From NCBI GenBank assembly GCA_001643675.2, contig LSRY02000051.1, positions 1 to 64,000 on the forward strand: a DNA stretch of 64,000 bases, in the 5' to 3' direction. The notes under the pieces are model-generated. The model had not been told where the DNA came from and did no database searches. It worked only from the letters and a program-made list of their open reading frames with translations. Source of the stretch: Monocercomonoides exilis PA203. Its lineage: Eukaryota; Protista; Preaxostyla. The position numbers and the translations under genes were made by a program. Each line of letters opens with the position of its first letter. The first letter of the stretch is position 1. Shown piece after piece: positions 1 to 64,000 of the stretch.

Positions 1-3000
1 AACCCTAACCCTAACCCTAACCCTAACCTAACCCTAACCCTAACCCTAACCCTAACCCTAACCCTAACCCTAACCCTAACCCTAACCTAACCCTAACCCT
101 AACCCTAACCCTAACCCTAACCCTAACCCTAACCCTAACCCTAACCCTAACCCTAACCCTAACCCTAACCTAACCTAACCCTAACCCTAACCCTAACCTA
201 ACCCTAACCCTAACCTAACCCTAACCCTAACCCCTAACCCTAACCCTAACCCTAACCCTAACCTAACCCTAACCCTAACCCTAACCCTAACCCTAACCCT
301 AACCCTAACCCTAACCCTAACCCTAACCCTAACCCTAACCCTAACCCTAACCTAACCTAACCCTAACCCTAACCCTAACCCTAACCCTAACCCTAACCCT
401 AACCTAACCCTAACCCTAACCCTAACCCTAACCCTAACCCTAACCCTAACCCTAACCCTAACCCTAACCCTAACCCTAACCCTAACCTAACCCTAACCCT
501 AACCCTAACCCTAACCTAACCCTAACCCTAACCCTAACCCTAACCCTAACCCCCTAACCCTAACCCTAACCCTAACCCTAACCCTAACCCTAACCCTAAC
601 CCTAACCCTAACCCTAACCCTAACCCTAACCCTAACCCTAACCCTAACCCTAACCCTAACCCTAACCCTAACCTAACCCTAACCCTAACCCTAACCCTAA
701 CCTAACCCTAACCCTAACCCTAACCCTAACCCTAACCCCTAACCCTAACCCTAACCCTAACCCTAACCCTAACCTAACCCTAACCCTAACCCTAACCCTA
801 ACCCTAACCCTAACCCTAACCCTAACCCTAACCCTAACCCCTAACCCTAACCCTAACCCTAACCCTAACCCTAACCCTAACCCTAACCCTAACCCTAACC
901 CTAACCCTAACCTAACCCTAACCCTAACCCTAACCCTAACCCTAACCCTAACCCTAACCCTAACCCTAACCTAACCCTAACCCTAACCCTAACCCTAACC
1001 CTAACCCTAACCCTAACCCTAACCCTAACCCTAACCCTAACCCTAACCCCTAACCCTAACCCTAACCCTAACCCTAACCCTAACCCTAACCCTAACCCTA
1101 ACCCTAACCCTAACCCTAACCTAACCCTAACCCTAACCCTAACCCTAACCCTAACCCTAACCCTAACCCTAACCTAACCCTAACCCTAACCCTAACCCTA
1201 ACCCTAACCCTAACCCTAACCCTAACCCTAACCCTAACCCTAACCCTAACCCTAACCCTAACCCTAACCCTAACCCTAACCCTAACCCTAACCCTAACCC
1301 TAACCTAACCCTAACCCTAACCCTAACCCTAACCCTAACCCTAACCCTAACCCTAACCCTAACCTAACCCTAACCTAACCCTAACCCTAACCTAACCCTA
1401 ACCTAACCCTAACCCTAACCCTAACCCTAACCCTAACCCTAACCCTAACCTAACCCCTAACCCTAACCCTAACCCTAACCCTAACCCTAACCCCTAACCC
1501 TAACCCTAACCCTAACCCTAACCCCTAACCCTAACCCTAACCCTAACCCTAACCCTAACCCTAACCCTAACCCTAACCCTAACCCTAACCCTAACCCTAA
1601 CCCTAACCCTAACCCTAACCCTAACCCTAACCCTAACCCTAACCCTAACCCTAACCCTAACCCTAACCCTAACCCTAACCCTAACCCTAACCCCTAACCC
1701 TAACCCTAACCCTAACCCTAACCCTAACCCTAACCCTAACCCTAACCCTAACCCTAACCCTAACCCTAACCCTAACCCTAACCCTAACCCTAACCCTAAC
1801 CCTAACCCTAACCCTAACCCTAACCCTAACCTAACCCTAACCCTAACCTAACCCTAACCCTAACCCTAACCCTAACCCTAACCCTAACCCTAACCCTAAC
1901 CCTAACCCTAACCCTAACCCTAACCCTAACCCTAACCCTAACCCTAACCCTAACCCTAACCCTAACCCTAACCCTAACCCTAACCCTAACCCTAACCCTA
2001 ACCCTAACCCTAACCCTAACCCTAACCCTAACCCCTAACCCTAACCCTAACCCTAACCCTAACCCCTAACCCTAACCTAACCCTAACCCCTAACCCTAAC
2101 CCTAACCCTAACCCTAACCCTAACCCTAACCCTAACCCTAACCCTAACCCTAACCCTAACCCTAACCCTAACCCTAACCCTAACCCTAACCCTAACCCTA
2201 ACCCTAACCCTAACCCTAACCTAACCCTAACCTAACCTAACCCTAACCCTAACCCTAACCCTAACCTAACCCTAACCCTAACCCTAACCTAACCCTAACC
2301 CTAACCCTAACCCTAACCTAACCCCTAACCCCTAACCCTAACCCTAACCCTAACCCTAACCCTAACCCTAACCCTAACCCTAACCCTAACCTAACCCTAA
2401 CCCTAACCCTAACCCTAACCCTAACCCTAACCCTAACCCTAACCCTAACCCTAACCCTAACCCTAACCCTAACCCTAACCCTAACCCTAACCCTAACCCT
2501 AACCCTAACCCTAACCCTAACCCTAACCCTAACCCTAACCCTAACCCTAACCCTAACCCTAACCCTAACCCTAACCCTAACCCTAACCCTAACCCTAACC
2601 CTAACCTAACCCTAACCTAACCCTAACCCTAACCCTAACCCTAACCCTAACCCTAACCCTAACCCTAACCCTAACCCTAACCCTAACCCTAACCCTAACC
2701 CTAACCTAACCCTAACCCTAACCCTAACCCTAACCTAACCCTAACCCTAACCCTAACCCTAACCCTAACCCTAACCCTAACCCTAACCCTAACCCTAACC
2801 TAACCCTAACCCTAACCCTAACCCTAACCCTAACCCTAACCCTAACCCTAACCCTAACCCTAACCCTAACCTAACCCTAACCCTAACCCTAACCCTAACC
2901 CTAACCCTAACCCTAACCCTAACCCTAACCCTAACCCTAACCCTAACCCTAACCCTAACCCTAACCTAACCCTAACCCTAACCCTAACCCTAACCCTAAC

Positions 3001-3459
3001 CCTAACCCTAACCCTAACCCTAACCCTAACCTAACCCTAACCCTAACCCTAACCCTAACCTAACCCTAACCCTAACCCTAACCCTAACCCTAACCCTAAC
3101 CCTAACCCTAACCCTAACCCTAACCTAGTTTGAACCCTAACCCTAACCCTAACCCTAACCCTAACCCTAACCCTAACCCTAACCCTAACCCTAACCCTAA
3201 CCCTAACCCTAACCCTAACCCTAACCCCTAACCCCTAACCCTAACCCTAACCCTAACCCTAACCCTAACCCTAACCCTAACCCCTAACCTAACCCTAACC
3301 CTAACCCTAACCCTAACCCTAACCCCTAACCTAACCTAACCCTAACCCTAACCCTAACCCTAACCCTAACCCTAACCCTAACCTAACCTAACCTAACCCT
3401 AACCTAACCCTAACCCTAACCTAACCTAACCTAACCTAACCCTAACCCTAACCTAACCT
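1..3459 (-). repeat. Telomere, (TTAGGG)n read as (CCCTAA)n on +; left chromosome end, ~3.46 kb
   Basis: Continuous CCCTAA hexamers from base 1, with scattered CCTAA/CCCCTAA variants. The C-rich strand at the 5' end is the expected orientation for a left telomere. Confidence 0.99.
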
Positions 3460-4669
3460 GGGTTTTATCTGATGAAATGAAAAAACGAAAGTTGTGGAAT
3501 TTAACACGGGATGCGATGTCACAACGTCTTCGTCGTCGTGCTCAAGCTGCTGGGTACCCACACGATCTCTTCTCCTTTCATTCATTCAGAAGTGGGTTTA
3601 TGTGTTCTGCGATCTTGGCTTCTGGTGTTGATGCTCATGCAAGGGATTCTGCCTATATGTACACAGCTGCCATTGCTGGCTGGGTTCCAAATTCGAAGGT
3701 TCAGAACAGATATGCAAAGCCTGCAATCACTGCCTCCATCGTTTCTTCTCGAGTTATCAAAACGAAAATTGAGAATGAAGTCATCGACATGTCTCTTGTC
3801 AACCCTGAGACATTTCACAACATCAACTTCAACCATGAAATTGAACATAACATCTGTGAGAGAACAGCAATTCAGATGGTTCGCAGAACATTCAAAGATA
3901 GAATCAATGTAGAGAAAGTGACTTCAACTTCAGAGGAAAAACCAAAGAGAAGAGAAGGCAATACAAGCAAAGAGCTTGGAAGAATGCTTTAACTCGATAC
4001 GTTGTGAGTGAAGAGGAGTTGGAAAAGGAAGCAAGTGAAATTTACACTAAACATAAAAACTATAACAATCCACAGACTCGCTTTTCGACAGTGAATAATG
4101 TTCGTGCTGATGTTGGAATTCGCCATGTCAATGAGAGAGTCTATGAAAAATGTGAAAATATTGATGATATTGTTGATGAATTACTTAGGTTTGTTGAAGA
4201 TGAGGTGGATGGAACAAAAGAGATTAGAAAGTATCATAGAAAGAAGCCCTGCCCTTATGAGCACTCTTTGCACAGGGATGTTGATGATAAGGGTCACAGA
4301 AAAAGAATACCTTGGACTGATGAAGAAGATACAAAATTGTTAGAGATGAACTTTGAAAAGAAAAGGTTCGTTGAGATGGCTGCAGAGTTGCCTGGGAGGT
4401 TGCCTCGTGATTGTCGAGACAGACTCAGAAATTTGGGGGTTATTGAAGGATGGAAAGATGATAGCATGACTAAGAAAAAGATGAAGAGAAGAAAGACGAT
4501 TTTGAAAGATGATATTGAAGATGATGAAGATGATGATTCTGAAGATTCTGAAGATTCTGATGATGAAGAAACTGAAGAAATTGAGGAAAAAATCAGTTTG
4601 AAAAAAGAAATGAAAAAAAGAAATACAAAAGAAAGAAAAATTGAAATTAATTATGATGATGAAAAATAA
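3459..4669 (+). pseudogene. 5'-truncated, frameshifted tyrosine recombinase with C-terminal Myb/SANT domain and acidic tail
   Basis: Frame is open from the telomere junction (TGG at 3459: WVLSDEMKKRKLWNL...). It contains YR motifs FSFHSFRSGF (HxxR) and AGWVPNSKVQNRY (W...Y). A -1 frameshift between ~3902 and 3992 joins the 4004..4669 frame, which carries RKRIPWTDEEDTKLL...LPGRLPRDCRDRLRNL (Myb). Collinear with the 833-aa ORF at 37624..40125; the first catalytic Arg region is missing. Confidence 0.9.
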
Positions 4670-6005
4670 ACTTTTTTATTACCTTTTGATTTGAATTTTT
4701 ATTGGTTTTTGATTTTTTCTATATAGTCATTGTTTTCCGAAATATTGTATTTTTATTTGGCTTCGCCAAGTTATACCCAGTTAATTACCTTTTTATTTCT
4801 TTTTGTTTTTTATCTTTTTTATTTAGAAAGAAATATCAAAGGTCAGATGAAATTGATGTTAATCTTTCATCAAACGACCAATATTTTTGATATTTTTCAC
4901 TCTTGATATTATTCGATTTTATTGAGGTTTATTGAATGTTTTTCAATAACGCATTGATATTTTTCATAAATTTTCAGATGAAAATAAATAATCCAAATTA
5001 ATTAAATTCTTTTTTTCGAACAAATTGCATGTTTTCTTGGGTTGCTTTTTCTTCAAAAAAAACTTTTCAAATAAATAATTAACTTGAAAAAAAAATCTCC
5101 GTTCACATTCATATTCAGAAATTTTCAAAGGTTCGGATGACAAAATTCACTCAATTATGAAAATTTTTGTCACAATGATATTCAAAATAGTTATATTCTT
5201 AGGTTTCACTAATTCTATTTTTCCAATGAGTATAATAACTATTAACAAAACTTCGAAAAGATAGAAGGAATATTTGGAGGTTATTTAGAAATATGTCTCA
5301 AATATTTTGATTTCAATATTTCTATTGATTTCAGCCAACATAACAAATGTTCAATAAACTGATAGAATTTTAATGGTTCTCGATGAAATAAAACTCACAA
5401 ACATATTAAAAACTGATATGCCTACGATATAATTGGGCTTCATTTTCTTCCAAAGTCAAAATATTACCAGTATAAACATCATCAATCATCTTTTCTTGGG
5501 TTGCAAAACATTTTTCGTTTCAAACAACATCAGTCATTTTCACTAAAAAATCACAAAGTTTGACTGAATGATATTCAAAGGTTCTGTTGATTCAATTATC
5601 ACTCTTACAAACAATCATTCATTTCGTCATGACAAATGAATAATAACATTGAAATTGTTTGGTTGCAACAACATTGATGACCCACAAAATACACGTATTT
5701 TCACTCATTTAATGATTTGAAATAAAGGCAAAATTCCATGGTTAGTTTGATCCTGATGCTATATGAACTTCTTTATATCACTTTAATGGTTGCAAACAAT
5801 CAATAAGCAACCTTGACTTTCTAAAATAATATAACACTTTTGGTATCAAAACACAGAAAAATACACTTTTCCTAGGACCTCCTACAAAAGTTGAACTTTT
5901 GTGGTTAGCTACTAGAAAATCCAAATTTTTGATACTAAAAGTATGCATAATTGTCAGTTGACAAAATACATCAACCTTCATATCTCCCATAATGCACAGT
6001 TGGTC

Positions 6006-6055
6006 CCCTAACCCTAACCTAACCTAACCTAACCCTAACCCTAACCCTAACCTAA
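6006..6055 (-). repeat. Interstitial telomeric repeat tract (~50 bp)
   Basis: ccctaaccctaacctaacctaacctaaccctaaccctaaccctaacctaa, same orientation as the terminal telomere, abutting the first satellite unit with a shared AA. Confidence 0.97.
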
Positions 6056-6077
6056 TTTTGTAATTTTTGTCGAAAAA

Positions 6078-6186
6078 GAAGTATTGAGAATAATTGGTGT
6101 TGAGTGATATTTCGGGTGAGAGGGCCTTCTCAGAGGGAAAAAGCCTTCCCACCCAAAAATATCAATGAAATATTTCTCAAAACTTC
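6078..6186. other. Long imperfect inverted repeat in the satellite unit (first copy shown; present in all units)
   Basis: Nested arms: gaagtattgagaa/ttctcaaaacttc, tgatattt/aaatatca, gggtgagagggc/gccttcccaccc. Confidence 0.85.
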
Positions 6187-6208
6187 ACCAAGTGATGTGA
6201 CAATGCAA

Positions 6209-6250
6209 GAGAGTGTGATGGGAGAGCGTTGCAAGGCGCTCCCCACTCTC
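6209..6250 (+). other. Stem-loop with GCAA loop in the satellite unit (first copy shown)
   Basis: gagagtg/cactctc and gagcgtt-gcaa-ggcgctc, with two G-T wobbles on the + strand. Confidence 0.8.
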
Positions 6251-6365
6251 GACGAGCCGGAAGGAACGCGCTGCGCGCTGCCCTAGGCCTTTTCCAGTCA
6301 ATTTCCCTTATTAACCGAATTTTCTTTGTTTTTTTTTTGCGGGGCGGGGAGGGCGCGGTGAGTGG

Positions 6366-6388
6366 TGTGGCCTGCTGTGCAGGCCACA
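6366..6388. other. Perfect 10-bp inverted repeat with invertible 3-nt loop (first copy shown)
   Basis: TGTGGCCTGC-[TGT or ACA]-GCAGGCCACA; the two loop alleles are exact reverse complements. Confidence 0.95.
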
Positions 6389-9300
6389 GGAGCCAGGGGG
6401 CTATTTACACAAATTTTGTAATTTTTGTCGAAAAAGAAGTATTGAGAATAATTGGTGTTGAGTGATATTTCGGGTGAGAGGGCCTTCTCAGAGGGAAAAA
6501 GCCTTCCCACCCAAAAATATCAATGAAATATTTCTCAAAACTTCACCAAGTGATGTGACAATGCAAGAGAGTGTGATGGGAGAGCGTTGCAAGGCGCTCC
6601 CCACTCTCGACGAGCCGGAAGGAACGCGCTGCGCGCTGCCCTAGGCCTTTTCCAGTCAATTTCCCTTATTAACCGAATTTTCTTTGTTTTTTTTTTGCGG
6701 GGCGGGGAGGGCGCGGTGAGTGGTGTGGCCTGCACAGCAGGCCACAGGAGCCAGGGGGCTATTTACACAAATTTTGTAATTTTTGTCGAAAAAGAAGTAT
6801 TGAGAATAATTGGTGTTGAGTGATATTTCGGGTGAGAGGGCCTTCTCAGAGGGAAAAAGCCTTCCCACCCAAAAATATCAATGAAATATTTCTCAAAACT
6901 TCACCAAGTGATGTGACAATGCAAGAGAGTGTGATGGGAGAGCGTTGCAAGGCGCTCCCCATGCTCTCCGAGCCGGAAGGAACGCGCTGCGCGCTGCCCT
7001 AGGCCTTTTCCAGTCAATTTCCCTTATTAACCGAATTTTCTTTGTTTTTTTTTTGCGGGGCGGGGAGGGCGCGGTGAGTGGTGTGGCCTGCACAGCAGGC
7101 CACAGGAGCCAGGGGGCTATTTACACAAATTTTGTAATTTTTGTCGAAAAAGAAGTATTGAGAATAATTGGTGTTGAGTGATATTTCGGGTGAGAGGGCC
7201 TTCTCAGAGGGAAAAAGCCTTCCCACCCAAAAATATCAATGAAATATTTCTCAAAACTTCACCAAGTGATGTGACAATGCAAGAGAGTGTGATGGGAGAG
7301 CGTTGCAAGGCGCTCCCCATGCTCTCGAGCCGGAAGGAACGCGCTGCGCGCTGCCCTAGGCCTTTTCCAGTCAATTTCCCTTATTAACCGAATTTTCTTT
7401 GTTTTTTTTTTTTGCGGGGCGGGGAGGGCGCGGTGAGGTGGTGTGGCCTGCACAGCAGGCCACAGGAGCCAGGGGGCTATTTACACAAATTTTGTAATTT
7501 TTGTCGAAAAAGAAGTATTGAGAATAATTGGTGTTGAGTGATATTTCGGGTGAGAGGGCCTTCTCAGAGGGAAAAGCCTTCCCACCCAAAAATATCAATG
7601 AAATATTTCTCAAAACTTCACCAAGTGATGTGACAATGCAAGAGAGTGTGATGGGAGAGCGTTGCAAGGCGCTCCCCACTCTCGACGAGCCGGAAGGAAC
7701 GCGCTGCGCGCTGCCCTAGGCCTTTTCCAGTCAATTTCCCTTATTAACCGAATTTTCTTTTGTTTTTTTTTTTGCGGGGCGGGGAGGGCGCGGTGAGTGG
7801 TGTGGCCTGCACAGCAGGCCACAGGAGCCAGGGGGCTATTTACACAAATTTTGTAATTTTTGTCGAAAAAGAAGTATTGAGAATAATTGGTGTTGAGTGA
7901 TATTTCGGGTGAGAGGGCCTTCTCAGAGGGAAAAAGCCTTCCCACCCAAAAATATCAATGAAATATTTCTCAAAACTTCACCAAGTGATGTGACAATGCA
8001 AGAGAGTGTGATGGGAGAGCGTTGCAAGGCGCTCCCCACTCTCGACGAGCCGGAAGGAACGCGCTGCGCGCTGCCCTAGGCCTTTTCCAGTCAATTTCCC
8101 TTATTAACCGAATTTTCTTTTGTTTTTTTTTTTTGCGGGGCGGGGAGGGCGCGGTGAGTGGTGTGGCCTGCACAGCAGGCCACAGGAGCCAGGGGGCTAT
8201 TTACACAAATTTTGTAATTTTTGTCGAAAAAGAAGTATTGAGAATAATTGGTGTTGAGTGATATTTCGGGTGAGAGGGCCTTCTCAGAGGGAAAAGCCTT
8301 CCCACCCAAAAATATCAATGAAATATTTCTCAAAACTTCACCAAGTGATGTGACAATGCAAGAGAGTGTGATGGGAGAGCGTTGCAAGGCGCTCCCCACT
8401 CTCGACGAGCCGGAAGGAACGCTGCGCGCTGCCCTAGGCCTTTTCCAGTCAATTTCCCTTATTAACCGAATTTTCTTTGTTTTTTTTTGCGGGGCGGGGA
8501 GGGCGCGGTGAGTGGTGTGGCCTGCACAGCAGGCCACAGGAGCCAGGGGGCTATTTACACAAATTTTGTAATTTTTGTCGAAAAAGAAGTATTGAGAATA
8601 ATTGGTGTTGAGTGATATTTCGGGTGAGAGGGCCTTCTCAGAGGGAAAAGCCTTCCCACCCAAAAATATCAATGAAATATTTCTCAAAACTTCACCAAGT
8701 GATGTGACAATGCAAGAGAGTGTGATGGGAGAGCGTTGCAAGGCGCTCCCCACTCTCGACGAGCCGGAAGGAACGCGCTGCGCGCTGCCCTAGGCCTTTT
8801 CCAGTCAATTTCCCTTATTAACCGAATTTTCTTTGTTTTTTTTTGCGGGGCGGGGAGGGCGCGGTGAGTGGTGTGGCCTGCACAGCAGGCCACAGGAGCC
8901 AGGGGGCTATTTACACAAATTTTGTAATTTTTGTCGAAAAAGAAGTATTGAGAATAATTGGTGTTGAGTGATATTTCGGGTGAGAGGGCCTTCTCAGAGG
9001 GAAAAGCCTTCCCACCCAAAAATATCAATGAAATATTTCTCAAAACTTCACCAAGTGATGTGACAATGCAAGAGAGTGTGATGGGAGAGCGTTGCAAGGC
9101 GCTCCCCACTCTCGACGAGCCGGAAGGAACGCTGCGCGCTGCCCTAGGCCTTTTCCAGTCAATTTCCCTTATTAACCGAATTTTCTTTGTTTTTTTTTTT
9201 TGCGGGGCGGGGAGGGCGCGGTGAGTGGTGTGGCCTGCACAGCAGGCCACAGGAGCCAGGGGGCTATTTACACAAATTTTGTAATTTTTGTCGAAAAAGA

Positions 9301-12300
9301 AGTATTGAGAATAATTGGTGTTGAGTGATATTTCGGGTGAGAGGGCCTTCTCAGAGGGAAAAAGCCTTCCCACCCAAAAATATCAATGAAATATTTCTCA
9401 AAACTTCACCAAGTGATGTGACAATGCAAGAGAGTGTGATGGGAGAGCGTTGCAAGGCGCTCCCCACTCTCGACGAGCCGGAAGGAACGCGCTGCGCGCT
9501 GCCCTAGGCCTTTTCCAGTCAATTTCCCTTATTAACCGAATTTTCTTTGTTTTTTTTTGCGGGGCGGGGAGGGCGCGGTGAGTGGTGTGGCCTGCACAGC
9601 AGGCCACAGGAGCCAGGGGGCTATTTACACAAATTTTGTAATTTTTGTCGAAAAAGAAGTATTGAGAATAATTGGTGTTGAGTGATATTTCGGGTGAGAG
9701 GGCCTTCTCAGAGGGAAAAAGCCTTCCCACCCAAAAATATCAATGAAATATTTCTCAAAACTTCACCAAGTGATGTGACAATGCAAGAGAGTGTGATGGG
9801 AGAGCGTTGCAAGGCGCTCCCCACTCTCGACGAGCCGGAAGGAACGCGCTGCGCGCTGCCCTAGGCCTTTTCCAGTCAATTTCCCTTATTAACCGAATTT
9901 TCTTTGTTTTTTTTTGCGGGGCGGGGAGGGCGCGGTGAGGTGGTGTGGCCTGCACAGCAGGCCACAGGAGCCAGGGGGCTATTTACACAAATTTTGTAAT
10001 TTTTGTCGAAAAAGAAGTATTGAGAATAATTGGTGTTGAGTGATATTTCGGGTGAGAGGGCCTTCTCAGAGGGAAAAGCCTTCCCACCCAAAAATATCAA
10101 TGAAATATTTCTCAAAACTTCACCAAGTGATGTGACAATGCAAGAGAGTGTGATGGGAGAGCGTTGCAAGGCGCTCCCCACTCTCGACGAGCCGGAAGGA
10201 ACGCGCTGCGCGCTGCCCTAGGCCTTTTCCAGTCAATTTCCCTTATTAACCGAATTTTCTTTGTTTTTTTTTTTGCGGGGCGGGGAGGGCGCGGTGAGTG
10301 GTGTGGCCTGCACAGCAGGCCACAGGAGCCAGGGGGCTATTTACACAAATTTTGTAATTTTTGTCGAAAAAGAAGTATTGAGAATAATTGGTGTTGAGTG
10401 ATATTTCGGGTGAGAGGGCCTTCTCAGAGGGAAAAAGCCTTCCCACCCAAAAATATCAATGAAATATTTCTCAAAACTTCACCAAGTGATGTGACAATGC
10501 AAGAGAGTGTGATGGGAGAGCGTTGCAAGGCGCTCCCCACTCTCGACGAGCCGGAAGGAACGCGCTGCGCGCTGCCCTAGGCCTTTTCCAGTCAATTTCC
10601 CTTATTAACCGAATTTTCTTTGTTTTTTTTTTTTGCGGGGCGGGGAGGGCGCGGTGAGTGGTGTGGCCTGCACAGCAGGCCACAGGAGCCAGGGGGCTAT
10701 TTACACAAATTTTGTAATTTTTGTCGAAAAAGAAGTATTGAGAATAATTGGTGTTGAGTGATATTTCGGGTGAGAGGGCCTTCTCAGAGGGAAAAGCCTT
10801 CCCACCCAAAAATATCAATGAAATATTTCTCAAAACTTCACCAAGTGATGTGACAATGCAAGAGAGTGTGATGGGAGAGCGTTGCAAGGCGCTCCCCACT
10901 CTCGACGAGCCGGAAGGAACGCGCTGCGCGCTGCCCTAGGCCTTTTCCAGTCAATTTCCCTTATTAACCGAATTTTCTTTTGTTTTTTTTTTTGCGGGGC
11001 GGGGAGGGCGCGGTGAGGTGGTGTGGCCTGCTGTGCAGGCCACAGGAGCCAGGGGGCTATTTACACAAATTTTGTAATTTTTGTCGAAAAAGAAGTATTG
11101 AGAATAATTGGTGTTGAGTGATATTTCGGGTGAGAGGGCCTTCTCAGAGGGAAAAGCCTTCCCACCCAAAAATATCAATGAAATATTTCTCAAAACTTCA
11201 CCAAGTGATGTGACAATGCAAGAGAGTGTGATGGGAGAGCGTTGCAAGGCGCTCCCCACTCTCGACGAGCCGGAAGGAACGCGCTGCGCGCTGCCCTAGG
11301 CCTTTTCCAGTCAATTTCCCTTATTAACCGAATTTTCTTTGTTTTTTTTTTTGCGGGGCGGGGAGGGCGCGGTGAGTGGTGTGGCCTGCTGTGCAGGCCA
11401 CAGGAGCCAGGGGGCTATTTACACAAATTTTGTAATTTTTGTCGAAAAAGAAGTATTGAGAATAATTGGTGTTGAGTGATATTTCGGGTGAGAGGGCCTT
11501 CTCAGAGGGAAAAAGCCTTCCCACCCAAAAATATCAATGAAATATTTCTCAAAACTTCACCAAGTGATGTGACAATGCAAGAGAGTGTGATGGGAGAGCG
11601 TTGCAAGGCGCTCCCCACTCTCGACGAGCCGGAAGGAACGCGCTGCGCGCTGCCCTAGGCCTTTTCCAGTCAATTTCCCTTATTAACCGAATTTTCTTTG
11701 TTTTTTTTTTGCGGGGCGGGGAGGGCGCGGTGAGTGGTGTGGCCTGCTGTGCAGGCCACAGGAGCCAGGGGGCTATTTACACAAATTTTGTAATTTTTGT
11801 CGAAAAAGAAGTATTGAGAATAATTGGTGTTGAGTGATATTTCGGGTGAGAGGGCCTTCTCAGAGGGAAAAGCCTTCCCACCCAAAAATATCAATGAAAT
11901 ATTTCTCAAAACTTCACCAAGTGATGTGACAATGCAAGAGAGTGTGATGGGAGAGCGTTGCAAGGCGCTCCCCACTCTCGACGAGCCGGAAGGAACGCGC
12001 TGCGCGCTGCCCTAGGCCTTTTCCAGTCAATTTCCCTTATTAACCGAATTTTCTTTGTTTTTTTTTGCGGGGCGGGGAGGGCGCGGTGAGTGGTGTGGCC
12101 TGCTGTGCAGGCCACAGGAGCCAGGGGGCTATTTACACAAATTTTGTAATTTTTGTCGAAAAAGAAGTATTGAGAATAATTGGTGTTGAGTGATATTTCG
12201 GGTGAGAGGGCCTTCTCAGAGGGAAAAGCCTTCCCACCCAAAAATATCAATGAAATATTTCTCAAAACTTCACCAAGTGATGTGACAATGCAAGAGAGTG

Positions 12301-15300
12301 TGATGGGAGAGCGTTGCAAGGCGCTCCCCACTCTCGACGAGCCGGAAGGAACGCGCTGCGCGCTGCCCTAGGCCTTTTCCAGTCAATTTCCCTTATTAAC
12401 CGAATTTTCTTTTGTTTTTTTTTTTTGCGGGGCGGGGAGGGCGCGGTGAGTGGTGTGGCCTGCTGTGCAGGCCACAGGAGCCAGGGGGCTATTTACACAA
12501 ATTTTGTAATTTTTGTCGAAAAGAAGTATTGAGAATAATTGGTGTTGAGTGATATTTCGGGTGAGAGGGCCTTCTCAGAGGGAAAAGCCTTCCCACCCAA
12601 AAATATCAATGAAATATTTCTCAAAACTTCACCAAGTGATGTGACAATGCAAGAGAGTGTGATGGGAGAGCGTTGCAAGGCGCTCCCCACTCTCGACGAG
12701 CCGGAAGGAACGCGCTGCGCGCTGCCCTAGGCCTTTTCCAGTCAATTTCCCTTATTAACCGAATTTTCTTTGTTTTTTTTTGCGGGGCGGGGAGGGCGCG
12801 GTGAGTGGTGTGGCCTGCTGTGCAGGCCACAGGAGCCAGGGGGCTATTTACACAAATTTTGTAATTTTTGTCGAAAAAGAAGTATTGAGAATAATTGGTG
12901 TTGAGTGATATTTCGGGTGAGAGGGCCTTCTCAGAGGGAAAAGCCTTCCCACCCAAAAATATCAATGAAATATTTCTCAAAACTTCACCAAGTGATGTGA
13001 CAATGCAAGAGAGTGTGATGGGAGAGCGTTGCAAGGCGCTCCCCACTCTCGACGAGCCGGAAGGAACGCGCTGCGCGCTGCCCTAGGCCTTTTCCAGTCA
13101 ATTTCCCTTATTAACCGAATTTTCTTTGTTTTTTTTTTGCGGGGCGGGGAGGGCGCGGTGAGTGGTGTGGCCTGCTGTGCAGGCCACAGGAGCCAGGGGG
13201 CTATTTACACAAATTTTGTAATTTTTGTCGAAAAAGAAGTATTGAGAATAATTGGTGTTGAGTGATATTTCGGGTGAGAGGGCCTTCTCAGAGGGAAAAA
13301 GCCTTCCCACCCAAAAATATCAATGAAATATTTCTCAAAACTTCACCAAGTGATGTGACAATGCAAGAGAGTGTGATGGGAGAGCGTTGCAAGGCGCTCC
13401 CCACTCTCGACGAGCCGGAAGGAACGCGCTGCGCGCTGCCCTAGGCCTTTTCCAGTCAATTTCCCTTATTAACCGAATTTTCTTTTGTTTTTTTTTTTTG
13501 CGGGGCGGGGAGGGCGCGGTGAGTGGTGTGGCCTGCTGTGCAGGCCACAGGAGCCAGGGGGCTATTTACACAAATTTTGTAATTTTTGTCGAAAAAGAAG
13601 TATTGAGAATAATTGGTGTTGAGTGATATTTCGGGTGAGAGGGCCTTCTCAGAGGGAAAAGCCTTCCCACCCAAAAATATCAATGAAATATTTCTCAAAA
13701 CTTCACCAAGTGATGTGACAATGCAAGAGAGTGTGATGGGAGAGCGTTGCAAGGCGCTCCCCACTCTCGACGAGCCGGAAGGAACGCGCTGCGCGCTGCC
13801 CTAGGCCTTTTCCAGTCAATTTCCCTTATTAACCGAATTTTCTTTGTTTTTTTTTGCGGGGCGGGGAGGGCGCGGTGAGTGGTGTGGCCTGCTGTGCAGG
13901 CCACAGGAGCTCAGGGGGCTATTTACACAAATTTTGTAATTTTTGTCGAAAAGAAGTATTGAGAATAATTGGTGTTGAGTGATATTTCGGGTGAGAGGGC
14001 CTTCTCAGAGGGAAAAAGCCTTCCCACCCAAAAATATCAATGAAATATTTCTCAAAACTTCACCAAGTGATGTGACAATGCAAGAGAGTGTGATGGGAGA
14101 GCGTTGCAAGGCGCTCCCCACTCTCGACGAGCCGGAAGGAACGCGCTGCGCGCTGCCCTAGGCCTTTTCCAGTCAATTTCCCTTATTAACCGAATTTTCT
14201 TTGTTTTTTTTTTTTGCGGGGCGGGGAGGGCGCGGTGAGTGGTGTGGCCTGCTGTGCAGGCCACAGGAGCCAGGGGGCTATTTACACAAATTTTGTAATT
14301 TTTGTCGAAAAAGAAGTATTGAGAATAATTGGTGTTGAGTGATATTTCGGGTGAGAGGGCCTTCTCAGAGGGAAAAGCCTTCCCACCCAAAAATATCAAT
14401 GAAATATTTCTCAAAACTTCACCAAGTGATGTGACAATGCAAGAGAGTGTGATGGGAGAGCGTTGCAAGGCGCTCCCCACTCTCGACGAGCCGGAAGGAA
14501 CGCGCTGCGCGCTGCCCTAGGCCTTTTCCAGTCAATTTCCTTATTAACCGAATTTTCTTTTGTTTTTTTTTTTTGCGGGGCGGGGAGGGCGCGGTGAGGT
14601 GGTGTGGCCTGCTGTGCAGGCCACAGGAGCCAGGGGGCTATTTACACAAATTTTGTAATTTTTGTCGAAAAAGAAGTATTGAGAATAATTGGTGTTGAGT
14701 GATATTTCGGGTGAGAGGGCCTTCTCAGAGGGAAAAAGCCTTCCCACCCAAAAATATCAATGAAATATTTCTCAAAACTTCACCAAGTGATGTGACAATG
14801 CAAGAGAGTGTGATGGGAGAGCGTTGCAAGGCGCTCCCCACTCTCGACGAGCCGGAAGGAACGCGCTGCGCGCTGCCCTAGGCCTTTTCCAGTCAATTTC
14901 CCTTATTAACCGAATTTTCTTTGTTTTTTTTTTTGCGGGGCGGGGAGGGCGCGGTGAGTGGTGTGGCCTGCTGTGCAGGCCACAGGAGCCAGGGGGCTAT
15001 TTACACAAATTTTGTAATTTTTGTCGAAAAAGAAGTATTGAGAATAATTGGTGTTGAGTGATATTTCGGGTGAGAGGGCCTTCTCAGAGGGAAAAGCCTT
15101 CCCACCCAAAAATATCAATGAAATATTTCTCAAAACTTCACCAAGTGATGTGACAATGCAAGAGAGTGTGATGGGAGAGCGTTGCAAGGCGCTCCCCACT
15201 CTCGACGAGCCGGAAGGAACGCTGCGCGCTGCCCTAGGCCTTTTCCAGTCAATTTCCCTTATTAACCGAATTTTCTTTGTTTTTTTTTTGCGGGGCGGGG

Positions 15301-18300
15301 AGGGCGCGGTGAGTGGTGTGGCCTGCTGTGCAGGCCACAGGAGCCAGGGGGCTATTTACACAAATTTTGTAATTTTTGTCGAAAAAGAAGTATTGAGAAT
15401 AATTGGTGTTGAGTGATATTTCGGGTGAGAGGGCCTTCTCAGAGGGAAAAGCCTTCCCACCCAAAAATATCAATGAAATATTTCTCAAAACTTCACCAAG
15501 TGATGTGACAATGCAAGAGAGTGTGATGGGAGAGCGTTGCAAGGCGCTCCCCACTCTCGACGAGCCGGAAGGAACGCGCTGCGCGCTGCCCTAGGCCTTT
15601 TCCAGTCAATTTCCCTTATTAACCGAATTTTCTTTGTTTTTTTTTTTGCGGGGCGGGGAGGGCGCGGTGGAGTGGTGTGGCCTGCACAGCAGGCCACAGG
15701 AGCCAGGGGGCTATTTACACAAATTTTGTAATTTTTGTCGAAAAAGAAGTATTGAGAATAATTGGTGTTGAGTGATATTTCGGGTGAGAGGGCCTTCTCA
15801 GAGGGAAAAGCCTTCCCACCCAAAAATATCAATGAAATATTTCTCAAAACTTCACCAAGTGATGTGACAATGCAAGAGAGTGTGATGGGAGAGCGTTGCA
15901 AGGCGCTCCCCACTCTCGACGAGCCGGAAGGAACGCTGCGCGCTGCCCTAGGCCTTTTCCAGTCAATTTCCCTTATTAACCGAATTTTCTTTGTTTTTTT
16001 TTGCGGGGCGGGGAGGGCGCGGTGAGTGGTGTGGCCTGCTGTGCAGGCCACAGGAGCCAGGGGGCTATTTACACAAATTTTGTAATTTTTGTCGAAAAAG
16101 AAGTATTGAGAATAATTGGTGTTGAGTGATATTTCGGGTGAGAGGGCCTTCTCAGAGGGAAAAAGCCTTCCCACCCAAAAATATCAATGAAATATTTCTC
16201 AAAACTTCACCAAGTGATGTGACAATGCAAGAGAGTGTGATGGGAGAGCGTTGCAAGGCGCTCCCCACTCCTCGACGAGCCGGAAGGAACGCGCTGCGCG
16301 CTGCCCTGAGTGGTTGGCCTGCACAGACAAAGGGGGCTATTTACACAAATTTTGTAATTTTTGTCGAAAAAGAAGTATTGAGAATAATTGGTGTTGAGTG
16401 ATATTTCGGGTGAGAGGGCCTTCTCAGAGGGAAAAAGCCTTCCCACCCAAAAATATCAATGAAATATTTCTCAAAACTTCACCAAGTGATGTGACAATGC
16501 AAGAGAGTGTGATGGGAGAGCGTTGCAAGGCGCTCCCCACTCTCGACGAGCCGGAAGGAACGCGCTGCGCGCTGCCCTAGGCCTTTCCAGTCAATTTCCC
16601 TTATTAACCGAATTTTCTTTGTTTTTTTTTGCGGGGCGGGGAGGGCGCGGTGAGTGGTGTGGCCTGCTGTGCAGGCCACAGGAGCCAGGGGGCTATTTAC
16701 ACAAATTTTGTAATTTTTGTCGAAAAAGAAGTATTGAGAATAATTGGTGTTGAGTGATATTTCGGGTGAGAGGGCCTTCTCAGAGGGAAAAAGCCTTCCC
16801 ACCCAAAAAATATCAATGAAATATTTCTCAAAACTTCACCAAGTGATGTGACAATGCAAGAGAGTGTGATGGGAGAGCGTTGCAAGGCGCTCCCCACTCC
16901 TCGACGAGCCGGAAGGAACGCGCTGCGCGCTGCCCTAGGCCTTTTCCAGTCAATTTCCCTTATTAACCGAATTTTCTTTGTTTTTTTTTTTGCGGGGCGG
17001 GGAGGGCGCGGTGAGGTGGTGTGGCCTGCTGTGCAGGCCACAGGAGCCAGGGGGCTATTTACACAAATTTTGTAATTTTTGTCGAAAAAGAAGTATTGAG
17101 AATAATTGGTGTTGAGTGATATTTCGGGTGAGAGGGCCTTCTCAGAGGGAAAAAGCCTTCCCACCCAAAAATATCAATGAAATATTTCTCAAAACTTCAC
17201 CAAGTGATGTGACAATGCAAGAGAGTGTGATGGGAGAGCGTTGCAAGGCGCTCCCCACTCTCGACGAGCCGGAAGGAACGCGCTGCGCGCTGCCCTAGGC
17301 CTTTTCCAGTCAATTTCCCTTATTAACCGAATTTTCTTTGTTTTTTTTTTTGCGGGGCGGGGAGGGCGCGGTGAGTGGTGTGGCCTGCACAGCAGGCCAC
17401 AGGAGCCAGGGGGCTATTTACACAAATTTTGTAATTTTTGTCGAAAAAGAAGTATTGAGAATAATTGGTGTTGAGTGATATTTCGGGTGAGAGGGCCTTC
17501 TCAGAGGGAAAAAGCCTTCCCACCCAAAAATATCAATGAAATATTTCTCAAAACTTCACCAAGTGATGTGACAATGCAAGAGAGTGTGATGGGAGAGCGT
17601 TGCAAGGCGCTCCCCACTCTCGACGAGCCGGAAGGAACGCGCTGCGCGCTGCCCTAGGCCTTTTCCAGTCAATTTCCCTTATTAACCGAATTTTCTTTGT
17701 TTTTTTTTTTGCGGGGCGGGGAGGGCGCGGTGAGTGGTGTGGCCTGCACAGCAGGCCACAGGAGCCAGGGGGCTATTTACACAAATTTTGTAATTTTTGT
17801 CGAAAAAGAAGTATTGAGAATAATTGGTGTTGAGTGATATTTCGGGTGAGAGGGCCTTCTCAGAGGGAAAAGCCTTCCCACCCAAAAATATCAATGAAAT
17901 ATTTCTCAAAACTTCACCAAGTGATGTGACAATGCAAGAGAGTGTGATGGGAGAGCGTTGCAAGGCGCTCCCCACTCTCGACGAGCCGGAAGGAACGCGC
18001 TGCGCGCTGCCCTAGGCCTTTTCCAGTCAATTTCCCTTATTAACCGAATTTTCTTTGTTTTTTTTTTTGCGGGGCGGGGAGGGCGCGGTGAGTGGTGTGG
18101 CCTGCTGTGCAGGCCACAGGAGCCAGGGGGCTATTTACACAAATTTTGTAATTTTTGTCGAAAAAGAAGTATTGAGAATAATTGGTGTTGAGTGATATTT
18201 CGGGTGAGAGGGCCTTCTCAGAGGGAAAAAGCCTTCCCACCCAAAAATATCAATGAAATATTTCTCAAAACTTCACCAAGTGATGTGACAATGCAAGAGA

Positions 18301-21300
18301 GTGTGATGGGAGAGCGTTGCAAGGCGCTCCCCACTCTCGACGAGCCGGAAGGAACGCGCTGCGCGCTGCCCTAGGCCTTTTCCAGTCAATTTCCCTTATT
18401 AACCGAATTTTCTTTGTTTTTTTTTGCGGGGCGGGGAGGGCGCGGTGAGTGGTGTGGCCTGCACAGCAGGCCACAGGAGCCAGGGGGCTATTTACACAAA
18501 TTTTGTAATTTTTGTCGAAAAAGAAGTATTGAGAATAATTGGTGTTGAGTGATATTTCGGGTGAGAGGGCCTTCTCAGAGGGAAAAGCCTTCCCACCCAA
18601 AAATATCAATGAAATATTTCTCAAAACTTCACCAAGTGATGTGACAATGCAAGAGAGTGTGATGGGAGAGCGTTGCAAGGCGCTCCCCACTCTCGACGAG
18701 CCGGAAGGAACGCGCTGCGCGCTGCCCTAGGCCTTTTCCAGTCAATTTCCCTTATTAACCGAATTTTCTTTGTTTTTTTTTTTTGCGGGGCGGGGAGGGC
18801 GCGGTGAGTGGTGTGGCCTGCACAGCAGGCCACAGGAGCCAGGGGGCTATTTACACAAATTTTGTAATTTTTGTCGAAAAAGAAGTATTGAGAATAATTG
18901 GTGTTGAGTGATATTTCGGGTGAGAGGGCCTTCTCAGAGGGAAAAGCCTTCCCACCCAAAAATATCAATGAAATATTTCTCAAAACTTCACCAAGTGATG
19001 TGACAATGCAAGAGAGTGTGATGGGAGAGCGTTGCAAGGCGCTCCCCACTCTCGACGAGCCGGAAGGAACGCGCTGCGCGCTGCCCTAGGCCTTTTCCAG
19101 TCAATTTCCCTTATTAACCGAATTTTCTTTTGTTTTTTTTTTGCGGGGCGGGGAGGGCGCGGTGAGTGGTGTGGCCTGCACAGCAGGCCACAGGAGCCAG
19201 GGGGCTATTTACACAAATTTTGTAATTTTTGTCGAAAAAGAAGTATTGAGAATAATTGGTGTTGAGTGATATTTCGGGTGAGAGGGCCTTCTCAGAGGGA
19301 AAAAGCCTTCCCACCCAAAAATATCAATGAAATATTTCTCAAAACTTCACCAAGTGATGTGACAATGCAAGAGAGTGTGATGGGAGAGCGTTGCAAGGCG
19401 CTCCCCACTCTCGACGAGCCGGAAGGAACGCGCTGCGCGCTGCCCTAGGCCTTTCCAGTCAATTTCCCTTATTAACCGAATTTTCTTTGTTTTTTTTGCG
19501 GGGCGGGGAGGGCGCGGTGAGTGGTGTGGCCTGCACAGCAGGCCACAGGAGCCAGGGGGCTATTTACACAAATTTTGTAATTTTTGTCGAAAAAGAAGTA
19601 TTGAGAATAATTGGTGTTGAGTGATATTTCGGGTGAGAGGGCCTTCTCAGAGGGAAAAGCCTTCCCACCCAAAAATATCAATGAAATATTTCTCAAAACT
19701 TCACCAAGTGATGTGACAATGCAAGAGAGTGTGATGGGAGAGCGTTGCAAGGCGCTCCCCACTCTCGACGAGCCGGAAGGAACGCGCTGCGCGCTGCCCT
19801 AGGCCTTTTCCAGTCAATTTCCTTATTAACCGAATTTTCTTTGTTTTTTTTTTTGCGGGGCGGGGAGGGCGCGGTGAGTGGTGTGGCCTGCACAGCAGGC
19901 CACAGGAGCCAGGGGGCTATTTACACAAATTTTGTAATTTTTGTCGAAAAGAAGTATTGAGAATAATTGGTGTTGAGTGATATTTCGGGTGAGAGGGCCT
20001 TCTCAGAGGGAAAAGCCTTCCCACCCAAAAATATCAATGAAATATTTCTCAAAACTTCACCAAGTGATGTGACAATGCAAGAGAGTGTGATGGGAGAGCG
20101 TTGCAAGGCGCTCCCCACTCTCGACGAGCCGGAAGGAACGCGCTGCGCGCTGCCCTAGGCCTTTTCCAGTCAATTTCCCTTATTAACCGAATTTTCTTTG
20201 TTTTTTTTTTTTGCGGGGCGGGGAGGGCGCGGTGAGTGGTGTGGCCTGCACAGCAGGCCACAGGAGCCAGGGGGCTATTTACACAAATTTTGTAATTTTT
20301 GTCGAAAAAGAAGTATTGAGAATAATTGGTGTTGAGTGATATTTCGGGTGAGAGGGCCTTCTCAGAGGGAAAAGCCTTCCCACCCAAAAATATCAATGAA
20401 ATATTTCTCAAAACTTCACCAAGTGATGTGACAATGCAAGAGAGTGTGATGGGAGAGCGTTGCAAGGCGCTCCCCACTCTCGACGAGCCGGAAGGAACGC
20501 GCTGCGCGCTGCCCTAGGCCTTTTCCAGTCAATTTCCCTTATTAACCGAATTTTCTTTGTTTTTTTTTTTGCGGGGCGGGGAGGGCGCGGTGAGTGGTGT
20601 GGCCTGCACAGCAGGCCACAGGAGCCAGGGGGCTATTTACACAAATTTTGTAATTTTTGTCGAAAAAGAAGTATTGAGAATAATTGGTGTTGAGTGATAT
20701 TTCGGGTGAGAGGGCCTTCTCAGAGGGAAAAAAGCCTTCCCACCCAAAAATATCAATGAAATATTTCTCAAAACTTCACCAAGTGATGTGACAATGCAAG
20801 AGAGTGTGATGGGAGAGCGTTGCAAGGCGCTCCCCACTCTCGACGAGCCGGAAGGAACGCGCTGCGCGCTGCCCTAGGCCTTTTCCAGTCAATTTCCCTT
20901 ATTAACCGAATTTTCTTTGTTTTTTTTTTGCGGGGCGGGGAGGGCGCGGTGAGTGGTGTGGCCTGCACAGCAGGCCACAGGAGCCAGGGGGCTATTTACA
21001 CAAATTTTGTAATTTTTGTCGAAAAAGAAGTATTGAGAATAATTGGTGTTGAGTGATATTTCGGGTGAGAGGGCCTTCTCAGAGGGAAAAAGCCTTCCCA
21101 CCCAAAAATATCAATGAAATATTTCTCAAAACTTCACCAAGTGATGTGACAATGCAAGAGAGTGTGATGGGAGAGCGTTGCAAGGCGCTCCCCACTCTCG
21201 ACGAGCCGGAAGGAACGCTGCGCGCTGCCCTAGGCCTTTTCCAGTCAATTTCCCTTATTAACCGAATTTTCTTTGTTTTTTTTTTTTGCGGGGCGGGGAG

Positions 21301-24300
21301 GGCGCGGTGAGTGGTGTGGCCTGCACAGCAGGCCACAGGAGCCAGGGGGCTATTTACACAAATTTTGTAATTTTTGTCGAAAAAGAAGTATTGAGAATAA
21401 TTGGTGTTGAGTGATATTTCGGGTGAGAGGGCCTTCTCAGAGGGAAAAGCCTTCCCACCCAAAAATATCAATGAAATATTTCTCAAAACTTCACCAAGTG
21501 ATGTGACAATGCAAGAGAGTGTGATGGGAGAGCGTTGCAAGGCGCTCCCCACTCTCGACGAGCCGGAAGGAACGCGCTGCGCGCTGCCCTAGGCCTTTTC
21601 CAGTCAATTTCCCTTATTAACCGAATTTTCTTTGTTTTTTTTTTGCGGGGCGGGGAGGGCGCGGTGAGTGGTGTGGCCTGCTGTGCAGGCCACAGGAGCC
21701 AGGGGGCTATTTACACAAATTTTGTAATTTTTGTCGAAAAAGAAGTATTGAGAATAATTGGTGTTGAGTGATATTTCGGGTGAGAGGGCCTTCTCAGAGG
21801 GAAAAAGCCTTCCCACCCAAAAATATCAATGAAATATTTCTCAAAACTTCACCAAGTGATGTGACAATGCAAGAGAGTGTGATGGGAGAGCGTTGCAAGG
21901 CGCTCCCCACTCTCGACGAGCCGGAAGGAACGCGCTGCGCGCTGCCCTAGGCCTTTTCCAGTCAATTTCCCTTATTAACCGAATTTTCTTTGTTTTTTTT
22001 TTTGCGGGGCGGGGAGGGCGCGGTGAGTGGTGTGGCCTGCACAGCAGGCCACAGGAGCCAGGGGGCTATTTACACAAATTTTGTAATTTTTGTCGAAAAA
22101 GAAGTATTGAGAATAATTGGTGTTGAGTGATATTTCGGGTGAGAGGGCCTTCTCAGAGGGAAAAAAGCCTTCCCACCCAAAAATATCAATGAAATATTTC
22201 TCAAAACTTCACCAAGTGATGTGACAATGCAAGAGAGTGTGATGGGAGAGCGTTGCAAGGCGCTCCCCACTCTCGACGAGCCGGAAGGAACGCGCTGCGC
22301 GCTGCCCTAGGCCTTTTCCAGTCAATTTCCCTTATTAACCGAATTTTCTTTGTTTTTTTTTTGCGGGGCGGGGAGGGCGCGGTGAGTGGTGTGGCCTGCA
22401 CAGCAGGCCACAGGAGCCAGGGGGCTATTTACACAAATTTTGTAATTTTTGTCGAAAAAGAAGTATTGAGAATAATTGGTGTTGAGTGATATTTCGGGTG
22501 AGAGGGCCTTCTCAGAGGGAAAAAGCCTTCCCACCCAAAAATATCAATGAAATATTTCTCAAAACTTCACCAAGTGATGTGACAATGCAAGAGAGTGTGA
22601 TGGGAGAGCGTTGCAAGGCGCTCCCCACTCTCGACGAGCCGGAAGGAACGCGCTGCGCGCTGCCCTAGGCCTTTTCCAGTCAATTTCCCTTATTAACCGA
22701 ATTTTCTTTTGTTTTTTTTTTTGCGGGGCGGGGAGGGCGCGGTGAGTGGTGTGGCCTGCACAGCAGGCCACAGGAGCCAGGGGGCTATTTACACAAATTT
22801 TGTAATTTTTGTCGAAAAGAAGTATTGAGAATAATTGGTGTTGAGTGATATTTCGGGTGAGAGGGCCTTCTCAGAGGGAAAAGCCTTCCCACCCAAAAAT
22901 ATCAATGAAATATTTCTCAAAACTTCACCAAGTGATGTGACAATGCAAGAGAGTGTGATGGGAGAGCGTTGCAAGGCGCTCCCCACTCTCGACGAGCCGG
23001 AAGGAACGCGCTGCGCGCTGCCCTAGGCCTTTTCCAGTCAATTTCCCTTATTAACCGAATTTTCTTTTGTTTTTTTTTTTGCGGGGCGGGGAGGGCGCGG
23101 TGAGTGGTGTGGCCTGCTGTGCAGGCCACAGGAGCCAGGGGGCTATTTACACAAATTTTGTAATTTTTGTCGAAAAAGAAGTATTGAGAATAATTGGTGT
23201 TGAGTGATATTTCGGGTGAGAGGGCCTTCTCAGAGGGAAAAAGCCTTCCCACCCAAAAATATCAATGAAATATTTCTCAAAACTTCACCAAGTGATGTGA
23301 CAATGCAAGAGAGTGTGATGGGAGAGCGTTGCAAGGCGCTCCCCACTCTCGACGAGCCGGAAGGAACGCGCTGCGCGCTGCCCTAGGCCTTTTCCAGTCA
23401 ATTTCCCTTATTAACCGAATTTTCTTTGTTTTTTTTTTTGCGGGGCGGGGAGGGCGCGGTGAGTGGTGTGGCCTGCTGTGCAGGCCACAGGAGCCAGGGG
23501 GCTATTTACACAAATTTTGTAATTTTTGTCGAAAAAGAAGTATTGAGAATAATTGGTGTTGAGTGATATTTCGGGTGAGAGGGCCTTCTCAGAGGGAAAA
23601 AGCCTTCCCACCCAAAAATATCAATGAAATATTTCTCAAAACTTCACCAAGTGATGTGACAATGCAAGAGAGTGTGATGGGAGAGCGTTGCAAGGCGCTC
23701 CCCACTCTCGACGAGCCGGAAGGAACGCTGCGCGCTGCCCTAGGCCTTTTCCAGTCAATTTCCCTTATTAACCGAATTTTCTTTGTTTTTTTTTTTGCGG
23801 GGCGGGGAGGGCGCGGTGAGTGGTGTGGCCTGCTGTGCAGGCCACAGGAGCCAGGGGGCTATTTACACAAATTTTGTAATTTTTGTCGAAAAAGAAGTAT
23901 TGAGAATAATTGGTGTTGAGTGATATTTCGGGTGAGAGGGCCTTCTCAGAGGGAAAAAGCCTTCCCACCCAAAAATATCAATGAAATATTTCTCAAAACT
24001 TCACCAAGTGATGTGACAATGCAAGAGAGTGTGATGGGAGAGCGTTGCAAGGCGCTCCCCACTCTCGACGAGCCGGAAGGAACGCGCTGCGCGCTGCCCT
24101 AGGCCTTTTCCAGTCAATTTCCCTTATTAACCGAATTTTCTTTGTTTTTTTTTGCGGGGCGGGGAGGGCGCGGTGAGTGGTGTGGCCTGCTGTGCAGGCC
24201 ACAGGAGCCAGGGGGCTATTTACACAAATTTTGTAATTTTTGTCGAAAAAGAAGTATTGAGAATAATTGGTGTTGAGTGATATTTCGGGTGAGAGGGCCT

Positions 24301-27300
24301 TCTCAGAGGGGAAAAAGCCTTCCCACCCAAAAATATCAATGAAATATTTCTCAAAACTTCACCAAGTGATGTGACAATGCAAGAGAGTGTGATGGGAGAG
24401 CGTTGCAAGGCGCTCCCCACTCTCGACGAGCCGGAAGGAACGCGCTGCGCGCTGCCCTAGGCCTTTTCCAGTCAATTTCCCTTATTAACCGAATTTTCTT
24501 TGTTTTTTTTTTTTGCGGGGCGGGGAGGGCGCGGTGAGTGGTGTGGCCTGCTGTGCAGGCCACAGGAGCCAGGGGGCTATTTACACAAATTTTGTAATTT
24601 TTGTCGAAAAAGAAGTATTGAGAATAATTGGTGTTGAGTGATATTTCGGGTGAGAGGGCCTTCTCAGAGGGAAAAAGCCTTCCCACCCAAAAATATCAAT
24701 GAAATATTTCTCAAAACTTCACCAAGTGATGTGACAATGCAAGAGAGTGTGATGGGAGAGCGTTGCAAGGCGCTCCCCACTCTCGACGAGCCGGAAGGAA
24801 CGCGCTGCGCGCTGCCCTAGGCCTTTTCCAGTCAATTTCCCTTATTAACCGAATTTTCTTTTGTTTTTTTTTTTGCGGGGCGGGGAGGGCGCGGTGAGTG
24901 GTGTGGCCTGCTGTGCAGGCCACAGGAGCCAGGGGGCTATTTACACAAATTTTGTAATTTTTGTCGAAAAAGAAGTATTGAGAATAATTGGTGTTGAGTG
25001 ATATTTCGGGTGAGAGGGCCTTCTCAGAGGGAAAAGCCTTCCCACCCAAAAATATCAATGAAATATTTCTCAAAACTTCACCAAGTGATGTGACAATGCA
25101 AGAGAGTGTGATGGGAGAGCGTTGCAAGGCGCTCCCCACTCTCGACGAGCCGGAAGGAACGCGCTGCGCGCTGCCCTAGGCCTTTTCCAGTCAATTTCCC
25201 TTATTAACCGAATTTTCTTTGTTTTTTTTTGCGGGGCGGGGAGGGCGCGGTGAGTGGTGTGGCCTGCTGTGCAGGCCACAGGAGCCAGGGGGCTATTTAC
25301 ACAAATTTTGTAATTTTTGTCGAAAAAGAAGTATTGAGAATAATTGGTGTTGAGTGATATTTCGGGTGAGAGGGCCTTCTCAGAGGGAAAAAGCCTTCCC
25401 ACCCAAAAATATCAATGAAATATTTCTCAAAACTTCACCAAGTGATGTGACAATGCAAGAGAGTGTGATGGGAGAGCGTTGCAAGGCGCTCCCCACTCTC
25501 GACGAGCCGGAAGGAACGCGCTGCGCGCTGCCCTAGGCCTTTTCCAGTCAATTTCCCTTATTAACCGAATTTTCTTTGTTTTTTTTTTTGCGGGGCGGGG
25601 AGGGCGCGGTGAGTGGTGTGGCCTGCTGTGCAGGCCACAGGAGCCAGGGGGCTATTTACACAAATTTTGTAATTTTTGTCGAAAAAGAAGTATTGAGAAT
25701 AATTGGTGTTGAGTGATATTTCGGGTGAGAGGGCCTTCTCAGAGGGAAAAAGCCTTCCCACCCAAAAATATCAATGAAATATTTCTCAAAACTTCACCAA
25801 GTGATGTGACAATGCAAGAGAGTGTGATGGGAGAGCGTTGCAAGGCGCTCCCCACTCTCGACGAGCCGGAAGGAACGCGCTGCGCGCTGCCCTAGGCCTT
25901 TTCCAGTCAATTTCCCTTATTAACCGAATTTTCTTTTGTTTTTTTTTTTGCGGGGCGGGGAGGGCGCGGTGAGTGGTGTGGCCTGCTGTGCAGGCCACAG
26001 GAGCCAGGGGGCTATTTACACAAATTTTGTAATTTTTGTCGAAAAAGAAGTATTGAGAATAATTGGTGTTGAGTGATATTTCGGGTGAGAGGGCCTTCTC
26101 AGAGGGAAAAAGCCTTCCCACCCAAAAATATCAATGAAATATTTCTCAAAACTTCACCAAGTGATGTGACAATGCAAGAGAGTGTGATGGGAGAGCGTTG
26201 CAAGGCGCTCCCCACTCTCGACGAGCCGGAAGGAACGCGCTGCGCGCTGCCCTAGGCCTTTTCCAGTCAATTTCCCTTATTAACCGAATTTTCTTTGTTT
26301 TTTTTTTTGCGGGGCGGGGAGGGCGCGGTGAGTGGTGTGGCCTGCTGTGCAGGCCACAGGAGCCAGGGGGCTATTTACACAAATTTTGTAATTTTTGTCG
26401 AAAAAGAAGTATTGAGAATAATTGGTGTTGAGTGATATTTCGGGTGAGAGGGCCTTCTCAGAGGGAAAAGCCTTCCCACCCAAAAATATCAATGAAATAT
26501 TTCTCAAAACTTCACCAAGTGATGTGACAATGCAAGAGAGTGTGATGGGAGAGCGTTGCAAGGCGCTCCCCACTCTCGACGAGCCGGAAGGAACGCGCTG
26601 CGCGCTGCCCTAGGCCTTTTCCAGTCAATTTCCCTTATTAACCGAATTTTCTTTTGTTTTTTTTTTGCGGGGCGGGGAGGGCGCGGTGAGTGGTGTGGCC
26701 TGCTGTGCAGGCCACAGGAGCCAGGGGGCTATTTACACAAATTTTGTAATTTTTGTCGAAAAAGAAGTATTGAGAATAATTGGTGTTGAGTGATATTTCG
26801 GGTGAGAGGGCCTTCTCAGAGGGAAAAGCCTTCCCACCCAAAAATATCAATGAAATATTTCTCAAAACTTCACCAAGTGATGTGACAATGCAAGAGAGTG
26901 TGATGGGAGAGCGTTGCAAGGCGCTCCCCACTCTCGACGAGCCGGAAGGAACGCGCTGCGCGCTGCCCTAGGCCTTTTCCAGTCAATTTCCCTTATTAAC
27001 CGAATTTTCTTTGTTTTTTTTTTTGCGGGGCGGGGAGGGCGCGGTGAGTGGTGTGGCCTGCTGTGCAGGCCACAGGAGCCAGGGGGCTATTTACACAAAT
27101 TTTGTAATTTTTGTCGAAAAAGAAGTATTGAGAATAATTGGTGTTGAGTGATATTTCGGGTGAGAGGGCCTTCTCAGAGGGAAAAAGCCTTCCCACCCAA
27201 AAATATCAATGAAATATTTCTCAAAACTTCACCAAGTGATGTGACAATGCAAGAGAGTGTGATGGGAGAGCGTTGCAAGGCGCTCCCCACTCTCGACGAG

Positions 27301-30300
27301 CCGGAAGGAACGCGCTGCGCGCTGCCCTAGGCCTTTTCCAGTCAATTTCCCTTATTAACCGAATTTTCTTTGTTTTTTTTTTTGCGGGGCGGGGAGGGCG
27401 CGGTGAGTGGTGTGGCCTGCTGTGCAGGCCACAGGAGCCAGGGGGCTATTTACACAAATTTTGTAATTTTTGTCGAAAAAGAAGTATTGAGAATAATTGG
27501 TGTTGAGTGATATTTCGGGTGAGAGGGCCTTCTCAGAGGGAAAAAGCCTTCCCACCCAAAAATATCAATGAAATATTTCTCAAAACTTCACCAAGTGATG
27601 TGACAATGCAAGAGAGTGTGATGGGAGAGCGTTGCAAGGCGCTCCCCACTCTCGACGAGCCGGAAGGAACGCGCTGCGCGCTGCCCTAGGCCTTTTCCAG
27701 TCAATTTCCCTTATTAACCGAATTTTCTTTGTTTTTTTTTTTGCGGGGCGGGGAGGGCGCGGTGAGTGGTGTGGCCTGCTGTGCAGGCCACAGGAGCCAG
27801 GGGGCTATTTACACAAATTTTGTAATTTTTGTCGAAAAAGAAGTATTGAGAATAATTGGTGTTGAGTGATATTTCGGGTGAGAGGGCCTTCTCAGAGGGA
27901 AAAGCCTTCCCACCCAAAAATATCAATGAAATATTTCTCAAAACTTCACCAAGTGATGTGACAATGCAAGAGAGTGTGATGGGAGAGCGTTGCAAGGCGC
28001 TCCCCACTCTCGACGAGCCGGAAGGAACGCGCTGCGCGCTGCCCTAGGCCTTTTCCAGTCAATTTCCCTTATTAACCGAATTTTCTTTGTTTTTTTTTTT
28101 GCGGGGCGGGGAGGGCGCGGTGAGTGGTGTGGCCTGCTGTGCAGGCCACAGGAGCCAGGGGGCTATTTACACAAATTTTGTAATTTTTGTCGAAAAAGAA
28201 GTATTGAGAATAATTGGTGTTGAGTGATATTTCGGGTGAGAGGGCCTTCTCAGAGGGAAAAAGCCTTCCCACCCAAAAATATCAATGAAATATTTCTCAA
28301 AACTTCACCAAGTGATGTGACAATGCAAGAGAGTGTGATGGGAGAGCGTTGCAAGGCGCTCCCCACTCTCGACGAGCCGGAAGGAACGCGCTGCGCGCTG
28401 CCCTAGGCCTTTTCCAGTCAATTTCCCTTATTAACCGAATTTTCTTTGTTTTTTTTTGCGGGGCGGGGAGGGCGCGGTGAGTGGTGTGGCCTGCTGTGCA
28501 GGCCACAGGAGCCAGGGGGCTATTTACACAAATTTTGTAATTTTTGTCGAAAAAGAAGTATTGAGAATAATTGGTGTTGAGTGATATTTCGGGTGAGAGG
28601 GCCTTCTCAGAGGGAAAAAGCCTTCCCACCCAAAAATATCAATGAAATATTTCTCAAAACTTCACCAAGTGATGTGACAATGCAAGAGAGTGTGATGGGA
28701 GAGCGTTGCAAGGCGCTCCCCACTCTCGACGAGCCGGAAGGAACGCGCTGCGCGCTGCCCTAGGCCTTTTCCAGTCAATTTCCCTTATTAACCGAATTTT
28801 CTTTGTTTTTTTGCGGGGCGGGGAGGGCGCGGTGAGTGGTGTGGCCTGCTGTGCAGGCCACAGGAGCCAGGGGGCTATTTACACAAATTTTGTAATTTTT
28901 GTCGAAAAAGAAGTATTGAGAATAATTGGTGTTGAGTGATATTTCGGGTGAGAGGGCCTTCTCAGAGGGAAAAAGCCTTCCCACCCAAAAATATCAATGA
29001 AATATTTCTCAAAACTTCACCAAGTGATGTGACAATGCAAGAGAGTGTGATGGGAGAGCGTTGCAAGGCGCTCCCCACTCTCGACGAGCCGGAAGGAACG
29101 CGCTGCGCGCTGCCCTAGGCCTTTTCCAGTCAATTTCCCTTATTAACCGAATTTTCTTTGTTTTTTTTTTTGCGGGGCGGGGAGGGCGCGGTGAGTGGTG
29201 TGGCCTGCTGTGCAGGCCACAGGAGCCAGGGGGCTATTTACACAAATTTTGTAATTTTTGTCGAAAAAGAAGTATTGAGAATAATTGGTGTTGAGTGATA
29301 TTTCGGGTGAGAGGGCCTTCTCAGAGGGAAAAAGCCTTCCCACCCAAAAATATCAATGAAATATTTCTCAAAACTTCACCAAGTGATGTGACAATGCAAG
29401 AGAGTGTGATGGGAGAGCGTTGCAAGGCGCTCCCCACTCTCGACGAGCCGGAAGGAACGCGCTGCGCGCTGCCCTAGGCCTTTTCCAGTCAATTTCCCTT
29501 ATTAACCGAATTTTCTTTGTTTTTTTTTGCGGGGCGGGGAGGGCGCGGTGAGTGGTGTGGCCTGCTGTGCAGGCCACAGGAGCCAGGGGGCTATTTACAC
29601 AAATTTTGTAATTTTTGTCGAAAAAGAAGTATTGAGAATAATTGGTGTTGAGTGATATTTCGGGTGAGAGGGCCTTCTCAGAGGGAAAAAGCCTTCCCAC
29701 CCAAAAATATCAATGAAATATTTCTCAAAACTTCACCAAGTGATGTGACAATGCAAGAGAGTGTGATGGGAGAGCGTTGCAAGGCGCTCCCCACTCTCGA
29801 CGAGCCGGAAGGAACGCGCTGCGCGCTGCCCTAGGCCTTTTCCAGTCAATTTCCCTTATTAACCGAATTTTCTTTGTTTTTTTTTTTGCGGGGCGGGGAG
29901 GGCGCGGTGAGGTGGTGTGGCCTGCTGTGCAGGCCACAGGAGCCAGGGGGCTATTTACACAAATTTTGTAATTTTTGTCGAAAAAGAAGTATTGAGAATA
30001 ATTGGTGTTGAGTGATATTTCGGGTGAGAGGGCCTTCTCAGAGGGAAAAGCCTTCCCACCCAAAAATATCAATGAAATATTTCTCAAAACTTCACCAAGT
30101 GATGTGACAATGCAAGAGAGTGTGATGGGAGAGCGTTGCAAGGCGCTCCCCACTCTCGACGAGCCGGAAGGAACGCGCTGCGCGCTGCCCTAGGCCTTTT
30201 CCAGTCAATTTCCCTTATTAACCGAATTTTCTTTTGTTTTTTTTTTTGCGGGGCGGGGAGGGCGCGGTGAGTGGTGTGGCCTGCTGTGCAGGCCACAGGA

Positions 30301-33300
30301 GCCAGGGGGCTATTTACACAAATTTTGTAATTTTTGTCGAAAAAGAAGTATTGAGAATAATTGGTGTTGAGTGATATTTCGGGTGAGAGGGCCTTCTCAG
30401 AGGGAAAAAGCCTTCCCACCCAAAAATATCAATGAAATATTTCTCAAAACTTCACCAAGTGATGTGACAATGCAAGAGAGTGTGATGGGAGAGCGTTGCA
30501 AGGCGCTCCCCACTCTCGACGAGCCGGAAGGAACGCGCTGCGCGCTGCCCTAGGCCTTTTCCAGTCAATTTCCCTTATTAACCGAATTTTCTTTGTTTTT
30601 TTTTTTGCGGGGCGGGGAGGGCGCGGTGAGTGGTGTGGCCTGCTGTGCAGGCCACAGGAGCCAGGGGGCTATTTACACAAATTTTGTAATTTTTGTCGAA
30701 AAAGAAGTATTGAGAATAATTGGTGTTGAGTGATATTTCGGGTGAGAGGGCCTTCTCAGAGGGAAAAAGCCTTCCCACCCAAAAATATCAATGAAATATT
30801 TCTCAAAACTTCACCAAGTGATGTGACAATGCAAGAGAGTGTGATGGGAGAGCGTTGCAAGGCGCTCCCCACTCTCGACGAGCCGGAAGGAACGCGCTGC
30901 GCGCTGCCCTAGGCCTTTTCCAGTCAATTTCCCTTATTAACCGAATTTTCTTTTGTTTTTTTTTTTTGCGGGGCGGGGAGGGCGCGGTGAGTGGTGTGGC
31001 CTGCTGTGCAGGCCACAGGAGCCAGGGGGCTATTTACACAAATTTTGTAATTTTTGTCGAAAAAGAAGTATTGAGAATAATTGGTGTTGAGTGATATTTC
31101 GGGTGAGAGGGCCTTCTCAGAGGGAAAAAGCCTTCCCACCCAAAAATATCAATGAAATATTTCTCAAAACTTCACCAAGTGATGTGACAATGCAAGAGAG
31201 TGTGATGGGAGAGCGTTGCAAGGCGCTCCCCACTCTCGACGAGCCGGAAGGAACGCGCTGCGCGCTGCCCTAGGCCTTTTCCAGTCAATTTCCCTTATTA
31301 ACCGAATTTTCTTTGTTTTTTTTGCGGGGCGGGGAGGGCGCGGTGAGGTGGTGTGGCCTGCTGTGCAGGCCACAGGAGCCAGGGGGCTATTTACACAAAT
31401 TTTGTAATTTTTGTCGAAAAAGAAGTATTGAGAATAATTGGTGTTGAGTGATATTTCGGGTGAGAGGGCCTTCTCAGAGGGGAAAAAGCCTTCCCACCCA
31501 AAAATATCAATGAAATATTTCTCAAAACTTCACCAAGTGATGTGACAATGCAAGAGAGTGTGATGGGAGAGCGTTGCAAGGCGCTCCCCACTCTCGACGA
31601 GCCGGAAGGAACGCGCTGCGCGCTGCCCTAGGCCTTTTCCAGTCAATTTCCCTTATTAACCGAATTTTCTTTGTTTTTTTGCGGGGCGGGGAGGGCGCGG
31701 TGAGTGGTGTGGCCTGCTGTGCAGGCCACAGGAGCCAGGGGGCTATTTACACAAATTTTGTAATTTTTGTCGAAAAAGAAGTATTGAGAATAATTGGTGT
31801 TGAGTGATATTTCGGGTGAGAGGGCCTTCTCAGAGGGAAAAAAGCCTTCCCACCCAAAAATATCAATGAAATATTTCTCAAAACTTCACCAAGTGATGTG
31901 ACAATGCAAGAGAGTGTGATGGGAGAGCGTTGCAAGGCGCTCCCCACTCTCGACGAGCCGGAAGGAACGCGCTGCGCGCTGCCCTAGGCCTTTTCCAGTC
32001 AATTTCCCTTATTAACCGAATTTTCTTTGTTTTTTTTTGCGGGGCGGGGAGGGCGCGGTGAGTGGTGTGGCCTGCTGTGCAGGCCACAGGAGCTCAGGGG
32101 GCTATTTACACAAATTTTGTAATTTTTGTCGAAAAAGAAGTATTGAGAATAATTGGTGTTGAGTGATATTTCGGGTGAGAGGGCCTTCTCAGAGGGAAAA
32201 AGCCTTCCCACCCAAAAATATCAATGAAATATTTCTCAAAACTTCACCAAGTGATGTGACAATGCAAGAGAGTGTGATGGGAGAGCGTTGCAAGGCGCTC
32301 CCCACTCTCGACGAGCCGGAAGGAACGCGCTGCGCGCTGCCCTAGGCCTTTTCCAGTCAATTTCCCTTATTAACCGAATTTTCTTTTGTTTTTTTTTTTG
32401 CGGGGCGGGGAGGGCGCGGTGAGGTGGTGTGGCCTGCTGTGCAGGCCACAGGAGCCAGGGGGCTATTTACACAAATTTTGTAATTTTTGTCGAAAAAGAA
32501 GTATTGAGAATAATTGGTGTTGAGTGATATTTCGGGTGAGAGGGCCTTCTCAGAGGGAAAAAGCCTTCCCACCCAAAAATATCAATGAAATATTTCTCAA
32601 AACTTCACCAAGTGATGTGACAATGCAAGAGAGTGTGATGGGAGAGCGTTGCAAGGCGCTCCCCACTCTCGACGAGCCGGAAGGAACGCGCTGCGCGCTG
32701 CCCTAGGCCTTTTCCAGTCAATTTCCCTTATTAACCGAATTTTCTTTGTTTTTTTTTTTGCGGGGCGGGGAGGGCGCGGTGAGTGGTGTGGCCTGCTGTG
32801 TGAGCCACAGGGGGCTATTTACACAAATTTTGTAATTTTTGTCGAAAAGAAGTATTGAGAATAATTGGTGTTGAGTGATATTTCGGGTGAGAGGGCCTTC
32901 TCAGAGGGAAAAAGCCTTCCCACCCAAAAATATCAATGAAATATTTCTCAAAACTTCACCAAGTGATGTGACAATGCAAGAGAGTGTGATGGGAGAGCGT
33001 TGCAAGGCGCTCCCCACTCTCGACGAGCCGGAAGGAACGCGCTGCGCGCTGCCCTAGGCCTTTTCCAGTCAATTTCCCTTATTAACCGAATTTTCTTTGT
33101 TTTTTTTTGCGGGGCGGGGAGGGCGCGGTGAGGTGGTGTGGCCTGCTGTGCAGGCCACAGGAGCCAGGGGGCTATTTACACAAATTTTGTAATTTTTGTC
33201 GAAAAAGAAGTATTGAGAATAATTGGTGTTGAGTGATATTTCGGGTGAGAGGGCCTTCTCAGAGGGAAAAAGCCTTCCCACCCAAAAATATCAATGAAAT

Positions 33301-34795
33301 ATTTCTCAAAACTTCACCAAGTGATGTGACAATGCAAGAGAGTGTGATGGGAGAGCGTTGCAAGGCGCTCCCCACTCTCGACGAGCCGGAAGGAACGCGC
33401 TGCGCGCTGCCCTAGGCCTTTTCCAGTCAATTTCCCTTATTAACCGAATTTTCTTTGTTTTTTTTTGCGGGGCGGGGAGGGCGCGGTGAGTGGTGTGGCC
33501 TGCTGTGCAGGCCACAGGAGCCAGGGGGCTATTTACACAAATTTTGTAATTTTTGTCGAAAAAGAAGTATTGAGAATAATTGGTGTTGAGTGATATTTCG
33601 GGTGAGAGGGCCTTCTCAGAGGGAAAAAGCCTTCCCACCCAAAAATATCAATGAAATATTTCTCAAAACTTCACCAAGTGATGTGACAATGCAAGAGAGT
33701 GTGATGGGAGAGCGTTGCAAGGCGCTCCCCACTCTCGACGAGCCGGAAGGAACGCGCTGCGCGCTGCCCTAGGCCTTTTCCAGTCAATTTCCCTTATTAA
33801 CCGAATTTTCTTTGTTTTTTTTTTGCGGGGCGGGGAGGGCGCGGTGAGTGGTGTGGCCTGCTGTGCAGGCCACAGGAGCCAGGGGGCTATTTACACAAAT
33901 TTTGTAATTTTTGTCGAAAAAGAAGTATTGAGAATAATTGGTGTTGAGTGATATTTCGGGTGAGAGGGCCTTCTCAGAGGGAAAAAGCCTTCCCACCCAA
34001 AAATATCAATGAAATATTTCTCAAAACTTCACCAAGTGATGTGACAATGCAAGAGAGTGTGATGGGAGAGCGTTGCAAGGCGCTCCCCACTCTCGACGAG
34101 CCGGAAGGAACGCGCTGCGCGCTGCCCTAGGCCTTTTCCAGTCAATTTCCCTTATTAACCGAATTTTCTTTGTTTTTTTTTTGCGGGGCGGGGAGGGCGC
34201 GGTGAGTGGTGTGGCCTGCTGTGCAGGCCACAGGAGCCAGGGGGCTATTTACACAAATTTTGTAATTTTTGTCGAAAAAGAAGTATTGAGAATAATTGGT
34301 GTTGAGTGATATTTCGGGTGAGAGGGCCTTCTCAGAGGGAAAAAGCCTTCCCACCCAAAAATATCAATGAAATATTTCTCAAAACTTCACCAAGTGATGT
34401 GACAATGCAAGAGAGTGTGATGGGAGAGCGTTGCAAGGCGCTCCCCACTCTCGACGAGCCGGAAGGAACGCGCTGCGCGCTGCCCTAGGCCTTTTCCAGT
34501 CAATTTCCCTTATTAACCGAATTTTCTTTGTTTTTTTTTTGCGGGGCGGGGAGGGCGCGGTGAGTGGTGTGGCCTGCACAGCAGGCCACAGGAGCCAGGG
34601 GGCTATTTACACAAATTTTGTAATTTTTGTCGAAAAAGAAGTATTGAGAATAATTGGTGTTGAGTGATATTTCGGGTGAGAGGGCCTTCTCAGAGGGAAA
34701 AAGCCTTCCCACCCAAAAATATCAATGAAATATTTCTCAAAACTTCACCAAGTGATGTGACAATGCAAGAGAGTGTGATGGGAGAGCGTTGCAAG

Positions 34796-34907
34796 GCGCT
34801 CCCCACTCTCGACGAGCCGAAGTCACGTCGCTTCGCACAAAATGCTCGCTTCGCTCGCATTTCGTGCTCGCTCCTTAGACTTTTGCTCGTCGAGCTTAGG
34901 GGAGCGC
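34796..34907 (-). other. 112-nt fold-back spanning the array/unique-DNA junction, capped by a GCGAAGC mini-hairpin on the bottom strand
   Basis: Arms: gcgctcccc(34796-804)/ggggagcgc(34899-907), ctcgacgagc(34808-817)/gctcgtcgag(34885-894), aagtc/gactt, gcacaaaatgc(34835-845)/gcatttcgtgc(34857-867). Loop tcgcttcgctc reads GAGCGAAGCGA on the minus strand. Confidence 0.9.
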
Positions 34908-37623
34908 TATTATTTTTTTTTTTTAATTTTTAAATTTTTATTTTATCATTTTGCATCGAATGTATTTATTTTATATTTTTTTGAAAATTATCAAAAATAC
35001 CATATTATAATTTTATGTAATATAGCATTTGCAAAAACTATGAAACGAATTGATTTTGAGTGATACATCCTCAACATTCGTTAACAAATCATTCTTACGT
35101 CTTGTTTCATGTATGTGCTGTTTTCTTTACATTTATTTTTCCGTTCTGATATGTTGCACATTTTGTGATAGATTTCTTGACTAGCTGTTTGTATTTCGTG
35201 CAATCATCGTAATATTCATTACAAATCTTTTACAGACAAAAGATCTTCATCACTAAATTTTATTCTTCATCCGATTTCATTCCATCATAACAATTCGCAA
35301 TAATTGTGACATTATTTTTTCAGATCTCAATGAATGCAACAAATCAAGAGAAATCTTAAAGAAAATATTTTATCGTTCATTCAATAATTGTTTTTCAAAC
35401 CTTTATGCAACAAACAACAAGTATCTCTTCTAGTCCTTTGTTTTCCGAAAGTTCGTAAGCAATTTCATGATAATTTGAGAAATACTACATTTCATTTTAT
35501 ATCACTCTCAATAAAAAGTCAAAAAAATTATCAAATAAATTGAATATTTTTATTTTTTATTAAATATTGATGTCAAACCTTGATTTCATTAAAACTTCAA
35601 ATAAAACTAGACTGAATTCAAGTAATCATAATGACATTAATCAATGAACTTCAATGAAAATGTATATTCTTATTATTATCAACAGTTTATCTTGTTGATA
35701 ATGAAAATCATCGATGATGTCCTTTCAATTAACGTAATGTCCTTCTTGATTTCATTTCAAGCTCATTCCAGCCAATTCTTTTCTTCCACAACAGATCCGA
35801 ATAATATCATCAATTGTTTTTCACAACGAATTTGTGCCAATGCGTTGAGAAAAAATGTCGACTGTCATTCATGTTTCATATTCGATCAAACTTCATTTCA
35901 TGAAAATTTTTTCTTTAGTGGATTTTCCTTTATCAGCATTTTTCCATCTTTGCATCTTGTTCCAGCTTAACAAATTACTTTTTTCTTTTTGCGCTATCTT
36001 CGTTCATCTTTTAACTTCATCACAGCTATTTCGTTTGCTCAAAACATAAATTCTTTCTTTTAATGTCATTAATCAATGAAAATATAAACATTTATAAAAT
36101 AACTTTCGCTAACAATGCACACACTTTTTATATCATCTAATGTTTGAATGACTGCTTGACAAAATTCTGATTTGTTTGAAAAAAACTTGCTGTATCAAAT
36201 TATGATCACAATGAATACCATACAAAAAAATATATAGAACAAAACATTCAATAACAATTTATTTATCGAAATCAGCAAAGTGAAATAAAAATGAAACGCA
36301 AAATCCTTATTTTGTTTGAAAATTATTCTTCAATTATGTTAAAATCTGTAATAGTGCAGTCTGATTCACATATTTTTTGTCTCATTTATTTTGTATTTTG
36401 TTCTGCTTTCTTCCTCATGCAAATATCGAACATCTCTATTCAATAGAGTGAATGCAAAGATTTATCCATGCGCACTGTTGAGAATTACCTTTGAAACAGA
36501 GATTATTTGAAAAAAAACCAAACCAAGTTATGTGTTCAAACAGAATTGAAAGAAACTGATTCTGATTCAAAACTTTTGCTATTCGTTGTGCTTTGTTATT
36601 TGGTATTTGGATGCATCGTGAAATATCTTTTCTGCATTCAGATTGAATGAAGATGCTCCAACAAAATGATTAAAGAAAGCAATCATTCACATTTCACATG
36701 ATTCAAATGAATTTTCCAATTTCATCATTCAGCAGTTTTTGGTGAAATAGTACTTTGCCCATTTTTGTGTTATCATGAATAACTTTTCTTTAACTAAAAC
36801 AATTCAATTTTGCTTTTGTTTTCTCGTTAGAATAATCGATAACAACATGATCTTCCAAAAACCAATTCATTATTCTTTGTACTTGATGATTGTTTCATTC
36901 GACTTTCTTTAATTCCTCTTGTTCAGATGACAAAGAAATTAATTATCATCGCCATTTTCAACGATCGAACGGAGACAAAAACAAATCTTTCTAAGAACAT
37001 TTCTCGAATCGCCATTTGTTTCTTTTGCAAAACAAATGAATAACAAAAACTCTTGATAAACTCAATTTCTGAAAAATGTTGCAATGCATTTGATTGTGAA
37101 TATATCTCATTTAAAGAAGAAACGATGATGAATGACTTGAATGAACTCATTGATATTTAATGATCAACCATCACAATTCATTTGTTTGTGATCATCGTAT
37201 TCGTTCATTAAATATGCGTTTCATGGATTCCTATTCTAATTAGCTTTCATTGTGCTGTCTGCAACCTCCTTCCATCATTGAGAATGTTCACCAGGCTTAA
37301 AACGTCAACAACAAGTTTGCTTTTGTTTTCCTACTCAAATCTAATTAAATTATCCTTCATTTGTTGCAACATTTATCTCAGTCCACATATATAATCTTTT
37401 GTCACAGAAAGATTGGTGTTTTTAATGTTGCAAAACACGAAAAATTAAAAACTCAATTTAAAACATTTCACGCTTTTATTAAAACCTCTCTTTTTATCGG
37501 AATGTTTGTGTATGAATTAATAAAAAACAATTGTACTGATTGAATATGAAAAAAAGATAATGAGAATATAAACAAACAGTAAGCGCCCTGTGGAAATGAA
37601 CTTCCAAACAATAATAAAGAGTG

Positions 37624-40125
37624 TCAATTCTTCTCTCCTCCTTTCTCTTTCTCAGGTGCAGAGTTCAAGTTTCCCAATTGTGGATGATCCGTCTTAAATT
37701 GTTCATATTTTGTCATGGATTTTGAATAGTCACTCATTGATCTATCTTTCGTGATGTGTCGTATTCTATCTCTGCAAGAGTTTGCAGTTCTTTCGAATAA
37801 TTGCTGACTTGCAGTTTTGAAATCTCCAGACTGCAAAAAACTTTTCATCAGTATCCGATCTTCTTCTGCTGTCCATCTGCGTCTTGATTTTGTTCCAAGT
37901 ATCTTGTTGATGGGTCTATTCTCTCTAAGTGGAACTTTTTCTTTTGGTCTATGAAATTTGAGTTTCGTGCTTCCATTCAAATACTCTTGTATTCCTGCTA
38001 AATATAAACGTACTGCTTCCACAACATTTTTATTCTTCTTCAGTTTCTGTAATAAATCGATTCTAGCTTGCTTCATGAATGTGTTTCCCTTTTCACACTT
38101 AACATTATGATTATTCAAATACGATGAAGCAGCCAACCGATTCAATCGGATTACGCAATTATATGGATAAAAGAACTCACTGCACGTGGCTTTTATTATT
38201 TCGAGAACATAAAAGTCAAATGCAAGTATAATTGATTCCTCCTTCCAAATTGGCTCATTTAATTTGATGTTGTGATATATTGCAGGACTTGTTAAAGTCA
38301 TATCATAGTAATCATCGGATTCAATTGCTTCATCCTGGAATCCAAGCCTATTACCAATTATTACAGCCTTCTCAGTCTCTTTCACATATTCCCACTGGGA
38401 TTTTGAAATGAAGGCCCAATTACCTACAAAAGCTGTCGCCTCAAGCACCTGTTTCCTTTTTTCCTGGTTTTCCCCTGCTTTTAGCAAAGCTGAGCAAATA
38501 AAACCCGACCTAAAGGAATGAAAGCCAAACAGGTTATCAGGATAACCTGCTTGGACAGCTCTTTTTTTCAGTCGAACTCTCATTGCACCCTTTCTAAGTT
38601 GCCAGATAAATTGCTCCTCCAACTCCTTAAGCTCCCATTTGTCAAAATTGGTTAGGGAGAGTCCAAACTCCTCCACCAAATACTGCTCCAGCCACCATAT
38701 TACGTTAAGTTGATGCTTTTCGTTAATTGCTCCTTCCACCGTAACACAGTGATTGTCACCATTCCACCCTTTCCCACACTCAAGATTAAACGTAACTTTG
38801 ATAAAATTTGAGTTGGGAGGAGAGTAAACTCGGATGATATCCTTCAATCTTATATGAGCACATGTTTGTGCTCTCGCTCCCGTTGAAAGAGCAAACAAGA
38901 ACAAGGAAGCCTCTTGGGGCTTCTCAACTATCCAGTCGGGATAGCATTCTAAAATACGTTGCAAATCTGATACGATGAGAGGCTGTTTTTTCCATTTATT
39001 TTCATTCTCCTCTCTCATTTTTGGCAAAGGCAATCCTTTCTTCTTTCTTTTTCTGATCCATGTTTTGATTTCCATTAATGCTCGATGAACTTTCATTCTG
39101 ACTTTATCCTTCACAGGTTTTCCAGTTTTTGTCTCAGATATATTGAAAAGAGATGATCGAATGCCATTCTTTATTGTTTCAACAGAATAACCGACTGCAG
39201 TTCCAAGCAACTTCATAAATCCATACACAGGTTTTGCCTTCAATGGGAAAGGTTCCTTCTTTGCCATTTTGCAATAATCAATGAACATTCCACAAACCCA
39301 TTTGTGTGTTTTAACAGTTTCGTCACAGAATGGTAAACCCTTCTCCACATATGGTTGTAACTCTTCTCTTGAATAGGATCTCAACATATCTGAAAACTTT
39401 GTAGGAGAATCATAAGCATATCTTTGTGTTGTCAATGCAGGGTTTGTTGAAGGTGATGAAGAATTGTCTGGAAGAATATCTAACATTGTTGCATTAATAT
39501 TTCCATATAAGTCTTTGAAATCAAGAGCGAATGCATCTTTTGATTCAAATGAAACTTTTTCAGATATCGCCTTTTCCTTTTTCTCCAATTCATCCAATTT
39601 TTCAGAAATAATTGACAAATTCTTATCATTGACAAGAACTGAGACCTTTCTTCTTTTGGATGATTGCATTGCGGACCAAATTGAAGATTTTCTATCTTTG
39701 TGCCTAATTTTTGAAGGATGGCAATCACAATATTGAAAATCACAATTTGTTTCTGTTGATTCGGAATCTTTCATTTCATCATCGTCTGTGTTTTCTTTTG
39801 TTGATAGAGAAGATGAAAACTCTTCATAGCATGAATTGGCATTTTCCATGTCTGTTTGGCAATCATAAGTGTTATCATCTGTATCAGTTTGAGAATCTTC
39901 AAAAGATGACTTTATAAGAGAAGGAAGTTTTTTCATAAAATCAATCTTTGATTTCCTTTGAGTTGTGCTGCAGTCGACTTCAAAGCATTCATTATCTTCC
40001 AACGAAATATTTTCTTCGTTTTGACTGTCAGGTTTTGTCTTTAAATTTTCTTCAAGAATTTTCTCTCTTTTTTCGCTCTTCTTTTCAATTTTATTCGAAA
40101 TAAACTCGGTTCCATCTTCTTCCAT
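37624..40125 (-). CDS. Tyrosine recombinase (phage-integrase fold, Cre/DIRS/Crypton-like) fused to a C-terminal Myb/SANT domain; 833 aa from first ATG, probably longer
   Basis: Motifs in order: FLFALSTGARAQT (Arg I), ECGKG (candidate Lys), FGFHSFRSGF (HxxR), VGNW (Trp), SQWEY (Tyr). Upstream segment TVKTHKWVCGMFIDYC...PFPL...VYGFMKLL...YSVETIK resembles the helical core-binding domain. C-terminal SRRRWTAEEDRILMK...FERTANSCRDRIRHI is a Myb repeat. Confidence 0.92.
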   Translation of the reverse strand: MEEDGTEFISNKIEKKSEKREKILEENLKTKPDSQNEENISLEDNECFEVDCSTTQRKSKIDFMKKLPSLIKSSFEDSQTDTDDNTYDCQTDMENANSCYEEFSSSLSTKENTDDDEMKDSESTETNCDFQYCDCHPSKIRHKDRKSSIWSAMQSSKRRKVSVLVNDKNLSIISEKLDELEKKEKAISEKVSFESKDAFALDFKDLYGNINATMLDILPDNSSSPSTNPALTTQRYAYDSPTKFSDMLRSYSREELQPYVEKGLPFCDETVKTHKWVCGMFIDYCKMAKKEPFPLKAKPVYGFMKLLGTAVGYSVETIKNGIRSSLFNISETKTGKPVKDKVRMKVHRALMEIKTWIRKRKKKGLPLPKMREENENKWKKQPLIVSDLQRILECYPDWIVEKPQEASLFLFALSTGARAQTCAHIRLKDIIRVYSPPNSNFIKVTFNLECGKGWNGDNHCVTVEGAINEKHQLNVIWWLEQYLVEEFGLSLTNFDKWELKELEEQFIWQLRKGAMRVRLKKRAVQAGYPDNLFGFHSFRSGFICSALLKAGENQEKRKQVLEATAFVGNWAFISKSQWEYVKETEKAVIIGNRLGFQDEAIESDDYYDMTLTSPAIYHNIKLNEPIWKEESIILAFDFYVLEIIKATCSEFFYPYNCVIRLNRLAASSYLNNHNVKCEKGNTFMKQARIDLLQKLKKNKNVVEAVRLYLAGIQEYLNGSTKLKFHRPKEKVPLRENRPINKILGTKSRRRWTAEEDRILMKSFLQSGDFKTASQQLFERTANSCRDRIRHITKDRSMSDYSKSMTKYEQFKTDHPQLGNLNSAPEKEKGGEKN

Positions 40126-41163
40126 GAATATTCTTTCAAAAGTGTCACAACAAATGTTGCTCGTTGAAATCGAACAAGATGCAGAAGCCGAAGCTGAATT
40201 TCTTTGATTGCATATCGATTCTGTAAATGGATTTTCTGAGATTTCTGAGAAAACATTATCTTTTTCTTTTTTTGAAAAGTTAAAGAATGAGATTAACTTA
40301 GATTTAAACGCAAACCATTTTCTGAGGAATTTGATTTCTTTTCTGAATATTTCGCTCTTCTGTGTTTTCTTTTTTTATTGCTTGTTCTTTTCTTCTCATT
40401 CTGCTCATGTGCAGTTTGAGAAGATGGGTGCGATTTCTTCAAATTGAATTCCTGTTTTTCCTCTGCCTTATTCTGTTTCGCGTTTGTGCAAGTATCGTCT
40501 GAAGATTCCATGTGTTCCAAACATTTCTTGTCCAAATTTTCTTTTCGGGATATAAAAAGAGGTCTCGGATATGGAGATTTATGTTGATAATCTCGAAGGT
40601 GATCTAATGAAGGTTGTGGTGAAAGATTTTTTAACAGCGTTGAATAATAATCCACAGAAGGAATTTCATCTTCTTTCATGAAATTTAGAAGCCAGTTTGA
40701 AATTGAATCTGAATAAGGCTTTTTTCTCTATTTCTTTTTCATTGGACACTGCTTCTTCTTTTTCTTGATCATGTTGTTTTTTATAAGCCAACCTTGGGCA
40801 ATAAAACATTGGTGTCGAAATTACAGATTCGTATTCTTGTGTAGTTGAAGCCAGATGCAATGGAGAGCTCGGACAAGGAATTGAAGAAGAAGATGAAGGA
40901 GAAAATGGAGGTGAAAAAGAGTGAGAATATGATGATCGCGGTGATGGAGAATGAGAAGGAGAATGATGAAAATAAACTGGAGAGAATGGCGGAGGAGAAA
41001 AAAAACCAGGTTGTGAAGGGGAAAGAATTGCATCGGATGTTGTTTCATCACTTTCATCGCTGTCGCTGCTGTCATCTTCCGAAGAAAATGTTTCTTTCTG
41101 AATTTTCCTGATTTTTTCTATTATTGAAGTTGATAATAAAATTAATATTATAATTTTAAACAT
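40126..41163 (-). CDS. Probable low-complexity N-terminal extension of the YR-Myb gene, split by two frameshifts (ORFs 40666..41163 and 40293..40679)
   Basis: The YR frame stays open upstream of its ATG to 40374 (KKKTQKSEIFRKEIKF...DTFERIF-M). It overlaps ORF 40293..40679 at an A-run, which in turn overlaps ORF 40666..41163. Composition is S/P/E/K-rich throughout. Confidence 0.55.
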
Positions 41164-41975
41164 TAAATCAAATACAAACTTCCGATTTTTGTATTCTTAT
41201 GACTGTAATCCAGAAGCAATTCAGAATTAGTTTACAAATCATTAGAATATGAAGTGCATACGTATTAATGCGATAGGCTTGAAAGCTTTGCATTCAAATT
41301 GTTTGCTCAGTAATAAAAAATATTCTTTTCTTTATTAATATTTTTGATCAAATCACAATATTCATATTTTTTGTGAACAATTAGAAAATTTTAATATTGA
41401 AATCATGCAAATAATTATTCGCTATAAAGTTATTTATTATAGTCAATTGGAATTATCTTCCAAGTCAGTTTTTCAGAGCAAAGAAAAAGTTCATAAGTTC
41501 AAAATAATTGTTCATTGTTGTTTATAGACTTTTTAATTGAAAAAAGAACCTGCCAAACAGCTATAAAATTTATACAAATCAGATGATTCTGTTGAATTGA
41601 AATGTTAAAAGGCTCACTGTTAATGGATATCAATAACTTTGCTTTTATTTTCAATTTTCATATGCATATAAGAAAAAGAAACAATCAATAGTCAATAATG
41701 TTTTTTATTAAAAACGACTTCACACCCGCTTAAAACACTGAAACACTGATATTGATAAGTGTACGTAAACCAGTCAATTAAAACCTTTTCTGTTGAAAAA
41801 ATTTAAATACATTATGATCAAACTTTATTATAAAAATGATATTTAAAAAATCATAAATCTCTCTATGATTTGTATTTTACTCCAAATATACCGGTTCAAA
41901 AAATGAGCAAATTTTGTTAATCAATATTTTGCTACGATCTGGATCGTCAGATCAAAAATTTAATCAAAAAAAACG

Positions 41976-41995
41976 TAACCCTAACCTAACCCTAA
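41976..41995 (-). repeat. Short interstitial telomeric seed (taaccctaacctaaccctaa)
   Basis: About 3.5 telomeric units in otherwise very AT-rich intergenic DNA, ~20 bp upstream of ORF 42017 and ~0.8 kb upstream of the extended YR-Myb gene. Confidence 0.85.
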
Positions 41996-42016
41996 TCAAA
42001 TTCAAAGCATGTTTTA

Positions 42017-42520
42017 ATGAAACGAAAGAATAACAAAAAATACAAGTCGAAAAAAGACAACACGGAGAGAATGGGAAAGATTGAAATCAACAGAAGAAAA
42101 ATCAAATTCAATGAGCAAAGAGGTTACATTCGCCTTTTCGATTACACTAACTTGCTAAGAAAAAAAGAAAGGCTTACGAATTCACATGTGAAAATAGCTG
42201 CAGATATAAAAGCCAATGCCTATTTCAGACAAACGATTTCACAGCCATATGTGCAAACCAAACAGAAACAGAGATTGATGATAACGATTGTGAACATTGT
42301 AATGACAACGATATGGACATCAATTTGAAATTGATAGGCAATGATGAGACAGAAAATTGTGAAAGTGACGATGATCTTGATCAGAAGTATAATGAAAAAA
42401 GTAATTCTGAGCCCAGTGATGAATGCAAATGCCCAGTATATCACACAAGAAGCATTCGAATTCAAAAATAATCCAATATCTATCAAAATGATTTTGAATC
42501 ATCTGATGATGACATTTAAT
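42017..42520 (+). pseudogene. Decayed hypothetical gene (basic N-terminus followed by a frameshifted acidic stretch)
   Basis: ATG-initiated K/R-rich ORF 42017..42328; an alternative frame continues as D/E/N/C-rich protein-like sequence (DDNDCEHCNDNDMD...) interrupted by stops. Confidence 0.35.
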
Positions 42521-43899
42521 AAATAAAAGTTGTCCAAGAAGACTGCAACAACAATATATCATCTTCACAAGATATTAGAGATTACCAACAAATAAAATCA
42601 TTAAGCATTGAAGCTATGTTCATTGACAGAAATCGTTATCATCCAGAATTCATTAAACAGTTATTTATAGAAATAAATGTTAGTGTGCTCTTCACAATAT
42701 TGTTTATTTATGATAAAAAATTTTCTCTTTTTTCTTCAAGAGTTTCTTCTCCTTTTCTCAATTATCCCATGTGAATATTTTATATACATTGTCACAGATG
42801 CTTCTGTCAGTTCAATAAAGTGCAAATGGAAGACCAAAAAAACAAGATAAGAAACGACTGAAAATGAAAACATTTCACACGGATCAATATAGGAAATGCC
42901 AAGAACAAGTTTTGAAAACGTCATTTGAAGAAAATTTGTTGTTGCATTGAATATTTGTCAAGATCACAAAATATATTCAGTGAATGAAATTTCAACTTTT
43001 TAAGATACTTGTTTTTCATTTAATTTTATACGAATTACATTAGACAAAAATTGTGGCAATTACTGAATGATTGAACAATACAGATGATGAAAAAAATGTT
43101 GAAATAAGTATGTCAATAACATATCGAAGAAGAAAATTGTTATGTTGTTGATGATTTGAAGAATAAACTGATGAAATAAAAGATTGCACAAAAGAACATT
43201 ATGAAAAAGAAAAAGCGTGCTCAATTAACACCAAAGAATAGCTTTTCACTGAAGATGGAAAAAAATAATAAGAGAAGTCTATGCTTCCATACAAAAAGAC
43301 CAGAAGATCAAGATGAAATGATTATTTATGGAAAAAATAGGAATTTGGAGCTCCGGAAAATGAAGATTGGAAACTTCAAAAAAAAGTGAAACTCACCAAG
43401 AGAGATAAAAAATTGTATGAAAAATGCTGAAGAATACTGGAAGATGAAAAGATAGCTGTTAATTGGAAAAGGAAGCAGTTAGAAAAGTCAAAATGATAAT
43501 GGCACCTGCTTTTGATTGAATTATCAATTGGAAGAACTGAAGAAATGAAAAAAAAAAAGAACTATGTTGTTAGTTCGATATGAAAAGCGATTTCAAAGAG
43601 AATGGCAAAGTTGCAGGAGGAGAAAAAGCAGATTGCAAACTTGAAATGAAAGGAGATTGGATGGAAAATAACAAAGATGAAGTTGAGTATGAAGAAATCT
43701 CATTGATAGAATCTTCAATCTTCTTTTAACAATTGCTTTCATAATTATCACTCAACTTTTCTTTTTCTTTTTCTTTTTCTTCATCATTCACCTTCTCTTC
43801 CACTTCCTCCATCTTCTTCTTCTTCTTCTCTTAATGGATTCACTGTTGTCGCTGCCGCTGTTTGTATTCGACTTAAAGACATTTCCAATGCTGCTGAAA

Positions 43900-44220
43900 T
43901 GGAAGAAGAAAAAGAAGAATAAGAAGATAATTCGAAGATACAAAACTTTGAGAATAGGAAGAGACATTTATTTGAAAAAAAAATGATTTTATGAAAGAAA
44001 AAATATTGAAAGAAGAAAAATGAGGAAATTAGAAAATGAAAAAATGAAGAAATAAGAAAGAAGAAAAAAAGAAAAAAAAAGAAAGAAAAGAAAAAAAGAA
44101 AGAAAAGAAAAAAAGAAAGAAGAAAGAAGAAGATAGAAGAAGATAGAGGAAGATAGAAGAAGATAGAAGAAGAGGAGGAGGAGGAAGAAGCAGAAGAAGA
44201 ATCATTCAAAAATAGAAGAA
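43900..44220 (+). repeat. Purine-rich (GAA/AAAAG) low-complexity tract
   Basis: Nearly pure A/G sequence including gaagatagaagaagatagag repeats. Confidence 0.8.
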
Positions 44221-46237
44221 CCAAAGCCCCCACCCACACACACGCCAGTGTGGAGCAGCGAGTTTGTCGAGTAAGAGCTCCACAGACGAGTCAAAGTTCC
44301 ATTCGCAGTTGCAGTTCCAGTTGCAGATGCATTTGCAGTGGCGGCTGTGTCTGTGCCTTCTGGAAAAACACCGACATCAACATCAATGCCAGTGCTAATG
44401 CCAGGCGGAGGAGAGAAAGAGAGGGATATCATTAACTGTGCGCAAGCGGGAGCGGTTCAGGCTTATGTTCTCACTCAGATAAAAGCAATTATCTGAAGTT
44501 AACTCTCGACCTCTTTCTCTCTCTTTTTCTCCTTCTTTGGTTAATTCCTTATTCACTTAATCGTCCTTTTCAGTAACAGCATCTGTTAGAACATTATCTG
44601 TAAGAGAATCTGCAATAGTAGCTGTGTCTGAACTGACTGTTAATGCTCCCTGTGTATGCCTCGCTACTCCACTCAGCCCTATCAGCCCAGCAATACCGGC
44701 AAGCGACGGGTAGAAGGAAGAGGCATCTGAACGCACCGAATGTATTGAATGCACTGAATGCACCGAATCCAGAGAAGATGCAAGTGTGTTTGGGGAAGAT
44801 GAGGACAACGGATGAGGCAGAGAAGCGCTCAGAGAAAGAGACAGGGAGGAAGGCGCGATGGGGCCAGAAAAGCTGTGCTGAGGCTGCAGATGCTGCGTTG
44901 CTCTATTATATGATGCCAAAGGGGATGAAGAGATCGGAGGTCTTTCAAACGGGTCAGAGAATACGAGGGAAGGCGGGTTTGGCCCATCGCCCATAACGTC
45001 CTGCAAAGAGAGCAGATCAGTCTCAGTGAATGTGCTATAATGTGCAGCTGTCCCTCTCTCCTGCTTCACCGAGTCGAACAAGGAGGCAGAGAAAGAGCGG
45101 GGCTTAGGGAGTGATAATTAAGGGAACGGGAGGATGATGTCGGAAGGTCTGATGGCTGAGGAGTTGGCAGAGAAAGTGCCAGCGCTGCTGCTGTTGACAT
45201 GGGTGAAGGCGCTGAGGGAGGAGCAGCGGGGAGAGGAGAAGGAGAAGGGGTCAAAAGAGTCAGGAAGCGCTCCTTCGGAGAAGTTGTTCTGGGAGCCGTC
45301 CAGAGGGGAGGAGGGATAAGGGAGCATGGGGGAGAGAGGTGTGTTATTATTGTTGTTATGATTCATGAAATTATTATTATTGTTGTTATTATTGATACCA
45401 ATGATGCTTTCATTGAGTTAATTGCTGTTGTCCCTGGTAAGTGAGAACAGATCATCAGCTGCCTCTTCCCCAACAGAATATGTCACTGACTGATGCTTAT
45501 TCAAATACTCTCTATCTTCCTCCTCCTCTTCTTCTTCATTCAACGAGCGATTCGTTAGAGATCCTCCAATGCTAATCTCTGAAGCAATAACTGTTGATAT
45601 ACCAACTTTATTGTATATGCTATTGTCTATACTGTTGACTATTCCATCTCCTGTGCCTGTGATTGTGCCTATTCCAGATAGAGATGTAGAAAGCGAGCGA
45701 GAGCTGGGCTTCGAGCTGTCCATGACGGAGCGGCAGGAGGAGTGGAAGGAGCTGAACAAGGTGTGGCGGGAGGAAGACAAAGAGAACATATCGTCTTCGT
45801 CTATGGTCGTGGCGAGGTGATGATGGGATTTCTGGGTGAGTTTGTGCCATTATCATTATCATTGTCATTATTGTTATCATTGATTTCATTGTTGTCATCA
45901 TCGTCATTGTTGTAATTGTTGTTTGTCTTGCTGAAACAGCAAGCACTGCTGCGCCTGAAAAGGAGGAGAAAGAGGAAGAAAAAGGAAATGAAGAAATAGA
46001 AGAAGACGAAGAAGATGAGGAAGAAGAGGACGACGACGAAGAAGATAACCCCACAACAGTATATCTTCTGGCGAATGTGTCTGAGGCTAGGCGATGAGAT
46101 AGCACATCAATAGACATTCCACGAGGTGCTTCGAGTGCTGTCTTGATGTCTGTCTGAACTGAGTTCTTCCGGTCAATTCGACAGAAAATGGCATCTTTTT
46201 CTTCTTTTTCTTTTTCTTCTTCTTCTTCTGTTAGCAA
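44202..46237 (-). pseudogene. Decayed Ser-rich low-complexity protein gene
   Basis: ORFs 45418..45789, 45118..45366 and 44557..45081 are in the same frame separated by single TAA stops, with protein-like sequence between them. Neighbouring ORFs 45620..46237 and 44202..44432 join by frameshifts. Confidence 0.6.
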
Positions 46238-46439
46238 TATATATTTCTCTCGCCATCCCCTCTACAAATATTTCATTCCCCCTCCGCCCTCTTCATCTAT
46301 TCATGATAAGCACTCAAAAATGAATGAAATAACTTCTTCTCTTTCATCTTCTCTTTCTTCTTCCTCTTCTTCTCTTTCTTCTTCCTCTTCTTCTCTTTCT
46401 TCTACTTCCGCAGCTGCCTCTTTCTCTGCAAGTGCATCG

Positions 46440-47950
46440 TCGTCTGAGAACAAGCAGCGTGTCTCGTCTGCTGCTGTTGTGCTGAGAGACGGACGGTGGG
46501 GCACACTCACATCGAATGTACTCACAAAAGCCAGACTGGATGTGGCTGAGATGAGCGACTCGAAAACCAAATTGCAATTTTGCTGCGTTTCTGGCTGACT
46601 GCGGAGCGTCTGCGAGGAACATTCTTTAGGTGGATTAGAACATTCTGAGCATCATTCGCTGCGGAGGCAGCGACCAAGCACATCAACAGCAGCAACAACA
46701 ACAGCAGCAGCAAAAGAGAAGTCAGCCGATTGTTGTGGATGTGCCGCTGAACTGGCCTATCTTCAGCTGCAGAGCCCACTTCCCAGCAGCTGCAGTGTCT
46801 GCCACTAGAGAAGTGCGTGTGAATGTGATGATTACAAGCCACGTGTCCATTCCGCTGGAGTTTGAGACTGTGACGCTTCTGTTCAACCACTCATCACTCA
46901 GCACAACACTCACAAACGAGCAGCTGGTTGAGCATTCTGTTTTGTACCAGCACTTGCAGCAAGAGAAAAGTTAAAGGAAAAGAAGAAGAGGATAGTGAGT
47001 GTGAAGGTGAAGACAGCAAAGGAAATGAAACCGGAAATGAAGTGTCTCATCACAGTGAGTCTGAGAATTCAATTAATAATTCATCTTCGTCTGATGATTC
47101 AATTGTTCAGTCTTCTCATTCCTCGTCTTCTGGATTTGTACTTCGAGATGCTTTGAAAGCACTCACAGAACAGTCTCTTTGAACACAATTCAATCAGAAC
47201 TGGACTTCTCTTATGGACTCTTATCAACTGAGATCGCCTCATAAATTATCGTCTTTATCATCAGAAACAACAGCTTCTTCCAAATCTTCTTCAAAAGCAT
47301 CAAAAGCTTCTTCTTCCAAGTCTTCTTCTGAGAGTGCTTCATCTTCGCCTTCGCCTTCATCCATTATTTCTCAAACTGATTCTCTTCTTCCACCTCCCGA
47401 TGTGCCTGCTCCTCCACACCTCATCTTTGAGAAGTAGTATCCTTTGGCCTTTTCTCTCTCCTTCACTCCACCTGCATCGATGACACACTCCTCCATCTCT
47501 CTCATAGACATCCTCCTTTCTTTCCCCCATCGCAATCCAAACGAACTGCCTGTCTCTTTTTCTCTTCTGTTGTTTCTTGCTGTGTCGCTTGACGATGACG
47601 AAGAGAGTGTGATTACATCGCTGACTCATGTTGATGATGAAAGTGATGACAACACCAACAGAAATCAAATAAATCAGAAGTGAATGTCAAACAATTCAAT
47701 ATCTTTTCTTGTTGAGAATCTTCTGCATCGACCTTGTCTTCTCCGCTGGGCAAGGCGTATTCAGCAGTTCTCTCCACACAGCCGACAATCGCTGTTTGTG
47801 CTGCAGCCACTGGAGCCTGTGATGCTGAGTGCTGTTCATTCGACGCCTGCACTTGTGAATTAAGTGTGTGCAGTGTGTGTGCTTGTGAAGAGCAGAGGAG
47901 AAGGCGCAGAGGATGTGAGGCTGTGGATCAAATGGGATGGATATGAGGAG
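46440..47950 (+). pseudogene. Fragmented gene, TRAPPC11 (foie gras)-like internal segment
   Basis: VLRDGRWGTLTSNVLTKARLDVAEMSD and VDVPLNWPIFSCRAHF...VRVNVMITSHVSIPLEFETVTLLFN resemble, in order, two TRAPPC11 segments as I remember them (YRxEGWWTLLTSVL; PFVQCKAKF...PHPIRFSKLCVSFN). Interrupted by stops and frameshifts; no 5' part is visible. Confidence 0.5.
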
Positions 47951-49586
47951 AAGACAGAGAAAGAGGAGAAAGAGGAGAAAGAGGAGAAAGAAGGAGAAAA
48001 TGAACAATAAGTAAAATAAGTACTTTTATTGAATTTGTCAGTAGAATAAACAAATGAATTTCTGCGGTGACGACCAAAATCAAAGCAGAACCTCTTTCAT
48101 ATGAATGTGAATAAACAAATGAAGATGATGAAAAAGATAAGTGAGAAAAATGAGAAGGAATGAGAAGGAAATGAAAGAAATACAAAAGATATATGAAAAA
48201 GAGTGGAAAATTGATACTAAAGAACAAGAATTTAATAAAGAACGAAGTAACTTTTGACTTTTCTTTTTCGAAACAACAATGAAATAATGTTCATAAAAAG
48301 CAATTATTTTTTTGAACTGATAATTTTTTTGTTTTTTTTTCTTTGAAAACTCATGTTATATCTGTTTGTTTTTTGTTTTGTTTTGATTTGTTTATAATTT
48401 TTCTGATCGTCTTTTTTTTATTGTTTGATTATGAAAATTATGTTTTTATCAAGAAAAATTTTCTTTATCTCACAACCTGAAAGAAGAAATTATTTGGAAG
48501 AAGTTGTTATGTATTTTCTTTTTTTTTCAAGGAATCTTTAACAGCAACACTTCTCCTTCTGTTCAGCTGTCTTTTTGAGTTTGGAAATTTATAACTTTTG
48601 TTTATAGAAACTTTATCAGAAAAATCGTAATTAAATTTTGAAACATTTTTCCAAATTGTTGTTTTGTTTTTTCTTTGAAGTTAGTTATTTCCTTTCCGTT
48701 TGAATTAAATAAGTTCTTGATATTTTCATCTTTTGACAGTAATATTTTGTCATAGTTATTATTTATAATTCAAACAAATATAACATTTTGTTATGTGCAA
48801 CTTCCAAATCCGAAGAAGCGGAATTGTTTTCCACAAAATAACTATTTCATCAATGTGATATCCCGAAATCAAAAGTTTGTTAAGTAAAATCAACTTTAAT
48901 ACATCACGCATTAGAATGAAAAAAATAATTTTCAAATAGAAAAAAATTTCTTTCAAAACTTTCAAAATTTTTGATCAAATTGTCCCACAATAAAAATCAT
49001 TGTCCACAGTTATTGAAAGTGTCCGCAATTATTAACACTGACTATATTTATAATTTGCCAATGCTTGCAACCACTTGGAGCTCACTTCAATTTGCACAAT
49101 TCAAACAAGCGAAATCAAGCTCTTTCAGGCAGACTTAAAGAAGCTCTCAATTATTTACACTTCTATCACAAGAGATGTTGTTGTTGATCGTTTGTTCTGG
49201 AGAATAAAGGTACTCTGCACTTTTGTGCGAAAAGATCAAACAAAACAATAACACATCTATTTCCCACCATGAGTCAAACTCTTCCCATCCTTTGAGTATT
49301 TCTATTATTTCACAGTTTGCATTTTCATTCGTTTTGCTTCAAAACAACCTCTGTGCACTGTGTTTTTGCACAATTTCCTTGTTTCTATATCATAAGTTCA
49401 ATATTTTCATCTTTTCTCCCATCCACAATTTTTTCTTCAATTTGCAAATGTTGATCCCTTAATATAGGCCCCTAACTTCTATTACAAGAGGTGTTGTGGC
49501 TTTGTGTGTTCTTTTCTAAAGATTAATAAACCATAATAAATTTGTTAATAATTGAAAAAGTTTTCTGTTTGGTTATTACATCTAGC

Positions 49587-52500
49587 ATGTGTATTTTTGC
49601 GTTAACTATTAATATTCTGATTTACAATGTGCAATGCAGTACTACAAGCGGATATACAACTGCAGACAGCTTTTCTGATTTATCTAGTTTTCGTAACGAA
49701 ACGGAATCTTCTTTTCAAGAAGCTGCATTGCTTAAGAGTAAGACATCCGAAATGCCAACAAACAATAATTTAATACATCCAAAATTCACAACAGAAAATG
49801 AAGTTATAGAAGGATCTGACAAGGATGAAGATTCATTAGCAAAAAATGACAGTTACTCTGTTGTAAGGAGTAGAACTTCTCAGATGCATATACTGAAAAG
49901 AACAGAAGCGAAAGTGCGATTTAATTATTTTACAAATATATTTAAGAACGAAAATGAAGAAAGCAAAATCAAAGGAGAGATGGAATTAAAGAATTCTTCT
50001 GTTCTGTGGAAGAAGTTAGAATTTTCAGGTTTTTCAAAAAGCCTGCATTACATCAATGCAGATAGATGGAGCGTTGCGATTGTTAACCAATGCGCGCTTG
50101 TTGAAAGAAACTATTTTTCACCATTTGATATTCGAGGGGGATTCGGAATATTCGAAAACATTTCGCTTCAAACATCAACTTCACACAATCAAATATTGCA
50201 TCCTCTTTTTACGTTTAAACAATTTTCCAACAATTCGCCAGATCTTGGGAGTGTTTGCGTGAGTTCTTCGCATTTCTCTTCGTTTTTTGTTTCATCTGCA
50301 CCATTTTTATCATCCTCTTTCTTTGAGAGGATTTCTTTAACTCAAATCAGCTTATTCAACATTTCTTTTTTCTCTCTATCAAAAAACTTCACCAATGCAA
50401 GTGAATCTACAAGTTCGACTTTGATGAGTGGGTGCTCATTTTCATCGATGTGGGATGTGTATGATGGGGGCATTGTCCCTTCACTGAACAGCCCCTCATC
50501 TTCGTTGACCGCCTCGAATTCCTCGTTTGTCAGGTGCTATCGATCAGGGAATATTGCTATCAGCGGGAGTGAAGGGAATCCATCTAAGCCAGGGAGACAG
50601 AATCAGACAGACAATGGGGCGAATTCATTCACTTGGTGTGTATGGAATGGGTCAAAAACCACTGGAACAAGTAGTTCTTATTCAGATGGGATATCGAGCG
50701 GAGGGGCGATTTACATGTATAATCTGGGATCGGGAACGCTTTCAGTGAAATGCTGTTCGTTCAGCGGATGTGAAGCGTATTATTCGGGAGGAGGCATTCA
50801 TTGCTACAACATCAAATCGGTTGAGATTGAGAACAACTCATTCAGTGCCTGTTCCTCTGAAACAAGTATTGGAGGGGGGCTGTGTGTTTTATCGATTTCT
50901 GCGTGTGTTCGGATCAGCGGATGTGAATTCCAGAAATGTTCTGCAAAACATAATGGAGGAGGACTTTTTCTAAATTCTTTTGATGTTTCTGGATCTGGCT
51001 GTATTGGAACAGAAAGTGGGAAAGGTGAGAGCGCTTGTGTGTTTGAGTGTTTCTTCACTTCATGCTCTCTTACAAATACTGCTGGCGGAGGGATGTATTG
51101 CCAAAGTGTTCCAGCTGCATTCAAGATGAGGAGCATTCAGTTCATTTCTTGCTCTGCAACTGCATATGGTGGAGGAATGAGATTGTATCCATTCAGACAA
51201 ACCGCACCTGATGATGGAATCTATTGTTATTTTTTATTTTTTCATGAATGCAAATGTTCAGCCAATCCCCCTTATGGGCATGATGTGATGTATTATGATA
51301 AAAATAATCTCTATATATCCCAAAATAATCCATTTTATGAATGCTACACAACAAACACAGATGAACAGAGAGTATGTTATGGATATAATTATGCAATTGC
51401 AAGCGCTTGGACATATGATCAAACATCAAAAAAGGATTGGCTGAAGGACAAGACGATTTATGTGTCAGTGAATGGGAGTGATGGATATGAGCTATGCGGG
51501 GCAAATGAATCAAATCCATGCAAAACAGTGAAGAAGGCCTTCGAGATGTGCGAGGTGCAGATAAGCTTGGCAATCACGCTTTTGGATGGGAATCATCAAA
51601 GCGAGGCAACAACAATTGATATTGGAGAAAAGAAGATTTCAGTCATTGGGAGAGGCAAAGATAAGAGTTCGATTGGAACAGGAGCGCTTTCATCAACAGG
51701 AGCGTTGTTCAGTGTGACGACAGGTCATCTTGGAATGAGTCATTTGAAAGTTGATTGCAACTCAAATGCAAGTCCTTCTTCGCCGAGTGTGGTTGTGGTG
51801 TCTGATGGGAGTGGGTCACTCTCATTGGAAGATGTTGTGATCACCACGAGCAAAACAGGAAACTATGTGATGTCATCGTCAGTGTTTGTGGTGCAGTTGT
51901 CGCAGCTGTCGATGGTTTGTGTGGAGATCATAAATATGAATGTCTCAAAATCATTGTTCTCTGAGCCGAATCCATCTTCTCCTTCTTCTTCTTCATTGTC
52001 GTCATCGTTGTCATCTGCACTGTATCTGACATCCAAAACATCAGGAGAAAGCATGCTGGCAAACTTGTCTGCGAAGAATGTGAAGTTGACTGAAGGAGAT
52101 GGAGTGGTTGTGGCAAAGAGTGTGAAGGAAGGGGAGACATTTGTTGTTCAGAATGTGACAATCGAAGATTGTGAGTGCGAGGCTGGAAGTGGTGGAGGGA
52201 TCAAGGTCGAGTTGGAATCATCTTCAAGCAAGCTGCAAGTGGGGACTTCATCAGCCGCGGCAAACGAAGTAACAAATTTGAACAGATGCAAGTGTAACAA
52301 ATATGGAGGAGGGATGATGCTGTATCTGGCTGACAACTCGATTGACTTCTCGATTGTGTCAGTTGACTTCACAGGTTGTTCCGCTTCATTGGGAGGGAAT
52401 TATGTGTTTGTGAATGGGAGCAATTCTGCAAGCTGGGGAATAACAATAGAAAAGCTGAATGTCCAACATGACAGTTCAAAATTCGATGAGCTGATGGGAT

Positions 52501-55500
52501 ACGATCGGAGTGACACAACAATGGGGCTGTTCCCATTGAATGTGTTTTTGGAGGCATTTTCAGGAGCAGCACATGTGGGGATAAAGAAAAATGGGTATGG
52601 AGGATATAACTCGTGGTTTTGTGGGTTTGGGTATTTTCCATGTTCCACAATCGAGTTTGCTTCACAGAACAGATTCAGTTCGTCAAAGAAGAATATTGTG
52701 TTGGATTCAGGGTTTGAGCTGGGAGAAGTTGTGTCGATGGCAGGGTCATATGAATGGGAGGTGTATTGTGAGACTAACAAGACGAATGTGAATGTGAGGG
52801 CGCCTGGTGGAATGACATCTTCGTATTTGATAAATATTCAGAGGGCAAGCTCAATAAAGAACATTGCGTTCCAAATTCCATTTCTGTTGTCAAGTGCAAC
52901 ATCACTCATTGTTTTGACCAGTTCATCACTCACACTCACAGACTGCTCGGTTGCTCATATGTCGGAGAGCACATCGAGTGTGTCCTTTGGATACAGCATT
53001 GTGAATGTGCAAGGTGGGAATCTGAAAATGGAACGATTTGTGATGGAGGAAGGACTGACATTCAATGATAACTCGGCCATTGAGTTTTGTGAAGGAATGA
53101 CAAGTATGATTTGTTCTGGATGCAATATCAGTGGAGTTGTGAAGAATGGTGGAGATGGAGGATGGATGAAAGGAACAGTTGGAGGAAGTGGAACGTTGAC
53201 AGTTGATGGATGCAATGTGAATGGGTGCAGTTGTGTTGGTGGAAATGGAGGCGGGGTGCATGTTGATGTGCAAGATAGTGGAATAGCGATTGTTAACGGA
53301 ACAGCAAGATTTGGAGGATGCGTTTCGGAAGGTGGAGCAATTTTTGGAGGAAAAGGAGGAGGGATGATGGCATATTTAGAAGGCGAAACAAGTAAATTGA
53401 TGATTGGATCGCAAGTGAGATTTTCAGAGGAAAATCAAAACGAAGCTATGTTTGGAAAAGATGCTTTTGTTAAATGCGGTGATGGAATATTGCTTAAAAC
53501 GAAGATTAGCAAGATTTCATTTGAATTCTTTGACACTTCAACCATTCCTTTGGATCCGAGGAGATTGTGCGGAACTGAAAATGGAACTGAAGATTACATA
53601 TTCCCGTTGTTTGTGTATTTGTGTGAAACTGAATACGCAGTCGTTGTTGACGGAAGCAGAGGGAAAGGGATAGATTATCCTCATTGCGGGCTATTGAAGT
53701 TTGCATGCCAAACAATTGAATATGCTCTTATGAAGCGAGGCGATACTCCTGTTATCAGTATCTGTAATCAATCTAGCCTGACAGACACTGCGTTATTTGA
53801 AAGGAATCGTGTTCGAATTGAAGGGCTTAATGGAAATCAAGCAGTAATAAATATTGCTGCTGTGAATGGATCTGCAAATGGAAGCTTAATAAAATTAGAC
53901 GTTGATACTGAATTTTGTGGCATACAATTTATTCTTCCTTCAAGAATTAAGGGATACAATTCTGTTTTTGAATCGTATCACAAATTTTTGTTGGAGAACG
54001 TTACAGTCTCATCATTTTCTCAAGCTGTCAGCTTCACTTTTACTACAGCAAAAGCCGGTGAAACCATGCTTGAGAATGTCGCATTTCATAAAACTATTTT
54101 TAGTGGAGCATGCGGATTTGCAACCGCAAATTCTTATGCTATTTTGAGTTCTGATTTTAAATCTGGCATTGAGCAATTATCTTCAGCAAGCAATAATTGC
54201 ATTTTTTATATTCAAGGTGGCACATTTAAAGTCAACAGGTTCAATTGCTTTGATTCAAAATTTCAATTCATCTCTGTTTTTGCTTTTGGCAGGGAATTCA
54301 ATGCATGTCAAGCTGACAATGTTTTCTTTGAGAACGTAACGTTTTATTCGTCTTTGATAATCAACAGAACATCTTCAATGCCTTCAATCAAACCAAATAT
54401 TTCAATTTCAAGTTTCTTTTTAAGAAATATTACAAAAATTGGGAATGATTCGCTTTTGAGGCTGGAGTTCGTTAATGTATCAATTTCAGATTCAATGCTT
54501 TGCGTCAATAATTATTTTGCTGCTCATGGTGTTCTTGTCAACGTCTCAAACTGCACTGTGAAAATGTCTAATTGCACAATTTCTGGAGTCGACAATTTGC
54601 GGAGCATTGCTTGCAACGGAGAAAATCAAAATGAACGACAAATTTGTTTCCAGTTTGAAGGATCGCTTTTATATCTCAGGAATTGTAGCTCTTCAATTGA
54701 ATCAACAACTTTTGCAAATTCTTCTGCTGGTGCCTTGTCTGTGAGAGATGGAGAAATTAATCTGAAGAATGTGACTTTTCTGAACAACACAGCAAACTTT
54801 TCCCAGTTCAATTCTGTTCGAAGAAACATTTTATGTGAAAATAGTTCACTGTCAATTGCTTCATTTTCCGACGAATCAGGGATCAGAAATCCTGATAATC
54901 TTCGGGAAGGAGAGTATCTGGAACTCTGGATGAAAAACAGAGGGTGCACAGTTAGTGGGCTGATGAATTGGAATCCGATGGAAGATATTGAAACAGCAGA
55001 TACAGAATTACGAGAATTTCCACAAAAAGCCTATCAATTTTGCAGACCTCATATTTCTGAGATTACAAAAAGCGAAAAGGGAGACAAAATGATGATTCAT
55101 TTTATTGGAAATAATCTTCTTCCGTGCCTCGTATCTTATGAAGTTTTTATTTTTAACAACTCAAGTTCTTCTTCGGAGAAAGAAATTATATCTTTGCCGT
55201 TTATAACTTGTACCTTTGTGAGCCAAGAGGAATTTGTTGTGGAAGCATCAAAATCTCAACTTAAATTCACTTTAAACTCATTAAAAGGCCAGATTTTTGT
55301 GCAAGCAGTACTGAAATTGAAGGAGGACGAAGTTTATGATTCCCGACGAAGAATAACCCAACTGGTGAAGACAGATCCTGTTATGTTGCAAGATATAATT
55401 TCGAACAGCAATGAAAAAGTTAATCAAACAAAATCCACATCAAATATGTTTCCATGGTGGATTGTATTTGTTGCTGCTGCTGGTCTCATTGTGATATCCG

Positions 55501-55565
55501 TAGTAATTGGACAAGTATTTGCAAGAAAGAGGCGTTCAAATGATAATGCTTTTGAAAAATTGTGA
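49587..55565 (+). CDS. Large type-I membrane surface protein with parallel beta-helix / Pmp-like GG(A/G)(I/L/M) repeats (~1990 aa)
   Basis: Uninterrupted 6-kb ORF. Likely start MCIFALTINILIYNVQC (signal-peptide-like). Repeated GGAIY/GGGIH/GGGLC/GGGLF/GGGMY/GGGMM with FxxC spacing. Three Cys-containing CG...(P/A)C(K/S/Q)T modules (e.g. IYVSVNGSDGYELCGANESNPCKTV). C-terminal TM helix WWIVFVAAAGLIVISVVIGQVFA and short tail RKRRSNDNAFEKL. Confidence 0.93.
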   Translation: MCIFALTINILIYNVQCSTTSGYTTADSFSDLSSFRNETESSFQEAALLKSKTSEMPTNNNLIHPKFTTENEVIEGSDKDEDSLAKNDSYSVVRSRTSQMHILKRTEAKVRFNYFTNIFKNENEESKIKGEMELKNSSVLWKKLEFSGFSKSLHYINADRWSVAIVNQCALVERNYFSPFDIRGGFGIFENISLQTSTSHNQILHPLFTFKQFSNNSPDLGSVCVSSSHFSSFFVSSAPFLSSSFFERISLTQISLFNISFFSLSKNFTNASESTSSTLMSGCSFSSMWDVYDGGIVPSLNSPSSSLTASNSSFVRCYRSGNIAISGSEGNPSKPGRQNQTDNGANSFTWCVWNGSKTTGTSSSYSDGISSGGAIYMYNLGSGTLSVKCCSFSGCEAYYSGGGIHCYNIKSVEIENNSFSACSSETSIGGGLCVLSISACVRISGCEFQKCSAKHNGGGLFLNSFDVSGSGCIGTESGKGESACVFECFFTSCSLTNTAGGGMYCQSVPAAFKMRSIQFISCSATAYGGGMRLYPFRQTAPDDGIYCYFLFFHECKCSANPPYGHDVMYYDKNNLYISQNNPFYECYTTNTDEQRVCYGYNYAIASAWTYDQTSKKDWLKDKTIYVSVNGSDGYELCGANESNPCKTVKKAFEMCEVQISLAITLLDGNHQSEATTIDIGEKKISVIGRGKDKSSIGTGALSSTGALFSVTTGHLGMSHLKVDCNSNASPSSPSVVVVSDGSGSLSLEDVVITTSKTGNYVMSSSVFVVQLSQLSMVCVEIINMNVSKSLFSEPNPSSPSSSSLSSSLSSALYLTSKTSGESMLANLSAKNVKLTEGDGVVVAKSVKEGETFVVQNVTIEDCECEAGSGGGIKVELESSSSKLQVGTSSAAANEVTNLNRCKCNKYGGGMMLYLADNSIDFSIVSVDFTGCSASLGGNYVFVNGSNSASWGITIEKLNVQHDSSKFDELMGYDRSDTTMGLFPLNVFLEAFSGAAHVGIKKNGYGGYNSWFCGFGYFPCSTIEFASQNRFSSSKKNIVLDSGFELGEVVSMAGSYEWEVYCETNKTNVNVRAPGGMTSSYLINIQRASSIKNIAFQIPFLLSSATSLIVLTSSSLTLTDCSVAHMSESTSSVSFGYSIVNVQGGNLKMERFVMEEGLTFNDNSAIEFCEGMTSMICSGCNISGVVKNGGDGGWMKGTVGGSGTLTVDGCNVNGCSCVGGNGGGVHVDVQDSGIAIVNGTARFGGCVSEGGAIFGGKGGGMMAYLEGETSKLMIGSQVRFSEENQNEAMFGKDAFVKCGDGILLKTKISKISFEFFDTSTIPLDPRRLCGTENGTEDYIFPLFVYLCETEYAVVVDGSRGKGIDYPHCGLLKFACQTIEYALMKRGDTPVISICNQSSLTDTALFERNRVRIEGLNGNQAVINIAAVNGSANGSLIKLDVDTEFCGIQFILPSRIKGYNSVFESYHKFLLENVTVSSFSQAVSFTFTTAKAGETMLENVAFHKTIFSGACGFATANSYAILSSDFKSGIEQLSSASNNCIFYIQGGTFKVNRFNCFDSKFQFISVFAFGREFNACQADNVFFENVTFYSSLIINRTSSMPSIKPNISISSFFLRNITKIGNDSLLRLEFVNVSISDSMLCVNNYFAAHGVLVNVSNCTVKMSNCTISGVDNLRSIACNGENQNERQICFQFEGSLLYLRNCSSSIESTTFANSSAGALSVRDGEINLKNVTFLNNTANFSQFNSVRRNILCENSSLSIASFSDESGIRNPDNLREGEYLELWMKNRGCTVSGLMNWNPMEDIETADTELREFPQKAYQFCRPHISEITKSEKGDKMMIHFIGNNLLPCLVSYEVFIFNNSSSSSEKEIISLPFITCTFVSQEEFVVEASKSQLKFTLNSLKGQIFVQAVLKLKEDEVYDSRRRITQLVKTDPVMLQDIISNSNEKVNQTKSTSNMFPWWIVFVAAAGLIVISVVIGQVFARKRRSNDNAFEKL

Positions 55566-57689
55566 GATTTGAAAGGAAAACTCATCTTTAAACAGTTTTT
55601 TCATTCGCTTTCAAGAATTTATAAAATCCTGATGGGAACGACACCAGTCTGGAAGAATTATATTGAAAGGAACACTTTGTTTGTGCTTCGCAAATAACTG
55701 ATCATAATTAGAATCAAAATGCATTCGAAATCAGCGATGTCGCACCTTGTTCTTCTAATTCAAGTAATTTTGTGAGCCTGCTTTCTATTTGAAGACTATT
55801 CTTACGATTTAGAAAGCGTCCGCTGCATTAAAAATTCGATCCAGAATCTGTTTGGAAAAAATTTGCATGTGCATTTTTCAATAATGATGAATGTTTGATG
55901 TTAAAGGAAACGCAATTCGAAGATTGACTTTTGTAGTTATTTTTAATTAACATAAATTGTGATTTCTTGAAAAAATTTATGAGTAACTTTTTTTTTTCAC
56001 TTCATTTTTATTACTCACTGATGTTATTCAAAAGCCTTTGATAAACATTTTACCGCAGTCACTTCATGAAAAATACTTATTGAAAAAATGTTTCATTTGA
56101 TGGAGAAGATTATTTGTTCAACGAAGATTTTTTGAACGATTTTTGAATTCAGAAACAACAGGTAACAACATAGTGATTTAAATTCAACTTTTTGAATGCT
56201 TATTGTAAAAAAATTGTTATTCTATTTCAAATAAAATGAACGTAATTTAAAGAAGTGTTAAAAGGAGTGAAATTTCGAAATTCAACCAAAAAATATTCTC
56301 AATGCAAAATTTATTTGATGCTTTAGATTTTTTTATTTTGATTAGAATGAACTTGACATCAGATTTCTTAAGTTTTTGAAGTTCATGATAACTTTAAATG
56401 AGATAATAAAAGATTAAATCGAATGTCTCAAAATTTTCTTTTCGAAAACGCATTTCAAATTTTGGTTCTTCATCTTGTTCCAAATAGAATCGACATTTGT
56501 CCTGAAAGTGAGTTTGAACATTATAATAAAAGTTTCTCTTCCTTCAATATCAAATGCAGTAATTAATGGAAAAATCCATATTTTTGAATTTGTCATCATG
56601 GTTGTTAGCTTCTTATTTTTCATTGGATGATTTTCAGTCTTGTTTCGCATTCCATGAAAAAGAACAGATGAAAATGAATGATCCATCAGTCACTGTTTCT
56701 GATAAAAAGAAAGTTAAGATAAAGCAGCATTAGAAATATACAATGAAGAGAAAATGGGGAATTCCTTCCCGAACTTTGAAAATCAGTTACGATTTTTGGT
56801 TTAAAGCCTCCAAACATCATAATCCCTATTTTCTCTGTAATTTCCTCGCATGCTTTTGATTTCTCTCCCCTCTTATCCCTTCACTAATTTCTCTTTTTCG
56901 TTCAGCTTCATAAATGGCTCACAATATTCTCCAATTTCCACATTATCCTTTCTTTCACTGGTGGATGCTCCAGACTAGATGAACACCACACATGAATGTT
57001 TTGATCTAACTTTGCAAAAGTCATAAAAGTAAGTAAATTGAAATTCACTCAAAAAAATTCAATTAATCATTAAATTTTCCATTTTTGAAGTATTTACAAA
57101 AAAATATTTAGAAAAGTTCATAAATTTAAAATTGAAAAAATAATTTGTAAAAACACACAAATCATTTTGAGAATATCGCTGATACCTGTTGCAGGCATTG
57201 CGCACAAAATCATCTGTGACATTGAATAAGATTTTCGAGGGGTTGAAGCTGCAGCACAATTGGAGTTCTGTTAAATCTGGCTTCATTTTTTTGGTCAAAG
57301 TGATTAGCACGCATGTGAAATATGTTTGTGTAACCTCAAAGCATGCGCTATAATGAAAATAGGTTGAGTGAGTGAGAGAGTGTTAGTGGGGCTGGGGAGT
57401 GTTGGCTGGTTGCATTGTTTCTTTTCATAATGTTACCAAATCTGCCAAGCTCGTGGATGAGTGTCTTTTTGTTTTCCTCAAGAGGAAACCGTTAACGTGT
57501 TGCACCTTCTGAGAGTGATATTAACCGTTTTTTATTTCCCAACAGCGTACAGCTGGAGATGTTTCGCAATGGAAGATTTTTTTTTGAGATCCGGGTGCCT
57601 GGGTGTGTCAAAACAGCTGGAGAGAGGATGGGAGCAATGAAAACAGAGGTTGGGAAGAGAACAGCGCGGAGATGATTTGCCGTAACAGA

Positions 57690-59400
57690 ATTGAGTTTTT
57701 TCGCCTCAATTGCAGTTATTTATGGAGGTAGCAGAGCCAGCACAAGTGCATCCATAACCAACGGTGTTATCACCTCTTCCAACTTCCCCTGGTTCTCTTC
57801 AATTCTTTCCACAAACTACCTGTGTGCTATTGGATTGCCTCCTTTTGACTCATTCCCATTACTTTCCTCTCTCCTTCCCTCTTTGCCTCCCCTTTTTCCT
57901 TCCTCTGCCTCTTCCCGCTCCTCCAGCACATCCAGAGCAATCGCTGCTGGTGACAGAACCACATCCTCCATCCTCAGCCCCTCCGCATCCAACCCTTTCT
58001 CCACAATCCCCCCCACTTCACACACAGCAACCTCTCGCCTCATAACTTCGTCATCCAGCTTCACCACTGCACACCTCGACTGAGGTGATCGCCATATCTG
58101 CTGTGAAGGGTCAAACAGGTCGTAGATAGACGGGAACGCATTCACGCCTGGCGCTGCAAAGATCCGCTTGCTCCCCGACTTCGTTCACACCGACGCTGCA
58201 AGCGACGGAAGCTGCGCCACCAGCGGAACCGAAAGCATCTCTGAAAGCGCCACATCGTATGCACACACAACACCTCCATACAGCACAACCCGCCGAGTCA
58301 CAACATATCCCGTCAGCGTCTGCAGCTCCCGCAGCGACAGCAACAGCTGTAGCGACAGCGGCATGTGTCCGCATACACCCCAGCCGCCTCTGGCACCACA
58401 ATTCGCAGCCGTCTTTCAATGCAGTCCATCGCTGCTGCCGATGTGTATGAAGCCTCCACTGCCGAAGCATCCAAAGGGTCAATTGCAGGCGCTGATTATG
58501 AAGATGCAGATGAAGACGGAAATGAATTATCATCTCCTGTCACCTTCTCTTCGCTTCTCCACCTCCTGTATGGAGAAGCATACCGGAGTGCTACCACTGT
58601 TGAATAAGCAGATGAAGCAGAAAAAAGTTTCTGCTGCATATCTGAGCAGCAGCTGAACAAAGAGAATGATTTGTATTTTCTTTTGTTCAATTGAGGTCTC
58701 CGAAATAGTGAGAGAAAATGCATCAAAAATCTGAGTAACTTGTCCATTTGGTGTGAAAAAAGAAGAAAACGATGCTTCAAACCACAAAAAAAAATCGAAG
58801 AATTTGTGTATCTCATCTCTTCCCCATCATTCTCGCTGACTTCTCTGCCTTTTACCACTTATAGTTGAGCTAATTTTTTGAAATATTTCTCGTGTATTCA
58901 TTGGTATTATTCGCTTGCTCTTATCTTTCTCTTCTTCCTTCTTCTTCTTCCCTCTTCTTCTTCTTCTTTCTTCTTTCTTTCCTCTCATTCCTTCCGCTTT
59001 ACTCCAGAAGCGTACATAGCTGGCCCTTCGTCTCTCATGCAATGCTCTGAGGTCTTTCACTTTTCATTATCTGAGTAATCACATCACTTCTCCCTGCCTC
59101 GGCCAGCATCCTCCTTCACCTCTCTACTGATCTGTTAGGCATCCTCACATTCCAAAGCTCCCTCAGTGCATGATATTGTGCGCTGTATGCCTATCAATGC
59201 AATCTGCCAGAGATAATACGCATTCTTTCACCAAAGGATCGTGCATGCTTTTGAGGCTGTTCCAGCATCAATGTTGTATACAAGAAGCGCTTTCTTGTGG
59301 ATCAAATAGGATGAAGAAGAGATCAAATTTGTTGTGAAGGCATCGAAGAAAGATGGCCAAAGCAAAAGAAGCTGAATGTGTTTATTGTTTCTAGTCAAAA
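57690..59400 (-). pseudogene. Decayed GC-richer coding remnant, product unclear
   Basis: Protein-like minus-strand frames (YVVTRRVVLYGGVVCAYDVALSEML; NAFPSIYDLFDPSQQIW...VVKLDDEVMRR...GNPIAH) broken by stops and frameshifts. Confidence 0.35.
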
Positions 59401-62400
59401 AATGCTCAAAGAAGCGGAAGGCTGTGAATTGAAGAAGAGGAGCTAAGTGACTTTTCATTTGAAGAATCGAAAAATGAATTTGAAAACATTTTTATCAAAT
59501 GAAACATTAATAATAACACATTTATTTTTTTTGATAATCAAAGGAAAAAAATTTGAATATATGAAAATTTTCAATATTAAAAGAATGAAAGAAGGACGAA
59601 TCAAACTTCATCAGCTTCACAAAAAAACCGAAGCAGCATATAATCAATAAAAAACTTGTTATCTGGATTTTCGTTGATTATTGTGAGTATTTGCAGCCTG
59701 CATTCAAAAGCCGCCTTTTCAGTTGGAGGCTAATCGCCCTTCATTCCTTCGCTCTCTGGCTTCTGTTCTCTTTTTCGGATTCTTTTATCTCAATTCCTTC
59801 TCTTCTTTCATTTCCTCTTCCCTCCGAGCAAACAAAACATGAATCAATGGCTTAGAAATCTTCTTTGCATGCAAAAGTTAATCACTTTTAATATATTCCA
59901 CTGCAAAGAAATATAATTTATTATTTAGGAATTATTTCTGAATCAGATTGACTATTTTGCATAATTCATAGCAGTTCATCCATTAATCGTTCTGTGTGTT
60001 TTGATTATTCAAAGAGTTCATTCCTCATCATCTGTTATCAATGTTAACATTATCAAAATACAGCAAAAGACGATTTTTGCAAAATGAGATGAAGAAAAAC
60101 CTGCTTTACAACTCCATTTGAGCAGAAGTTCATGTTCACCAAAGAGTCATTCAAGTACAACGAAGGCTATCAATTCATCGAGTAGGATAAGTATCTTCTG
60201 CAGAATCTTTCAATTTGCAGTTATGTTTGGCTAAAAATCCTCTCGAAAATGATGAAAAAGAAGCATTTGAGCGTGTGAGCATGGAAATAGCAATGGAAAG
60301 CTGTTACTCGATTGAACTTCGAAGTTCTGGCAGAGCACAATTCAAAGTTAAGAGATTTGAGTAGGAAGACTATTCATCAGAAGAGAAGTATTCGGCTTCA
60401 ATGGAAATAATGGAGGATAAAAATGATGTTGATAACAATGGAGAAGATGCAACTTGGGGAAAAGCAGGAGAGAACTGAGAGGGAAAATAAATGAGTTTCA
60501 TTTTGATTGAAACGTGTAACGGCGATCTCAAAGGTTTCTAATTGGAACTGAGGATTTTTCATTCAAATGCCTCAGAGAAAGGCTGCAGTAGGAATGGCTC
60601 ATTCTTCCTTCAACAGGATTGCGAAAAGCAAATGACATTGTTAAAAACCTTCAAGATGCTGACCCTGAGCAATGCGCGATTTGTGTTAGAGATCAAACAA
60701 TGCGAAGAAATGACAGATATGGACTTCTTTTGTTGTTGAAATAGATTGGAGATGCAAATGCACAGATACGTTTTATTATGCAACTGAATGAAGGTGAAAT
60801 GAACATTTATTATCTCATTGGCTCAACCGACACAAAGTGACTTTATAAATAAGCTTCGTATTTCCCTCTGCTTTCATGCCCGATCATGAATGTAATTGTT
60901 CTGGATAACTTAAAGAAGATAAAATACTGGCATTTTCAACTTCTGATGCTAAGATATCACTTTGTAAATTCTTTGATAAAATTGAGATCAGTTTCTTCTC
61001 GATAAGTGTAACAAACGAGAATGAAGGAAGAAGACTTGTTAAATAAAGAGGCGCGAAATGGAACATGAATGTGTTTATAATTCCTCGTCATTAAATAATG
61101 CAACAGCGCAGGGGGAAAGATGTGTATCGGTTCATTTGTAGTTTCCGAAATATCAGAAGGAAGAGGATGAAGAAAAGATTAAAAAAAACGCACAGAATAT
61201 TAGAAATGATAAAAAAATACTTCCTGGCTGGTGGCAATTTCATTGTTATGGAAAGATATCGAGCAGACTGTTGAACAAAAGAAGATAATGATTGCTACTT
61301 CGCTTTTGAACCTTTCTGATTAGTAGTGAGAAATTGGATATGTACAATAATTTTATCGGTGGTTAATGTTGTCGACTGAATCAAGAGAAAGTTCGCAAGT
61401 TTTGCATTCTGTGTTCAGAAGAAAAAGCGTGAGAAAAGGCTAGTGAGGAGAATTCTGTTTAACTGGAAAGAAGTTCGTTTTTTTATGAAAAACTGGCTGG
61501 GATAATCTGAAAAAACCAGAAGAGGAAGTGACTGAAAAAAAAAGAAAAGTGTGAACGCGTTCATTGAAGTCAAAAGCAAGCCCGTAGCTAATTGTGATAT
61601 GGTAACTTAATATCTGTACAGCTTCAGAAAAGCTATTTTCACTTTAATGATTTCAAAATCGTTAGAAATAAAACAAAGATGTTTTCCTTCTGGCAACTAT
61701 TTTTTGCCTAATTTTTTGTTATCAACAGATATTTTGTGTAATTATCCCTTTTCTTCATACTGCTCATCTTCTTCAAAAGCTTCTTCTTCTTCAATATCTG
61801 ATATTGTATTCAATGCTTATTCGTTATCTTCTTTCTCTTCTCCTTGTAACTCTTTCTCATTTTCTTCGACTTTCTCCTTTAACTTCTGCTTCTGCTTCTG
61901 CTTCTGCTTCTTTTCTCTGAAATCTCTCTTTTCTTTTTCTTCTCCTTGATTTTGAATTCAATCTCTGTTGTTGCAAAAAATGAAGATATCAAATGAGATG
62001 ATGTTTTTAATGATGGTGATGATGATGACGAATGAAAAGTTGCGTGATATGATGTTGTTGAATTAGAAGAAGAAAAAGAGGAGGAGGAAGAAAAAGAAGG
62101 AGGAAGAGGAGGAGGAGTGATGGAGAATAGCAAATTGGATCCAATACTTAAAATAAAGAAGTTGAAAATAACTTGAATGATGTCGATTGATAAAAACATA
62201 TCATTCGATGAGTTGATTTCAGATGAAATAGACAATCTTCATCACAAAATATGTGAAAGTCAGTGAGATACAAACTGATGAAGATGGAAGTCCACAAATC
62301 ATTGACTGATTATATGTGGTTAACCTACTTTTCCTTCAGAAAAAGGATAATTGAGTTTGTCCGTTGGTGTTCGTTGTTCAAACGAACGAAACGTCTGATG

Positions 62401-64000
62401 AGGGTATGGGCAAAAAAGAATTCGAAATCGAAGAAGGCGTTGACGATTGAAGAAATTAACTTCAATTGCAAAATTTTCAAATGCAAAAAGAAGAAAATGA
62501 AGAATTTCATGATTATGTGATTGACGTATCGATTCTAACGATTAACATTTTTTGTTGAAGTGAGACTGTTGAGAAAGATAAGGAAGGTGAAGATGAGTAT
62601 GAAGAAAAATAGAAGATAACAGCTTTTCCAAGTCATGTTGGGCGATAGAAAAAACTGAATGTGTTCTGAATGAGAATGCCCAGCCAGCCCATCAGCTCCG
62701 ACAAAAGAGTCGCAACTGCAAAACATATAGAACAAAAATGCCAAATAAACTGCTTCTTCTTTTTTGAGATCATGTCAAGCATTGTCAGGCTATGCATCAT
62801 ACAAAATAGATGGCAGAAGTCACATCTGTCATCGTTGAGTGCAATCCAAACAATAGATAACCTCAAAACTCCTGGCTCTTTTGTTAAAAAAACGATAAAA
62901 AGGCTTCTTTCTATGGCATTTCTGTTCGTGGCCAATCTTCATTCATTCAAAGAATACCTTTAAAGAAAAATGAATGAAATAAAAAAATCAAACCATCTTT
63001 TTGGCACTGAAATATTTTCCCATCTCCAATGGATTGATAATTATCAACCCAATTAGCTTTCTTGTTCTCCAAAATTGCCTCTTTCTGCATAAAATAACAG
63101 ACAACTGTACAATAAATGGCTTGCAAAGAACGTCATCGAAAGCAGAGAATCCATTGTGAAACCAATCATGAAGTCATGTCAAAGATTATATTCTCCAAAT
63201 GATAAAGTAATGAACTCCTTTTCAAAGACTTATTCAACGTCATATCCTTGCCGACGGAATTCCATCACGTTTCGTGTAAAATGCAAATGCGATTGATATT
63301 GAGGCCTATTGAGTGTCTCGCTCTGCTAGCTTCCTCCATTGTTCAATCCCCCCAATTTCCTTTCCTTTTCCACAAAATAAATCCTGCGCAATAGTTATGC
63401 CAAGTGCACTGCGGTTCCCTCAAAATGAACAAGCGGTGCAATTCAATCATTCTGATATTCTCCTCGCTTTTTTTTCTGCATCTTGCTTAAATTATTTTTC
63501 ATTCAAAATTATGCATCTGGTGTTGCATCATATATTTTGCAATATATAACCAAGTTCAAATTTCATGCAGATATTCTCCACCAACTTCCTTTTTGTAAGT
63601 TATATTGGAAAACAGCCACTCGCTCATCCATCTGTAGACAAAATCCGTGCCCTTCTGCAGTGTTATAACTCGCATAGTTGCATCCGTGGAAGTAAACCTA
63701 AGCAGCTCAAACATGCTCTGGCTGCAGCAAATAATTTATCAAAAATCTTCACTAATAAAATTATAGGTTGCAGACCCTTATTTATTTCAACGAAAAAGAA
63801 GAATATTTTGTTTCATAGATTTTCTTTTTTGAGGCAAAAACCATTGATGACAAAAGAGGTTTCGAATCCTGTTTTATTAGATATTTGACGGTGTTTTAAT
63901 TCATTTGATTCAATTGCACAACAATCATGAAAATGAATTTTTTTGTTGTTTTAAATTCAACTTGCTGTTTCGCAGTCTCCTTCAAAAAGACAAATATTTC

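Follow-up and report, generated by a model that had tools for sequence, protein, structure and literature searches.

In a subtelomeric satellite of Monocercomonoides exilis PA203, the three-nucleotide loop of a short, perfect palindrome exists in two states, TGT and ACA. The inversion of the loop is exact, it has a polarity, it is restricted to one satellite lineage, and no larger inversions accompany it; these four points were observed directly. With a probability of roughly two in three, the polymorphism is a hairpin-mediated template-switch "minute inversion", a known class of mutation, the products of which were spread by unequal exchange.

The genome is represented by a Nanopore assembly. 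The window, meaning the whole stretch of DNA that was analysed, comprises 64,000 nucleotides of one contig (referred to as C49) and contains 80 units of the 358-bp satellite, each with a 23-bp palindrome of the form TGTGGCCTGC-NNN-GCAGGCCACA. The features of this chromosome end are listed below, with strand where one is assigned (A, ACA; T, TGT).

1-3458: terminal telomere tract, (CCCTAA)n on the plus strand (TRF: period 6, 583 copies)
3459-6005, plus strand: distal 2.5-kb block with a truncated recombinase-Myb remnant (ORFs 3477-3992 and 4004-4669)
6006-6052: internal telomere seed of about 8 CCCTAA/CCTAA units, touching satellite unit 1
6054-34819, plus strand: array of the 358-bp satellite, 80 units and a terminal 206-bp partial unit, all head to tail (TRF, unit cutting and alignment)
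6366-6388: palindrome of unit 1, loop TGT (ancestral state); the matching unit of C100 is ACA
6724-10684: units 2-13, block of 12 ACA loops (derived state)
11022-15339: units 14-26, block of 13 TGT loops
15676-18118: units 27-34, mixed zone A T a T T A A T, where a is a degenerate ACA site at 16307-16335
18453-22772: units 35-47, ACA block broken by a single TGT (unit 44, 21672-21694)
23108-34232: units 48-79, block of 32 TGT loops, including a degenerate site at 32787-32809
34568-34590: palindrome of unit 80, the last full unit, loop ACA; the matching last unit of C48 is TGT
34876-41989, minus strand: 7.1-kb module with a recombinase-Myb gene (37624-40125, minus strand), ending at a CCTAACCTAA seed (41980-41989)

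Satellite units range from 350 to 362 bp in length through homopolymer noise. The distal block is the same as its counterpart on C100 save for homopolymer gaps, and ORF 4004-4669 within it contains a Myb domain (Pfam PF00249, E=1.1e-5). The 7.1-kb recombinase-Myb module, also present on C48 and C31, is context and lies outside the flip itself.

An exact search of the window found 78 perfect 23-mers, of which 50 have TGT and 28 have ACA as their plus-strand loop, where shuffled sequence gives an expectation of none. Each state is also represented by one degenerate site: the TGT site has the 3' arm GTGAGCCACA, and the ACA site lies in a unit from which 86 bp are deleted. As 24-mers, the two loop alleles are GGCCTGCTGTGCAGGCCACAGGAG and GGCCTGCACAGCAGGCCACAGGAG. 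The resulting totals of 51 TGT and 29 ACA, as well as the order of states along the units, reproduce those given in the original prediction. That prediction had also described an exact loop inversion inside a palindrome, without intermediate loops, as the main substitution-type polymorphism of the array, and the present data agree on each count. All loops in the window are either TGT or ACA, and 3/3 bases are changed to the exact reverse complement with no intermediates. When 81 units were aligned with MAFFT, clear substitution-type polymorphism was seen in the three loop columns and nowhere else; the other variable columns are the lengths of an A-run and a T-run, a CG-dinucleotide deletion shared by 6 units, and a G-run insertion. 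A second cluster of template-switch-like appearance is found in unit 3. Along the array the loop states form 14 runs against 38 expected at random, and not one of 100,000 shuffles gave so few.

The symmetry of the palindrome is exactly 10+3+10 and extends no further. The folding energy of the single-stranded DNA is about -12 kcal/mol for both loop states and on both strands, with a z of about -3.5 to -3.9, and the two alleles are of equal length. The flip is probably neutral, since the energy of the hairpin is unchanged and both arms are intact. When a TGT unit was used in a minus-strand BLAST search, the matches were the 23-mers of the 28 ACA units and nothing else; no inverted units or segments larger than the 23-mer were found in the array. 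A role of the satellite unit as an RNA gene was rejected: it had no Rfam match at the gathering score, only weak matches to miRNA models far below threshold at E<=1, and no tRNA in a tRNA scan. A word search with a 74-aa ORF spanning the palindrome, made for independent protein evidence on both alleles, returned no match. Two metagenome matches to the 24-mer with the loop left free were dismissed as chance, being bacterial contigs of 64-65% GC in which homology ends at 27-29 nt.

Across the whole genome, sites oriented by their flanks comprise 399 TGT and 57 ACA. All 57 ACA loops are found on C49 (28), C100 (18) and C48 (11), in a single young satellite subfamily, and the diagnostic flank of this subfamily (marker sequence CTATTTACAC, 122 matches) is restricted to the same three contigs. 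Exact TGT units elsewhere amount to 323: 122 on C5, 24 on C9, 12 on C64, and a further 165 sites in the remaining contigs. The difference between 29/80 ACA in the window and 0/323 among exact units outside C49, C48 and C100 is significant (Fisher p = 4e-23). In these 323 units the palindrome and its 36-nt surroundings are identical, and the 122-unit array of C5 is equally homogeneous. The other subfamilies (C5/C64 and C9) diverge by 41-50 substitutions per unit, and all are TGT. Because the exact units of these diverged subfamilies are uniformly TGT, TGT is, as judged from sequence comparison, the ancestral state of the loop. C9 also holds an odd satellite-telomere mosaic. Apart from merged loops at the start of C48, no further loop variants occur in the genome except a single CGT and a single ATA, the latter in the low-quality start of C48.

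Template-switch mutations are known to invert loops in perfectly paired hairpins (PMC8794818), and a pathway of this kind would account for the pattern in M. exilis. During replication of the palindrome, the growing strand would use one arm to pair with the complementary strand or to fold back on itself, copy the 3-nt loop off the wrong strand, and then switch back. A TGT/TGT mismatch bubble would be left, which the next round of replication would convert into a duplex with a reverse-complemented loop. We infer both the template-switch step and the number of events: TGT may have changed to ACA in a single event, or in a few at most, within the lineage of a young satellite subfamily whose sequence is almost uniform. 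Both states would then have spread into blocks by unequal sister-chromatid exchange, slippage and segmental duplication within the array, and by copying of the terminal module between two chromosome ends, with the short alternating runs arising from small duplications across block borders. Since ACA is confined to one subfamily and the 323 other units are TGT, one event together with array dynamics is enough. Among the causes listed in the original prediction, template switching is the preferred reading; its inferences of recurrent inversion and of a possible tyrosine-recombinase (YR) substrate are not supported. Cruciform resolution and reciprocal recombination between the 10-bp arms were considered and set aside: duplex arms at a distance of 3 bp cannot synapse, and on the present data both routes predict the same as template switching.

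The three contigs with ACA loops appear to represent two chromosome ends that share a terminal module and are otherwise substitution-identical, C100 presumably belonging to the C48 end. C48 and C49 are alike in gross layout, with a distal, ACA-rich part containing a lone TGT, followed by a long proximal TGT block. This likeness suggests that the mixture of TGT and ACA pre-dates the copying of the chromosome end. The first and last units of the array can be anchored, and in both cases their loop state differs between the two ends. Over 10.7 kb of anchored sequence there are six substitutions in all, and these make up the two border loops.

Such differences could also be expected from a recurrent hot spot, in which a template switch or cruciform/hairpin processing, for example during break-induced replication, repeatedly flips loops in situ at a high rate, so that many of the 13 state changes would be independent flips or back-flips. 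This alternative is doubtful, yet it keeps some weight. Besides the two differing border units, it is favored by the 7/14 runs that consist of single units, by the equal energy of forward and back flips, and by the second template-switch-like cluster in unit 3. A deletion or duplication of one unit at each border, as by single-unit slippage, however, explains the border differences equally well. The short runs lie at block borders or array ends, and no isolated flip interrupts the interior of the 12-, 13- or 32-unit block. Above all, not one of the 323 units with an identical palindrome and 36-nt context, including those of the homogeneous C5 array, is ACA. The earlier description of the site as recurrently inverted is therefore not supported, ACA being confined to one young subfamily at two near-identical ends. 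At the level of single units, which have no internal linked marker, descent cannot be told apart from repeated flipping; the search for linked variants inside units found homopolymer noise only.

It is slightly less probable still that a fast process at chromosome ends, such as break-induced replication of the terminal recombinase-Myb module, produces recurrent in-situ flips, and that the strictly conserved palindrome is a putative binding site for a dimeric protein of the same system. If in-situ flips did recur, the six border-loop substitutions would point to a flip rate that exceeds the point-mutation rate by a factor of thousands, and the hairpin would be a natural, multi-copy reporter of a chromosome-end process.

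An artefact of sequencing or assembly is unlikely and is given only a small chance. According to this explanation there is one true loop state, and the other results from strand-specific basecalling, base modification, read correction or polishing within the palindrome. The assembly was made with Canu on Nanopore reads and polished with Nanopolish and Pilon, and its authors call the multi-copy regions poorly polished. The array, a repeat of 28.7 kb with near-identical units, is a consensus of Nanopore data only, from reads with an N50 of 8.9 kb, and the order and count of its units may be unreliable. In favor of an artefact are also the variable unit lengths, the C9 mosaic, and the start of C48, where collapsed or merged loops (T, TGTGTA, ATA and CGT) resemble a consensus of conflicting reads. 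An artefact would nevertheless need to generate a flawless three-base reverse complement at 57 sites and to spare 323 sites of the same 36-nt context in arrays of both contig orientations (genome-wide, 309 of the 399 TGT sites are forward and 90 are reverse). Moreover, stochastic miscalling does not yield pure blocks of 12-32 units, and loop state showed no association with homopolymer-error patterns (p 0.3-1.0).

Site-specific recombination, in which the palindrome would be the core site of the neighboring tyrosine recombinase-Myb protein and its loop would be flipped by that protein, is very improbable. An 8-7-8 parse with GCTGTGC as the spacer is formally possible, against a natural symmetry of 10-3-10; a Crypton-like recombinase-Myb gene lies 3 kb away, and the invariance of the palindrome and its surroundings across satellite subfamilies would suit a putative protein-binding site. 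The identity of the protein as a recombinase has a lead, not proof: the nearest Atlas look-alike clusters carry PF00589 and resemble bacterial integrases (structural TM 0.78 by matched model, 0.54 by query), and there is a weak PHROG integrase match (E=0.014), whereas Pfam and PDB sequence searches on the protein found the Myb domain alone. The palindrome, however, stands at no border of array or module. The array starts 23 nt past where a palindrome would end and stops at unit offset 206, about 230 nt past the last palindrome, while the edges of the module are telomere-repeat seeds. No palindrome occurs in the modules or anywhere in the window outside the array, and the satellite unit has no homology to the recombinase modules or other flanks. 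The module copy on C31 (99.5% identical) is without satellite or palindrome, and the arrays of C5 and C64, which lie about 4 kb from a paralogous recombinase gene, are without flips. All units of the array are head to tail with no inverted unit or segment; whole-unit deletion or integration would be indistinguishable from unequal exchange. By its established mechanism, a tyrosine recombinase swaps strands between two sites with matching spacers and cannot invert the spacer of a single site, and arms of 10 bp at a distance of 3 bp cannot synapse as duplex DNA. The proposal that the palindrome is a YR substrate is thus unsupported, given its position in the interior of the unit, its absence from the module, the satellite-free C31 copy, the lack of inverted units, and the unflipped C5 and C64 arrays.

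The finding reveals no new mechanism, nor does it tie the satellite to the telomere-associated recombinase-Myb elements. It provides a clean nuclear hairpin-loop inversion caught polymorphic within one tandem array; sister subfamilies set its polarity, and a second, near-identical chromosome end allows comparison. In an array so uniform in other respects, loop state alone serves as a barcode of array history, by which unequal exchange, and possibly template switching, could be tracked at the chromosome ends of M. exilis. The finding also calls for caution in assembly, as the loop alleles are the only ordering information available to an assembler in a repeat of 28.7 kb.

Several known systems resemble this site in part. 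In parvovirus inverted terminal repeats and poxvirus telomeres, the unpaired part of a hairpin likewise occurs in two reverse-complement forms. Flip/flop in these viruses takes place at the ends of molecules, arises in each round of hairpin transfer, and gives a ratio of about 1:1. The sites in M. exilis, in contrast, occupy internal positions at a distance of 2.9 to 31 kb from the telomere tract; their ratio is 51:29 in inherited blocks and 323:0 elsewhere, and most arrays are in a single state.

The recombination sites loxP, FRT and dif consist of inverted arms around an asymmetric spacer of 6-8 bp. Dyad symmetry, an asymmetric center and a recombinase-like gene nearby are shared with M. exilis. 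If a 7-bp spacer is assumed, however, the M. exilis arms would be just 8 bp long; the sites are not at junctions, the palindrome does not accompany the module elsewhere, and no intervening DNA is inverted. Spacer inversion is not a known product of enzymes acting on sites of the loxP/FRT/dif type.

Quasipalindromes in bacteria and yeast are reportedly hot spots of template switching, according to the work of Ripley and of Lovett and colleagues. These share with the M. exilis site a replication-coupled strand switching at short, GC-rich inverted repeats. Quasipalindrome events usually perfect an imperfect palindrome, whereas the palindrome of M. exilis is perfect already, and therefore the loop alone records the event.

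Template-switch mutations in rRNA and microRNA genes (Monttinen and Loytynoja 2022, PMC8794818) are alike in being one-step, multi-base changes, explained by a short stretch of copying from the complementary or nascent strand across a perfect stem, and a "loop inversion only" category is present in that work. Their inference rested on phylogenies of transcribed RNA genes, whereas the polarity in M. exilis is derived from paralogous satellite subfamilies.

Small, hairpin-associated inversions of 4-50 bp are pervasive in plastomes (PMC12371153, citing Kelchner and Wendel 1996). These minute inversions of non-coding chloroplast DNA share with M. exilis an exact reverse complement of the loop, an intact stem and apparent neutrality. 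With 3 nt, the M. exilis loop is small in comparison with the plastid size range. Homoplasy is typical of the plastid inversions, while the M. exilis case can be explained without recurrence. In contrast to the plastid examples, the M. exilis site is nuclear and subtelomeric and exists in 80-140 tandem copies; therefore, both loop states coexist in one array as blocks.

The satellite array, with telomeric sequence on one side and a recombinase-Myb module on the other, is placed in the window as follows:

Window start: (CCCTAA)n tract, 3.46 kb
After the terminal (CCCTAA)n tract, before the internal seed: 2.5-kb block
6006-6052: internal telomere seed (a short telomere-repeat piece)
6054-34819: 358-bp tandem repeat
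34876-41989: 7.1-kb recombinase-Myb module
37624-40125, minus strand: open reading frame with a C-terminal Myb domain
41980-41989: CCTAACCTAA seed, the proximal bound of the module
49542-55565, plus strand: open reading frame of 2007 aa without Pfam match

Within the array, perfect copies of the palindrome TGTGGCCTGC-NNN-GCAGGCCACA number 78, of which 50 have the loop TGT and 28 its reverse complement ACA; none would be expected by chance. Two degenerate sites, a TGT at 32787 and an ACA at 16307-16335 in a unit shortened by an 86-bp deletion, bring the totals to 51 and 29, the same numbers as in the original prediction, whose block order was also reproduced exactly. The loop states form 14 runs along the array, against 38 expected under random order. 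When all units were aligned, clear substitution-type polymorphism was confined to the three columns of the loop. Other variation consists of A/T run lengths, a deleted CG dinucleotide and an insertion in a G run; such indels are the usual Nanopore noise, and in the window units loop state was not associated with this length-type noise (p 0.3-1.0).

Two smaller irregularities were observed among the units. Among TGT units, the A run of AGAGGG(A)nGCC has a mean length of 4.37 distally and 4.83 proximally (p=0.003), independently of loop state; the shorter distal runs reflect either consensus quality that differs with position or a genuine A4/A5 polymorphism. In unit 3 (6955-6970), CATGCTCTCCGAG stands where the consensus is CACTCTCGACGAG, and complementarity to the upstream GGAGAGC grows from 5 to 7 nt; this may be another cluster resembling template switching, or a cluster of errors.

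The palindrome can fold into a hairpin with a 10 bp stem and a 3-nt loop, with about -12 kcal/mol as single-stranded DNA, equal for both states and both strands. No inverted units were found in the array; the minus-strand matches of a TGT unit are limited to the 23-mers in the 28 ACA units. A change of three bases to their exact reverse complement, between perfect arms and in an array nearly free of point substitutions, is characteristic of hairpin-mediated inversion.

Genome-wide counts were made over 101 contigs totalling 82,301,135 bases. There are 472 occurrences of the palindrome, and orientation by the non-palindromic flank GGAG gives 399 TGT and 57 ACA. All of the ACA sites lie on three contigs: C49, which contains the window (28), C100 (18) and C48 (11). 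These form one of three satellite subfamilies, the others being C5/C64 and C9, with consensus sequences 41-50 substitutions per unit apart; the flank diagnostic for C49/C48/C100 has 122 matches, found only there. Exact TGT units number 122 in C5 (plus one CGT), 24 in C9 and 12 in C64 (plus two degenerate), and a further 165 exact TGT sites, available as site counts only, lie on contigs outside these six. Comparing 29/80 ACA in the window with 0/323 among exact units outside C49/C48/C100 gives p = 4e-23. The 122-unit C5 array is as homogeneous as that of the window: no substitution polymorphism reaches 3% there, and flips are absent. Since the examined exact units of the C5/C64 and C9 subfamilies are all TGT, this state is ancestral and ACA derived in one lineage. 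Despite the 41-50 substitutions, three segments are invariant across the three subfamilies (window, C5, C9, C64): 36 nt running through the palindrome, a GC-rich block of 40 nt (CGAGCCGGAAGGAACGCGCTGCGCGCTGCCCTAGGCCTTT) and another block of 33 nt, which suggests constraint or biased homogenisation of a GC-rich core.

The ACA lineage is present at two near-identical ends. C100, when reverse-complemented, contains a telomere, the 2.5-kb block of the window and its seed, then 18 units, all ACA. C48 begins within an array; the consensus is poor in its distal, ACA-rich part. Then follow 26 units with TGT, and after them a flank that is identical to window 34781-41989. Past the CCTAACCTAA seed C48 and C49 are unrelated; therefore, these are two chromosome ends with one terminal module in common, and C100 probably represents the tip that C48 lacks. 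Window 3459-6420 differs from C100 by 3 mismatches, all in the unit 1 loop, and window 34256-41989 differs from C48 by 3, all in the last-unit loop. Thus, in 10.7 kb of anchored sequence the six mismatches are confined to the two border-unit loops, and the change of both loops without any surrounding substitution shows fast turnover of loop state in the anchored units. Such turnover does not reveal its cause, as deletion or duplication of one unit at either border gives an equal result; slippage between a border unit and its neighbour could produce it. The arrays differ elsewhere in length and pattern. A T insertion (GGAGCTCAGG) is found in about 11/19 units, roughly alternating, of the proximal TGT block of C48 (11300-17800) and in 2/80 window units (13886 and 32069, both TGT), so the arrays are distinct, not one locus assembled twice.

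A single flip from TGT to ACA in the ancestor of the young C49/C48/C100 subfamily is sufficient to explain these data. Unequal exchange and segmental duplication, both ordinary processes in tandem arrays, would then turn one state border into several, and small duplications across a border may have left units 27-34 alternating in short runs and, likewise, produced the T-A3-T motif of units 44-48. The original prediction of a recurrently inverted site is partly supported: it holds for inversion; recurrence, in which loops invert frequently along the array, is unproven, and the blocks of 12, 13 and 32 units, pure throughout their interiors, speak against random flips being frequent.

That the two loop states are a sequencing or assembly artefact is improbable. 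The assembly of Monocercomonoides exilis PA203 (101 contigs, 82.3 Mbp) was built from Nanopore reads (N50 8.9 kb) with Canu 1.8 and polished with Nanopolish and ten Pilon rounds (PMC8767320), a paper in which the word "satellite" is absent. The array is Nanopore consensus in a repeat beyond short-read polishing (PMC8767320), loops are collapsed and merged at the start of C48, and C9 contains an odd satellite-telomere mosaic; caution is therefore needed on unit order and number. However, it is hard to imagine an artefact that writes a perfect reverse complement at 57 sites and affects 0/323 sites with the identical 36-nt context, in TGT arrays lying in both contig orientations (309 forward, 90 reverse). 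Independent data on the loop alleles were not found by protein word search or metagenome scan. In the C9 mosaic (8500-9750), in-register satellite units have CCCTAA runs written over every 10-40 nt, grading into a pure internal telomere tract before a second 358-bp array; this reflects either telomere and satellite reads fused into a consensus chimera or an odd but real structure.

The central region of the minus-strand Myb reading frame resembles eukaryotic Crypton-like tyrosine recombinases (Atlas look-alikes in clusters carrying PF00589, structural TM 0.78 by the match), with a weak PHROG integrase match; Pfam and PDB sequence searches gave nothing besides the Myb domain. Paralogues occur at many chromosome ends, and the module is common to three: the window, C48 (18029-25140; 0 mismatches) and the right end of C31 (18 mismatches, 99.5% identical), where a 60-bp CCCTAA tract forms the distal bound at the position of the C49/C48 satellite. 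Tyrosine recombinases act on a pair of inverted sites whose spacers match and invert the DNA in between; they are not known to flip the spacer of a single site. The suggestion that the palindrome is a substrate of this protein is unsupported, nothing linking the two: the inversion lies outside established recombinase action, the palindrome is internal to the unit, away from the array borders, and missing from the module as well as from everything else in the window outside the array, the C31 module has a telomere tract in place of the satellite, and the C5 and C64 arrays, about 4 kb from a paralogous open recombinase frame, show no flips.

Template switching during replication is the documented cause of such changes, in which the loops of perfectly paired hairpins are inverted and the stem is untouched (PMC8794818), and small hairpin-associated inversions are pervasive in plastid DNA (PMC12371153, citing Kelchner and Wendel 1996 and Catalano et al. 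2009). The satellite flip adds a new example to this known class of mutation, and its setting is unusual and convenient.
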